From Mytilus trossulus (lineage: Eukaryota), in assembly GCF_036588685.1 (NCBI RefSeq), contig NC_086386.1, positions 15,376,001 to 15,440,000 of the forward strand: a stretch of 64,000 bases of DNA. The letters run 5' to 3'. The translations under genes were made by a program, and so were the position numbers. Positions 1 through 64,000 of this stretch are shown piece by piece. Within the stretch, counting starts at the first letter, position 1. Each line of letters begins with the position of its first letter. Under the pieces are notes generated by a model. The model had not been told where the DNA came from. It did not search any database and saw only the letters and a program-made list of their open reading frames with translations.

Positions 1-2691
1 TTTCAAGCAGCAGTTTCGTAAGATTAGTGTTTCCTGCCTGAGCAGTCAAATGCAATGGTGTTATACCATGTTTATCAGCTTGATTTACGATTGCACCTTC
101 TGCTATTAACATTTGAGCCATTTCTGTGTTACTCTCTTTGCATGCTAAATACAGTGGTGTCAATCCATCCTTATCCGTTTCGTTTACCTTGGAAGCAAAT
201 AACAATAACAGTTTAATAATGTCTATCTTTTTATCGCGACAGGCAATATATAGCGGAGTTAAGCCTTCATTCTCTATTTTATTTATGTCAGCTCCGTTTT
301 GTAACAGAATCTCTATCAAGTGCGAATAGCCTTGTTCACAGCAAATATGGAGAGGTGTCATACCATATTTATTTGTTTTATCAATTGAGACATTGTGCGC
401 ACACAATTCTTCAACAACCTTTTCATGTCCACCGAAACATGCAAGATGGAGTGGAGTGCATGATTCTTTATCTATGGCATTAGCATTTGCATTGTTTTTC
501 AGAAGAAGGGAAACAACGCCTTGTAGACCACGTTCACATGCCAAATGTAGTGGTGTTTTCTTATATAGGTTTTTGCAATTTACAATTGCATTGTGTTCTA
601 ACAACATCCTAATGATCATATTGGCATTACCATTATTACAAGCAATATGAAGTGGTGTTTCTCTACTTCTGTTGTTGAGATTAACATCTGCATTTTTCTC
701 CAATAACACTTTAACTATGAGATCATGACCGCCTTTACAAGCCCAGTGGAGTGGGGTAGATTCTGTTCTATCACGTTGATTTATGTCAACATTGTTTGAA
801 AGTAACAGCTGAACAATTTCAAGACATCCACCACTACAACTGCTATGTATTGGACGTTTTCCGTCTAAACTTTCTTTACAGGTGTCAGCACTGCTATTTA
901 ACAGGAGCTCAGCAATTCTACAATATTTATGCTCACAAGCTAAATATATTGCAGTTCTTCCTTTGTTGTCAGCAAGATTGATATCAGCATTATTTTTAAT
1001 CAACAGTTCAACAATTTCAACACATCCTTTCATCGAAGCTAAATGTAAAGGAGTGTGTCCAAATGTATCCGTTATATTAACCTTTGCATTTCCATGCAAT
1101 AATTTTTCAGCTATGCGTATATTTCCATTACTACAAACAACGTGTAATGCCGTTTTTAGATCTTTTATTCGTTGTTTTATTGTAGCACTCTTTGACAAAA
1201 GAACCGCTACTGTATCTGTATGACCACCAGCGCATGCCAAATCTAAAGGTGTATTTTCATTTTTATCCGTTTTGTCAATAAATGCTCCTTTCTTTAGTAA
1301 TAACTCTGCTGTATGACTATGTCCCTTGAGACAAGCCAGATGCAACGGAATTTGACCAGATCTATTTTCTTTGTTAACCAATGATTTGTCAAAGTGTAAG
1401 AAATATGTAAGATAGTCGTCATAACCTTCTAAAGATACAGCATGCACAACTGTTGAACCATCATCAGAGTTCTTTAAGTCATTCCGTTTTAACATTGTTT
1501 TAATATACGAAATAAACGCTTCTCTGAATTGTGGAAAGGCATTCTGCGTATCCGTTATTACATCCCAGAATATCCCTTGTTTTATATCGATTAGGATTCG
1601 GTCAAAGTATGCTTTTTCTAATACTAGTGGAATCATAATTGTCAACTTTGGAGGATGTCCTTTCAGAGACAAAAACTGAACTCTATCCTTTAGAAACGAC
1701 GTCTTACTATATTTCAGTAAACTTCGTAGGATACGTTGACTCATGACATGTGCAATTATATACACCAAAGTTTCGTTTATAAAGGAAAACCCATCTTCCG
1801 TTTCCATGCAATAAGATCCAACTAAGGCATTTAGACAAAAGAGTATTAGCTGTTTTGATGGTACTTGGGTATAACCTATTTCATTTGCCAAACCATGGAT
1901 AAGTTCATTAAAATGTCTATCTTGATTCTGATTATTGTTATCCTGGATAAGTTTTTCTTTTTTTACATTATTGTTCGAAATCACCATTAGTGCTAATGAA
2001 AAATAATGCAAATCTTTCGTTTTATTGCACTGTTCGATCTCTTCAGCGACATAACTATACGGTGTTGAAAAATATTCTACTGCATTTTCTTTTGTATCGG
2101 GTGAATATTTCGCGCACAGTGTAGGAAAGAATCTAAACTTCATAATGACTTCATTGCCTAATTGGTCTATTATCTCTGCATTTAAATATGATTTTCCTAT
2201 TTTTCGACGATTGTCTTCAGTCAGCTGTAAGTCTTCTCCGAGAAGGTTGAGATGAACAAAAGCTGACTTCACTGTTACAATGTCAACGGAATTATACATA
2301 TAAGACCTACAAGTTGCTAGTATCTTAAAATCCTTATTTCTATCTAAAAGCTTAAGAACCAAATTACCTTGTTTACTCCACCACATAGTATCATAATCAT
2401 GAACACTATACTTTCCGAATATATCATCAATTACAAATATCTGTTTCTTATCTTTAGATGCATATTTGACTATGTCGTCTGGGTTTGTAACAATCAATAG
2501 TTCGCACTCCTCAGTTTCCTCCAGAGTTAATGCTACGTGAAATGCCAGAGATGACTTCCCACTTCCTTGTGGTCCTGTAACAAGGATACACTGATCCTTC
2601 TTCATGCTTTCCAATATCGCTTTGGATGCCTCGGTTTCAACAAATCGATGCAAACGTTCTTGCCACTGCTTCTTTTCATAATTCTGTAGTT
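1..2691 (-). CDS. Large exon encoding an nSTAND3-like P-loop NTPase, helical region and at least 15 ankyrin repeats; open at the window edge
   Basis: Acceptor TTTTTGTAG at 2700-2692. Walker A VTGPQGSGKS (GPQGSGKS at 2575-2552), Walker B IFVIDDIFG (2440-2414), ILATCRS, FFPTLC. From ~1470 down to 1 there are 33-aa repeats (IPLHLAC, TPLDLAC, TPLHLAS, TPLHWAC, TPLHIAC, TPLYIAC...). The frame is the same at both ends; its absence from the ORF track fits a frame with no stop in the window. Confidence 0.93.
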
Positions 2692-5600
2692 CTACAAAAA
2701 ATTATAATCATTTAAGCAATTATTCAAATTTTTTTTCAGAATTATACTGACACAAAAAGTCAACCTGATTAACTATGTCACAGATTTTGGTGAAATTTCT
2801 TGTAACTTGATCTCGTAGTTTGATGAATTACAATCGAAAGTTTCAATTTATCTCTTTCATTTTTTTCAAATCTTATTTAAGGAAGTCTAACAGTATCTTA
2901 GTTAAAATATTCATGATCCATCTATTTATATCGAAGGGTTAAATATTTCTCAGTGATGTCCTGTCATGGCTTTGTTTGAATTTGGTTGTTAGATTTTCGG
3001 TCAATAATGTTTGTCTCTAATATTTAATTAACTGTGCATTTGTATTCAGATATCGCAGATCGAATTTATTCGTTCATTGTGTAATAATACGTTTTTTGAT
3101 TGAGTTAAATCTGCCAATGGATATTTTATCGTATGTTTTTCTATGTTGTGATGTTATGCTATTGTTTCAGAAAAAGGGAGAAGGTTTGGATCCATTAAAA
3201 CGTTTAATCCCGCTGCAGATGTTTGCACCTGTCCTAAGTCAGGAATCTTATGTACAGTAGTTGTCGTTTGTTTATGTAATATATATGTGTTTCTCGTTTC
3301 TCGTTTTGTTTATATAGATTAGACCGTTGGTTTTCCCGTTTGAATGCTTTTACACTAGTAATTTTTGGGCCCTTTATAGCTTGTTATTCGGTGTGAGCCA
3401 AAGCTCCGTGTTGAAGGCCATACTTTAACCTATAATGGTTTACTTTTTAAATTGTTATTTGGATTGAGAGTTGTCTCATTGGCACTCACACCACATCTTC
3501 CTATATCTATTTAAAAAAAAGTGACTTGTTGTTATGAGAGTCACTGTTGAATCCTGTGTAGACGAAACGCGCATCTGGCGCACTACATAATAATCCTGGT
3601 ACCTTTGTTAACTATTGTTACCAGTTTTGTAGTGTACAACTGTTTTTTAATCGAACAGTTTTTCAAAATTTGACACTTCATTGTGATTTTTACTTATAAT
3701 GATGATGCTCACTACAGTTCAAGTAGGTACAATGTTTTGTTTTTAAATTGTTTTCAAAAAACTTCAATCACATGATATTACTTTTCAACTAAAATGTACT
3801 TTAATTTAACAGACAACTTTTCTGAATACCTTAATAGGTCTTAACATTGTAATTTTGAAGTTCTCATGAGATTCCTAATATATATGCCAGCCTATGAAGG
3901 AATACTGGCAGAAATATGTTATGCTTACACATTGTATTCAAAATTGATAACGTTTAGCGTTATGTGAGTCATTGTCTTAAAATGCTTAAACATCCTGATT
4001 TAATTATTGACATGGACAAAAATACACAAGTTAAACTGAAAGTCATAGATCACAACAATATTTGGTAAAATCAAAGCTATGGTTTTCAATAATTATGGGT
4101 CATTCACTAATGCGCCTCAAAGTTAGGAACTCAAATTAAATGTGTACACAAGAAGCTACATATACATGCAGAAATATTGGACAAGTTGTTATTTTTATCA
4201 AATCACTGAGTATAACTATTTGTCTTGTATTGATTCAGTGTAAATATTCAGGAGTTAAAATTTTACAAAATACTTAAATTTAAGAGAAGGTTTTGTGTAA
4301 AAATAGCGATGTTTACAAGATACCTCATTACAGAGGTCTTTTAAGCTAGGCATTTTAAGTACCTGACGCAGCATACTAGTGAATCTTTGTAATGTACTGT
4401 TGCAGTGTAAAATACTATGGAGTTATTAAGTTTCACAAGGTACTAACTTTCTTTCAAGGGAAGGTTTTGTGTGAAAATTGGGGATGTGTTTACCTTGAGA
4501 AACAGCACCACAATGGGCTTTCAAGGTTGAATATTTAGTTACCGACTGTGCATAATTATTTTTTGGTACTGATTCATTGTGAATACTATGGAGTTCAATT
4601 TACCAGTTATTAAATATTCACAAAGTAGCAAATTTTTGAAGAGAAGGTTTGGTGGGAAAATAGAATTGTTTTATCTTGTGCAACCGCATTACAGACGACA
4701 ACAGCTGCAAATTGATTGTAGTATATTTATTCAGGCCAACTTGTACAATTTGAGATAAGCAAAATCTATTTTGTATAGTATGCCTTACCTTTGATGTTTT
4801 CTGGAATTGGATTATCAAGCCTATTCTTTAATTCTAAGTTTTCTCGCATAATAATTTCATATTGTATATGTCCATTTATGCTGCCTAAAATTGAAAAGGT
4901 AATGTGAAACTTCAAGAGAATACATAGTATTTATAAATGTGTGCTACTGTATCTAACCACTACATAGTTCTTTTTAAGTCGTCAGAATAAATGTCAGTGG
5001 TTTTGTCTGTGTAAATCATTTCCATACAAACCTTGCAGATACATCAATCATTTTGCTTTGATATGAGAACCTCTGTTTACTAAAATTGCCATTGATTTCT
5101 AAACAAAATAAAAGCTTTTACCTTGAGAGACTAGTTATGACCTTCTGATAGCATATTAATCTATTGCAATAAAAATTTATAATTTCAAATAAAATTTGTA
5201 GATTTAGCTAACTAAGTCCTTATATTTGTATAAAATAACATTCGTTTATAGTGGAACATTGTTAAAACTATGAATTAGCTGCAATCAAAATTTGCTTGCT
5301 AGTCCCTCTCTGTGATTACAAATAGATAACTCTGGCTCATTTCCCAATCAATCTGTCATGAAGGGAAGTCATTACTTGCAATTTTAATTCATAGTCTATT
5401 TCAAAAATGATAAAAAGTTCTTTATATTGGTATGTAAAAATTTTAAACGTTTCAAATTTATGAAATTATATTCGTACATCAATTGTTTTGATACATCAAT
5501 AACAAAAACTGAAATATATTGCATTGATTCATTTAGTAATTATTCAAAATTATATCAGAAACCTAAACGTAATTATAAAAAAAATGAACCTGTTAAGGGG

Positions 5601-8600
5601 AGACAATTCTCGTATAACTTTTTCGAATTGGCACATAATACCACGGAATGTCACTCATAATACAAATGGCACATCCATATAATTAATTAACAGCGCAAAC
5701 GCGCTCCACTTTCAATGATGATTCTGAATTATAAATATAACCAAAAGTTGTTAATCTATAGATAGTGAAGACTAATGAAAGCTAACCCACTGTAAAAATA
5801 TTTTTTTGCACTTTTTTAAAACTTCCTCAGGAAAAATTCTCTAGCCACTTGACTTTCATAGCTCAAAATTAACGTTTTTACAGAATATTTACAGATTATT
5901 CGCTTCTCAAAGTGTAAGACGCAATAAAAATCGTATGCTTGCACAATCTTACCGACATACGGATTTAATTGAGTCCTAAACATTTTGACATTTCTTCGTA
6001 TATTTTTTATCGAAAACCGGTTTAAACAAATCACACGTACGTGTTAAGATCCGACTAAATACCTATTTCCCGATATGGTCAGGTAAAATTGCTACTTCTG
6101 AATGATAAAGTCATAATCTAGTACACGAGAAAGAATCAAGACACTGTTCAGTTTTCTACAAAAGTAAAATTGCCTATCTATTTAAAGAAAAATGCATGCT
6201 CTATCTTATTAAAGCAATCGGTTTAAACAAATAAAACCGAATACAGAGACTATCAAATTGAAGTGTCTTTTTAACTATTATTCTTAATTACAACAAAAGG
6301 CTGTCAGAGTGAAGCACACCGCATGCAGATGTCGAACCCTGAACTAATGAACATGAGTTAGCACAATATTTAAGGTAAAAACAGTTCTGAATTCGTATTG
6401 TGATTAAATGTTTGATACAACGTAGGTTTTTGACACTATGTAGTCGAAATACTGTAAAATGTTACCCAAAAATCAATCGTTGATGAAATATTTTTAAAAT
6501 TAACTATTTCTGTTCAAAGCGAAATAACTCAAACTTATTTACACGGCGCAGTTATGTAAATCTAAAATTAGATCTGATTTAACCACTAGCACAATATTTC
6601 TCTAATTAGTTATCAAAGGTACCAGGATTCTAATTTAGTACGCCAGACGCGCGTTTCGTCTACACAAGACTCATCAGTGACGCTCTTATAAAATGAGATA
6701 TAATGTTTTCAAATTATAATCAAACATAATTAATATTTTGAAATATATTTTTCTTTCACTTGTCACCAACTAAAATATGTACAGATCTGCAGCTTATCTG
6801 CACAATATAAAGTGACTCAATAAGATAATAAGACATTAGAATAACTTTTAATTTCTGAAAGGGTACAACATTCAAGTAGTACAAATTTAACTGTCCTTCA
6901 TCTAGTCATATGAAACAACATATCTTAATTTGACGAAAAAAATCGTCAAGCGTTTTCATATACTATAAACCAACTTAATTTCGCGAGCGATTTATTTTCG
7001 CTACTTTCGTGATTAGAAAAATGACGCGAATTAAAATCGTCGCGAATATGTTTAACTTGGATCTTACCTTCTCTAAACACCTCTAGTAAATAAGAATGTC
7101 GCGAAATTAAATAGCAGTGAAGTTGACTAGATAGGGCTAAACGCGAAATAAAGTATCCGCGAAAATAAGTTGGTTTACAGTATATGAACGGACACTGTTT
7201 GGCAGCCGACCGCCCACACACCTGTGGTACATTCCCAAATCAATAACCAATATTTCCTAAAATTTGTTAAAAATTGAATAATAAAATAATGATCTAAAAT
7301 AAAATTCTCCATAACCATGTGGCACCGGATATGTTTTAATAAAAGACGTTTTTTCTCCACAATTATAGTCCAGTCACACTAAGATTTAACCTTAAACTAA
7401 TTGCAACAGAAAATGTTTTAGTTTTTAATGTTTTAATCTATAGCATTATGCCCTTTATATACATAGAAAAAAGTCCCATAAAACTTAACTTGAGAAAAAC
7501 TCAAAAAGAGCATTATTTGTCAGACTCAATTATATAATATTCTGCTCATGAAATGTACAAAACCGAAGTGTTATGGGTAGTTTAATTTTTTCGTGCATTT
7601 TTCATTTAAGAAATTTCAAATTTGAAGCTTTGTAACCATTTTGAAAAAAATAATGTGAAAATTTGGTATTGTTTCTATCTGTATATTATATTTTTTACAG
7701 CAACTTACCTATCTAAAGAAACTGTAAACCACAAAAAGAAGATTACACGCTTAATTATTTTTATTAAATGTTAGATTCTTTACCTTGACATGTTGAAAAA
7801 TTCAATAAATGGTCAACTAATGAATTACGAAATCTATATTATAACTTGATAAAATATATTTAAACACCTTTAGAGTTTTTAGTTATACTCTAAAGACTGC
7901 TAAAAAATCAAAAATCAATACATTTTGATGAATATAAGCGGTAAAGTTATTATTTTGTATCAATTTTTTTTTTAATTTCTGCCTTTTTGCCAGAGTTATC
8001 TCCCTTTTCAATGCAAATCTCCTTAGGAATTTTAAATGGTGATTTTTTTAGTCTTCCTCATGTTAGATATTATTGGACATTTTTCTGTATATATTTGGGA
8101 TATAAGGCTAAGGAGTAAAACTTAAAAATCTTCTGTTGCAAATACTAGATTGCTAGATTGACTGGACTATAAACAAAGATTATAATTTGTTTAGAATTTT
8201 CTAATTTTAGTATTCTAGTAAATCATATAATCCTTTTACTTGTATAAACTAGCTTACCACTAAGAGACCTGTCCAGGAAAACCGCACGCTTCATGATGAA
8301 AGCTGCAAATAAGACATATCAAAAAGCTAGTTCTTGTAAATCAGGTAATAACAGTTCAGTGTTTTTCAAATGTATCTTATAAGACGACGTCTTCAAAATC
8401 ACTGCCAAGACGTTAATAGGAACATTTTCATTTAAGTGCACTTACTCATATGAGCCATAGGCCGACGAATTTGAAAGTAAACCCATTGTAGGTTCTCTAT
8501 GATTTAAAAACCGTCATTGTGTCGGATACACACATAATTTGAGTGATGGGCTAGCAACTTATTTGATAAGGTGAATGTTACAAAGTCTAGATCAACTGAA

Positions 8601-11600
8601 GTGTTATATTTCACATCTAAACTCACATCTTATTTTAAATGTGCAACCAACGAAAATTCGCCATGTGAATTTTGATTTGGACGCAGACAGTTCAGCGCTG
8701 AACGTGAGTTTAAGAAAGTGTTATTTATTTTTTCTTTGCAGTTACATTGCGGAAGTTATACTATCTTTATTTCAACTAAATATATTCAAAAACAGGCAAA
8801 ACAAAAATAACTGAAAGCAATTTATAGACTTTGTGCGATATGTTTATTACGTATAACAATTTCGAACATTTCGTTGAAACCATATATAACAGGTACTATC
8901 CATCTCTTCAATATGGAAACTTGTTGGGGTTGAGATTCCGACGGTTTATGCACATACACTGTCGTAAGGTATTAACTCAGAATAAACATGCAATTCAATA
9001 CGATATATTTACCTAGTGCGAACAAAATTGCAGCCACAACTAACACAGTAATGACAGTTTTATATTCGTTTGACGAGTTGTATGCTGAAAAAAAAGTTGA
9101 TGTTATATTCGCTTACTGTCTTTACCACTTCTACTTAGTTAGCATGCTTACAATCATTTGTTCCTTTGATTTCAGTAAATTAATGGGTTAAATTTTATTG
9201 CAGAATTTTGTTAAAATGTATACTTGTATCAGTAAGTGTAGATCTTTTTCAAAGATTCTGACATTCAAAAATGCACTACCTTTAAATAAAGTTAGTTTTG
9301 CTTTCACACTTAAAATGTGTTGTGTCCTAACTGAACATGCTACTGAATAGTATAAATTGGCGCAGTAATTATGATAGACATAGATACCTATATTTTCTGT
9401 CTCTTTGCTATTTGGAATGAATGATGTAGTCGGTTTACTGTCTTTGTCACTGTTAAAATAGATTATCAAACTTTTATATTAACAACAATTTCGAAATTGA
9501 CAGATGTCTTTCAATGGCTTGAAACTTGCCAAGAAACACTTATTTAAAAACATGCCAGGCATATTTAGTAATGATGACTGCTCGATAAACACGTATGTAG
9601 ATGTTTTTTTTTTTTATTAAAAGTAAAGCCGCATTTATAGTTTGATTCCCGAAAATATGGAAAAAATATTATAAAAAAAAACAAAGTGTTTTGCATAGCT
9701 ATCAAGTTTTGTTTGTTTGAACACTGGTTGAATTTGAGTTCATAAGGTTTATATCATGATATATATATTTTTTAACATTGAATGACAAAACCAGATTACA
9801 GAATTAAACACTCTATACAATGTGATAGCAAAAAGAATATTGTTCAAAGATCGCAGTCTAATTGGAAACTGGCGAGTACAAATGAAAGTCAGAATTTACA
9901 AGAGAATACATTTGGCGTAATATATGAAATACAAACTGGTAAATTGTGCTTTTTAACTTGGGTAAATCAGGAAAGTAATGTTGGGATGTAAAATATAACA
10001 CACACACACGCTCTGTAACTGACAACGAATATCATTCATCGGGATGTTCTTCTTAAGATTAGTTATTTTCACCCACCATTGCAAACATTGTAAATATGAA
10101 TTAGTAAGTAAGTTAGTCAGTCAGTGAGTAAATTTATTTACAGTCGGCACTTATGTTCAATTGAATATAAGGAATGTAAGCTTTCATCTATTTACAAATC
10201 AGATCAAATATTGATTTAAAGATCTAGGGAATCAATACACAGGTACATGTATACTGCTTCAATCTCGAACAATATTCACAATCACCTAGCTAATCATCCG
10301 ATCCGACTCGTCTCAATTTGAATGTTTGAACAATATACCGTACGTTTTGAAAACAAAACCTTCAAAACTTGACTCGACAGCAAAACGGAATGCACTTTTT
10401 ATTCGAAATTTAAAATCATTGATATAGAAGTCGTATGTTGTAAAGAAATAATTTGTGTCCTAGAACGAGATGAATTATTTTTCCAAACGTGCATTTCGAG
10501 CACATAGCAATGCATAGAACACTTCATAAGCTGATGAAACATTTGAAACAACAAATTCGGTATTAAAGTAATATGAAAGTAACAACGTGTGAACTTATAT
10601 AGTATATTTATTGGAAATTCATACACAACAACATAGAATAAAAATGCTTACCGTTTAAGACGTACAGGTGGAACAAAAGATGCAGTTAAACTACAACCAA
10701 TAGTGGTGAAATGCAAGAATTTCTCAGAACGTGAAATTATACAAAAGGTTTCCAAACGTTTGAAAGTTACCACATTCGGATAAACATCAAATCACATGGT
10801 CATTTGCAACTAGGTAGGGTTTTATGTACAGAGGTGTTGTAAAATGATTCAATATTAGTGTAAATATTTAATAACTGACGATTGCATTCTTAAAAAAAAC
10901 ATATTCAGTAGAATAACAGGAGACTAGCTATGTAAAAGGTAGAACTAAATTGAGTTTGACATTCAAAATGAGATTGTGTGATATTTCCAAATACTACGAT
11001 TCTAAATGTAAGTTTAAACATTTGCAATTAAAAAAAAGTATTAACTAGGACTGCTATGAGAAACGACATTTGCAATTAAAAAAAAGTATAAACCAGGACT
11101 GCTATGAAAAATGACGTTTTTCGGTCATATAAGGGATCCATAAAACCAGTGTAAATCTTCTTTTTTTGTAAAACGAAATAGATGTGGTTTGTTTAACAAT
11201 GAGACACCTCTCCACATGACTGTTAAAAATATTAATTAATATTTTGCTCGTAGATTGTTAAGTTGTGTCAGTTAATATAATGATATAAGCTTGCATCAAA
11301 GCTAATTAATAGCATGCTATATAAGCATTACATATTGCCAAATAGGATGCTCACTATAACCATGATAATAACTTATATAACATTATATGTATTGTCTTTA
11401 AAACTTATCAAATATATTACTTTTGGTAAAATGAATATATTCTATAAGTCTAGACTTGTTTGTTAAATAAATAATTCTTTCTCATCCATACTATTTTCGA
11501 TATGGCACTGTTCAAAGTTAAATATGTTATATATATATATACATTTTTTGTAAATATAAACATATATATTACGAACTTCGTCTTTGATTTCTAGTACATT

Positions 11601-14600
11601 TTTTTGTCGATTACAGGGCTCTTTTTTATGTTAGTTTTCTCGTTTGAATTGGTTTACATTGTCTTATCGGGGCCTTTTATAGCTGACTATGCAGTATGGG
11701 CTTTGCTCATTGTTGAAGGCCGTACGATAACCTATAGTTGTTAATGTTTGTGTCATTTTGGTCTTTTGTGGATAGTTGTCTCGTTGGCGATCATACCATA
11801 TCTTCTTTTTAATATCTTTTTGTATAATTGATAACACATGCTAGAGGTTGTCAAAACGAAACATATTGGGTAGATTATACAAAAAGAAAGAATCGTTATT
11901 TGAATTGACAATAAACATATAAAATTTAGACCTTTGGTGTTCTTCTTTTTTACAATCCATGATTGCAGAGACTCCCACACTTCCTAACATTATGTTAATT
12001 AAGTAAACATAAATGTGCAAACAATATAGTGACATGCATAATGTTGGTTGTAACTCACCCATTGTAGTGTATTAAAGCACAAGTAAACGTTCCTGTCCAC
12101 ACTGTTTTGCTTATACATTCGTAATCTGAAAGATATATATAAAATTAATGCAGAATGATATATGGGCCATCGCTTGTAAATATGCATGAGTCAATGTAAT
12201 AATTTTAAAAGTGACGCCACCTAATCTCGAACTTGATCTGTATTTTGTGGTAAACAGCATTGTATGTAAGTTGTATAACAATTTAATAAGGCAAACTAAA
12301 GTTGAAAAACTAAAAACGAATAATAAAGCAACTTATATGTTCATAAAGAAGCAAAATTCATGAACAGTACACGTGGAACCACCTAATTTATACTTGAACA
12401 CCTTTATATTATTTAAATGTACATTTATTACTCATATTTAACTTTTTTCAATCTAATCAACATGCGTATTCACAAGATGAACACTATTCATAAAAGTTTC
12501 ACAAGGTATTTATTGGCAAGTGCATAACAAATACCAGTTTGAGCATGAGAAAAAGTGAAAACGATACATTCCATGAACAAAATAGAAATCCAGAATTTTA
12601 TTCAGTGACCACGCAGCTCATATTAAAGGCAAAACAAGAAAGCCACAGAACACTTAAGGGCAACAATTGCATTCATTTTGAAGTGAGAAGTAATAGTGAT
12701 TGCATGTTATTAATCATTGGAAGACAATGAATACTAGAAAATGGAGCTATCACCTTTGTCAATAATTGGGTTCAACTACAATTATTGACAAAGAAAGCTA
12801 ACTCAATGATATTTTAATGAATGAGGGTTTAGATGGGGCAAATGATTAAAGAATAATGCCCTGAAAAAATAAAGATTAGAGAATAACGGGCAAATAAAAT
12901 GAAGATTAGAGAAATGCCTGGTCTAATTTTGTGAAGATAAGAGAATAAAGGGGTTATTTTTTTTTTAAAGATTAGAGAAAAAAGGGGTGAAAATTAAATA
13001 TTTACAGAATAACAGACCCTCCCTCCAGACCCTCATAGGTACTAGATTCGTTTACTCTGCAAAATAAATGTAATAAATTAATAGTTGATTATAAGGTTAT
13101 CGTTGCAATCATATACATTACACTGTTACCACAACAATCACCATGAAATATATTTCATCGAAAAAATTATTGAAATGTTCATTGATAGGAGGTATTGAAT
13201 ATATGGTTCAAATTGAATGCTCTTTTTTTATTTAAAAATAATGATATATTCTGGAAAATTGATAACTATCAAGACTACTCAATCAGGGTTCTATTAGCAT
13301 TAAAGCATTCTTAAAAGACACAAATGACCGATGATATTTACCAGGCGTCATGATAAAACCAAGAGGACATGGTTTTTTGTAACACGAACAGTCTTCCTTT
13401 GAAGGTACACAGTAACAACTTTGTTCTGGCTTTATAATAAAGGCATAACTCCTTGTGTAGTCACAGCGACACTGTCTGTCAGAATCAGCTGTTCCCTCAG
13501 TATGGATAACTTGTCCTTCTTCTTTACAATATGTCTTTTCAAAGATACATGCTGACATTCCATTCGTAGAAAAGGAAAATGGCTGATATCTGATACCTTC
13601 GCAATCTCTTCGATCAAGATCGCCAACAATAACTAGTTTGTGTCCTGTCATAAAAAAATATAATACTATATAACTAATATCATTGTTTATGGTTTAATTT
13701 TCTTAATTTGATAACATGTTTATCCCTTTATATGAGGTTAACGTCATTCGAGCACTGCAAAGAAGACGTGATTCGAACAACACATTATTTGTTATTAGAT
13801 GCGAACCCTTACATTAAAGTTCCTTGATTTTATAGACAATGTAGAAATAACATGATAGTGAAATCACACATTAACTTTTACATTGTAAGTTTCCAGACTA
13901 TATAAACTGGTTCATCACTTAAATTAATATTCGTTGCCAAATTTTGCAGTTATAAAGGCCATATATAACACCTCATGCTTACAAAACATAAAAGCGTGTT
14001 TGCTATATTGAGAGATCGAGTATAGCTTAACTTAAGGATTTGTAAACAAAGGGAAGAAGGGTAATCAAGTATCATTTTTGTTGCTTTGAATCCTAAGATA
14101 AAAAAAAACATTTTTTCTGATCAAAATTACACACGTACTCCTTCTGTTCATAAGACTTTGGTCTGACTGACTTTAAAGTTTTGTTCGACCCGAAGTCTCT
14201 CAATGAAGGCAAAGACGCTACCGGTTTAACAGAAAATATGTGATGCTTCAAAATGTATTTGATACAGATATTGTGTGTGCAATTTATATATCTGTGTACG
14301 GAATATTATCTAATAAATACCGTAAATTATCATATGTGACCACCTCCTGCATTGTTCGTTCGATGTTTAATTCGCATATAGACAGGTTTTAAAAAATCTA
14401 CATAACCTTAAATTACGTATTCGCAATAGGTATATTCGAATAAAAAAATATGGATGAAATTGTACTAGTTTTCTTCCAAGAAAAAACACACACAGGTTAT
14501 TTCGTGTCGATGATTGTTTTCGTAGAAGTGTATTAACACGTTGCGAACATCGTAAAGTATCTAGTTAATATACAATAAATTAACATATATAAAGAGTGAC

Positions 14601-17600
14601 TGATAATATTTCAATTTCTGTAATCAAAACACAGGTAACAAACCTGCTGGATCATTATACGATCTCGTGTCACAAAATTCTTCAAACTCATCAGTATTTT
14701 CATCAAATAAACAGTGATAACCCTCAGAAATGTTACATTGACTGGCAGCTCTCAATTTCCATTCAGTTCGGGATGGACATTCAAACTCAGAGTAGCTTAA
14801 CACTGGTGTTGTTACAATAATCTATAAATAGAACAACTGTTATGAATTACAAACACCATTAACGACTGAATAAAGAAGAGAAAAATAAATTCAATATACG
14901 TATAAGCGATGCGGTATGATTATCTAAATGTAGATCAATGTTCATCAAAAACGTGATGAGTCGCATATATGAAGGATTAAACATTGTCTTTTCAAGTTAA
15001 ATGTTTAAGTTGCAATAAACTGTTTATCCTAAAAGTTTTGTTGCACGCGGTCGTTTAAAAAGTTTTAATTGAAATCAACATGAATCCTAGGGGATAATGT
15101 TATTATTTTTCAAACGTTACAAAATCTAGATTCCTAAAATTCCAATTTTGTAGAAACATTACGACTTTGGCACGATTTGTTGATTAAAATGTATTGAAAG
15201 TTCTGTTTATTATTGTTATATTAAGGTTGTTGATATTAAACTGTTATTGTTGATATCATTTTTTCGAGCAGACCAATGAAATTAGTTTCTTTAAATTGAA
15301 CACTTTCACAATTCAATATAAAAAAGAAGATGTGGTACAATGGCAAATGAGATATTTATACACAGGCAAAATTAGCTCACATGAATTTCTCATGAATCTC
15401 ACGTGAATTCACATGAAAAATGTCATGTGAGATTCACCTCAAACGAGCTTATACATGAAACCAACGTGAAATTTTTCATGTGAATTTCACGTAAATTGAG
15501 ATTCACACGAATCTTACGTGAATTGTTTCACATAAATTTCACCTGAAATTTACCAAAACAAAATGATATTTTTCATGATTTTAATTCAATTTGGAAATTT
15601 AGATGTTATTTGACATACTATATCTTAAAACAATCATGTGAATTAAATCACATGAAAACAAATTACATGATTTTCAGGTGAAATTCACACGAGTTTCCAA
15701 TAAGATTCGCGTGAAACTCACAAAAACTGATTTCATGTGAGTTTCACGTATAAGCTCGTCAGAGGTGAAATTGATGTAAATTTCACGTGAGATTCACATG
15801 AACTTAAATTCACGTGAAATTGATGTGAGTGAAATTTGCTTGTGTAGTTTTAATTCAACAAATAAAGATAGTCGGTAAGATACATCCATTACATAGTGTG
15901 CTAGTGACCTAATATGGTATATACGGGCCTGGGGTCAGTATATCCATAAAAGGCGATAGCGAACGAGCTTCGCTTTCACTCCATAGGGATGTACTGACCC
16001 CATACATATCGTTTTAGGTCACTAGCAAAAATTGTGTATTATATTTTACTAACTAAAGATATTTAAGTTTAAACATATTTTATTTGCTCAAAGCGAAAAA
16101 GGATCAGACACAAGTAAAACATACTTATAAAGTCTTCTCCACAATACAATATATATAACAATACAAATTGAACATGAGCATGCATCATATAATATAAACA
16201 ACATACATATTACTTATCTATACTGAAAAAAGTAAAGGGAATGAGGAAAGAACAACAGAGATTGTAAGTTGATGATGATAAAGATGATGATGTGCGTTTT
16301 ACCTATGTTGATACTATACTACGAGGAATCTTTTTGATCTCTTTATAAAATTGAATACTTGTTTAAGAATTTGCACATTTTGATCATAGGAAAGAGTTTC
16401 TTTTCCAAAAACCAGTAGAGTTAAGTCCAAATCGCAGCCTTCGGGAAGCCAGCTGAGACCATTAAACAGAATAGCCCTTTCATTTAAATAGAAAGGACAA
16501 TCGAAGAAAAAATGGTACATGTCCTCAATATCCAAACCACATTTACATGTTGGATCAGATATAATGTTAGCTCTAAACAAGTCACAATTCAAGAACGATG
16601 CCGAACATCTAAATTGGGTTAATATTATGTTCAATTTTCTTGGACCATATAAATAATGTTTTAAAATAGATTGATTCTCATTTCGAATTTCGTAGTTTTT
16701 TAATTCTAGTTTGAATTTTGATAACGAGTCTACATTTCGAACTGATATGTTCAAATTATTCCAAAGTTTAATTGTTGATGGGATAAAGGATTGGGAAGTC
16801 AGAGTCAGCCTGCAAAATGGTAAAATGATATCTTGTCCATTTCGCAAGGGATATTGTGTTGTACTTTGAATTTTAGGGGGCACAAGGTTACATAAATATT
16901 CAGGGGCATTATTATTCTGAATTTTATAAAATAATTGTAGTTTTCTTCTCTTTCTTCGTTCCTCTAAAGTTTCCCAACCAACCTCTTTTAAGACAGTCTC
17001 AGAGTGTGTGTAAACAGGCAAGCCTGTTACAATTCGTGCAGCTTCAAGTTGTAGCTGTTCTAATTTAATTGAATAACCTTTTTCGCAATTGTCCCATACT
17101 TCAGTTGCATATTCAACCAGATGCTCCGCAGGGCGTAGCTTTATACGACCGCAGAGGTTGAACCCTGAACGGTTGGGGCAAGTATGGACACAACATTCAA
17201 GCTGGATTCCGCTCTAAATTTGGATTGTTATTAAATAGTTGACACAGCATAGGTTTCTGACACAGAATGAATGTATTCAAATGAACTTAAAATTTTTGTT
17301 TTCTCTTAGAGCAATTCACTATGCTGTTGAATATTAATCCTCTCAAAAAAATGTTTGAAGAAATTTTCTTTTTATTTATGAAATTTCAAATGAGAAAATT
17401 TTAACCCAATTTTTTATTCACATCCCCCTTTCCCTTATTCCAAAACTAATTTCAATTAAAATATTCTAATGGAGTTTGCAACAATTACTACTCATTTAAA
17501 TACCTGATGTAAAAAAACTGCTTGTTATCACTGAATGGTAAAGATTATTTAAATTTATCAGTTGGTAGTAAAAAGTGAATATACATTGTATATTGTATAT

Positions 17601-18976
17601 AACAAAGATTTAAGTTGATTCTGGACAAAGAAAGATAACTCCAATTAAAAAAAATTCTTGCAGATATTTCTTGCTTACTATACTGGACAAACAAAGATAA
17701 CTCTTAATTAAAAAAAAAATTGCTATTTCACAATATTGTGAAATTAGATATTTCTTGCCATTGCACAATACTGTGCAATTGAAAAGACTTGCTATTGCAC
17801 AATACTTATTATAATAATTTTAGATCCTGATTTGGACCAACTTGAAAACTGGGCCCATAATCAAAAATCTAAGTACATCTTTAGATTCAGCATATCAAAG
17901 AGGCCCAAGAATTTATTTTTTGTTAAAATCAAACTTAGTTTAATTTTGGACCCTTTGAACTTTAATTTAGACCAATTTTAAAACTGGACCAAAAATTAAG
18001 AATCTACATACACAGTTAGATTTGGCATATCAAAGAACCCCAATTATTCAATTTTTGATGAAATCAAACAATGTTTAATTTTGGACCTCGATTTAGGCCA
18101 ACTTGAAAACTGGGCCAATAATCAAAAATCTAAGTACATTTTTAGATTCAGCATATCAAAGAACCCCAAGGTTTCAATTTTTGTTAAAATCAAACTAAGT
18201 TTAATTTTGGACCCTTTGGACCTTAATGTAGACCAATTTGAAAAAGGGACCAAAAATTAAGAATCTACATACACAGTTAGATTCGGCATATTAAAGAACC
18301 CCAATTATTCAATTTTGATGAAATCAAACAAAGTTTAATTTTGGACCCTTTGGGCCCCTTTTTCCTTAACTGTTGGGACCAAAACTTCCAAAATCAATAC
18401 CAACCTTCCTTTTATAGTCATAAACCTTGTGTTTAAATTTCATAGATTTCTATTCACTTATACTAACGCTATGGTGCGAAAACCAAGAAAAATGCTTATT
18501 TGGGTCCCTTTTTGGCCCCTAATTCCTAAACTGTTGGGACCGAAACTCCCAAAATCAATACCAACCTTCCTTTTGTGGTCATAAACATTGTGTTTAAATT
18601 TCATTGATTTCTATTTACTTTAACTAAAGTTATTGTGCGAAAACCAAGAATAATGCTTATTTGGGCCCTTTTTTGGCCCCTAATTCCTAAACTGTTGAAA
18701 ATAAAACTCCCAAAATCAATCCCAACCTTTATTTTGTGGTTATAAACCTTGTGTCAAAATTTCATAGATTTCTATTAACTTAAACTAAAGTTATAGTGCG
18801 AAAACCAAGAAAATGCTTATTTGGGCCCTTTTTGGCCCCTAATTCCTAAAATAATGGGACCAAAACTCCCAAAATCAATACCAGCCTTCCTTTCATGGTC
18901 ATAAACCTTGTGTTAAAATTTCATAGATTTCTATTCACTTTTACTAAAGTTAGAGTGCGAAAACTAAAAGTATTCG

Positions 18977-19008
<32 letters not shown>

Positions 19009-22000
19009 CAACGTGATAGCAATATACGACGAAAATTTTTTCAAAATTTGCGGTCGTATAAAAATTGGTCTAATAAATACTAGATATAATTTTTCCAAAT
19101 TTTGTCGGCTAAGTTGATATTTAAGTTTTCGCAATATATTCAGATGTTTTTAACACTATTTAATATGTTTTCAACATGGTTGTTCCATTTTGCGTCACTT
19201 CTAAATGTAACCCCTAGATGCTTATGAGATCGCACAATTGGTATTTTTTTGTTATTCATAGTAAAATTAGGGTCTTTTATCTCATTATTTGAGAACATCA
19301 TAATTTCTGTTTTTTCAGGATTGAAAGACATAAGCCACTTTCTTGACCATTCATCCAGCTGTCTTAGGTCACGACTAACAACTGACTGTATAAGTTCCTC
19401 GTCATGACCCGAGTAGCTGAACGAAGTGTCATCTGCAAATAGTCTGCATAAAGAAGTTAACTGTTCAGCAATATCGTTAATATATATAATAAACAATAAA
19501 GGACAAAGAACGGATCCTTGGGGTACACCAGCTGAAACATTGCAAAAAGTAGAGGATGATTCATTAATGATAACCTTTTGTTTTCTTTGGTATAGGTAGC
19601 TAGTGAACCAATTTAAAAGATTTCCCTCAATGCCATATGCTTTTATTTTATGTAGTAAGCCAATATGCCAAACTTTGTCAAAGGTCTTCGAAAAATCACA
19701 AAAAACAAAACAGCAAATTTCTTTTGTTTCTAGTGCATTTAAGATACAATCATAGATTTCAATTAATTGATGCACTGTTGAATGTTTTGGCAAAAAACCT
19801 GATTGGTATTCATAAATTAGTTTGTTATTAAATAGATGATTATATACATGTTTAAAAAAAAAACTCGTTCCATAACTTTCCCCACGCAACTAATTAAAGA
19901 TATTGGTCTGTAATTAGATGGCAAAGAAGAGTCCCCCTTTTTGAAAATAGCTATTACATTTGCAATTTTCCAGCTGGTTGGATATATACATTGACTTAGG
20001 GACTTGTTGAATATAATTTGAAGAGGTATTGCAACTTTATCTGGACAGATCTAGAGCATCCTGTGGCTAATCACATCTGGTCCCGAGGCTTTATTTGGAT
20101 CAAGAATATTAATCATATCTATAATTTCTTGAGTAGTGACATGTATGTCACAAATTTTATTGTTAGATTTAGTTTCAAATTGTGGTAAGTTGATATTTTC
20201 TTCATTTAATTTGGAGATTAAATTAAAATACTTGTTCAAAAGCTCACATTTTTCTTCATCTTTATATGCTATTTCGTCTATTTTTTCGGTATTTATAATA
20301 TTTTGAAGTGGGGGGATGTTATTTGATCCATTGTTAGATTTGATTAACATTTTCATAATTTTCCAATAAGTTTTTGTATTCGATACATTATTTAGAATGA
20401 TGTGGTCTAAATTACTTTCTAATTTTTCTTTAGCAACTTTTTTCATATTATTGACCCTATTTCTCTGTCGCTTGTACTTCAAAATATCAGATTGTTTTTT
20501 AGATTTAAAAGCCTTTTTTCGTAATCGATCTCTTATGCGTAATTCTCTCCTAAGCTCACTATTGAACCATGGTTTGTCTTTTTTCGTATAGTTACTTGTT
20601 TAGTAGGTATGCACTCCCTTGCAATGTTCAGAAAAGTTACAGTAAATATTTCACATAATTCATTAACATCCTTGTCATCGGGAAGAATGGCATGCCAATC
20701 TGTTTCATTCATTATTTTCAAAAATTTATCTTTATCCATCTTATCATATATCCACACTTCTCTTTTGAAAGTACGTGACATTGATGACGGACACTCAAGA
20801 AATATTACTGCTGCATTGTGATCAATAATATTTGAGGGAATATCTAAAACATCTGATAGATAATATGACATACAGTCACTTATTATAATGGGGTCTAAGA
20901 GTGTACTACTTTTATCAGTAACTCTTGTTGCTTTATCAATTACATTTCTTAGATTGAACAAGTCCATAGTTTCAATAAGTTTATTATTATTGACATTAAA
21001 GAGATCAGAATTTAGATCACCAGTTATCACTATATTTTCGTTTAATTGAAAGGCAGTTTCTATTGCATGATTTAATCGTGCCCAGAAGTCAGTGTCCGCA
21101 TTCGGTGGACGATATGAGTGACAAAGAAGGAAGTTTTGACCTTTGGCTCGTATTTCAACCCAAAGTGTTTCATCAAATGGATTTTCTAGTTCGCCTTTTC
21201 GGACGATACCGATATCATCTTTCACATAAATCATTAATCCACCACCAAAGTTGTTTCAATCTTTCCGTATAATGTTATTGAAGGAATCTAATTTTAATTG
21301 ATCTTCAGATACACTAGGATCTAAATGTGTTTCTGTTACAGCCAGGACATCAAATTCGTCAGTGAAATTATTTAAGAATTCTAATTTGTTTCTAATACTA
21401 CGGATATTTAAATTACATATTGATATGGATTTATCGATTTCACTAAATCTGACACTAGAGGGTGTACTCGATATGTTATTTTCATCTGGACCAGGGTTTG
21501 GTTCAATATTTCCGACAATAAGAATAAAATGAAGCACAACCAACAGAAAGATAATGTCAATCTTTGGATGTATAGACTGTAGACATGCTAGTGAAAGAAC
21601 ATAAAAGGAGCAATGTAAGTTAATTTTTAGTATTTCTAAATAAGTATAATAGTTATAATTTATAAAAGTACTACTTTTCCTCTTGCTACATGTACAATGA
21701 AATAAGCCAATGGCTGTCCTGTAATCCTTAATGCTGACTCCCATAATGTTTAGGGGGTTCAGATATTAAGTCTAACGCCATTTTTCGTATGGTAACTTGC
21801 ACACATCATCATCATCAGAAAAAATAGAGAAAGTAAATATAAAACAAGAAAAATAAAAAATAATGGTGATGGAAAAACAAACGGATTTCAGAAGGATACC
21901 TGGAGTCATACTGGATGATAAAAATGGGATTTTGCTTAACTTTTACTATTTTTATAAATCAGTGTGAACCGTGATCTAGCCACTATATTTAAAAGACAAA

Positions 22001-23498
22001 TTATATGAGCTGTAAAGTTCAAACATACTGTTGGTTTATAAAAGACGAATACCTACCAATATGGTAATAGTATTAAACACTTTATACTTGCAACTTGAGT
22101 ATACAGTTTTACATGATATGTATATATATAAATCAAACATAAATATTATGTACAATTGTGTGTGCACACAATACTATTTTGTAAAGAATTTAATCAGTAT
22201 CTCCTGGTTTCCTTTAATAGTGTTTAATTACAACAATAAGATTTTTTTACAGACAAAACTATGTACACGGAGAATATATTTGTACATTTACATGCATTCG
22301 ATTATTTCTTACTATCATATTTTGGTTCGTGTTTGGGTTAGGCAAGGGCGGTCTGTTTGACTTTTATATTTTTAAAAACTTCTTTTGATCAAAATCGACA
22401 TTTTTCGTTAATAGATTTATTTAATTACAAGCTATAAAAATGTACAATTAAGCTGATATGATTATAAGCAAAGTTGTCGAGAGAAGAACCGAACATGTGT
22501 ACGTTCACTATAGAATGTCAAATTTACACTGCTTTTTGTTTTTATTTTGAGTGATTGAGAAACGGTAATTTTATCAACTGTTGAAAAGATCTTACGATAT
22601 GTAAGACCATTTTACTACTTAGCCAATTTGGGATGACCGTTTTTATAGTTGTCATGATGTGGAAACATATTTTTGGGATTTTATTTTATTATTGAATTAC
22701 AGACTTTGGTTGTATTTTGGCCACCAGAACAACTAGAAGAAAATCCGCTAAACGGTTATAAAGTGTAATTAATTTAACCGTTATTAGAGCATATATAACA
22801 GGGAGGAAAACAGAACAAAACAGAACAAAATGAACTAAACATGAAAATAATTAAATCAAACATAAAAAAAAACAAAAAAACACACACACACAAAAAGCCC
22901 ACATATAACAAACAAACAGTGTCTAGGTTATAAAGTATTAGTAAACTTTTTTTTAAACTTTTGTTGATAAGATATCAAATTTTAAAGCTTGAATAAATCA
23001 GTTTTTGTACTGAACTGTACTGTAACAGTTGTATAAAAGACTAATCTTCAAAGATAACATACATTAGCAAAATATTATCTTAGATAGATTCTTTAATTTA
23101 AAACTGACTGTGTAGTGCATTTGTTTTAGAGATATCTAGTTCAAATGTGTAACTATAAAATAGTGATATTGATATATTGAAAACGAGTTTTAACAAGTTT
23201 AAATACTTGGTTTTGGGTAAAAGTTATCAAAAGTATAAATTGGGTTAAACAATTGTAACACAAATTCCAAAAGCATAACGGGTCATTTAGATGTGATTAA
23301 AAGTAAAGGTGCGTATCAATTCAAGAAGTTTCAACAGATATATGTAATGAACAATTATCGTTATAATGTATGTGTAGTAATGTAGATACCTTGTACATGT
23401 CTTAGGTCGTGTATTAGCTATAAACCATGATATGTTAAAATACTTACAAAAAGTAGACTCAACCAATTGAAGCAAAACATGTTGTATTTTTCACCCAT
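1..23498 (-). CDS. Predicted 9-exon gene (3' end beyond window): signal peptide - TNFR-like Cys-rich ectodomain - TM - nSTAND3-like NTPase - ankyrin repeats. Exons 23498-23448, 14821-14644, 13644-13342, 12125-12059, 9449-9388, 9084-9013, 8302-8258, 4884-4789, 2691-<1 (~1188 aa in window)
   Basis: All eight introns are GT..AG and the phases (0,1,1,2,1,1,1,1) join into one open frame. The domain order gives a coherent type I topology. No transcript evidence is available, and extra small exons are possible. Confidence 0.72.
3035..3511 (-). repeat. Dispersed SINE-like/retroposon-tail repeat; related copies at ~11620-11812, 35726-36040, 49530-49665, 57375-57520
   Basis: Shared blocks GAAGATGTGGTATGATTGCCAATGAGACAACT and GGCCTTCAACAATGAGCAAAGCCCATA (or reverse complements) recur with divergence at these positions. 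Confidence 0.75.
3536..3582 (+). ncRNA. Degenerate type I hammerhead ribozyme motif (retrozyme fragment)
   Basis: CTGTTGA-ATCCTGTGTAGAC-GAAA-CGCGCA-TC-TGGCG; core and stems are mutated relative to the 6639-6685 copy. Confidence 0.65.
4190..4700. repeat. Degenerate tandem repeat, ~175-180 bp x ~3
   Basis: GAAGGTTTTGTGT-like motif near 4286, 4460 and 4642; AATACTATGGAGTT at 4411 and 4582. Confidence 0.6.
4789..4884 (-). CDS. Cytoplasmic linker exon (SINGHIQYEIIMRENLELKNRLDNPIPENIK)
   Basis: TTCAATTTTAG acceptor, GTAAGG donor, 96 nt, phase 1-1. It joins in frame to give PIPENIK-E-LQNYEKKQW directly before the NTPase. Confidence 0.8.
6639..6685 (-). ncRNA. Intact minimal type I hammerhead ribozyme
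   Basis: Minus strand reads GAGCGUCA-CUGAUGA-GUC UUGUGUA GAC-GAAA-CGCGCG-UC|UGGCGUA. It has the canonical core, stem II, a palindromic minimal stem III, a GUC cleavage triplet and stem I GCGUCA/UGGCGU. Confidence 0.88.
6963..7180. mobile_element. Tc1/mariner-like MITE
   Basis: TIRs CTATAAACCAACTTAATTTCGCG / CGCGAAAATAAGTTGGTTTACAG, flanked by TA on both sides. Confidence 0.85.
7364..8171. mobile_element. Non-autonomous TIR DNA element
   Basis: Perfect 13-bp inverted ends TATAGTCCAGTCA / TGACTGGACTATA. Confidence 0.6.
8258..8302 (-). CDS. End of TM helix and juxtamembrane exon (AFIMKRAVFLDRSLS)
   Basis: TTATTTGCAG acceptor, GTAAGC donor, 45 nt, phase 1-1. It supplies the KR stop-transfer residues after the TM. 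Confidence 0.75.
9013..9084 (-). CDS. Transmembrane exon (YNSSNEYKTVITVLVVAAILFAL)
   Basis: TTTTTTTTCAG acceptor, GTAAAT donor, 72 nt, phase 1-1; hydrophobic run. Confidence 0.82.
9388..9449 (-). CDS. Stalk exon (DKDSKPTTSFIPNSKETENI)
   Basis: TTTTAACAG acceptor, GTATCT donor, 62 nt. Its phase 2-1 is exactly what is needed to bridge the neighbouring exons. Confidence 0.75.
10640..10790 (+). pseudogene. Decayed LINE ORF1-like fragment
   Basis: Translates QPIVVKCKNFSEREIIQKVSKRLKVTTFG, resembling the RPIVVKF..GI segment of LINE ORF1 proteins. Confidence 0.45.
12059..12125 (-). CDS. Ectodomain exon (DYECISKTVWTGTFTCALIHYNG)
   Basis: TCTTTCAG acceptor, GTGAGT donor, 67 nt, phase 1-2; continues ...IMTP-DYEC. 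Confidence 0.82.
12821..13036. mobile_element. Short MITE with internal AGATTAGAGAA repeats
   Basis: Ends ATGAGGGTTTAGA / TCCAGACCCTCAT are imperfect inverted repeats. Confidence 0.55.
13342..13644 (-). CDS. TNFR-like cysteine-rich ectodomain exon
   Basis: Lies within ORF 13283..13651. CKEEGQVIHTEGTADSDRQCRC resembles the GT-x3-D-x2-C signature of TNFR cysteine-rich repeats. 303 nt, phase 1-1, AG/GT bounded. Confidence 0.85.
14644..14821 (-). CDS. N-terminal Cys-rich exon (IIVTTPVLSYSEFECPSRTEWKLRAASQCNISEGYHCLFDENTDEFEEFCDTRSYNDPA)
   Basis: CTATTTATAG acceptor, GTTTGT donor, 178 nt, phase 0-1; 4-Cys module CP..W..RA...C....YHCL.D......EFC. Confidence 0.85.
15359..15846. mobile_element. Foldback MITE built of TTCACGTGAA/TTCACATGAA units
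   Basis: Ends TACACAGGCAAAATTAGCTCACAT / ATGTGAGTGAAATTTGCTTGTGTA; the halves are roughly inverted (AAACGAGCTTATAC vs GTATAAGCTCGT). Confidence 0.75.
15891..16040. mobile_element. Small palindromic MITE
   Basis: TGCTAGTGACCTAA..GGGGTCAGTA inverted against TACTGACCCC..TTAGGTCACTAGCA. Confidence 0.7.
17117..19061. mobile_element. Helentron/HINE-like non-autonomous element nested in the LINE
   Basis: It interrupts LINE codons FIRPIF/EYATEVW within an A-run. Subterminal inverted repeats TTTATACGACCGCA (17140) / TGCGGTCGTATAAA (19049), a 3' hairpin, a (CGA)n microsatellite at ~18978-19007 and internal tandem arrays. Confidence 0.82.
17830..18965. repeat. Two adjacent tandem arrays: ~130-bp units arranged as a ~260-bp dimer (17830-18350) and ~161-bp units x ~4 (18350-18965)
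   Basis: GCATATCAAAGA-like motif recurs 4 times. CTGTTGGGAC at 18370 and 18531 with variants near 18692 and 18851. Confidence 0.85.
21488..21513 (-). other. 2A-like (StopGo) motif variant GNIEPNPGP ahead of the LINE endonuclease
   Basis: FILIVGNIEPNPGP in ORF 21256..21744; the consensus is D(V/I)ExNPGP, here with D replaced by N. Confidence 0.75.
23448..23498 (-). CDS. First coding exon, signal peptide (MGEKYNMFCFNWLSLLF)
   Basis: ATG at 23498 and GTAAGT donor in phase 0. It joins IIVTTPVLS to complete a signal peptide. An acceptor at 23510-23509 implies an upstream exon. Confidence 0.7.
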
Positions 23499-25009
23499 AA
23501 TTGTAAATCTGAAAGACAAAATACTATTCAGATTCCATAAATTATAATTCAACATCGTGTCATGGTACAAGATAATCTCATCTTAACGTTTATTGCATAT
23601 TTAATGTACGCAATGAATATACAACTGCAGATTTGTTTTGTTTCGTTCTTTTGCAAGAGTAATATAAACAACAAACAAACAATTGAAATTTGAAATTTGG
23701 CTGATTATTTGTCTTGGCATTTATTCAACAATATTCAACAATATAAACCAACAAACAACCAACATCAAGAAACTGGCCAACAAGTTAAAACTTGATGACA
23801 ATTGGTCACTGAAGGTAAACCAATAGTAAATGCATAACAATTTCTAGCTGCTGGACAGATCCATAACAGCTTAATGAACGATATTTGAATAAATCACTGC
23901 CTGTTGAATCATTTTGATGATGACATCCAACGCACTTTCATTATTGAACGGAATGCCATGACGATAGACACTTTTTTGTTATTCCTGCAAATTCCTTGAA
24001 AATTCATGTTTCATTGAATTTGCCGATAAATATTTAAACGTCTGACACTTTTGATAGTACATAACAATCTAATAGGAACATTCAAAACATTTGGACATAT
24101 TCACCATGTAATCTGAAAAATAAACTAAAAACAGCAGCAATTTTGTTTGTTAAAGGGAGGGATGGTGGGTTGTGCTATCTTGAAAAATACTCGTGGAATG
24201 AAATTTAGCGGAAGCACGTGCTTATATATGACCAAAGTCAACGAGGCGCTTCAAAGCATATTCTTTCGTATGTTTAAATATATGGTTGTAACTTGTAATT
24301 ATTTAAATGGCAAAACGTATATAATGGACTGACGACGTACATTCGAAACACAATAAACAGCTTAATGTATTTTTAATGCAATAAATCAATTTAGTCATTA
24401 GATCATTAAATTTTATTAACTTCAATATTAAACATCAATTTATAACCTATGATAAAATATTTTTAATCAAATCTCAAGAGGTTTTGTTTGATGAGATAAA
24501 CATGTATGCGTTTAATATGAGACGAAACTATCTCATTTCTGTAGCCGAAAAAAATAATCATAGAATAACTAATCGAACAATTCAAATAGAGAACAATAGT
24601 CAACGAGTAAAAGAACAACACATTAACTCACGAATGCATTCTTAAAAGGGCATTGTTTGATTATTTGGCTAAACAGAAATATCTCAATTTACCATATTGT
24701 AGACTTACTTTTCTTAGATGTTTTATAGTATGAATATGGAATGAAAGTAATGCATTATTGCTGCTTTTGTTAGACAATAAAAATCTCTTACCTGTAAGAA
24801 CAAAATAAACCAAAACGATACGCACAGTCAACGTTATATGTGATAATGTGGCCATATCGTCATGTTTCATTGTTGAGTGTATAAAGATATCTTAATTAAG
24901 AACACTCCAAATGAACACTTAAAGAGACATATCTTATATCTAGTATATTTTTCGGTCATAATTTTTTGTTAATGTAAGTAGACGTTGATGAGATCATCAT
25001 TAAAAGAAA

Positions 25010-25500
25010 ATAGAAAATTGTCCAACTAAAACCTAACACCCAGAATGTCAACATCCACCACAAGTTTACAGACATTCTAGATGAACACGAGCTTTAGACG
25101 AACACGAGTGGTACCTGGCCTATCAACAATGACATTGTCTCTATTGAAGTGGACATAATACCATCAAAATTACAAAAGAAACCAAGAAAGATCCTCTTTA
25201 CAAAAAGTCAAAATGGCAAAATGTGAAAGACGACTTCAGAATATTAAATTCACGGCCAAATCACTCCATGATAACCTTTCCTCCTTGTAAATGACATCTG
25301 GAACCTATTTGTAACATCACTTGAAGATAGCGTTGATAAAAACTTACCAACTAAGACTACTCGTAAAAGGATAACTGCCTATGGATAAACACAGACCTAG
25401 GAAGAAGGGACAGAACATACAAGAAGAAAAGAGAAAATCGTGAGATAAAAAAAAATACTGCTTCATATAAAGACCTAAAGAGCAAACCCAAGAGAGAACT
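25010..25500 (+). pseudogene. Decayed LINE endonuclease-linker fragment
   Basis: Frameshifted residues resembling PGLSDHDIVSIEVDII..KPRKI.LYKK. Confidence 0.5.
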
Positions 25501-25779
25501 TAGAATTAAGCTATAAATATTAACTACTCATTATTCATCCTTATAACGCTATCTATTTCAAAAAGAGAATTTCTAGTTTATTCTCTTTTTTCAATGTTTT
25601 CTATTTGTGTAAACAAAAACCTCCAACAACAATTTAACTGCCATGATTGTAACACTACATATATATATAATTATGTTTGATGATGGTATCAAATAACACT
25701 ATACAACAAAACTTTGAGAACAATCTCAAGAAATATACACGTGGTACTTTACATGACCAAGACACGTAGAAATTATTTT

Positions 25780-26840
25780 AACAAGTATTTGGGAAATTTC
25801 CCCATAATGTTGATAACAAGTCAGATATCAATAGTTTGGGAAATTTCACCAAAAAAGATGATGACAACAGAAATCAATAGAATGGGGAAATTTCTCTAAA
25901 AATATGTTTACGAAAAAGAAATCAATAAAATGATGAAATCGCCACTAAATGATGAAATTTTAAAAGAAATCAATAAAAATTTGTAAGGGTTTCTCGCCTA
26001 CTTTTGCTGTAAATTGCAGGCTCAACAAAAATGAGGAAAAAAATCAATAAAAATATTCCTCTCGATACAATCTTCTGATTTTAAGAAGCTTCTGTCCAAG
26101 TTTGGTTAAAATCCAGGATAGTTTATGAATCTGATAAATGTTTTAAAAACAACTGCAGACTGTACATGTATGTATGGTTAACTGGCAGAAAATATAAGTT
26201 CATTTAAAAGAAAAATACGGAAAAAATGGATTTATTTTTTTACAAAATTTACTTCTGGATACTATTTTATGATCATAATTGATCTTCTGTCCAACTTTGG
26301 TACAAACCCAGGATAGTTTAAGAAAGTTATTAAAATTTTAAAAACTTTAACAACAGGGTAAATGTAATGTTTCCCCGCAGAAAAACTAAGTCCATTTAAA
26401 AGTAAAATATGGCAAAAACGGATTTATTTTTTTACAAAATTTACTTCTGGATACTATCTTATGATCATAAACAAGCTTCTGTTCAAGTTTGGTTGAAATC
26501 AATTATAGTTTAAAAAAGTTATTAAAATTTCAAAAACTTTAACCACAGAGTGAATATTTGTTGACGCCGCCGACGACGCCGACGACGACGGAATGTAGGA
26601 TCGCTTAGTCTCGCTTTTTCGACTAAAGTCGAAGGCTCGACAAAAAGGGAAAATTTCCCCTTAAATGACGATGACCAAAAAGAAGTCAATAGAAAGGAGA
26701 AATCTCCTAGAAAAAATGATAACTAACAAGAAATCGATAGAATGGTGGAATTTCCCTAAAAAAATGATAACGGAAACGAAATCACTAAAATGGGGAAATT
26801 TTCCCAAAAAATTGATAACCAAAAAGAAATCAAAAGATGA
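25780..26840. repeat. ~40-bp minisatellite (AAATCAATAGAATGGGGAAATTTCCC..AAAATGATAAC) split by an inserted element
   Basis: Units at 25780-25980 resume at 26645-26840. Confidence 0.7.
25984..26646. mobile_element. Helentron/HINE-like element
   Basis: Internal ~190-bp repeats (CTTCTGTCCAAGTTTGG-like x3), a CGA/CGC microsatellite and the terminal hairpin TTCGACTAAAGTCGAA. Confidence 0.7.
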
Positions 26841-27132
26841 ATTGTATATTACTTTTAACTAAACACCTAGATGGACCGAGCCTATGAACATTCAAAAACA
26901 ACCTTTACACAAGCCTTGTATATCATAGAAATAAGTCATTTAGGATCAATGTATTTATATATTCTGTGACTGTATCTTACATTAATTTGCAGGATCCTTT
27001 ACTATAGATAATTTAGCTGATCTGTAACAATAACATCTTCATGCCTTATATATCATGTACTGTAGTACGCCGCTAGATTAAAACTGACGAGGAAAGGTAA
27101 CACATGGCCAGCGAAAGCTCTATTATTGTACA

Positions 27133-27230
27133 GCCCAGGTGGTCGTGTGGTCTAGCGGGACGGCTGCAGTGCAGGCGATTTGGTGTCACGATATCACAGT
27201 AGCATGGGTTCGAATCCCGGCGAGGGAAGA
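27133..27230 (+). mobile_element. tRNA-derived SINE-like head
   Basis: A-box-like TGGTCGTGTGG and B box GGTTCGAATCCC; no convincing cloverleaf. Confidence 0.6.
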
Positions 27231-27247
27231 ACCTAAAATTTGCGAAA

Positions 27248-27550
27248 GATCTTTAGATTAATATAACAAAGAAGTGTATAAAGTTTTAAGCAATAATCAT
27301 AAATTATTTTTGAGATACGGCGCAACATGTAAAAAAAACTCCCCCTTTTTTTTACAAAATACTCAATAACTCAAAAATGAAATTTTGAATCATCACCAAA
27401 AAGTATACAGATCTTTAGATTAATATAACAAAGACATGTGTAAAGTTTTAAGCAATAATCATAAATCGTTTTTGAGATATGATGCGACATGTTAAAAAAC
27501 CCTCCCCCTTTTTTACAAAATACTCAATAACTCAAATATGAAATTGGAAT
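27248..27550. repeat. ~162-bp tandem repeat x ~1.8
   Basis: GATCTTTAGATTAATATAACAAAGA at 27248 and 27410. Confidence 0.8.
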
Positions 27551-28790
27551 CAACTTGAATAGTCTTTTTGCCAAACCCAAAAATAGCGGAAATGGTATCA
27601 TAACCAGTTAAAGCATGAACTGCAGGGAGAATGTTAGCTAGCAAAGGTGAAAGAGATTCACTTAACTCATGGATTGGTATATACCTTCTACAGTCCCTAA
27701 GAGAATTAGTTGATCCCGTCAAAACCCACCTTTGTTCAGTCCACACAAGAACCTTAAAATAATGAACACAGAGCACAAGCACATCTGTATCGAAACACTT
27801 GACTATGATTCGTCCCCTTCTATTCAACTGCTAAATTTTATCAGAGTGTATAACATGAAGCAAGATTCTTGTGTCTGCTTCTTCGTGCGAATAGAAAAGT
27901 CTGGGAGACCGATTTCATGCTCATTAGAGAGTTGTCGCACTATTTCTGGATTTAAACTAAATATTTATTTTCCTCCTGGAATATATCAGACAAATTGCTG
28001 CTCAGATAATAACCAAGGAAAGTAATCAGAGCTTGCTTGTTTTTGTTGTTTGATAGAAATTCTTTCCAGTCTGGAACAGTTCGGCTTTCACCGATATGAT
28101 CAACTTTTAGCGTAGTTGTTGTTGCCGATCGTCTATGTCGCTCTGCTGATTTTATGGAGTGTTCAGTGTCATAGCGATCGAAGACAGCAACAACCTTGTC
28201 TGTAAATCGGAAGCATGATTGTACCTGCATAATGTAAGATTTGGCCAAGTCTCCACATGTTAAGATCCTTTTAACATCAAATGACTGAACTGAGTTCATG
28301 CAATCTCTTATTAGTACGGTACCACTGTGGTCGAATGAAGGAATGTTAGAAACTGATCCTACTAAATTTTCCAATTCATGGGCAAGATCAGACATATTTG
28401 TCTTCCTCATACATTTGTTGTCATAGTTTCATCGTCATGAAATAATGCAGTGGGAATGGGACAAATTGAATAGGACAAAACAGTTTCCACAGGTACGTCA
28501 TCTCTACATTTAATTAGAGATAGTGCACGTCTAAACACAAGCTCGGGATTCAAATGACCTTTTACAACTTGCCCAGATTTGCATTTAAGTTGTACTTTGG
28601 GGTTCATATCTTCAAAGGTCTTTAGTCCTGATCTTTGAATGGGATTATAGTAAATGCTACTTGCCTTGTCTGTTGATAGAGATGACTCAACAAATATCTT
28701 CATTTTAGTTCTTCCAGTTTCAACTGATTTTAACAGTGAATCTTCAATATCGTTAGTAATGCTTAAAATGGTCTTTCGGTAACACATATA
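27550..28790 (-). mobile_element. Frameshifted transposase relic with an XPG/FEN1-like nuclease region (Academ/AcademX-like)
   Basis: Consecutive ORF pieces contain VAVFDRY..SIKSAER, FLSNNKNKQAL, DTDVLVL and HALTGYDTISAIFGFGKKT (the H2TH motif is normally GCD..S...G.GK). Confidence 0.72.
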
Positions 28791-29094
28791 CGAATATTTA
28801 TTTAGTTATATGTTAAAACACGACTTGTGTTTTGGCAACTCAAATGTTCTTGTGCATATTTATATAAGACTAGGAAAAAAAGTCACCGGAAAAAAAGTCA
28901 CGATATATGTTAGAGTAAAATTATTTATGAACATGAAAATGTCGCTACGTATATATATGCAATAAATAATTAAACTCTTAAAGACCTTCCGTCTAGCAAG
29001 CCCAAACGGGTCATCGACTGTAGCCAACGTACACCCCACGGGCGTACATTTATATTTTTATTTTTTATATTCTCAAACTAAGTATTTATATATA

Positions 29095-29885
29095 CACTAG
29101 AACACACCCGTTATATCGCGGGTCTGTGACTGAATTAAAGAATATAACTATGCGTAAGCCTTATTTTAGTATGTGTGATGTCATCTGATAAAGTCAAGCC
29201 GATTATAAGATGCACAGTTTTCTCTGCTTTCATCATCTTCAAAGTTCTGTTTAAACCCGTCGACCTGGAACTTATCAATTATTGGTATTACTAATTTTAT
29301 TTGGAAAACAAAAGCCTTGAAAAGAGCCTGGAAAGGAGAATTGTTTAGTCAACAGCATTTTCCTTTATGAGTTATAAATAAAGTTGAATTATTTGATTCG
29401 CTGTTTTACGTCATTCCGGATAACAAATTGAAAACTGTACATGCTGTACCTATACGCCTTATTTTAAGTCAAGATTTTTATCATTCGTATTGTCATCTTA
29501 GAAAGCCATACTGATTAAAATACTACAATCGGGAACATTGTGAGTGACAATGATTGAATTTAGTAGTGTCCACCCTGTGATTACGACCCTCGTATATAGC
29601 AAAAACATAAATACAGTAATTGGTGGTGCGCCTGTCAGATGCGGAACGTACAGAAAAGGTAATAGGTAACAGGTGAATATACTAATGGTATCGGTATTGG
29701 ATTCGACCCGAAACTTCTTAATTATTGGCAATATCAGGTATGTGGAAAACAAAAGGTCTGGAGTGGTGTAATAATTTTTTAGTCAACAGCATTGTACTAT
29801 ATTAGTTATATATAAAGTTGAATTCTTTGATTCATCGTTTTTACGCGATGACGGCTGACAAATTGGACCTCGTAATTTTAGTATT
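29095..29885. repeat. Interspersed element with an internal ~130-bp direct repeat
   Basis: TTTAGTCAACAGCATT..TAAAGTTGAATT..TTTTACG..ACAAATTG near 29344 and 29778. Confidence 0.5.
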
Positions 29886-30018
29886 GTTACGAATATGGTA
29901 TTATATCAACAGTTTATTCGGAACTATATGTTCTTGGCTTTTACCCTTATACATTTACACTACTACGTCATACCAAGGAATTCTGGGATTCCCCATGGAT
30001 TATTAGGCAGTCATTACC

Positions 30019-30325
30019 CACGGGGGGGGGGGGGTCTCTTCCTATATAAAGGTAACATACATGTATGTGCAGCTGGAATGGGTCCCTTTTTTGATCCGTC
30101 AAATATATCAATGGGGTGCAATTTTACCGAGGAAATATATCAATAGGTAATAATTGACCGATTGTGATATATCAATGGGTGATAAATATATGAATGGGTT
30201 ATGATTTCGCTGTGAAATATATGTATAGGTAGAGATTTCACAATTATTCAATATATGAATGGGGGTATTTTTAAAATCCCAGCTGCACACCTGTACCCAA
30301 AATCCCATGTTGAGACTCCCCCGTG
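30019..30325. mobile_element. hAT-like MITE, copy 1
   Basis: TIR CACGGGGG..GTCTC / GAGAC..CCCCCGTG; 8-bp TSD TCATTACC at 30011 and 30326. Confidence 0.88.
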
Positions 30326-32355
30326 TCATTACCCAAGTTGTTATCCAGATCGGACGTCCCAGATTGACGAGCGGCCTAAAAGACGACTTATGACTCAAGC
30401 ATAGAATTATGATATTATAGGTAATATACTACATACACATACCCCTATAAAATCATTACAGTATTATACAGTCATTCACAAAAAATGGGTACAATTACAA
30501 AATTACAGTGTCGCCGGCAAATAACCACAAAATGCAAGCTTAACATATGTCGCAGATAATCTTTTTCATGTTCTTAGTGATTAATATGTATACTAAAATA
30601 AAATTATATTCTTTTGTGATGTAAATCGTAAATATATTTGTGTGATTTTCTATTCAATATACGGAAATCACACCGTAATTCCGAATGTCGCCAAGAAAAA
30701 CTCCAAATATCGGTGTGAATTAAAATACTTCATTTCATCTAAATCATGATTAGATTTGCATTTTTTATTTGACACTATATTGATTTTTATCAACAAAAAT
30801 ATTTTAGAATCAAAAGTTATAATATACACTTTGATTTACCCATTAAACCAATGTCGCCGATAAACGTATAACCTACCGTACGTAACGTATCTTTAGGTAC
30901 AGTCAAAACATATTTATATGATTGGATATCATGCCCAAACTGACTTTAAGCAAAGTTGATACATCAAATATTAAAATCCTGCCTTTAACTTTTATTGCAA
31001 TGAAACGAAAAATAAAAAAAAATCTTCTTTTTCTCTTTTTTTCGATTGTCGCATATAAGAATCTAACCTACGTAACGCGTATTTTAGAAAAGCTATTACC
31101 TGTATATGATAATACAATCAATGCTGTGTATACGTATTATCATTGAAGTGTCAAGGTTATAACCTGTACACATTCTCTTCATTTAAGATCATATTACGCA
31201 TCACTAGAAATGTAGGTTTTTGTAGCTTTTTACCGCGCACATTCCGACCCATTTATAGTATAACCGTATACATACATTTGCTGCTTGCTTACTGATCGAG
31301 GCCCCGGATGGAGGTGAACATGAAATTATCGATGTAACATATTTATCATGTCAAAATTGTAATTATAGATAAATCATACTTACCGATTTTAAGATGTAAT
31401 ACGGTTTATTGAGAATCAAATATGTTCACATAACCAAATATGAAAAGTCTTTCTATATTATAACCAATCCGTATGAGTGTTTTCGTCGTCGTGCACACAG
31501 CCATTCCACATATATATCTATTTTAGAAATAGGTATTTCCCGAAATTCTAAAAATAGTTTTATATTATGTACATGCTCTTATCGAAGTAGATTTATCGTT
31601 CAGAGCATAGGGTTAACTAATTATCTAACGGCAAATAATGTTCAACGCTGTCACAAACACAAGCAAAGTGCATGCATCCGAAGCGCTTTTCCTGCATCTG
31701 CATCAGAAACGATAAAAGGCGAATATTTGGTAGACATGATCATCCAATATAAGAGTGGGCGTATTTTTAGAAAATTGATATTTAAACACGTATTGTCTTA
31801 TGAACAGAAGAAAGTTACAGAACGATAGAACTTATAGGCCCTTTTATGTAAATATTTTGTTATGCAAAAACACATTTTTTTTAATGACCGTAAAACAACC
31901 GTTAAGGAAATCAGGTTACTAAAATAGAGGGACTGACAAGTCAATTATTTATCCTCTCATTCCCACATCGCCACTTTTTTACTCATATTGTCTAGAACTA
32001 CTTCGATTTTACCCCTTTTACATTTATCAAAAGTTTGTCCTTGAATTCCCTCTTTTTTAAATTTGAAGTGCACATACACACACACCAACACACACACACA
32101 CACACATAATATATATACATGTAGACATGTATACTGACCGACTTTAGAAACGCAACACTAGATTATTGTTTTTTGTAATTTTTAAATGAATGTGTCACCG
32201 TCAAAAGCGAGGACTGCCTGTTACAAACGCCAAAATGATTATCAGAAAGGTCAACAAATTCTGTCTGACATGTTTTGGGCTCTGGTTTACGCCTTCTTAT
32301 TTGTTGAACCATTTAAATGGTTTTGGCAATTATGCGGTCGGAACTTGAGGGCTTT

Positions 32356-32668
32356 CACGGGGGGGGGGGGGGTCTCAACATGGGATTTTGGGTACAGGTG
32401 TGCAGCTGGGATTTTAAAAACACCCCCCATTCATATATTGAATAATTGTGAAATCCCTACCTATACATATATTTCACAGCGAAATCATAACCCATTCATA
32501 TATTTATCACCCATTGATATATCACAATCGGTCAATTACTACCTATTGATATATTTCCTCGGTAAAATTGCACCCCATTGATATATTTGACGGATCAAAA
32601 AAGGGACCCATTCCCGCGGCACATATGTATATACCTTTATATAGGAAGAGACCCCCCCCCCCCCTTAG
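32356..32668. mobile_element. hAT-like MITE, copy 2 (inverted relative to copy 1)
   Basis: Near-identical reverse complement of 30019-30325, with its own 8-bp TSD AGGGCTTT at 32348 and 32669. Confidence 0.88.
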
Positions 32669-33437
32669 AGGGCTTTAAAGGTTTTCCTTCAGCCAATTAC
32701 TTGGCAATTCAGATGACGGGAAACATTTATGGCATAAATCTGTATGCAATGGGGTCCGTGTAACACTTTTCAATTCAAAGTTTTAAAAAGTTTTGAAATT
32801 TTAGATTTTTGGAATTTTGATCAAAGTTTTAAAATATCAAAACTTCAAATTGTGTTAAAGTTTTGAAATTTTGAAATTTTAACCAAATTATTAAAATATC
32901 AAACTTCTAAATATCGTTTATAAATTTGATATTTTAGAAACTTGATCAAACTTTTAAAATACTAAACCTAATGTGCAATTTTGATTATTTCACTTTTTGA
33001 AAGTTTAATTTTTTAAATGTTTGCTAAAAATTTAAAAAATATAAAGGGGCGACAAGAGGGGTACCTGTAATCACTGATGTAAACACGGCTCTGATAAGAA
33101 CTATTCTTAGTTATAAATAAATAGCATGAAATATATCAAATCATTCTTAATTACAAAATAAATAATGAAAAGAAGAAGTCGGTTTTTTTTATGAAACATA
33201 TTAGACATCACATGGGATAACAGTATCCTGAAATTTTAAGGTTGTGCATCTATAAAAAAAAATATAATTAAACCTATGTAAACCGGAATCAACTAAGTTG
33301 ATTTAAATCTCTTATATAAGGTTAGCGTTTGAGATAAATAATTCAAAACTATTTTGTGTTCCCAGTGCCCAACATTCAGAAGTACCAGTGAAAAATGAAC
33401 AACTCGCAGTAAACCATATAGTATTATTTGCCTTTTT

Positions 33438-33482
33438 GACGTTCCTGATGAAGGTAGATCCAGAAAAAGCGCCTCGGTGGGC
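33438..33482 (+). ncRNA. Degenerate hammerhead-like motif of a second family
   Basis: GTTC-CTGATGA-AGGTAGATCCA-GAAA-AAGCGCC-TC-GG; core present, stems imperfect. Confidence 0.45.
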
Positions 33483-34935
33483 TGGCATACAACTTAAAAC
33501 GTTTTCCTTTCTTGTTTATCGATTGCATGATGATAATATATTGCCTTTTATGGTGTATTTCAGTTCCAAGAAATGATACGGAAGGAATACTTAAATATAG
33601 CGTCGCAATAAAAGTTGTGCTAGGCGTATTTCAGCTGGCCCCTCGACAAAAAAGTGTACTGGTTCAGCGATTATAGACGTAATACTAAACTCCGAAACAT
33701 AACAATGAACTAAAATCAAAATCATACAAGTAACGTAGAAGGACAGAGGCTCCTTGATTGGGACAGGCGCACAAATGCGGCGGGGTTTAACATGTTTCGT
33801 GAGATCACAACCCTCCCCTTTACCTCTAGCCAATAAAGAATGAAAAACACACAGTAATACGAACAGTAAAACGCACTTCAATAGGAAATATAAGTCCTAT
33901 GTCAGAATAGGAAACAAACTAAGAAACTAATTAACATGCATGACAATGATAATAAAATAACAAAGGACTACGATACATAAGGCTAGCAGTTACTGTCATA
34001 CGCCAGCTCCAGACCTCAATTAAACTAATTGAAAGGTTTTATATGTCCTCATTATGCACACTCTCTCCCTGTTGCATTTATTGCTAATTTGTTCCAGAAC
34101 ATTCATGAAATATTTGTCACTGACAACAACAAAAAATCGATAATTTAAAATAGGTTGTTTAAATACAAATTGCGAAGAAACGTAAGATTCAACTTCCGAG
34201 GACAAAGTTGCCCTTATAGATGGATTTAAATATGTTTTAACTTCACTTTGGTCAAACATCTCTTTAATTGTTTCGTTCTTATTTTGCTTGAATTTCAAAT
34301 TTCAGTTTCAGCGTTCCGTATGTGAATTCTTTACTTCAAATTCTGCGTTTAACATTGTACTGGTTTTTCGAGAGTGACATTGGTGTACGGCCAAAAATGG
34401 AGAAAATCCATCATGCAGCTGACAGTTAGGCTTCTCTTTGCACGCCCAATTCTGACTGGGTGTACATGTGAACTTTTAGTTTGCTAAAAGTCGATTGTCG
34501 TACGATAACTTCAAATATAAATACCCAAATAACAAAATGCAAATACGGGACAGTAATATCCTTTAATACAAAAAAATCTATTCCTTTTGTTTACTATAAT
34601 AAAACAGTGGTTGATTTAGAACCTATAATGGAGCTACGTGTATGATAACCAGTCCAAACGTAATCTTTAAGGTAGCAACCATGTAACTTTAAAAGTGGGG
34701 TGAGGTTGTTTTGTCGAAGCGCTAACAATTTTATTAAGTTTTTCATCGCCATTTATCAACTGTCTGGTTCAAAATTTAACACTAAAAGGCATGGATAATT
34801 TTTCTTTTGTCCTCTTCTGGCACAGAATATTATATCATCAAATTAGGGATCAGAATATTTTAATGTACCATTATCGAAGCCCCTAGTGGTAGTATCAAAT
34901 AAAAAACAGGGACTATCTAAATAGTTTTCGTAATT

Positions 34936-35725
34936 TTCACGCGTATTTCGACATTTAAGTCCTGTAATATGCGTTGCGGAACATGTTGACTATACATTTT
35001 GTTCCTCTCGTTATAAGCTTTCGAAGGAGGTATAAATTTTATCTATAATTAGGGGCTAAAGGGTCGCAGCAGTCCATTCCATTATTCAAAATATCCATTC
35101 CATTATTCAAAATATCCATTTCTTTATTCAAAATTGGCTATTTCTTAACTTTCACGCGTATTTCGACATTTAAGTCCTGTAATATGCGTTGCGGAACATG
35201 TTGACTATACATTTTGTTCCTCTCGTTATAAACTTTCGAATGATGTATATAAATTATCTATAATAAGGGGCTAAAGGGTCGCAGCAGTCCATTCCATTAT
35301 TCAAAATATCCATTTCATTATTCAAAATTGGCTATTTCTTAACTTTCACGCGTATTTCGACATTTAAGTCGTCTAATATGCGTTGCGGAACATGTTGACT
35401 ATAGACATTTTGTTCCTCTTGTTATAAGCTTTCGAATGAGGTATAAAGTTTGTCTATAATAAGGGGCTAAAGGGTCGCAGCAGTCAATTCCATTATTCAA
35501 AATATCCATTTCATTATTCAAAATTGGCTATTTCTTAACTTTCACGCGTATTTCGACATTTAAGTCCTCTAATATGCGTTGCAGAACATGTTGACTATAG
35601 ACATTTTGTTTCTCTCGTAATAAGCTTTCGAATGAGGTATAAGGTTTATCTATAATTAGGGGCTAAAGGGTCGCAGCAGTCCATTCCATTATTCAAAATA
35701 TCCATTTCATTATTCAAAATTGACT
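34936..35725. repeat. ~195-bp tandem repeat x4
   Basis: TTCACGCGTATTTCGACATTTAAGTC at 34936, 35151, 35345 and 35541; the first unit has an extra ~21-bp internal duplication. Confidence 0.93.
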
Positions 35726-36666
35726 AACATGTTTAGTCCCGTCACATTATTTATGTATGTGTCTGTCCCAAGTCAGGAGTCTGTTATTTAGTGGTTGTCG
35801 TTTGTCTATGTGTTACATATTTGTTTTTCGTTCATTTTTAAAAATAAATCAGGCCGTTAGTTGTCTTGTTTAAATTGTTTTACATTGTCTTATTGGGGCC
35901 TTGTATAGCTTACTATGCGGTATGGGCTTTGCTCATTGTTGTAGGCTGTACGGTGAGCTATAGTTGTTGATGTCTGTGTCATTTTGGTCTTTTGTGGATG
36001 TTTGTTTCATTGGCAATAATACCACATCTTCTTTTTTATATTTCCTCATTGTTATGCCTATTGTGGCATTTAGGTCGTCCGTAAACCCTCTTATGATCAT
36101 TGCGAATCAAAATATAGCTGTAGTGTCACGGTCAAATTTTTTTATATTTTTTTCACTATTCACCGCTTCAATTTGAATAATGAAACATAAACCATTTCAT
36201 TATTCATTATTCATTTTTCAATATTGAATAGTGAATAATGAACTATTTCATTATTCATTATTGAATAATGAATAATGAACTATGAATAATGGACGTACTT
36301 CAGCCCGGTATCTAAATATTGGTTCCCCAGACAATTACCATTTATCGCTGATAAAAACTTTTGAACACAATTTTCAACTTTCAAAATGCCGACACCTACA
36401 ACTGGATAGATGGGTGCTTAATGTAGTACAGCGGCAACTATTACATAAACATGAATGCAAGTTGGGTGCTTAATGTAGTACAGCGGTAATTATTACATAA
36501 ATATGAATGCTCGTGAAAATAATGTTTATGGTGTACGTTTATATATGATATATGAAAGGTTTCAACTTTTACAAAACCAGAGCTATACGTTGGATTTAAA
36601 AGTTTATTTTATTTGGCCTTTTCAATTTTATTTGACTTTATTTGCCTTTTTAACTTAATTTGATTC

Positions 36667-36716
36667 GAGTGTCAATGATATAAGTCTTTTGTATTAACGA
36701 AACGCGCGTCTGGCGC
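36667..36716 (+). repeat. Retrozyme-family fragment with destroyed hammerhead core
   Basis: GAAACGCGCGTCTGGCG is retained but CTGATGA is lost. Confidence 0.6.
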
Positions 36717-37676
36717 AAAAACCGGCAAAATTTATATTCCGGTATCCATCTATGATGAGTTTTTGTAGATACCTTGTAACAGTATATTGGCTCCAATTTG
36801 CTGATATTGGATCCTTTTACCGTCTTAATTTCAGCGTAAAAAAGATTATATTAAAAACCTCCCATACTGTGGACTAGCACAACCTTAAACCATGCATTCA
36901 GTATCATGAAGCGCTTTTCTTGATCGACCTCCTTACGGAACGCTTAAAGCTGAATATTTAGGGCAAACAACTTACAAAGAACAGATAAAAACGTTTAAGA
37001 TGATCTTTCATTCTGTACATGAAATGATATATTCTTTAGCCAACATGATTGTAGAAAGTAAGAAGTCGTAAAGCAAAACAGAAAAAAATGAAATCAAAAG
37101 AGATAATACATCGTGTATTGGGCCTTTTTATGGCTTAGAGTTTAGTAGAAAATGTATATACATGCTCAACATAACCATACTATTTGACCCCCCCCTTTTC
37201 CTTTGTTCTGGGTTGGGAAGTCCCCTTTTTAAAATGGCTGGGTCCGCCCCTGCTTAAGGTCTGATTCAGTTTTTTTTATTTCTCAGTCTTGGCATTCAGC
37301 ATTTTTTTAACTGGGTTAAGTGAGGCAAAGGATTGAAAGAACTGTTTTACAAAGCAAAATTAAATGAAACAATCTTTCATGGTTCCCAAATTTCTCTTTA
37401 AGAAATTCGTGCGACTTCAAAAATTCGGTATGTTAAATAACCACAGGTAAGTCAGATTTTGATTTCTTGCAAAGAGAAAGAAGTATGGTATGCATGAAAA
37501 GTAGTTTTGAATCCACAAATAATCATAAAAATTGGATTTAAAAGACCTTCAAAATGATACATGTCATATGTTTATAATAATGTCATTGTACAGAGAGAAC
37601 ATTAACCAAATAAAGAATGAAAAAAGAAATAAAAAAAAATTTCCGAAAGATTATACATTTTTTATTTCTTTTTTAA

Positions 37677-39087
37677 GGAAGCTCGCTTGTCATGTTTTGA
37701 AATTTTGGTCAGATTTTAGGAATCCTCTGGTTTTAACCATTTTAGTGCCTTAATAAATTTTGCCCGGTGACCCCCATTTTTATGTCATCCGATGGACTAT
37801 GTCGGGTGACATATTGCTTTTCCTTTGTTTCTTTTTCTGTATTATTATTATTATATTTCCACATATTTTGTTCGGCAGTTTTCTCGGAGCCAATGAAACC
37901 AATCTTAATGATAGTTAGGTATAATGAGGAACACAAAATTTCGGGTTGCAGTAGGTCTTAAGACCATTAAAAATGGCTGCCGTAAATTCCAGTTTTTGGT
38001 TTTGGTGAATTATTTGGATTTGCTTTAACTTCTTTTGGCAATCATTGGAACTATCATGTTGACATGGAAACTACACCAAAAAATTTCAAAATATCAAAAT
38101 TCGATAAATTTAATAAAACGTCACAGTAATGATGAGCAACATTGATAGATGTGCATTTTGGCGTTGGAATTTTCAAAACATCTGCTGTTACCATGGAAAC
38201 AATGCAGAAATGGTCAAAATGCTTCAAAAACCTTCAAGTGGCATTTACTCACTTAAAATGGTAGGTCAAATCCATTGAAACTTTGATGGTATGTTCCCTC
38301 CCATGTACCAAAGCAGCATCTGTCATTAAAATTTTGGAATGATCTCTATTACCATAGAAACCAGCTAGAATGTCAAAAATTTCAAAAATTTCAAAATGCT
38401 CCATAATTTATAAAACTTAATATGATTGTTGACTGTCGAGAGTGCATGAGACTGTTGAAGTTTGAATTTCCAAAATGGCCATTGTTGTCATGGAAACTGC
38501 AAAAATGTCAAAAAGTTTCGAAATGCTCCAAACTGAAGACACTTAATATTATTGTTAGCTGGCATGTATAGATGATATTTTTGACTTAAAGTTTGGAATT
38601 TTCAAAATGGCTGCCGTTGCCATGGAAACATCAGAATATGAAACTTTTTACAATGATCTAAATGTACAGAAAATTTACAGAAAGATATATCGCAATTCAT
38701 AGATCTGTATTCACTGTTTAATTGTTTTGAACTGGCTGCCGCTTAGTGGCAATAGGGGAAGGGTGATATCCGCTATAATAATTGCTTGCAATGGCAATTC
38801 TAGTTGTATTTATATTTTTTTCACATATATAATGATAAGCTGTCTGTTTAAATTTTTTAGAATTTTGTTTTTTTTCATAGTTTTTTGGGACTTAAACTTG
38901 TCAATGATAAAGCTATGAAAAGTCAAGAGAGAACATGTTCCCGCCAAAATTGTAATGGCTAATATATCGAAAACACAGTGACGTATATATTTTTTTTGCT
39001 GTTTGAATTCCTATATAATTCATCCCCTATTAATATAAACTAGTGTTTTTCAAAGTTAATTACTTTGAAACTGAGAAGCGAACTCCC
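37677..39087. mobile_element. Kolobok-like TTAA-flanked MITE containing a nested HINE-like element (~37780-38805)
   Basis: TTAA|GGAAGCTCGCTT ... AAGCGAACTCCC|TTAA. The nested part begins with the hairpin ATGTCATCCGA..TCGGGTGACAT, followed by (TAT)n and repeated CAAAATGGC..CCATGGAAAC units. Confidence 0.65.
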
Positions 39088-40229
39088 TTAAGTATAATGT
39101 TTTGATCATCTGCATAAAGCTCACAAAAAAAAATATCGGTTTATAGTCAGAATAAAAAAGAACACCTTAATAAAATTTTTTTTATTTCTCTTCAACGCAA
39201 TAGCTCATTTAGGTGAGTGACTTTAACCATAAAATTAAGTTTTTAATGCACCTACCTAACACACGGCTAAATTATATATCATTTTAAAGCTACACATATG
39301 TACTATCTGTTTTGCCCGGTCGTAAAAAAATCGTACGGTGCAATTTCCGTCAAATCGAGATCAAAGACCAAGGACGAATAAGTGCATATTTTTGAAGATT
39401 TCAGCCTGATTGCATTATATGACTTTTATATACTTAATTCACAAATGCAAACAATTTAAACTTTTAGCAGAGCGATTAACAGTCATTATTCAAATGCATT
39501 TTTTAATATTTAAAGCGTGTTTTTGACAGAGTGCACATGTTTCCTGAAATTCGAGTAAAAGTTAACAAAATGTGTGAAAACCCAAATTTTTCTTTCTGGT
39601 GCAACTGCTTATCACTTTAAACTAAGCAATATCCTGTAATGACTATCAAAGAAGTTTTTGACATCATAAAATTTCCTAAAAGTATGCTTACTTCTAATCA
39701 AACAGCAAATCATAACAACTCATACAGTTGCCCAAAATACCGCCATCTGCGAAAACACTGCTTTTAAGTATTTCTTCCTATTTAAACATTGTATGTGGTC
39801 AATATAAGATTTAATAAACAAATTCTTAAGAATCTGAAAAAATTAGAGTAAATAAATATGTGCGCGAATCATCTTATTGCTTGATTAAAGGGGGTGAATC
39901 TAAGAGAATTGCAATCTGCATTGTAACTACCAGTCTGAAATAAACATATTTTGACTTTTCTAATTGTTTGATTTGTAGCTTTATTATAAATATTGATGTA
40001 GTGAAAAGACCATTTTATTTATTTTATGTGAATTGAAAATTTCGACCAAAATAAATAAAAATAAATTGATGAAAATTGAAATTTCAAAGAATTTAAAAAA
40101 ACTAGTAAACACATTATAAAACTTGATTTCTTGATTGCTTAAATTGCGTTGTTCATTGTTTACATGTATTAATTCATAAAATAAGAATAATTTTGAAGAA
40201 AAAATATCCATTTATACGCAAAGATTCTA

Positions 40230-41660
40230 GTTACAACTAGACTTCCTGAATAGCTTGAATGACTAGTTCATTTTTCATACGAGGATGACTTCATGCAAGA
40301 GTTTCTGATGACGTCTGAAAAGAAGCTTTCATTATCTTGAAACTTCACTTTCCACTATATAGATGTTGTCATCTCACTAAAGAGCGCAAAATTTGTGACA
40401 ATGTTGGACTTGTATTATCCATTGAAATTGGAAATAAAAGACTCAACAGATATGGTTTACTCCATCACGTATCTTGAAATCGATGATGAGGGTTGGTTGA
40501 GAAAAAGTTTTACGACAAGAGAAATGTGCATAAAACAACCCATAGAACCACCCCTTACTACAAAATTATAAACTTCTCATTTCCATCTAACAACATTATA
40601 GCAACGCCTGCATATCTATACTACTAAAGGCGGAGACCGATTTTATTGAGCCGCATCTCCTCTGAAATAAAGGCAACTATAGTATGCCGCTATTCAATAG
40701 TGATCAATCGATTTACTAGTAACTGAAATAAATCCGGGTCACAAAACTAGGGAAACGCATCAACTATAAAGGGAACACAACGATATAACAGAAACACTAA
40801 ACTGCTACAAAAAACACACGCCATCATTCAAAGAAACAGAGTATTCGATACCAACTGTCATATGCCTGACTTGGTACAGGACATTTGATAAAAATTGTGG
40901 TTAAAACATGGTTCTAAACCAGAGTTTAAATGCAAAGTTGAAATCAGCCCTTTGAAAATTTCATGGACGCCACTACGAGTTGGTTGACAATTATGAGATA
41001 TCTGTTTCGCCAGATGACGACTGATAAGTTCCATCGACGTAACCAAATTGCCGTCATCTCTGCCGTGAATGACACCAACCGAATAAGGCTTGGCACCGAG
41101 TTAGAAAATACATTAGCCACAAGACGGGTAAAAGAGAGCAGTGGTGTAGTGGTTAGTGCATCGAACTACTAACACAAAGGTTCCTTGTTCGATTCCCGTT
41201 CCGTGATGAAAATTTCAGGGACTGAATTTTTGGCTCTACTAGACACCATTTGTGAGTATGGTCTTACGGAAACAATGAAAGTCCATCGGAAGGGGACGAT
41301 AAATGGCTGACCCGTGTAAAGAGAGAGCCATATCTCTTGCACGTTAAACACACGTTTGTAGATTTCGAAAAAGAGCAGACTAATGCCGCTACAAGGTAGC
41401 ACTTGCTCACGCAAAATGGAAAGAGATTAATTTAAGTTGCAAAACTTGTTTCCCAATCCACTATAAATAAATATGTTTAAACTAAGACGGTTGTCACATG
41501 TGGAACATAATCTGCCTACCCTTTGGGAGCCCTGAGTTCACTCAAAATTTTTTGGGTAGATTGTGTTACTCAATCTGTAGCTTTATATCTTGTGTTTTGT
41601 ATACTGTTGCTTGTCTTGTTCGTTTGTTGCCCGGCTTTGTCAGTTCGTTTTTAATTATAA
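40230..41660 (+). mobile_element. Fragmented Penelope-like retroelement (RT and C-terminal relics)
   Basis: Decayed NFTF.YID.V.SL, LEIKD.TD, IDDEG.LR..YDKR and GRHYELVD; same family as 60829-61300. Confidence 0.62.
41128..41483 (+). mobile_element. tRNA-derived SINE with Deu/Nin-like central domain
   Basis: A box TGGTGTAGTGG, B box GTTCGATTCCC, central GGGGACGATAAA..GCACGTTAAA..TTCGAAAAAGAGCAG, tail AATAAATATGTTTAAACT, 7-bp TSD AAGACGG (41121 and 41484). Confidence 0.82.
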
Positions 41661-43688
41661 GTTTAAACCCTTGAGTATATTTCGTCCTTATTCAAGTAGT
41701 AAAAGGTTTTGAAATGATAGATCAGTGTAGCTAAATGTATCATGATAACGATTTGGTCTATATATATATATCACCGTGAGCAAATTAAGTTATTTAGTAT
41801 TTTCGCGGATATTTGTCTTATTGCGTTTATCTTCTTCAGTTTACTTTGAGGTGATTTTTGGCCGATTTTCATTACTGCAACTTAATGTCTATTAAGTAAA
41901 AAATATACCAAAGGGGCAATCAACATCTAAAACCATGATTAGAATCAAATAAAGTTAATTAAAACCATGAACAAAATAAAGTTAAAGTCCACGAGACGAA
42001 CAACAGTCCACAAAACACAGCATACCATGAAAACTATCACTCCTTAAACAGCGAATGATCTTATAAGGGAAAGAAGGGTATTTAACTTTGTCATTATGTT
42101 GTTATACACTGCTTATAGTGTTTTACATCCACAATGACATGCTTAATATGTATTTTAAAAGCTTATGTAGAAATTTCTCAAAGCATCTTTTATTCAAATA
42201 ATTAAAGCGAATAAACTTCTAAACACAGTTAATATTATTTAATATAACACGATTTTAAACTAAATAAGAAACAGCCGCATTTTATTTAGTTCGTTTACAT
42301 CACGCTCTAGACAACCAAGTGTTTCTAACCAAGGTTACTTATTTCAATGTTGCCTACGATTTAGTAGCAAAGTCATGTTTGCATTTAAACATAATCATTA
42401 CAAAAAGTAAAAAAGTTTGACTCAGTAAAAGACAGTTTAACCTCAATTACCTCGCATATATTAAGTTCTAACTTTAAATATCCCTTCTTTTATTATGAAA
42501 TCTCATTCTCCTCCCTGATATTCTCAATTAACGATGTGCTATTTTAACATAAATTAACAAAATGATCGCTATTTGAAGATGGTAGGTTTTTGGGCAACTG
42601 CAAACACTTCAATAGAAGGCTGTTCTATGAACAAAAATAAATAATAACATCTTAAAATTACAAAACAAATATTCCTTGACCTAAAATATATACATTTGTC
42701 TATTTTTTAGCATACAAATATCGATTCCCCAAGCTATATTTTACTTTTTGAAAAAAAATTTTTTTTTTAGGGATTTGTGATAAAAATCAATTTTCGGGAA
42801 ATTTTGCGCATCAAATTTCTTATTTTTTGTTGGATTTGGAAATAATGTATCATGTTCCATAAAGTTCATATGATCTTTTGAAAAATTTTAGGGTACAAGA
42901 ATAAGAAAATACCGTTTTATTTAATTGGCATTTTTTTTCTTGACCTTTGACTTTGAATTAACAGAAAATGCACCGTACGATTTTTTTACGACCGGGCAAA
43001 ACAGAAAGTACAGATTATCAGCTTTCGAATGATATATAATACAGCCGTGTGGTAGTTGGGTGCATTAAAGTCGTTAACTAAGCGTCTTTTTGAAATAAGT
43101 CACTCGCCTAATTGCTAGTATGTAAAGACACTTCCTTACATTGTATATTGAACAAGGTTTAAAATATATACACCGTAAAATCATGAAAAGAATGAATTTA
43201 ATGCTGTTTATTTAAACTTCATTTAAAGTCAGTTTTATTGGGAAAAATGGTTATGAGTTTAATATAAAAAAAATCATTTAGATAATTAAAAACGGAATAG
43301 ATTTAAAATGTAAAAAAAATACTTTTAATTTTGTCTAAACAAAACAATGCCCCTTTCGTTCCATCATTTTGGTTTTTTTTAGAATTCATTCAATACACAT
43401 GTGCAGTTAGTTTTATGAAACATATCAATCATTTCAGAAAATCATCTATCAACAGGAGAACTTATGCGACCTTAAGATTTATATTCGGACAAAATCACTC
43501 AGGAATTTAGATAATATTTGACCTTCTATTTTTAACATAACATGGACAATGAAAATATCAACATGGATAAATAATATATAATTACTATATATTAGCAGCC
43601 TTGGTATTTATAAATATGACTTCCTGGATAAACGTTTTCAATAAATATACGTCATGTCTGTAAATATTTCCTTATTGGTTTAGGTACA

Positions 43689-46600
43689 ATGGCTTCGCAT
43701 CGGTTTTTGTTTGTCGCATTGCAATTTATGCTCATCAATAGCATTCATTCACAGACTTGCAGCAAACGAGAAAGGTATGTCTTCAAATTTTTTCAAACTT
43801 CATTTGATTTGTTAAAAAGATATTTACATATTGAATAAGGGCAAAATTAAAACTATGATCATTCCAATATGCAACAAAAAAATTCTGGAATTTCTTCGTG
43901 CGTTCATTCCAGAAACAAATACATTCGAAAAAAAAAATTATCGACACTAAAGATAGTAATTGTCTTATTCTATATTACGAGAGAGTACCACGAGAAAATT
44001 GTGTAATGGCAATTATTTAACAAAACCAGTTGTTCGTGAAGTCATTTTATATAATGGTACTCGTAAAAGCAGGAGACGTTCTGCGAGATGAATATATACT
44101 TTCTCCGCAGGTGATTAATATGCTTATTTATTAAAAATCCGTTTCATATATATATATATATTCATATACTCAATGTAGGTATAACAAATATCTTGAATAC
44201 ATATGGATTTTTAAATATTTGGTTTAATCAGAGTATCTATAGTTTTAATCCAAAATGGTTATATTTGAGCATTAAACAAAGATTTTTTTACCAATTTCGG
44301 CAGACTTAGAAATCAGAAATGGAAAATTCTCTAAAAGCATTATGTTACAAACTGTTTAAAGAAAAACTTTGAATTTGAAGAATATTTAGATTTATTACCA
44401 TACATAGATAAAATAACGTTATATAGTTTAGAACTGGAAATCATCGGTTACCTATAGAAACCGGTAGATGGTGTAGAATTATTAGACAGGAAAGGTACTA
44501 TTTACTTTGTAACTCTCAAGAGATAGGCGAGGGTTTTCAACTGTACAGCTCTAACAGAAATTAAAAGAGCTTATCTTAAATCTTACTATGTAAGCCGAGT
44601 AAATGATTTGAAATTCGGCACTTTATTTATTTCAAAAAATATTTGTGTATTGAAAAAATTGTGTATTTATCAGAATTATCAATATAGAAGTTTGTTCTCC
44701 AGGTTGATCACCAATCTCTCATTCTTATTGCTATTTCTGTGCAAACTTGTCATGCGCAAATTATGTATGTTATTATATGTAAAAATATCTTTCTTTGTAC
44801 CATTTGGTTTTAATAAAAAGTAAAGAATCTAAAGAATGTGTGCACACATATTTGTGACCGCTCAGTGGTTTGATTGGTCGTCCTTCAAATCATTTTTCAG
44901 ATAATTTTTTAGCCTTTTTAATTCAATTTAAGTTTTTTTTTTTTTTTTTTTACCTTATATCGGTACATTTGTTAAACATGTAGCTGCAATTCTTTCCACC
45001 GTGTTATTTCAGTGTTGATTAAGTGCAGTTAGTTGACTCTGACATAATCACATGTAAAGAACACAGCGTCTTGAGCCTGTCCATGATAAAACCCTGCTAA
45101 AAAGTTCGGAAGCAACATATTTGCCAACCTTTCTGAAATCTTGTTTATAAGTTAACCTAATCTTATATATTGTAAATAAATATAAACTTTTAGTCTGTTT
45201 GTATATAATTGCGGTAGGGGGCGCCACCTTAGATTGTATAGATTTTCAGATGAAAACCAATAGAAAATACACTAATTTAGAAAATAAAATAGAACATTTT
45301 GAGACAGTATAAATATAATAGTAATGAAGATATTATCAACAAAAGAGGCATCACATATAAAATATAATATAAGGTCCTCTTCATAGCCATATCTGCCATA
45401 AACAAAAATTGAAGAAAGACAAGGGCAGATAACTCGAAAAATTTAGCAGATTTCCTATTTTCCAAGAAATGCCCTAGTTCACAGAGTTTTACATACTAAG
45501 AAAATGTATTTTTGTTTAGTGTGTTTTTATCTCATTAACTCCTCATACAAAAGCAACATTATACAGTTGATTTTAAGAAGTGAGATACTGGCCTTCAAAA
45601 ACCAATATGTAACTTGATAAAGATATCGGTAGGAGTTTTATTATTTCAGTAATGAGAAAGTGACCTATACATGTATTTGATTCATTAAGGTACGAATATT
45701 TATAAAACTTACTAATAGGGTAATGTGATTTAAACATAATATTCATATTATGCTGGTAGCTTTTTTTGCTGAAATGTTACAACGTCAGATGAATGTTTAA
45801 GAGGCCAAGTTGCACAGAGCCAACTCCTTAGAAAACCTTAATAAACCCGTCATCTTTTAATGTATTTTCAATACTTGCAGATTTGTGTATGGAGAAACAA
45901 CAACTTATTCTATAAAATACTATTGCTGCACTAATGCCATTGAAAAGAATGGAAGATGTGAAAGTATGTATCATATAACAATACATTGGACTACGCTGTT
46001 AGCATATTGAAGTAAAAACATCAAATAAAAAGCAAATAATTGAATATCGGAAACAGAAATAACAACTATTTCTTCGAGATCATACCGGTGTACGATATAG
46101 GACTACAAAGCATCCCACTTGTAACAAAATATTCGCAAAATATTTCTGCAATTTGTTAAGAATTTACATAAAAAAATATTTGCGCAAAGATTGACTGGGT
46201 ATACAATACGTCTATGACGAACACCCCATATTGCACTCCAGCCTACGCTAGTAGGGTCAATCAAGGAGGGACTTGGGAATCCATTTAATCTCTTTAGAGA
46301 TTAGTGTTTTAAATTTGTTATTTTTCTTGTATATTTTGTTTTTGTTTTCGTTATTTATCAACATATTATAGGTAATGTAATCGGTGATGGTTGTTGTGGT
46401 GATGGTGGTGTTCGTGATAAGTAAAATCTGCTGTAATATCGTTATTGTGCTGGCCTCACGTAAATCATCAGTATGCGTTTTTTGTTACTATTCCTCTTTT
46501 GAAAATTAATGTGAACAAGGTTTTTTTTCTTTTTCAAAATTTGTAATTTATCATGGACTAAACTAGAAATAATCTAAATAAAAATAACTAGTCGTCAGCA

Positions 46601-49600
46601 ATGAAACGCAAAATTCTTTATGTTATATACTATTTTTTCCCCCGAATGGTGCCGTAAACTATTTATATAATATCGTATTGTGTCTATTCAGTCATTTGTC
46701 GAGAACTTTTTTTTATGATTCTTTTGAAATGTCACAATTAAGCTAAGGATAAAAAAAGATATTCACTCTTATGATTACAATGTCCGTCAATGTACACAAA
46801 AACAATCAAGCCTCTGCACCAAATAATTAATTAAAACATACATTTGTAAGTTGTTTCCGTTTTTCAACGACACGAAAAAAGCTCTACGGTTCAATCCCAA
46901 TACATGTACCAAAATGTAAACTGATAGATTAACTTGTATGTTCTTGATTATAGCATGTCCAAAGGGTTTCAGTAATAAGAACAACCATTGCCGTCAGTGT
47001 GCAGAGGGTATTTTTGGAGAAAGATGTGCATTTAAGTGTTTGTGTGAGACAAACGAAAGGTAGGTTTAATATGTCTTATGAGTAAATTTTGCTTATCTAC
47101 AATTTATGTACCTATAAAAAAAATAACCATTGTATGGTTTCTGTATGATTTTCATGACTATGAGATGAACACATGATGAACGCACTGTTTTTTTGCTTTA
47201 TGTGTTTGTTGCTGGTCACATTTCGGCATTGTGCCATGGATGCATATACCTTATCCTCCCTTTTCTTTAATTATACTCACTTGATGAAATTAAGACATAA
47301 GCATTTTTCATTTGCTCCTTTTCCAATAAGTATGCGGCATTAAGGAGAAAGGCCCTCTTACATTGTCCATGCACAAGGGAGGCAGGTGAGGAAGGCAACC
47401 TATATATAGGGACGCTGGGGTTGGATGTAAGGGTACAGTATATTTTTCATTAAAAAATGAAAAAAAACCTGCAGTTTGCATATATTTTCAATATTAATTT
47501 TGTTTGACAAAACATTGAAATATTTTCCTAAATGTTTGAAAAGACTTCGACATTTTCATTAATTTGATTTAAAATGACATGTGGCATCGATACCATAAAC
47601 AAGTTCCTTTCGAAGATTGTCATGATACCATTTGACTTCATTTTCTAAAACGGAATAATAAAGTACTTAGATCACACATAACTGTTTTGTACAGATTTAA
47701 AAACAACCAAAAGAGATACATTAAAAACGAAATGTCAGAATTGCCGCCAATGGAAGAATATATACAATTGATTTCCTTTATGGAGTAAGATAGAAAAAAC
47801 TTGTTGGCATGAATAGTGTGTCGAGGTAGTGATACATTGTACATGTCTTCGCCATTACTGTTATTTTATGAACTAGCGAATTAAAAATCCGACTCAACGT
47901 ATAGGTCAAGTACAGAACAGAGTTTTAGCTCATATCACATTATCATCTACTTGTCCTGAACATATGTTTGATTAACCACAAGACGTTAAACATCCATTCA
48001 TCCATCCGTCCATCAATCAATGAGCAATCAATCAATCAAATTGCTGTTGTCTGCAAATTATCGGTTTTCTAAACATGTTAGAGAAAAAAGGCGTGCCGAA
48101 AATTTATAGTTACTGTCCGGTAAACTACCAGAAATGGAAACACAGAATACTTCCTTCTTTGCACAATTTCACATACTAACGTGAACTGGCATATATCAGA
48201 TGAATGTAAATGGGTTTTGTTAAACCTTAATCTTGGTTTTATAATTACATATGGATATACCACTTTTATAATAACCTGACGATTTTTCCTTTCCGATTGT
48301 TATGTCTCCTTGCCTTTGCTTTGATGATAAAATTATGTTGGCTTCTTCATATGGGATTGGTTTTTTTTCATTTGGTTGTGTCTTAATTACTAAACAACAA
48401 TGCCAGTAGAAATATAAATATCATAATTTGATTAATTTTTGTTCAAAATTAAAGTTATCACAACTATTAAGTTTTTTCATTTGCTTGTGTCTTAATTACC
48501 AAACAACAATGGCAGTAGAAATATAAATATCATAATTTGATTAATTTTTGTTTAAAAGTTATCACAACTATAACGTTTTATTAAGAAAGTATGATTCATA
48601 TTTCAAAATGTAATAACAAATGGTTTTTTTTTCATCAAGCTTTAAACGTTGATTTTCATATCTGTTTATCTTTTTGGCTCGTATTGTTGTTTAATAACGT
48701 TATCACAATTTTGATTAGATTAGCTAATTTGTAGCTGGGGAATACTTCAATGTTTCTTTTGGTTATTATTTGTTGTTGCATAATTTGTTTTAAGCATAGC
48801 AAAAGCCGTGCTTTTTTATCTTGCCGTTCTCTTTATGACATTGTTAAGAGCACGACTAATAGGCAGGAACAATGCTTTGAACATGATTGAAATATTTAGA
48901 TTTGATTGAAGATGTATTATGTTCGTATGCGAATGACTCCAGAACATTTGATTAGCTCATGAGCTGTTTATTATTAATGATTTTTGACTTGTACAATTTT
49001 GAATGATTTGTATGGCCTACGCTTAGCTTGCAACATTACAAAAGTTTTAATTTTACATCTTTTCTTGTATAGCTGTGACCATGTACTTGGCTGTATTAAT
49101 TCCACCACAAGTACTGAACTGTCTTGTAAGTACTTCTTGTTAGACAGCGTATTTAACAAAAATAAAAAGAACTACTTAAGATAAACAAACAAAATATTTT
49201 GACAAAGATATGAAATAAACCTGATCCCTGGTGATTTTTAAGAATTGCATTTCTGCGCTTCACTTTAAAAATGTGTGCACGTTAAACGTTTAAAGACTCA
49301 TTCATTAACAAAGTGAAAAGTTAAATCACAAAAATACAGACCTCCGAGGAAAATACAAAATGGAAAGTCCCTAATCAAATGGCAAAATCAAAAATTCAAA
49401 CGAATAGAAACGACTGTCATATTCCTGACTGGGTACAGGCAAACACACAATGCGTAAAATTACATTTTTATGCTACAACCATACAATCACAAATGAAATC
49501 ATGCCTTTCTGCTGATTTTTCTTCTTCTATATAAAAAAGAAGATATGGTATGATTGCCAATGAGACAACTATCCACAAAAGACCAAAATGACACAGAAAT

Positions 49601-51554
49601 TAACAACTACAGGTCACCGTACGGCCTTCAACAATGAGCAAAGCCCATATTGCATAGCCAGCTATATCGCTTTAATGCTGTCATGGAAATATAGCACATG
49701 CATGCGGTCATATGTCGATTGTATACGTAAAATCGAGTTTGAACCTATATATCATCATAGCTTCTAATTTTCACCAACTGAAGAGACACCCCCCCCAAAA
49801 AAAAAACAACAACAAAAAAAAACAAAAAACAATTTAAGACCAAAGACAGACCGAATCGACAAAAACGTCCATTAGGTAAACAAAAGCACACACAGAAAAC
49901 TGTCGTTCCCGTTTCAAAATATTTGTTAAACCGATTCATTAATCTGTAATGCTATGTAGTCCCTATTCCGTTAGTGCACTTGTCTTATTCTACACATACG
50001 AATATTCGTTCAGTCCACTGACACATTGAGACAGATATGATCTATATTTAAATTGTACTAAATGTCTAAAAACTCTAGTGTTGGTTCCGGTATATCATAA
50101 TAACGAGACAAATATAAACATATACTTCCGCAATATCCTCTTCAAAGTACTTTGTAAACAAGTGTCTGTCGAGGACTTGGAGGGGATGAAAAGTTCGTTA
50201 CCTTGTTCTCTACTTGGTAGGGGTTGAATGTTACATGATAGTGTTATTATCGTTTCCGTTTTTGTTATTTTCTATGTTGTTTTTTTATTAACTTCGTGTG
50301 TTTTGTTTGTTGTTTTTCTTACATTTTTTTTAATTCTTCTGCATTTCTTACAAAAAATTTGAGAAGCTATAGCTGATGGTTGGAGCACAATTTCTCTAAA
50401 TATATCGGGAAAATCAATATGATTCTAGAATATATATTATAAAAAAATCAATCGTTTAAATAGCTTGTTTGTTTACTTTTTTCTTTTCTTAAAAATCATT
50501 GAACTTGCATTAATTTGTATGGTTTAAACAGACATGCCAAAAGTACTAGGATTTTAATTTAGTACACAAGACGCGCGTTTCGTCTACATACAACTCACCA
50601 GTGATGCTCATATCAAAATTGTTATAAAGCCAAACAAGTACAAAGTTGAAGAGCATTGAGGATCCAAAATTCCAAAACGTTTTGCCAAATACGGCTAAAG
50701 TAATTTATTCCTGGGACAAGAAAATCCTTAGTTTTTTTCGAAAAATTCAAAGTTTTGTAAATAAGAAATTTATAAAAATAACCACATAATTGATATACAT
50801 GTCTACACCGAAGTGCTTACTACTGGGCAGGTGATACCCTCATGGACGAAACGTCCACCAGCAGTGCCATCGACCCAGTAGTGTAAATAGTTATCAAAAG
50901 TACCAGGATTATAATTTAGTACGCCAAAAGCACGTATATATTGGAAGATATGCTTACTTTTATAAGTTCATGTTTTACAGCACAGTTAACCATTACACCA
51001 ATGAAAGAGAGAGATCCCTCAAACAGTAAGTTCGATATTTGTCATTCGAATTACACATTTCATGAAAAGGTCAACTATTTTTTAATTTGAATTTGATAAA
51101 AAAAAATAAGTTCAAGATACTAATTATGTTGTTACTTGCAAGGTATAATTGTACACAACGTATACCATAAAGCAAAATATAAGTGCAATATATACACTAA
51201 ATGCAAGCAAATTTTTTGTAGTCTGACTGGACATAGTTTAATGGTATTATACTAACACAATTCTTTATACTTTCTCCTAAAGGTACGCCGCAAAGTAATT
51301 ACGTAGTGATATACATGTCCTCTATTGCCACGGTTGGTGCAACTGTTATCATTGCATTAGCACTGTGGAGACAGAAGGATTGGATAAAGAAAAGACTAAA
51401 CAGTCGGAATCTGAGGTTTCCAAGGTTACAAGGAAAGTCTAATGCTGATGAGGAATTGAAACAAAAGGCCTTTGTAAGGAAAAGTGAAAACGTATATGAA
51501 GACATCAATGAAAGATACATGCTCAAGGATTTTGAAAAAATGGATTTTATCTAG
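43689..51554 (+). CDS. Small MEGF10/SCARF-like EGF type I membrane protein, 214 aa. Exons 43689-43774, 45881-45963, 46954-47059, 49073-49125, 50981-51025, 51283-51554
   Basis: All introns are GT-AG with matching phases (2,1,2,1,1). Signal MASHRFLFVALQFMLINSIHS; YYCC..KNGRCETCPKG..CAEGIFGERCAFKCLC..CDHVLGC; S/T stalk; TM VVIYMSSIATVGATVIIALALW then RQK; tail NVYEDI; AATAAA at ~51906. Confidence 0.87.
44170..44830 (+). mobile_element. 5'-truncated decayed LINE 3' end in intron 1 of the EGF gene
   Basis: FEFEEYLDLLP and FRTGNHRLPIETGRW, followed by AATAAA and a short repeated tail. Confidence 0.7.
48363..48570. repeat. Tandem duplication, 109-bp period x2
   Basis: TTGTGTCTTAATTAC..AGTAGAAATATAAATATCATAATTTGATTAATTTTTG occurs twice. 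Confidence 0.85.
50540..50930 (-). mobile_element. Full retrozyme-like monomer (~357 nt) with terminal direct repeat; hammerhead at 50563-50609 is mutated
   Basis: AAGTAC.AGGATT.TAATTTAGTAC at 50541 and 50898. The core reads CUGGUGA..GACGAAACGCGCGUC on the minus strand. Confidence 0.8.
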
Positions 51555-52865
51555 CACGAAATCCTCTTTGTAAACCAAATTTAATATGACAAAGAAGGAC
51601 TTAACTCTATTTATATATTTTTCACATTACACTTGAACTGCTGTTATTCAAAGAAAATATTTAAAAGAGACAGGTTATTTTTCAATCTAAATTGATGCAA
51701 GCCAAAGCAAGATCAAGAAGGTTTTTTTTATTAAAGGTCCTTTTTGTAGACTTTTAAGGGGTTGATCATTTGATTTTCAGACAAAATTACCATGTTAACC
51801 TGTTTAAGTTTTTCATATGTGTCACTCTGCTATAGAAAAAACCCAACATTTACCTGAAGTCTGAAGCATTGTTTTGTATGATGAAATGTAATAGAAAAAG
51901 AAAAGAATAAAGTTTAAAAAATATTGTTTAAAATTAAAGTCATTGAAAATATTTGAAATTCATCTTTAGATATATATATATAAGTATTGTATAGATCCTT
52001 CAAAGTAGGTATCTACATACTGTAATTTGCTTAATGCGAAACTATTTTTATTGAAAGTTAACCCTGTTTGTCAATTTGAAATGTGGTGAACTTGTAAAGA
52101 TTGTTAAACTTTTAATTTCCTTTTAGTTTGTGTCCTCAAATTTTAAGTACTATGACTCCGTGGTAAATGACTTTTTCACAAAATAGAGAAAAAGGTGTTC
52201 CATTATAAAAATATTATTTTAGCGATTGAATATGTTGACAAAACAAAAACAGTCAGGGGACAATATGACACTTATTATGTTTTCCTCGTTCTGATTTGTT
52301 GTCGGAGTTTATTAACAGCAGCAAATTTATAATTTTTTTTAAAGTTATTGTTTTTATAATATACATAATATATGTATTGTCAAATAATTAAAAAAAACAT
52401 TAAAACAAAATAAATTCTTTTGTTGAATTCTTGAATTGAAATAAAAACAATAGTTTTAAGAAGAATTGATAGAGACCATACATGTACATGTACTTATTTA
52501 TTTTTCCTAATTTGTGGCAAATGCTAAAATGAATCTTGAAAGTCAAAGGCAAAGAAAATACTTAATCGATTCCCAACAAAATGTAAAACGTTTAGAATAT
52601 TCATTTCCGGATATTTTTATACAGAGTAAACTCTAGTGGGACTGGTGCTTTAGCCTTTTTGGTAATTTCATAATTATATGAATTTGTAGTGAATGTTATT
52701 TGAATATAATCTAGGTGAAGAACATATTTTATTTTCCCAATATAAGAACCTTATTTAACTTGAGACATTTAATTTCCATTAATATTCCAAATGTCTTTTT
52801 TTTCTTTTCTTCTGTTCATATAATTCTTTGATGTGTCTACAGTTGACGACAAAACAGCAAATCAA

Positions 52866-53192
52866 CCCACTGCTGGTGGACGTTTTGTCCCCAAAGGTAT
52901 CACCAGTCCAGTTGTCGGTGTTTACATGAAGATCAATTACATGGTAATTTTTATAAATTGCTGTTTGCTAAAGTATGAATTATTCAAATTACTTAGGATT
53001 TTCTTATCTCAGGCATAGATTACCTAAGCCGTATTTGGCACAATGTTTTGAAATTTTGGGTCCACAATGCTCTTTAACTTTATACTTGTTTGGCTTTCTT
53101 ACTATTTTGATCTGAGCTTGACTGATGAGTCTTATGTAGACGAAATGCGCGTCTGGCGTATTAAATTATAAGCCTGGTATCTTTGATAACTA
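52866..53192 (+). mobile_element. Retrozyme-like monomer; hammerhead at 53114-53160 has an intact catalytic core
   Basis: Reverse-complement homologue of 50540-50930. CTGATGA-GTCTTATGTAGAC-GAAA-TGCGCG-TC-TGGCGTA; stem I is weakened. Confidence 0.8.
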
Positions 53193-53861
53193 TTATCATT
53201 GTCAACATTTTTGTCTATGCTGAAATATTCAAACATCAACGTTGAGCATAAGCGGTATTTGTTTTCAGATTTGGATGCAATATACCTGTTCTTGTGTTGT
53301 TTTTTCCTGTCTTCAATTGAATGATTTTGATTCAATGCCCTACTTTCCATAAATTTACTTGCAGACTTCTAATTGTTCTGGGTAGTATTTTGTGAACTTT
53401 TGTTTGTCTTAAATTCTTTTTCCTTTTTTAAAGCAATTGTCTGTCCTTCTAATTTCTGATCGTGATTGTCTTAAATGTATGTTATTGCATATTTGAATAA
53501 ATTAAATAAGGAGTGCGAGTACTTATTAATGACATTTCATCACAAAAAGTAACCAATTTTAGTCGAAAGTCATTACGAAAGTCATTACGGAAGTCATTAT
53601 GGAACTCATAAAGAGACACATAATAAGTAAAATCATTTGGTGATTTGGAATTTAATTCGTGATCTCGGGTAATAAATGCGTTATGTCGGTTCCTAATCCG
53701 TAATCTAGGCTTCAATATCCGTGATCTTTGATTCCAAATACGTGGTCTCGTATTTTCAATCCGTGATCTCCATTCCCCATTCGTGTTCTCGGATTAATAT
53801 TCGGATGTAGTAGATATTTTTGGAAGCCATAAAGGTAGTAATACACAATTAGAAGTGTAGT

Positions 53862-54040
53862 GCCTTAGCTGTATTGGCAAAACTTTTAGGAATTTTTGGT
53901 CATTAATGCTCTTCAACTTCGTACTCTATTTGACCTTTTAAACATTTTTTGTTTCGAGCGTCACTGATGGGTCTTTTGTAGACGAAACGCGCGTCTGACG
54001 TTAATATAAAATTTTAGTCCTGGTATCTATGATGAGTTTA
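53862..54040 (+). mobile_element. Partial retrozyme-like copy; hammerhead at 53956-54002 has one core change (CTGATGG)
   Basis: GAGCGTCA-CTGATGG-GTCTTTTGTAGAC-GAAA-CGCGCG-TC-TGACGTT. Confidence 0.75.
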
Positions 54041-54825
54041 TTATCGCATGGTGATTTTTTCTAATATGAATGTCATTGTGCAATAAAATTTATTTTTAGA
54101 CATCTGATGATTAACTTAGACTTCATATGGTTAAGAACAGCAAATAGTTATAGGAAGATGTGGTATTATAAGAACAGCACGATTATTCCTGAATTTTTTA
54201 TAGGCTATTTTATGTTTGACTGTCCGTTTTTTCATAGATAAATCGACCAAAGGTCAAGAAATAATGTAATGTTAACAAAGATATTTAAATCTTTTACACA
54301 AATTTGTTGATGCATTTTACCAAAAAGTATGACGACAGACATGTGGATTTTATTTGATCTCTTGATTAACATTTTCAGAAAAGGTATCAGCAATTTGATA
54401 TAACATGCTTCCTACCGATTAAGTGTAATAGAATACTTTAGTATTCTTAACGTTTCAATCTTTCTCAATTATGCTTTAAATGTAAAGATTAAAAGCAAAT
54501 AAAACTCCCTATATATGTCATAAGGAAATAATTAAATGATTACAACCTATCAGTACCTTTAACAATAATATACAGATCAAACAAGCATGTATGCATGTCT
54601 GTTGAACTACGAATCAATGTCCTTAGTTTATGACCCTGTGCTTCTTTCTTCAAGATTGGCATTGATTCATACATGTTTGAATCTATAATACAAAAATATC
54701 TAGTCGATATTGTCATCTTTATTTTAACTTTTCTAAAAAACGTAAAAAACATTTAATTTTTAATTTTCATCAACCGTTTAAAATTCATAATCATTTAAAC
54801 ATTAGAAAGTGATTGCATTCTTTCT

Positions 54826-57800
54826 CTAAAATTTGTATAGGCATATTTCTCCAACAATGGTTGCATATTCAGTCTCAGTTTCTTCATCGGTTAGCACTGA
54901 TTTACATGAGCTATAATCATCAGTACTATTGCGTTGTCCTCGCAGAGGCTCATACAGATTTTGGGAGGTATCATCTACAGCTTTCGTACTACTTGTTGAA
55001 TAGTTTTCATACCAATTTTCCTCTTCTTTTCTCCCAGCATTTTCATAGAGTGATGCAGTAAAGATATTGAGATGATTTCCCGTGTCTCTCGAATATGGAT
55101 CAGAATTTTCGACACAGCGAGATCTGAGATTCAGTTGTTCATTGATGTCGCTTTGCAAAGTGATAGATTCATTAATATTCTCATAATTATTTGTCTTTTC
55201 ATTTAGCATATTCATACGTTGGTCTACTACTTCGGATTCCGCAGTGTGAGTCATAACGTTAACATGAATACTTTTGCTTAGATACTCCTTAAATATCAGA
55301 AAAATGACTACAATTATCATTGTACTACCGATCACTATTATTATAATTTGCGGGAGAAAAGCACTGTTTAAAAACTGACCTGAAAAAGAGCAGTATTTAT
55401 TTACGCTGTGTTCAAGAACGAATGCAATACTAATCAAAATCTGTTTTTTTGCGTATGACTTGTTGATTTATTGTCGTATCACCTTATTGACCGTCATGTA
55501 TTTGACATCATTGAAATGGTGTTCACAAAAATATTTCAAACACTGCAGTGTATCATATATTTTCGTATTGTCCATGGTGTGACTGCCATAAAAACTTAAA
55601 AGTAAATCCTTGGTTGTAACTAATACATGGCAAATATGTATAAGAAAAGGCAAATATTCTATGACTTGACGTTGAAAGGCAATGCATATACATATAATAA
55701 CGCGTCGCACGGTATATCAAGTTTACATGAAGCTCGGTATAAAATGTACGGATACTGCGATTTGTTGTTCATGTCAAAAAAGAAATTGAAAAATCATGAA
55801 ACGGTCGACGGACGGAAATAAGTTAAACAGTATGAAACATCATTCCGAGCGGTATATTACACAGTAGATTTGATTTTTGGGTACACTTTGACAACTCTAT
55901 ATAGACAGCTGATTTCACTTTGGTATTTTTTTGCTAAATTGAAGGAACCATCTAACACAATGCTTGATTCAAGCGACAACCAGATGTTGATTACAAACCT
56001 CAAAGAAGAAAACGCGTCACAGTAACTGTAACACTGTATAAATGAAAGTAGTTATCGAAAAGAAATTTTCATACATGTTCAACTTAATTGAAAATCGCGT
56101 GGCATGTGTTTTTGTCTCTTGCCTGCAGAATAAACATTTGGACCAGCATAATGGTAATATGAAATGGAGATTGTTTTAAAGCAAGTTGATTAATCATAAC
56201 ACTCTGTTGAGCATTGTTTTTTTTCATAATTCAAATGTATAGAAATAGATTATTCTCGTACATGTATATGCAGTATTTCTGGTTGTCGGTTGAATAAAGC
56301 TTTTTTGCTAAATGGTTCCTTCAATTGAGTGTGCACGACATATGCTTCTATACTTGTTCTTATTAAATGAAATCAGCACTGAAAATCATTTTCCAAATTA
56401 ATTTGGATGTGATCCAATGTGGCTTAAAGTTATGATAATAAGGATGTTCTTATCCTAGGCAGAAAACCCTAGTCTTATTAGGCACAATCTTTTGGAACTT
56501 TTGGTCCTCAATGCACTTCACCTTTGTACTTAATTTGGCTTTCGAACTTTTTTCATCAGAGCGTCACTGGTTAGGCTTGTGTGGACGAAACGCGGATCTG
56601 GCGTATTAAATTTTAAACCAGGTCCCTTATTGAGCTATATATGTTCTCCCATTTATTTGTATTGTGGTCCTGTCATGTAAATTTGTCATTTTAATGTTAT
56701 ATTTAACATTGCCATACAAGTTGCAGGTTTGGTATTCAGAACAGCTGTATACTACTGTTGCCTTTATTTAGTCTATTCGAAAAACTCAACAAGAATAAAA
56801 AAAAATAGTTACCTTTTAACATTGTACTAAGTCAAACAATTGAATACAACCATTGATAAACATATCTATTCTTGCATGTATTGAAAAAAAAATAACATTT
56901 TATTCATTGGGAAAACGTCAATTTATAAGTTAAGGGAAAATACAAAAAAATGAGTTAAACATGACTTACTAAGGTGAATATTTAATATAGTTAAAGTTAT
57001 ATATGAGTTTTTTTTAAAGGCTGGAACAATTGAGATGTATGTTCTATCAAACGTTGATGTAACAAATTCTTTCAAGTATTGGTTGTAACACTATTTTTTT
57101 GGTCAAAATCGACTACGGTTGAAGTATGTAAAAAGTAAAATCACCCCTAAAAAAATCCGATGAAAATTCAAAAGTCCCAATAAAAAAGTAAAACCAAAAG
57201 CTCAAACACATCAAACGAATGGATAACAACTGTTTATAATGTAACAAACAGTGGTATAAACCTGGTTTTATAGCTAGTTAAAACTCTTACTTGTATGACG
57301 GTCGAATCAAATTCCATTATATTGACAACAATGCGTGAAGAAAACAAACAGACATATTATCTAAATTGCATAAATTAGGCCGTTAGTTTTCTCGTTCGAA
57401 TTGTTTTGCATTTGTCATTTCGGGGCCTTTTATAACTGACTATGCGGTATGACCTTTCTCATTCATGAAGGCCGTACAGTGACCTATAGTTTTCCATTTC
57501 TGCGTCATCTGGTCTCTTATAGATTTTTTCATAGCTTTATTATTGATAAGTTAAAGTTCTCAAAAACTATTAAAAAATAAATAAGAATTTATAAGACTAT
57601 AACAATGGCTTATACTTGCATTTTGAACAAAAAAGTCATGTAAAAGATTTATAAAAAAAAATGAGCTAAATTTTTTAAGGCATTCAAATGAATAAAACAA
57701 GAGGATTTCAAAACATCTGACAAAAATTCCTAAACATGACGAGCGAACATCCTTAAAACAAACAAATATGTAACAAAGAAGCACACAAAGGCATATAGAT

Positions 57801-59499
57801 GAGGCACAGTAGCAAAAATTAAAGACAAAAATACAAAAATTTACAATAGCACAATAACATAATGACGGTTTGTAAGTACAGAGCCACGCCATACGTATCA
57901 AAGAAACGCAAACGACATATAGACAAAGCACATTTGCAAAATGAAAGACAAGGAATTTAAGTGGTTTAATATACTATGACAGACGATGAAATGTACAAAT
58001 GTCCCGTGTAATTGAAATTCTTCCAATTTACTCCATATTTATTTCCCTATAAGATGTTATTTTGATTTTAAATGAAAGCTGATAAATAACTCTTTCATTT
58101 TATAGCAAATATTTGCTGTTATCTTCATTAGGAATTAATTATCAGCGTTCCCGTGTTTGAGAATGGAAAAATCGGAAAGTCACTCTTTTTCGCAATTTTA
58201 CAAAACAAACTGGACGCAGGATAACTCTACAACAGGTCTAAAATGATAATATAATGTTTACTCTGTCATCATCCAGATTTACAGCCGTGAGATGTGCTCC
58301 ATTAAACTCTAAACTTAAGAGACTTTTACTTGATTATTTTGTCAGTATTTGATATCTTCTCGGTTCCATTTAAGGTTATTTGATTGATTGATTTTTTTTA
58401 TTTTAATCATATAATATTATTTATTTCATTGTGATTTTCTTAATGAATGCGATATTTTTTATAATTAATTACCATTATCTACATTCACAAAATCTGTTGG
58501 AGCAAAAATTGTATTTTTTGTAAACTCATCCGTTCTAGCCACTACAAAAAAAACACCACTGGATTGTTAGTTATAAACCAATTTAATTATTGATCAGTAA
58601 TTTTCAAAACATTATATATATATATATTGAAAATGTATACATTTTATTTCATCAAGGTGTGTGGAAAAAAAGCGGGGTTAAGTATAAATCCATAGAATTT
58701 GTTTTATAATTTGTCAAAATGTAGATTACAACATCCTTTTTTTTAGTATAATAAAAGTATAGGTCACTGGGCTTTTTATGCTATGCGTGGTGCAAAATTT
58801 GTCTGATTTTGTATTGATTTCGCATGGAAACCCCAATATAGTATGATGAAAAGAAAACTACACCATATAATTTAAAGATAAAATGTAAGAAGACAGCCAA
58901 GACTAATAATATGCGTTCAGAGAAAGAAAAAAGAAAAAAAGGTGTTCCTACGCTCGTTTTCTCGCTACACAATAAAATATGTAAATTCACATCACATTCT
59001 ATTATAAAAATCACTTCATCTGAGTGATCTCCCCTTATATCAAAGTTACCCCCCCTTATGAGTTATTTGGCAATGTTGAAAAAAAGGTGAATCGCACAAA
59101 ATATTCTGTTTTTTTGTTGTTGTGAAATACAGCCGTAAATATGATAAAACACATTTTAGTATATCAACATGAAAAGTCTTACACAAGAATTTGCAGATTT
59201 CATTTCAGATCTGGACCGATTGTAATGATATACTTTTTCAAAATCCAAGACGGAGGAAGACACCCTAGTCACCTTAAACATTGATAACAACTGATATGTA
59301 GGGACCAAAAATTACCGTACACTCACAAACTATTTTTCTTATCCAATTCATAATTAATTTTATTTATAGTACTAAGTAGTCGATATTCATAATTTTGAAA
59401 CTTTTGTAATGACTACCTCATTATTTTACAATTACTTACCATCATCATAATTTGTTGGAGCAACATTTGTATTTTCAGTATACCCGTTCATTCTTGACA
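54826..59499 (-). CDS. 3' part of a type I membrane receptor with Tyr-motif-rich tail. Exons 59499-59440, 58541-58473, 55379-54826; 5' exons unresolved
   Basis: The last exon follows CTCTTTTTCAG and encodes TM IIIIVIGSTMIIVVIFLIF then K, with tail motifs YENI, YENA, YENY, YEPL and TEYATI. Two homologous phase 1-1 stalk exons have AG/GT ends. Confidence 0.75.
56440..56635 (+). mobile_element. Partial retrozyme-like copy with degenerate hammerhead (56559-56605)
   Basis: GAGCGTCACTGGTTAGGCTTGTGTGGACGAAACGCGGATCTGGCGTA plus homologous upstream body. Confidence 0.65.
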
Positions 59500-60828
59500 C
59501 TACAAAATAAACAGGACAAATGAATTTTATATAATTTGTTTATTATGAATCTTTGTGTTTTTGAAATCACAAATTGATTATCTCTATTCATTCCATAGTT
59601 TCTTTTAAGTGTTGTCGTTTTATATTAACTTTTGTGTTATTGTGTGTAGAATTGTTCACTGTCATTATGTAAAAGTCATGTTTATTACATTAAAATTTGA
59701 TGTGTATTTCTTTATTATATTACGCATATAAGCTGGTTTTCTCCTTGAACCAAAATATCAGTGTTATTAAAAACAAACAAGACGATCAATACCGTGCATG
59801 AATATTTAAGCGGGAGCATGATTCAACATACAAAATCATCTTTGTCTCTTTCGGGACCCGAACCCGGCATTATTAATGATGTATTTTTAATTTTGTTATA
59901 TCTTTCAAAACAAGAGAAAGACAAATTCATATCATTTCTTATTTTACATATGACTGGCTTGATGAAAACATAATTTGTATAAATTACATTTAAGAAATTC
60001 TGCTTAATTTGGAATAAATGTCCCATTTGTTTTAAAAGAGCTGTGTCTTGTTTTATTGTAGTAGGCATAAAAGGTATGTTCAGTATTGATTTTAATTCTT
60101 TTATTTTTATTTTATGACTCTGAAATTTGCCTTATTTGAAATTTATGACGTATTGTATGACAAACAAATAATTGCTCTTGTCTCAAAATTCAAGGAAAAC
60201 ACGTCCTCAAACAAAGTTGACTTTAAATTGTGGACTTCGTTGTTTTGAATGTAATTGAAAACTTTATATATTTTCATTATTTTATTAAATTCATCAAGTG
60301 ATTATTTTTCCTGGAAACCAGCGTGCTTACTGATATCTTTCATGTGTAGTGATAAACGGCTGAAACAAAATTTAGTAAATCAAATCAAAATCTGCTGTTG
60401 AAGAAAATTTTCTACTAGGTATAATGGTTATTAAGGACTAAACAAAAACATAAGTTGCATACGAAGGTTTTTGTTATTTGCATATTACTCATCCTCATTT
60501 TCTTGTTAAAAAACTTAAATGAGAACATTATTGCATACTTGTCAACTGCTATATATATTGTTGCCAATCTTAATCACTTTAAAAAAAAATATGTCATCAA
60601 AGAAAACAAAATAGCACATTAGCAAAAATGAAAGACAAAAATACAAAATAATACCATAGTACAACAACATATTGGCGGATGCCAAATGATTTTACAAAAA
60701 ATGAACAAAACAGTAAAGGTTAATAAGATACAAAGACATATAAAAGAACACATCAACATTTAAATAAGATGATAAATAACGTCAGTACCTAGAATCTACA
60801 CTTTACGACCATCATGTATTATTTTTAA

Positions 60829-61300
60829 AGAGGGACGAAAGATACCAAAGGGACAGTCAAACTCGTTAATCTAAAACAAACTGACAACGCCATGGCTAAA
60901 AATTAAAAAGACAAACAGAAAAACAATAGTACACATGACACAACATAGAAAACTAAAGAATAAACAACACGAACCTCACCAAAACCTAGGGGTGATCTCG
61001 GGTGCTCCGGAATGGTAAGCAGATCCTGCTTCACATGCGGCACCCGTCGTGTTGCTTATGTGATTACAAATCCGGTAAATAGTCTAATTCGGTAGGTCAA
61101 ATTCATGAAAGGGAAGGGGATTGTAGTTACGACGCAAGGAACATATCCGATATCATTTGTGAAACGGTTATTCCATAAAGGTCAACCAACTCGTGATGGC
61201 GTCCGTAAAATTTCAAAGGGATGATTTCAACTTCACCATTTGGAACTCTTGGTTTAATAGCTTCCTTGTGAGCAGTAACCCTCTATCAAGAAAATCATTT
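60829..61300 (-). mobile_element. Penelope-like retroelement 3' fragment
   Basis: DFLDRGLLLTRKLLNQEFQMVKLKSSL*NFYGRHHELVD plus a 3' region homologous to 40910-41660. Confidence 0.65.
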
Positions 61301-62054
61301 CACATGTATTAATTACAATAATTTAAAGCAAAAGTTATTTTTCCATAACAACTTGAGAAAAGTCAAATTAAAAAAAAAAGGTTAGGACTCTATTATTTTT
61401 ATTTATGTATATCCTGTTGTGATCAGGAGTTGTATAAGTATACTGTTTATCATCATTTGAAGAAATAAAATTAAAAATTTAAAAGGGCAGGTGTCTTAGA
61501 GACAACGACCAGGCCAAAGAGCAGAAAACATTCGGAGGCCACATATGGGTATCCAATACAGCGAGACAATTCCGCAACCGGTGGCTTGCTTAAGTTAGCC
61601 CCTAAACATAATTGTGTACTAGTTAAGGAATGCATAAAACATATACATAATATAAGTTAACAAAAACATTTTCAAAGATTTTTAATAATATATGCATAAA
61701 AACATCCAAAAACAAGTTTATCAGTACATTTATTAGTAGTTTGATGTGAGCAAATCATTTTCGCAAATGGTCTTCATGAAAAAAATCACTCGCACTGAAC
61801 TTTATACAAACTTAACGTAATTTTGTAATCATGAGATTCGTGCGAACTTAATACTAGCAAAAGGAGAAACATTTTAACCAACTTTAAATTTTATTCAGAT
61901 ATCATAATGTTTTTGAATATTACTATGCACTAAGTAGGCAAGATCATAAATTTTTTAATAGGCAATTATCTGGCGTTTTATTTGAATGCATAATTCAAGT
62001 TGTATTAATGAAGTTGTCATCCTCTCAACGGACATTTTTCTAACCAACCTTTAA

Positions 62055-62676
62055 GGGCATACGATACAGTTTTAATCCCATATTGAAATGATGATGAAAA
62101 TTTGCATATAGGCTATTTTATACCTGATTAAGTCAAATAAGTAATAAAATAAATACCTGTATATGTGCTACTGTTTGAGTAAAATGAGGTCGAAATTTCA
62201 GATATTTGCACAAAATTCGGATTTGTGGACGTATTTTCCCTTTCGAAAAAAATACATAACTTTTTTTATTTTAAAAGATAAACACAAGCTGTATTTTGTT
62301 AAATTATCAGTAATATCTGTTTTATGAAAATATTCTTTAAATTTAAGCATTTTATTTTTACAAATAACTCATATTTATCAAATATTCATGAATGTTGTAA
62401 AAAACGTCATCGTCTGCTGCATATTTATATAATTAAAATAAAATTGCGTTCTTGACACTTTTTTGAAAATTGGTACAAATAATCTTCATACGTTATCAAA
62501 ACAAATGTCATTTTAAAAAAGAGGTGTACATGTACTCGTTTTCAAATTAAATCAATTTGAATGATAAAAATCAGTCTAAATTAACATCTTTTCCCGCTAT
62601 GTCACAGTTTGACGTTGCGAAAATAACATTTTACGTTAGCAACGTCATTAGCTCCCCTGTAACTTATCGCATGCCC
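62055..62676. mobile_element. Kolobok-like MITE
   Basis: TTAA|GGGCATACGATACAGTT ... AACTTATCGCATGCCC|TTAA. Confidence 0.8.
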
Positions 62677-62741
62677 TTAACGTATCTTTTTTGTCTATCT
62701 TCTATGTCTACTGTTTTTATTGCATGGCTTTTCTGTACTTA

Positions 62742-62812
62742 CCAACACACTTCCCGTTCTTCTCTACTTCGCTGTCGTCACATCAGTAATACACGATTTA
62801 CTAAAGAGTACA
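62742..62812 (-). pseudogene. Possible decayed exon paralogous to exon 2 of the plus-strand EGF gene
   Basis: VYY*CDDSEVEKNGKCV with a phase-1 GTAAGT donor, versus KYYCCTNAIEKNGRCE; in-frame stops present. Confidence 0.45.
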
Positions 62813-63225
62813 CTGAAAAAAATATAAAAAAAAACATATCAACGTTTTGTTTTAATCTAAGTGACCTGTAATTAAACTAACATTTGCACGATTCATAAAA
62901 TTGAATACCTTTTGATTCTCTTTTGATAAGAGATCCCGAAAAGTAGAATAAACCTAGAACATTTTTTTTGGAATTCCATCTGGGTAATAGTTTTTGTGTT
63001 AACGGATTACGGAAATAATTCTTTGGAAAATTTATTGCATCGGAACACACAGACGGAAGTACTTTATATTTTTTCATAGATGAGTCTGTCAATAGTTGGT
63101 CATGCAATTATTAATTTCACTAATAATCACGTACCCACTTTGCATAATGTTATTCTATTTTAGAACTAGTTTTCCATTTTGACTCTTATTACGACAATGT
63201 CAATTGCAAAAAGATTAAACCTACT

Positions 63226-63229
<4 letters not shown>

Positions 63230-63263
<34 letters not shown>

Positions 63264-63270
63264 ACACACA
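63230..63270. repeat. (CA)n microsatellite
   Basis: Direct read, one interruption. Confidence 0.95.
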
Positions 63271-64000
63271 AAACATATGAACAATGTGTTTTCCATGTTA
63301 ATAATTCAATTTAAAGGGAAATTTCGCAAAAAAAATCAAAAATTGATATTATGTTCATTCGGTATAAAAATGATCAAATTGATAGATTTTAAAGTTTTAT
63401 TCCGCTAGATAAGCGATCACCATCGATTTTAAATTTAGAGTATCATATCTCTACGTTCAACCATTTTGTCTTCCCTCCCGGTTAATAAAATCGATATGTC
63501 TTAAAACCCAAAAGGAACAAAACTACAGTAACCGATGTAGTCGTATTTGCGTGTCGATATCTTGTCAATCGTACGGTTGTTTTATCCGACTTACTAACTT
63601 GATACGGAAAATATTTTCTTATTTTTTTCAAATTACCATGGTCTGTTGTTTTTAAACTGTTGATATTGGAATTAGGTAAAAAGTCAAAGTTGAAATCATA
63701 AATAAGTGTTCCGTGAAAATTGTTTTCGAAAATCTAATTTGTTCATAATTCTTTAAAGTAATAAACTTATTTCAAATAACTTTTAATCTTCCCTCATCTG
63801 ATCACCAGCATGGCTAAAGGTATAACTTTCAAAGGTATTGTGAGGGGTGTGAGGTGACACGTCCAGGTATTCAAGCGATTTCCTGTCGGGCTTGCAAGTT
63901 CATGCATCGTTTCACTTCTGCATGTATTGATCAGTGTACACGGCTGATAACTTATAACTTTCCATTTTGAACTATCAGATGTATAATATACAACTCTGTC

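What the first reader, a model, noticed from the sequence alone, without database searches (positions are those of the whole stretch)
1..23498. Membrane-anchored STAND receptor: TNFR-like ectodomain + TM fused to an nSTAND3-like NTPase and ankyrin array
Seen: nine minus-strand exons splice in phase into signal peptide, Cys-rich ectodomain (~230 aa), TM TVITVLVVAAILFALAFIM-KR, a short linker, an NTPase with intact Walker A GPQGSGKS and Walker B IFVIDDIFG, and at least 15 ankyrin repeats. Established: TNFR-family receptors signal through death domains or TRAF-binding tails, while STAND NTPases (NLRs, Apaf-1, bacterial Avs) are mostly cytosolic switches with an N-terminal effector and a C-terminal repeat sensor. 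Inference: a cell-surface receptor module occupies the effector position here. Extracellular ligand clustering could drive STAND oligomerisation, or ankyrin sensing could signal inside-out. I know of no characterised receptor with this architecture, but I cannot search to confirm novelty.
Basis: partly seen in the sequence, partly recalled or inferred. Interest (0 to 1): 0.9.

Follow-up and report, generated by a model that had tools for sequence, protein, structure and literature searches.

The report
Mussel TNFR-like membrane STAND-ankyrin receptor gene
This is a real, intact nine-exon mussel gene for a single-pass membrane protein with a TNF-receptor-like outer domain and an NLR-type ATPase switch plus about 16 ankyrin repeats inside the cell; it belongs to a large mussel-only receptor family, and a similar architecture has already been catalogued in oysters but never tested.

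Summary
Nine minus-strand exons (23498 down past base 1; the stop lies about 205 nt beyond the window start) have GT-AG borders and compatible phases. They encode 1257 codons: signal peptide, 16-Cys ectodomain, TM helix, 60-aa linker, nSTAND3 NTPase (Pfam 92 bits) and 15-16 ankyrin repeats. RefSeq models of 1249-1256 aa in three other Mytilus species have the same layout. Short intron-less Logan contigs join head, TM and nSTAND3 in paralogs.

"TNFR-like" is supported by predicted fold only. In two structure searches the top hits were all TNFR-family ectodomains (Fas Z 6.4; CD40 probability 0.99). No sequence profile matches.

The novelty claim is overstated:
- Kaur et al. 2021 list oyster proteins with "cysteine-rich-region+TM+...+TRADD-N+nSTAND3+Ankyrin".
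- Sea-cucumber AjNLRC4 is a characterised TM-NACHT receptor.
- This scan had already found CARD- and HEPN-nSTAND3-ankyrin genes elsewhere in this genome.

New here:
- The head has a TNFR-like fold.
- It has at least 150 copies in this genome, and all named relatives are from Mytilus.
- It is fused in turn to nSTAND3, CARD-nSTAND3, HEPN, Roc-COR or Ig-AIG1 modules.
- In this gene it joins the STAND module without a TRADD-N or Death adaptor.

RNA evidence for this locus could not be obtained. The locus's own gene call is a head-less 1010-aa model.

The parts
23448..23498 (-). Exon 1: start codon and 17 codons of the signal peptide (MGEKYNMFCFNWLSLLF); GTAAGT donor
   Evidence: 76% identical to the N-terminus of M. 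edulis P0003. An AG lies just upstream of the ATG, so a non-coding 5' exon is possible.
14644..14821 (-). Exon 2: end of the signal peptide and the N-terminal cap of the ectodomain (4 Cys, one NIS glycosylation sequon); ends in phase 1
   Evidence: 93-95% identical to P0003/P0004. In the model of paralog P0023 this part forms a helix plus a hairpin.
13342..13644 (-). Exon 3 (phase 1-1): core of the Cys-rich ectodomain, 10 Cys, with motifs YQPF, CRCDY and EDCSCY
   Evidence: 97% identical to P0004. At least 150 copies in the same genome at E < 4e-20. TNFR-like fold in the family model.
12059..12125 (-). Exon 4: last Cys pair of the ectodomain (DYEC...FTC); ends in phase 2
9388..9449 (-). Exon 5: Ser/Thr/Pro-rich stalk
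   Evidence: 100% identical to P0004
9013..9084 (-). Exon 6 (phase 1-1): NSS sequon and most of the transmembrane helix
   Evidence: mean Kyte-Doolittle hydropathy is 2.93 over TVITVLVVAAILFAL. The helix continues as AFIM in exon 7 and is followed by KR, which fits the positive-inside rule.
8258..8302 (-). Exon 7 (phase 1-1): end of the TM helix, the KR stop-transfer and the start of the cytoplasmic linker. The locus's own truncated gene call P0001 starts at the Met here.
4789..4884 (-). Exon 8 (phase 1-1): conserved juxtamembrane segment (IMRENLELKNRLDNPIPENIK)
   Evidence: 90-97% identical to P0003/P0004 and 84% to the paralog P0005
1..2691 (-). Exon 9, starting in phase 1: nSTAND3 NTPase, helical region and ankyrin array. 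It continues about 203 nt beyond window base 1 to the stop.
2183..2644 (-). nSTAND3 P-loop NTPase domain: Walker A at 2552-2575, Walker B at 2423-2440, sensor-1-like LATCR at 2306-2320
   Evidence: PF20720, 92.3 bits against a cut-off of 27.2, profile positions 1-153 of 155
1..1387 (-). Ankyrin repeat array, 15-16 repeats with a 33-residue period (the last two lie beyond the window start)
   Evidence: Ank 321 bits, Ank_2 410 bits

Best explanation
This is an intact gene of Mytilus trossulus for a type I membrane protein. Its parts, in order, are: a signal peptide; a glycosylated 16-Cys ectodomain whose predicted fold is a TNFR-type ladder of Cys-rich domains; one TM helix; a conserved 60-residue juxtamembrane segment; an nSTAND3 P-loop NTPase with all catalytic motifs; a helical region; and 15-16 ankyrin repeats. 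It belongs to a subfamily of at least 20 genes on the same chromosome. That subfamily sits within a family found only in Mytilus, in which the same head is joined to alternative cytoplasmic switch or effector modules: nSTAND3-ANK, CARD-nSTAND3, HEPN, Roc-COR and Ig-AIG1.

The most likely mode of action is inferred, not shown. The head would bind an extracellular, probably multivalent ligand, in the way TNFR-family receptors bind trimeric ligands. The resulting clustering would bring the cytoplasmic nSTAND3 modules together and favour their NTP-dependent oligomerisation. This would build a membrane-bound signalling platform in which the ankyrin array acts as an autoinhibitory or partner-recruiting surface. 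The role would be in immunity or cell death. In effect, receptor and STAND switch would be collapsed into one polypeptide, without a Death or TRADD-type adaptor domain.
For: Gene model:
- Canonical splice sites and compatible phases.
- Exon-by-exon matches to RefSeq proteins of 1249-1256 aa in M. galloprovincialis, M. edulis and M. californianus.
- Logan contigs too short to hold introns join head, TM and nSTAND3 in paralogs: P0026 (324 aa on 1020 nt), P0090 (410 aa on 1581 nt, nSTAND3) and P0187 (563 aa on 2049 nt, CARD+nSTAND3).

Domains:
- nSTAND3 at 92 bits and ankyrin at over 300 bits; motifs confirmed.
- Head fold: AF2 model of paralog P0023, pLDDT 87. All listed Foldseek hits are TNFRSF ectodomains (CD40 E 5e-3, probability 0.99). 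VIA-align ranks 1-25 are all TNFRSF (Fas Z 6.4, rmsd 2.7 over 88 residues; HVEM 6.2; 4-1BB 6.0), and the best unrelated row is Z 3.0.

Family logic favouring the head as the input:
- One head type precedes nSTAND3, HEPN_DZIP3, Roc-COR, Ig-AIG1 or CARD modules.
- About 21 head/nSTAND3 exon pairs lie on the same strand, 6-54 kb apart, on contig C14 (cross-read by eye).
- The head is held at 93-97% identity across species, as expected for a module with a specific conserved partner.

Precedents:
- Receptor-like Cys-rich-TM-...-nSTAND3-ankyrin proteins in oysters, read by their authors as sensing external stimuli (PMC8195603).
- AjNLRC4, a membrane Ig-TM-NACHT receptor.
Against:
- The collection's own gene call here (P0001, 1010 aa) starts in exon 7 and lacks the head.
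- No sequence profile links the head to TNFRs. The fold scores are modest (Z below 8) and come from a predicted model of a paralog that is about 50% identical in the core.
- No ligand is known, and no effector domain is recognisable.
- In every studied STAND protein, including the nSTAND3-bearing Avs5, the C-terminal repeats are the sensor.
- Here the ankyrin array is the fastest-changing part (68-69% identity to orthologs, against 93-97% for the head), which points to sensing or conflict inside the cell.
Confidence: 0.5

Rival explanations
1. Membrane-anchored cytosolic sensor, or coincidence detector. As in other STAND proteins, the ankyrin array would be the ligand sensor for an intracellular pathogen or stress molecule. 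The TM and head would then tether the switch to a membrane, provide a second permissive input, or act as the clustered output (inside-out signalling or shedding).
For: - The ankyrin array diverges fastest: 68-69% identity to orthologs, against 77-83% for the NTPase and 93-97% for the head.
- The nearest in-genome paralogs keep 66-69% identity in head exon 3 but only 40-41% in the NTPase region.
- The same nSTAND3-ankyrin chassis carries CARD or HEPN in the N-terminal slot in cytosolic paralogs (earlier findings).
- In bacterial Avs5 (SIR2-nSTAND3-TPR), the repeats are thought to recognise phage ligands.
Against: - The same head precedes unrelated cytoplasmic modules that have no repeat sensor, such as HEPN and Roc-COR. 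This is easier to explain if the head is the input.
- A glycosylated TNFR-fold ectodomain is a ligand-binding module wherever it has been studied (established knowledge).
- Fast change in the ankyrin array may partly reflect gene conversion or repeat shuffling. P0004 and P0005 share 91% in the ankyrin array but only 69% in the head.
Confidence: 0.3
2. At this locus in M. trossulus the functional product is the head-less 1010-aa cytosolic protein of the existing gene call. Exons 1-6 would be unused, for instance because the LINE inserted in intron 1 (which is 8.6 kb in all) or an internal promoter has uncoupled them.
For: - P0001, the collection's gene call for this locus, begins at the Met of exon 7.
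- A sense-oriented LINE remnant of about 5.4 kb (RT and endonuclease) sits in intron 1.
- No RNA data could be obtained.
Against: - Exons 1-6 are all open, with intact splice sites, and are 65-100% identical to the orthologs. That is unexpected for abandoned exons.
- The P0001 start lies inside the TM helix, which is typical of a truncated prediction.
- Three sister species have full-length models.
Confidence: 0.12
3. Two separate genes, a small secreted or membrane Cys-rich protein and a cytosolic nSTAND3-ankyrin protein, have been wrongly joined by gene predictors.
For: Many head-only models of 190-260 aa exist in Mytilus annotations, for example P0178, P0103 and P0188.
Against: - All introns are phase-compatible, with no stop or terminal-exon signal after the TM exon.
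- Exons 7 and 8 would have no function in either separate gene, yet exon 8 is 90-97% conserved.
- Intron-less Logan contigs join head, TM and nSTAND3 in paralogs.
Confidence: 0.03

Closest known systems
Crassostrea virginica receptor-like TRADD-N proteins (e.g. [quoted passage not shown] 2021, eLife (PMC8195603)
   Same: A bivalve lineage-specific expansion. The layout is signal or TM segment, Cys-rich ectodomain and TM helix, then cytoplasmic nSTAND3 plus ankyrin repeats. The same set of alternative C-terminal modules occurs (STAND, HEPN, AIG1 GTPase, Death-like).
   Different: The mussel protein is half the size (1257 against about 2660 aa). It has only a 60-aa linker between the TM helix and the NTPase, with no DED, alpha-rich region or TRADD-N. 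Whether the two Cys-rich regions are homologous was not tested. My searches with the mussel head found only Mytilus proteins. The oyster proteins are catalogued in silico only.
TNF receptor superfamily ectodomains (Fas, CD40, HVEM, 4-1BB, TNFR1)
   Same: The predicted fold is an elongated ladder of disulfide-bonded Cys-rich domains in a type I membrane protein.
   Different: No TNFR_c6 or other sequence-profile match. There is an extra N-terminal helix-hairpin cap. The cytoplasmic part is a STAND NTPase instead of a death domain or TRAF-binding tail. The ligand is unknown.
Pseudomonas aeruginosa Avs5 (SIR2-nSTAND3-TPR/PPR), anti-jumbo-phage defence (bioRxiv 10.1101/2025.07.08.663546)
   Same: It shares the nSTAND3 (PF20720) NTPase followed by a helical-repeat array. 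It is the only nSTAND3 protein with functional data that I found.
   Different: It is bacterial and cytosolic, with an N-terminal SIR2 effector. The PADLOC scan of the mussel NTPase gave only a candidate-system hit (PDC-S73, 4e-11) and no Avs model.
Sea cucumber AjNLRC4 (extracellular Ig - TM - intracellular NACHT) and anthozoan NLRs with TM domains
   Same: These are animal STAND NTPases anchored in a membrane with an extracellular domain. According to PMC13133943, AjNLRC4 regulates phagocytosis of Vibrio. Anthozoan NLRs with TM domains are described in PMC5094078.
   Different: They use a different NTPase clade (NACHT rather than nSTAND3), a different head (Ig or a multi-TM segment), no ankyrin array, and belong to different phyla. 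The fusions arose independently.
Cytosolic Mytilus CARD-CARD-nSTAND3-ankyrin and HEPN-nSTAND3-ankyrin genes
   Same: The same genome and the same nSTAND3-helical-ankyrin chassis, encoded in one large exon. The family has at least 96 scored copies out of 479 candidates.
   Different: Those proteins carry an intracellular effector or adaptor at the N-terminus. This one carries a signal peptide, a TNFR-like head and a TM helix.

Membership tests
STAND NTPases, nSTAND3 clade (Pfam PF20720) | Profile match above the curated cut-off over the whole domain | tested here: met
   92.3 bits against a cut-off of 27.2, profile positions 1-153 of 155. Ortholog P0004 scores 90.7 bits.
STAND NTPases, nSTAND3 clade (Pfam PF20720) | Intact Walker A (GxxxxGK[ST]), Walker B (hhhhDD) and a sensor-1-type Arg | tested here: met
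   GPQGSGKS, IFVIDD, LATCR
STAND NTPases, nSTAND3 clade (Pfam PF20720) | A helical region after the NTPase, followed by a C-terminal array of superstructure-forming repeats | tested here: met
   15-16 ankyrin repeats follow a stretch of about 260 aa that has no Pfam match. The fold of that stretch was not modelled.
STAND NTPases, nSTAND3 clade (Pfam PF20720) | Nucleotide-dependent oligomerisation on activation | not testable with these tools
   This needs biochemistry or cryo-EM.
TNF receptor superfamily | Sequence signature of TNFR Cys-rich domains (Pfam TNFR_c6 or a related profile) | tested here: not met
   Pfam at E up to 10 on each ectodomain exon found nothing relevant. phmmer and a family profile against PDB sequences found no TNFR.
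TNF receptor superfamily | Elongated ladder of disulfide-bonded Cys-rich domains (fold) | tested here: met
   The test used a predicted model of paralog P0023 (pLDDT 87). All listed Foldseek rows are TNFRSF (best E 4.8e-3, probability 0.99; TMt up to 0.64). VIA-align ranks 1-25 are all TNFRSF (Z 6.4 to 3.5, covering residues about 40-180), and the next row is unrelated at Z 3.0. Caveats: the absolute scores are modest and the model is not of the window protein itself.
TNF receptor superfamily | Binds a trimeric TNF-family ligand | not testable with these tools
   No ligand candidate was examined.
TNF receptor superfamily | Cytoplasmic death domain or short TRAF-binding tail | tested here: not met
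   Searches found no Death, TIR or other adaptor domain. The cytoplasmic part is nSTAND3 plus ankyrin repeats. TRAF motifs were not scanned systematically.
Bivalve receptor-like NCOA6-type TRADD-N expansion (Kaur et al. 2021) | N-terminal Cys-rich extracellular region followed by a TM helix | tested here: met
   Homology of the Cys-rich regions themselves was not tested.
Bivalve receptor-like NCOA6-type TRADD-N expansion (Kaur et al. 2021) | Intracellular DED plus NCOA6-clade TRADD-N module after the TM helix | tested here: not met
   Only about 60 residues separate the TM helix from nSTAND3. Pfam on the full-length ortholog P0004 reports only nSTAND3 and ankyrin families.
Bivalve receptor-like NCOA6-type TRADD-N expansion (Kaur et al. 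2021) | Variable C-terminal module drawn from STAND, HEPN, AIG1 GTPase, Death-like domains and repeats | tested here: met
   the mussel head occurs with nSTAND3+ANK, HEPN_DZIP3, Roc-COR, Ig+AIG1 and CARD+nSTAND3.
Transmembrane NLRs (AjNLRC4 type) | NACHT NTPase domain | tested here: not met
   NACHT is not among the Pfam hits; the NTPase is nSTAND3.

The most novel reading that the evidence does not exclude
Mussels of the genus Mytilus have built a receptor superfamily of their own, with hundreds of genes. In it, a TNFR-fold head is joined to interchangeable cytoplasmic switches: STAND, ROCO and GIMAP/AIG1 GTPases, HEPN RNases and CARD. The observed phase-1 exon borders are compatible with joining by exon shuffling, though no shuffling event was tested. 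In the nSTAND3 branch, clustering by an extracellular ligand, possibly one of the expanded TNF/C1q-type trimeric proteins, would directly nucleate a STAND signalosome at the membrane. The receptor-adaptor-apoptosome chain would then be one polypeptide, with the fast-evolving ankyrin array as a second, intracellular checkpoint.
Probability: 0.25. Interest if true: 0.75.

Novelty: new variant of a known kind. Interest (0 to 1): 0.55.

Why it matters
STAND and NLR switches are textbook cytosolic sensors, and TNFR-type receptors are textbook users of adaptors. A natural protein that welds a TNFR-fold head to a STAND NTPase with no adaptor domain would allow a direct test of one question: is induced proximity from outside the cell enough to fire a STAND switch?

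The family-level picture is one conserved head type, at least 150 copies, at least five kinds of cytoplasmic module, and presence only in Mytilus as far as these searches reach. It adds a concrete, foldable ectodomain to the "receptor-like" bivalve architectures that were catalogued in oysters but left as an unnamed Cys-rich region. It also bears on how sessile bivalves, which lack adaptive immunity and face transmissible cancers and dense microbial exposure, diversify their recognition systems.

The individual gene is ordinary for this genome, and its orthologs are already in RefSeq as uncharacterised proteins.

Tried and rejected
Each exon was searched by reference, and full-length analyses used database orthologs (P0003-P0006).
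- Sequence annotation of the head: Pfam, PDB sequences with one sequence, PDB sequences with a 29-member profile and the ESM Atlas all gave nothing.
- First structure model: exon 3 alone was too poor to use (pLDDT 64). Its searches gave only weak TNFR-enriched lists. I replaced it with a whole-ectodomain model of paralog P0023.
- Sushi/CCP-like reading of the head: considered. It was rejected because, with the better model, CCP rows fall to Z 3.0 or less, below 25 TNFRSF rows.
- PDB sequence search of the NTPase and helical region: only generic P-loop hits.
- PADLOC: only a candidate-system model, PDC-S73.
- Relatives of the head outside Mytilus: none appeared. These searches rely on shared words or list only the best 150 hits, so absence elsewhere is not shown.
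- Rest of the window (24-64 kb): no ORF with a Pfam domain.
Full report
**What is there**

The window is G000:C14:15376001-15440000 of a 1.3-Gb genome. The genome is Mytilus trossulus. Proteins named for that species sit on the same 81,773,519-bp contig as the window's own gene call.

On the minus strand a very long open frame runs off the window start. In the flanking locus L001 it ends with a stop 204-206 nt before window base 1, giving a last exon of 965 whole codons. Pfam finds nSTAND3 in it (PF20720, 92.3 bits against a cut-off of 27.2, 153 of 155 profile positions). The remaining hits are ankyrin families (Ank 321 bits, Ank_2 410 bits). Walker A (GPQGSGKS), Walker B (IFVIDD) and a sensor-1-like LATCR are intact. 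Ankyrin motifs recur every 33 residues, giving 15-16 repeats.

**The gene model**

I mapped the upstream exons with tblastn of the RefSeq protein P0004 (M. galloprovincialis LOC143085123, 1256 aa). It hit nine collinear pieces. Reading the borders fixed the CDS exons:

| Exon | Coordinates (minus strand) |
|---|---|
| 1 | 23498-23448 |
| 2 | 14821-14644 |
| 3 | 13644-13342 |
| 4 | 12125-12059 |
| 5 | 9449-9388 |
| 6 | 9084-9013 |
| 7 | 8302-8258 |
| 8 | 4884-4789 |
| 9 | 2691 to beyond base 1 |

Every intron is GT-AG, the phases are compatible and no exon carries a stop. The sum is 3771 nt, or 1257 codons.

Exons were analysed one by one by reference, and whole-protein questions were put to database orthologs.

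Full-length models with the same order of parts exist in M. edulis (P0003, 1255 aa), M. galloprovincialis (P0004 of 1256 aa, and P0005 of 1265 aa) and M. californianus (P0006, 1249 aa; paralog P0009, 1238 aa).

The collection's own call for this locus (P0001, 1010 aa) starts at the Met inside exon 7, at the cytoplasmic end of the TM helix. That looks like a truncated prediction.

**Transcript evidence**

Indirect evidence exists for paralogs. Three Logan contigs are too short to contain introns, yet each encodes head, TM and the start of nSTAND3 in one frame:
- P0026: 324 aa on 1020 nt.
- P0090: 410 aa on 1581 nt, with nSTAND3.
- P0187: 563 aa on 2049 nt, with CARD plus nSTAND3.

**Topology**

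Exon 1 plus the start of exon 2 give a typical signal peptide. The ectodomain exons hold 16 Cys and two N-x-S/T sequons. The stretch TVITVLVVAAILFAL-AFIM has a mean hydropathy of 2.93 and is followed by KR. No comparably hydrophobic segment occurs in the last exon. This is a type I membrane protein, with the NTPase and ankyrin repeats in the cytoplasm.

**Is the head TNFR-like?**

By sequence, no. Pfam at E up to 10 on each exon, phmmer against PDB sequences, a 29-sequence family profile against PDB sequences and the ESM Atlas all gave nothing.

By predicted fold, yes, with modest scores. A model of exon 3 alone was poor (pLDDT 64). A model of the whole ectodomain of paralog P0023, built with a 57-row alignment, reached pLDDT 87 and pTM 0.68.

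- Foldseek against the PDB listed only TNFR-superfamily ectodomains: CD40, DcR3, 4-1BB, OPG, TNFR1, DR5, Fas, OX40, DR6, p75NTR, HVEM and RANK. The best E-value was 4.8e-3, probabilities were up to 1.00 and TMt was up to 0.64.
- VIA-align against 48,161 representative chains, which is independent of Foldseek, put TNFRSF chains at ranks 1-25. Fas scored Z 6.4 (rmsd 2.7 Å over 88 residues), HVEM 6.2 and 4-1BB 6.0, covering residues about 40-180. The first unrelated row scored Z 3.0.

I therefore accept "TNFR-like fold" and reject "member of the TNFR family by sequence". The N-terminal 40 residues of the mature head (exon 2) form a helix plus a hairpin and were barely covered by the structural matches (residues 41-180).

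**The family**

Exon 3 has at least 150 scored copies in this genome, out of 212 candidates, all with E < 4e-20 and almost all open. A profile of 29 copies found 389 clusters (at 50% identity) among 1.84 billion proteins, 335 of them at E < 1e-10. Every hit that carries a name is from Mytilus: trossulus, edulis, galloprovincialis, coruscus or californianus.

Pfam on 42 longer members shows the head in front of different cytoplasmic modules:

| Module | Members (of 42) |
|---|---|
| nSTAND3 (6 of these with ankyrin repeats) | 10 |
| HEPN_DZIP3 | 9 |
| Roc | 5 |
| COR-A | 4 |
| AIG1 GTPase | 3 |
| Ig domains | about 10 |

Individual architectures confirm this:
- head-nSTAND3-ANK (P0042)
- head-nSTAND3 (P0152)
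- head-Roc-COR (P0040, P0108, P0153)
- head-HEPN (P0116, P0154)
- head-Ig-AIG1 (P0094)
- head-CARD-nSTAND3 (P0187)

nSTAND3 itself has at least 96 scored copies out of 479 candidates in this genome. I cross-read by eye. About 21 loci on contig C14 have a head exon and an nSTAND3 exon on the same strand, 6-54 kb apart:
- This gene, plus three neighbours with head exons at 14.89, 15.10 and 15.25 Mb.
- One at 4.50 Mb.
- About 14 in the array at 51.5-52.6 Mb.
- Two at 58.9-59.1 Mb.

The nSTAND3 copies most similar to this one are almost all head-linked. The more distant ones on C3, C8, C10 and C11 are not paired with any head exon in the listed 150.

**Rates of change**

Identity of the window's exons to the closest proteins of other species:

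| Region | Identity |
|---|---|
| Head | 93-97% |
| Juxtamembrane exon 8 | 90-97% |
| nSTAND3 | 82-83% |
| Helical region | 79-81% |
| Ankyrin array | 68-69% |

The same gradient holds among P0003, P0004 and P0006. It also holds for the nearest in-genome paralogs, which keep 66-69% in head exon 3 but only 40-41% in the NTPase region.

P0004 and P0005 are two M. galloprovincialis genes on the same contig with near-consecutive LOC numbers. They share 91% in the ankyrin array but only 69% in the head, which suggests gene conversion or exchange of the 3' exon.

So the cytoplasmic half is the diversifying part, and the head of a given orthogroup is held constant.

**What is known**

[quoted passage not shown] They described a Crassostrea virginica expansion of about 50 proteins. 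These have a constant N-terminal cysteine-rich extracellular domain, a TM helix, and DED plus TRADD-N, followed by variable STAND, HEPN, AIG-GTPase, Death-like and repeat modules. [quoted passage not shown] They suggest that external stimuli such as adhering pathogens or immunocytes trigger these receptor-like proteins.

Two other precedents matter:
- A membrane-localised Ig-TM-NACHT receptor (AjNLRC4) of a sea cucumber has been studied functionally, and anthozoan NLRs with N-terminal TM domains are described.
- The only nSTAND3 protein with functional data that I found is bacterial Avs5 (SIR2-nSTAND3-TPR).

Earlier reports of this scan describe CARD-CARD- and HEPN-nSTAND3-ankyrin genes in the same genome.

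The architecture is therefore a variant of a catalogued bivalve theme, not a new category. The differences are these:
- There is no TRADD-N, DED or alpha-rich region; only 60 residues separate the TM helix from the NTPase.
- The head has a TNFR-type predicted fold.
- The head family is Mytilus-specific as far as these searches see, and very large.

**How it probably works (inference)**

The family logic is one ligand-binding-type head with many alternative cytoplasmic outputs. This argues that the head is the input. Binding of a multivalent extracellular ligand would cluster the receptors and bring the nSTAND3 modules close enough for NTP-dependent oligomerisation. The ankyrin array would act as autoinhibitor and docking surface. 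I give this 0.5.

The main rival (0.3) keeps the canonical STAND logic. The fast-evolving ankyrin array would sense something in the cytoplasm, and the head and TM would supply localisation, a second input or the clustered output.

A head-less product at this locus (0.12) and a two-gene artefact (0.03) are less likely, for the reasons given under the rival explanations.

**Verdict**

The finding is a new variant of a known, computationally described kind. The individual gene is ordinary for this genome. The family-level picture is of moderate to good interest.

Noticed in passing
window 6640-6683 (-), inside intron 7 (8257-4885): A type I hammerhead ribozyme motif lies in the same orientation as the gene. 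It matches Rfam RF00163 at 32.6 bits over the full 45-position model, just under the gathering score of 34, with E 3.6e-6 in a 701-nt search. It was not reported in the whole-window search at gathering threshold. It is probably part of the retrozyme-like repeats another reader noted at 50.5-56.6 kb.
   Followed up: partly
window ~16317-21765 (-), inside intron 1: A decayed LINE lies in the same orientation as the gene. The endonuclease (Exo_endo_phos, 2.7e-6) and reverse transcriptase (RVT_1, 1.5e-29) ORFs are split over three frames. It accounts for about 5.4 kb of the 8.6-kb first intron. It may be why the locus's own gene call misses the upstream exons.
   Followed up: partly
window 2916-3000, intron 8 just upstream of the last exon: A 70-85-nt element is repeated at 39 or more other places in the genome at 89-95% identity. 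It is a short interspersed repeat or MITE fragment.
   Followed up: no
P0004 and P0005 (M. galloprovincialis LOC143085123 and LOC143085125): These two genes, on the same contig with near-consecutive LOC numbers, share 91% identity in the ankyrin array but only 69% in the ectodomain. This looks like gene conversion or exchange of the 3' exon between tandem copies.
   Followed up: partly
P0178, P0103, P0188 and other models of 190-260 aa: Many annotated Mytilus proteins consist of the signal peptide and the TNFR-like head only. They could be soluble decoy-type forms or merely truncated gene models.
   Followed up: no
P0187 (Logan contig, 2049 nt): This transcript-like contig encodes head, CARD (309-387) and nSTAND3 (447-555). 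It links the membrane branch of the family to the cytosolic CARD-nSTAND3-ankyrin genes found earlier by the scan.
   Followed up: partly
G000:C14 51.4-52.7 Mb and 58.7-62.2 Mb: Dense tandem arrays of head exons lie here. Many are followed within 6-29 kb by an nSTAND3 exon on the same strand (cross-read by eye). One pair, at 51.65 Mb, has a TAA stop in the NTPase exon.
   Followed up: partly
window 24000-64000: Only four ORFs of 130 aa or more occur here, and none has a Pfam domain. No second gene of the family lies in the window.
   Followed up: partly
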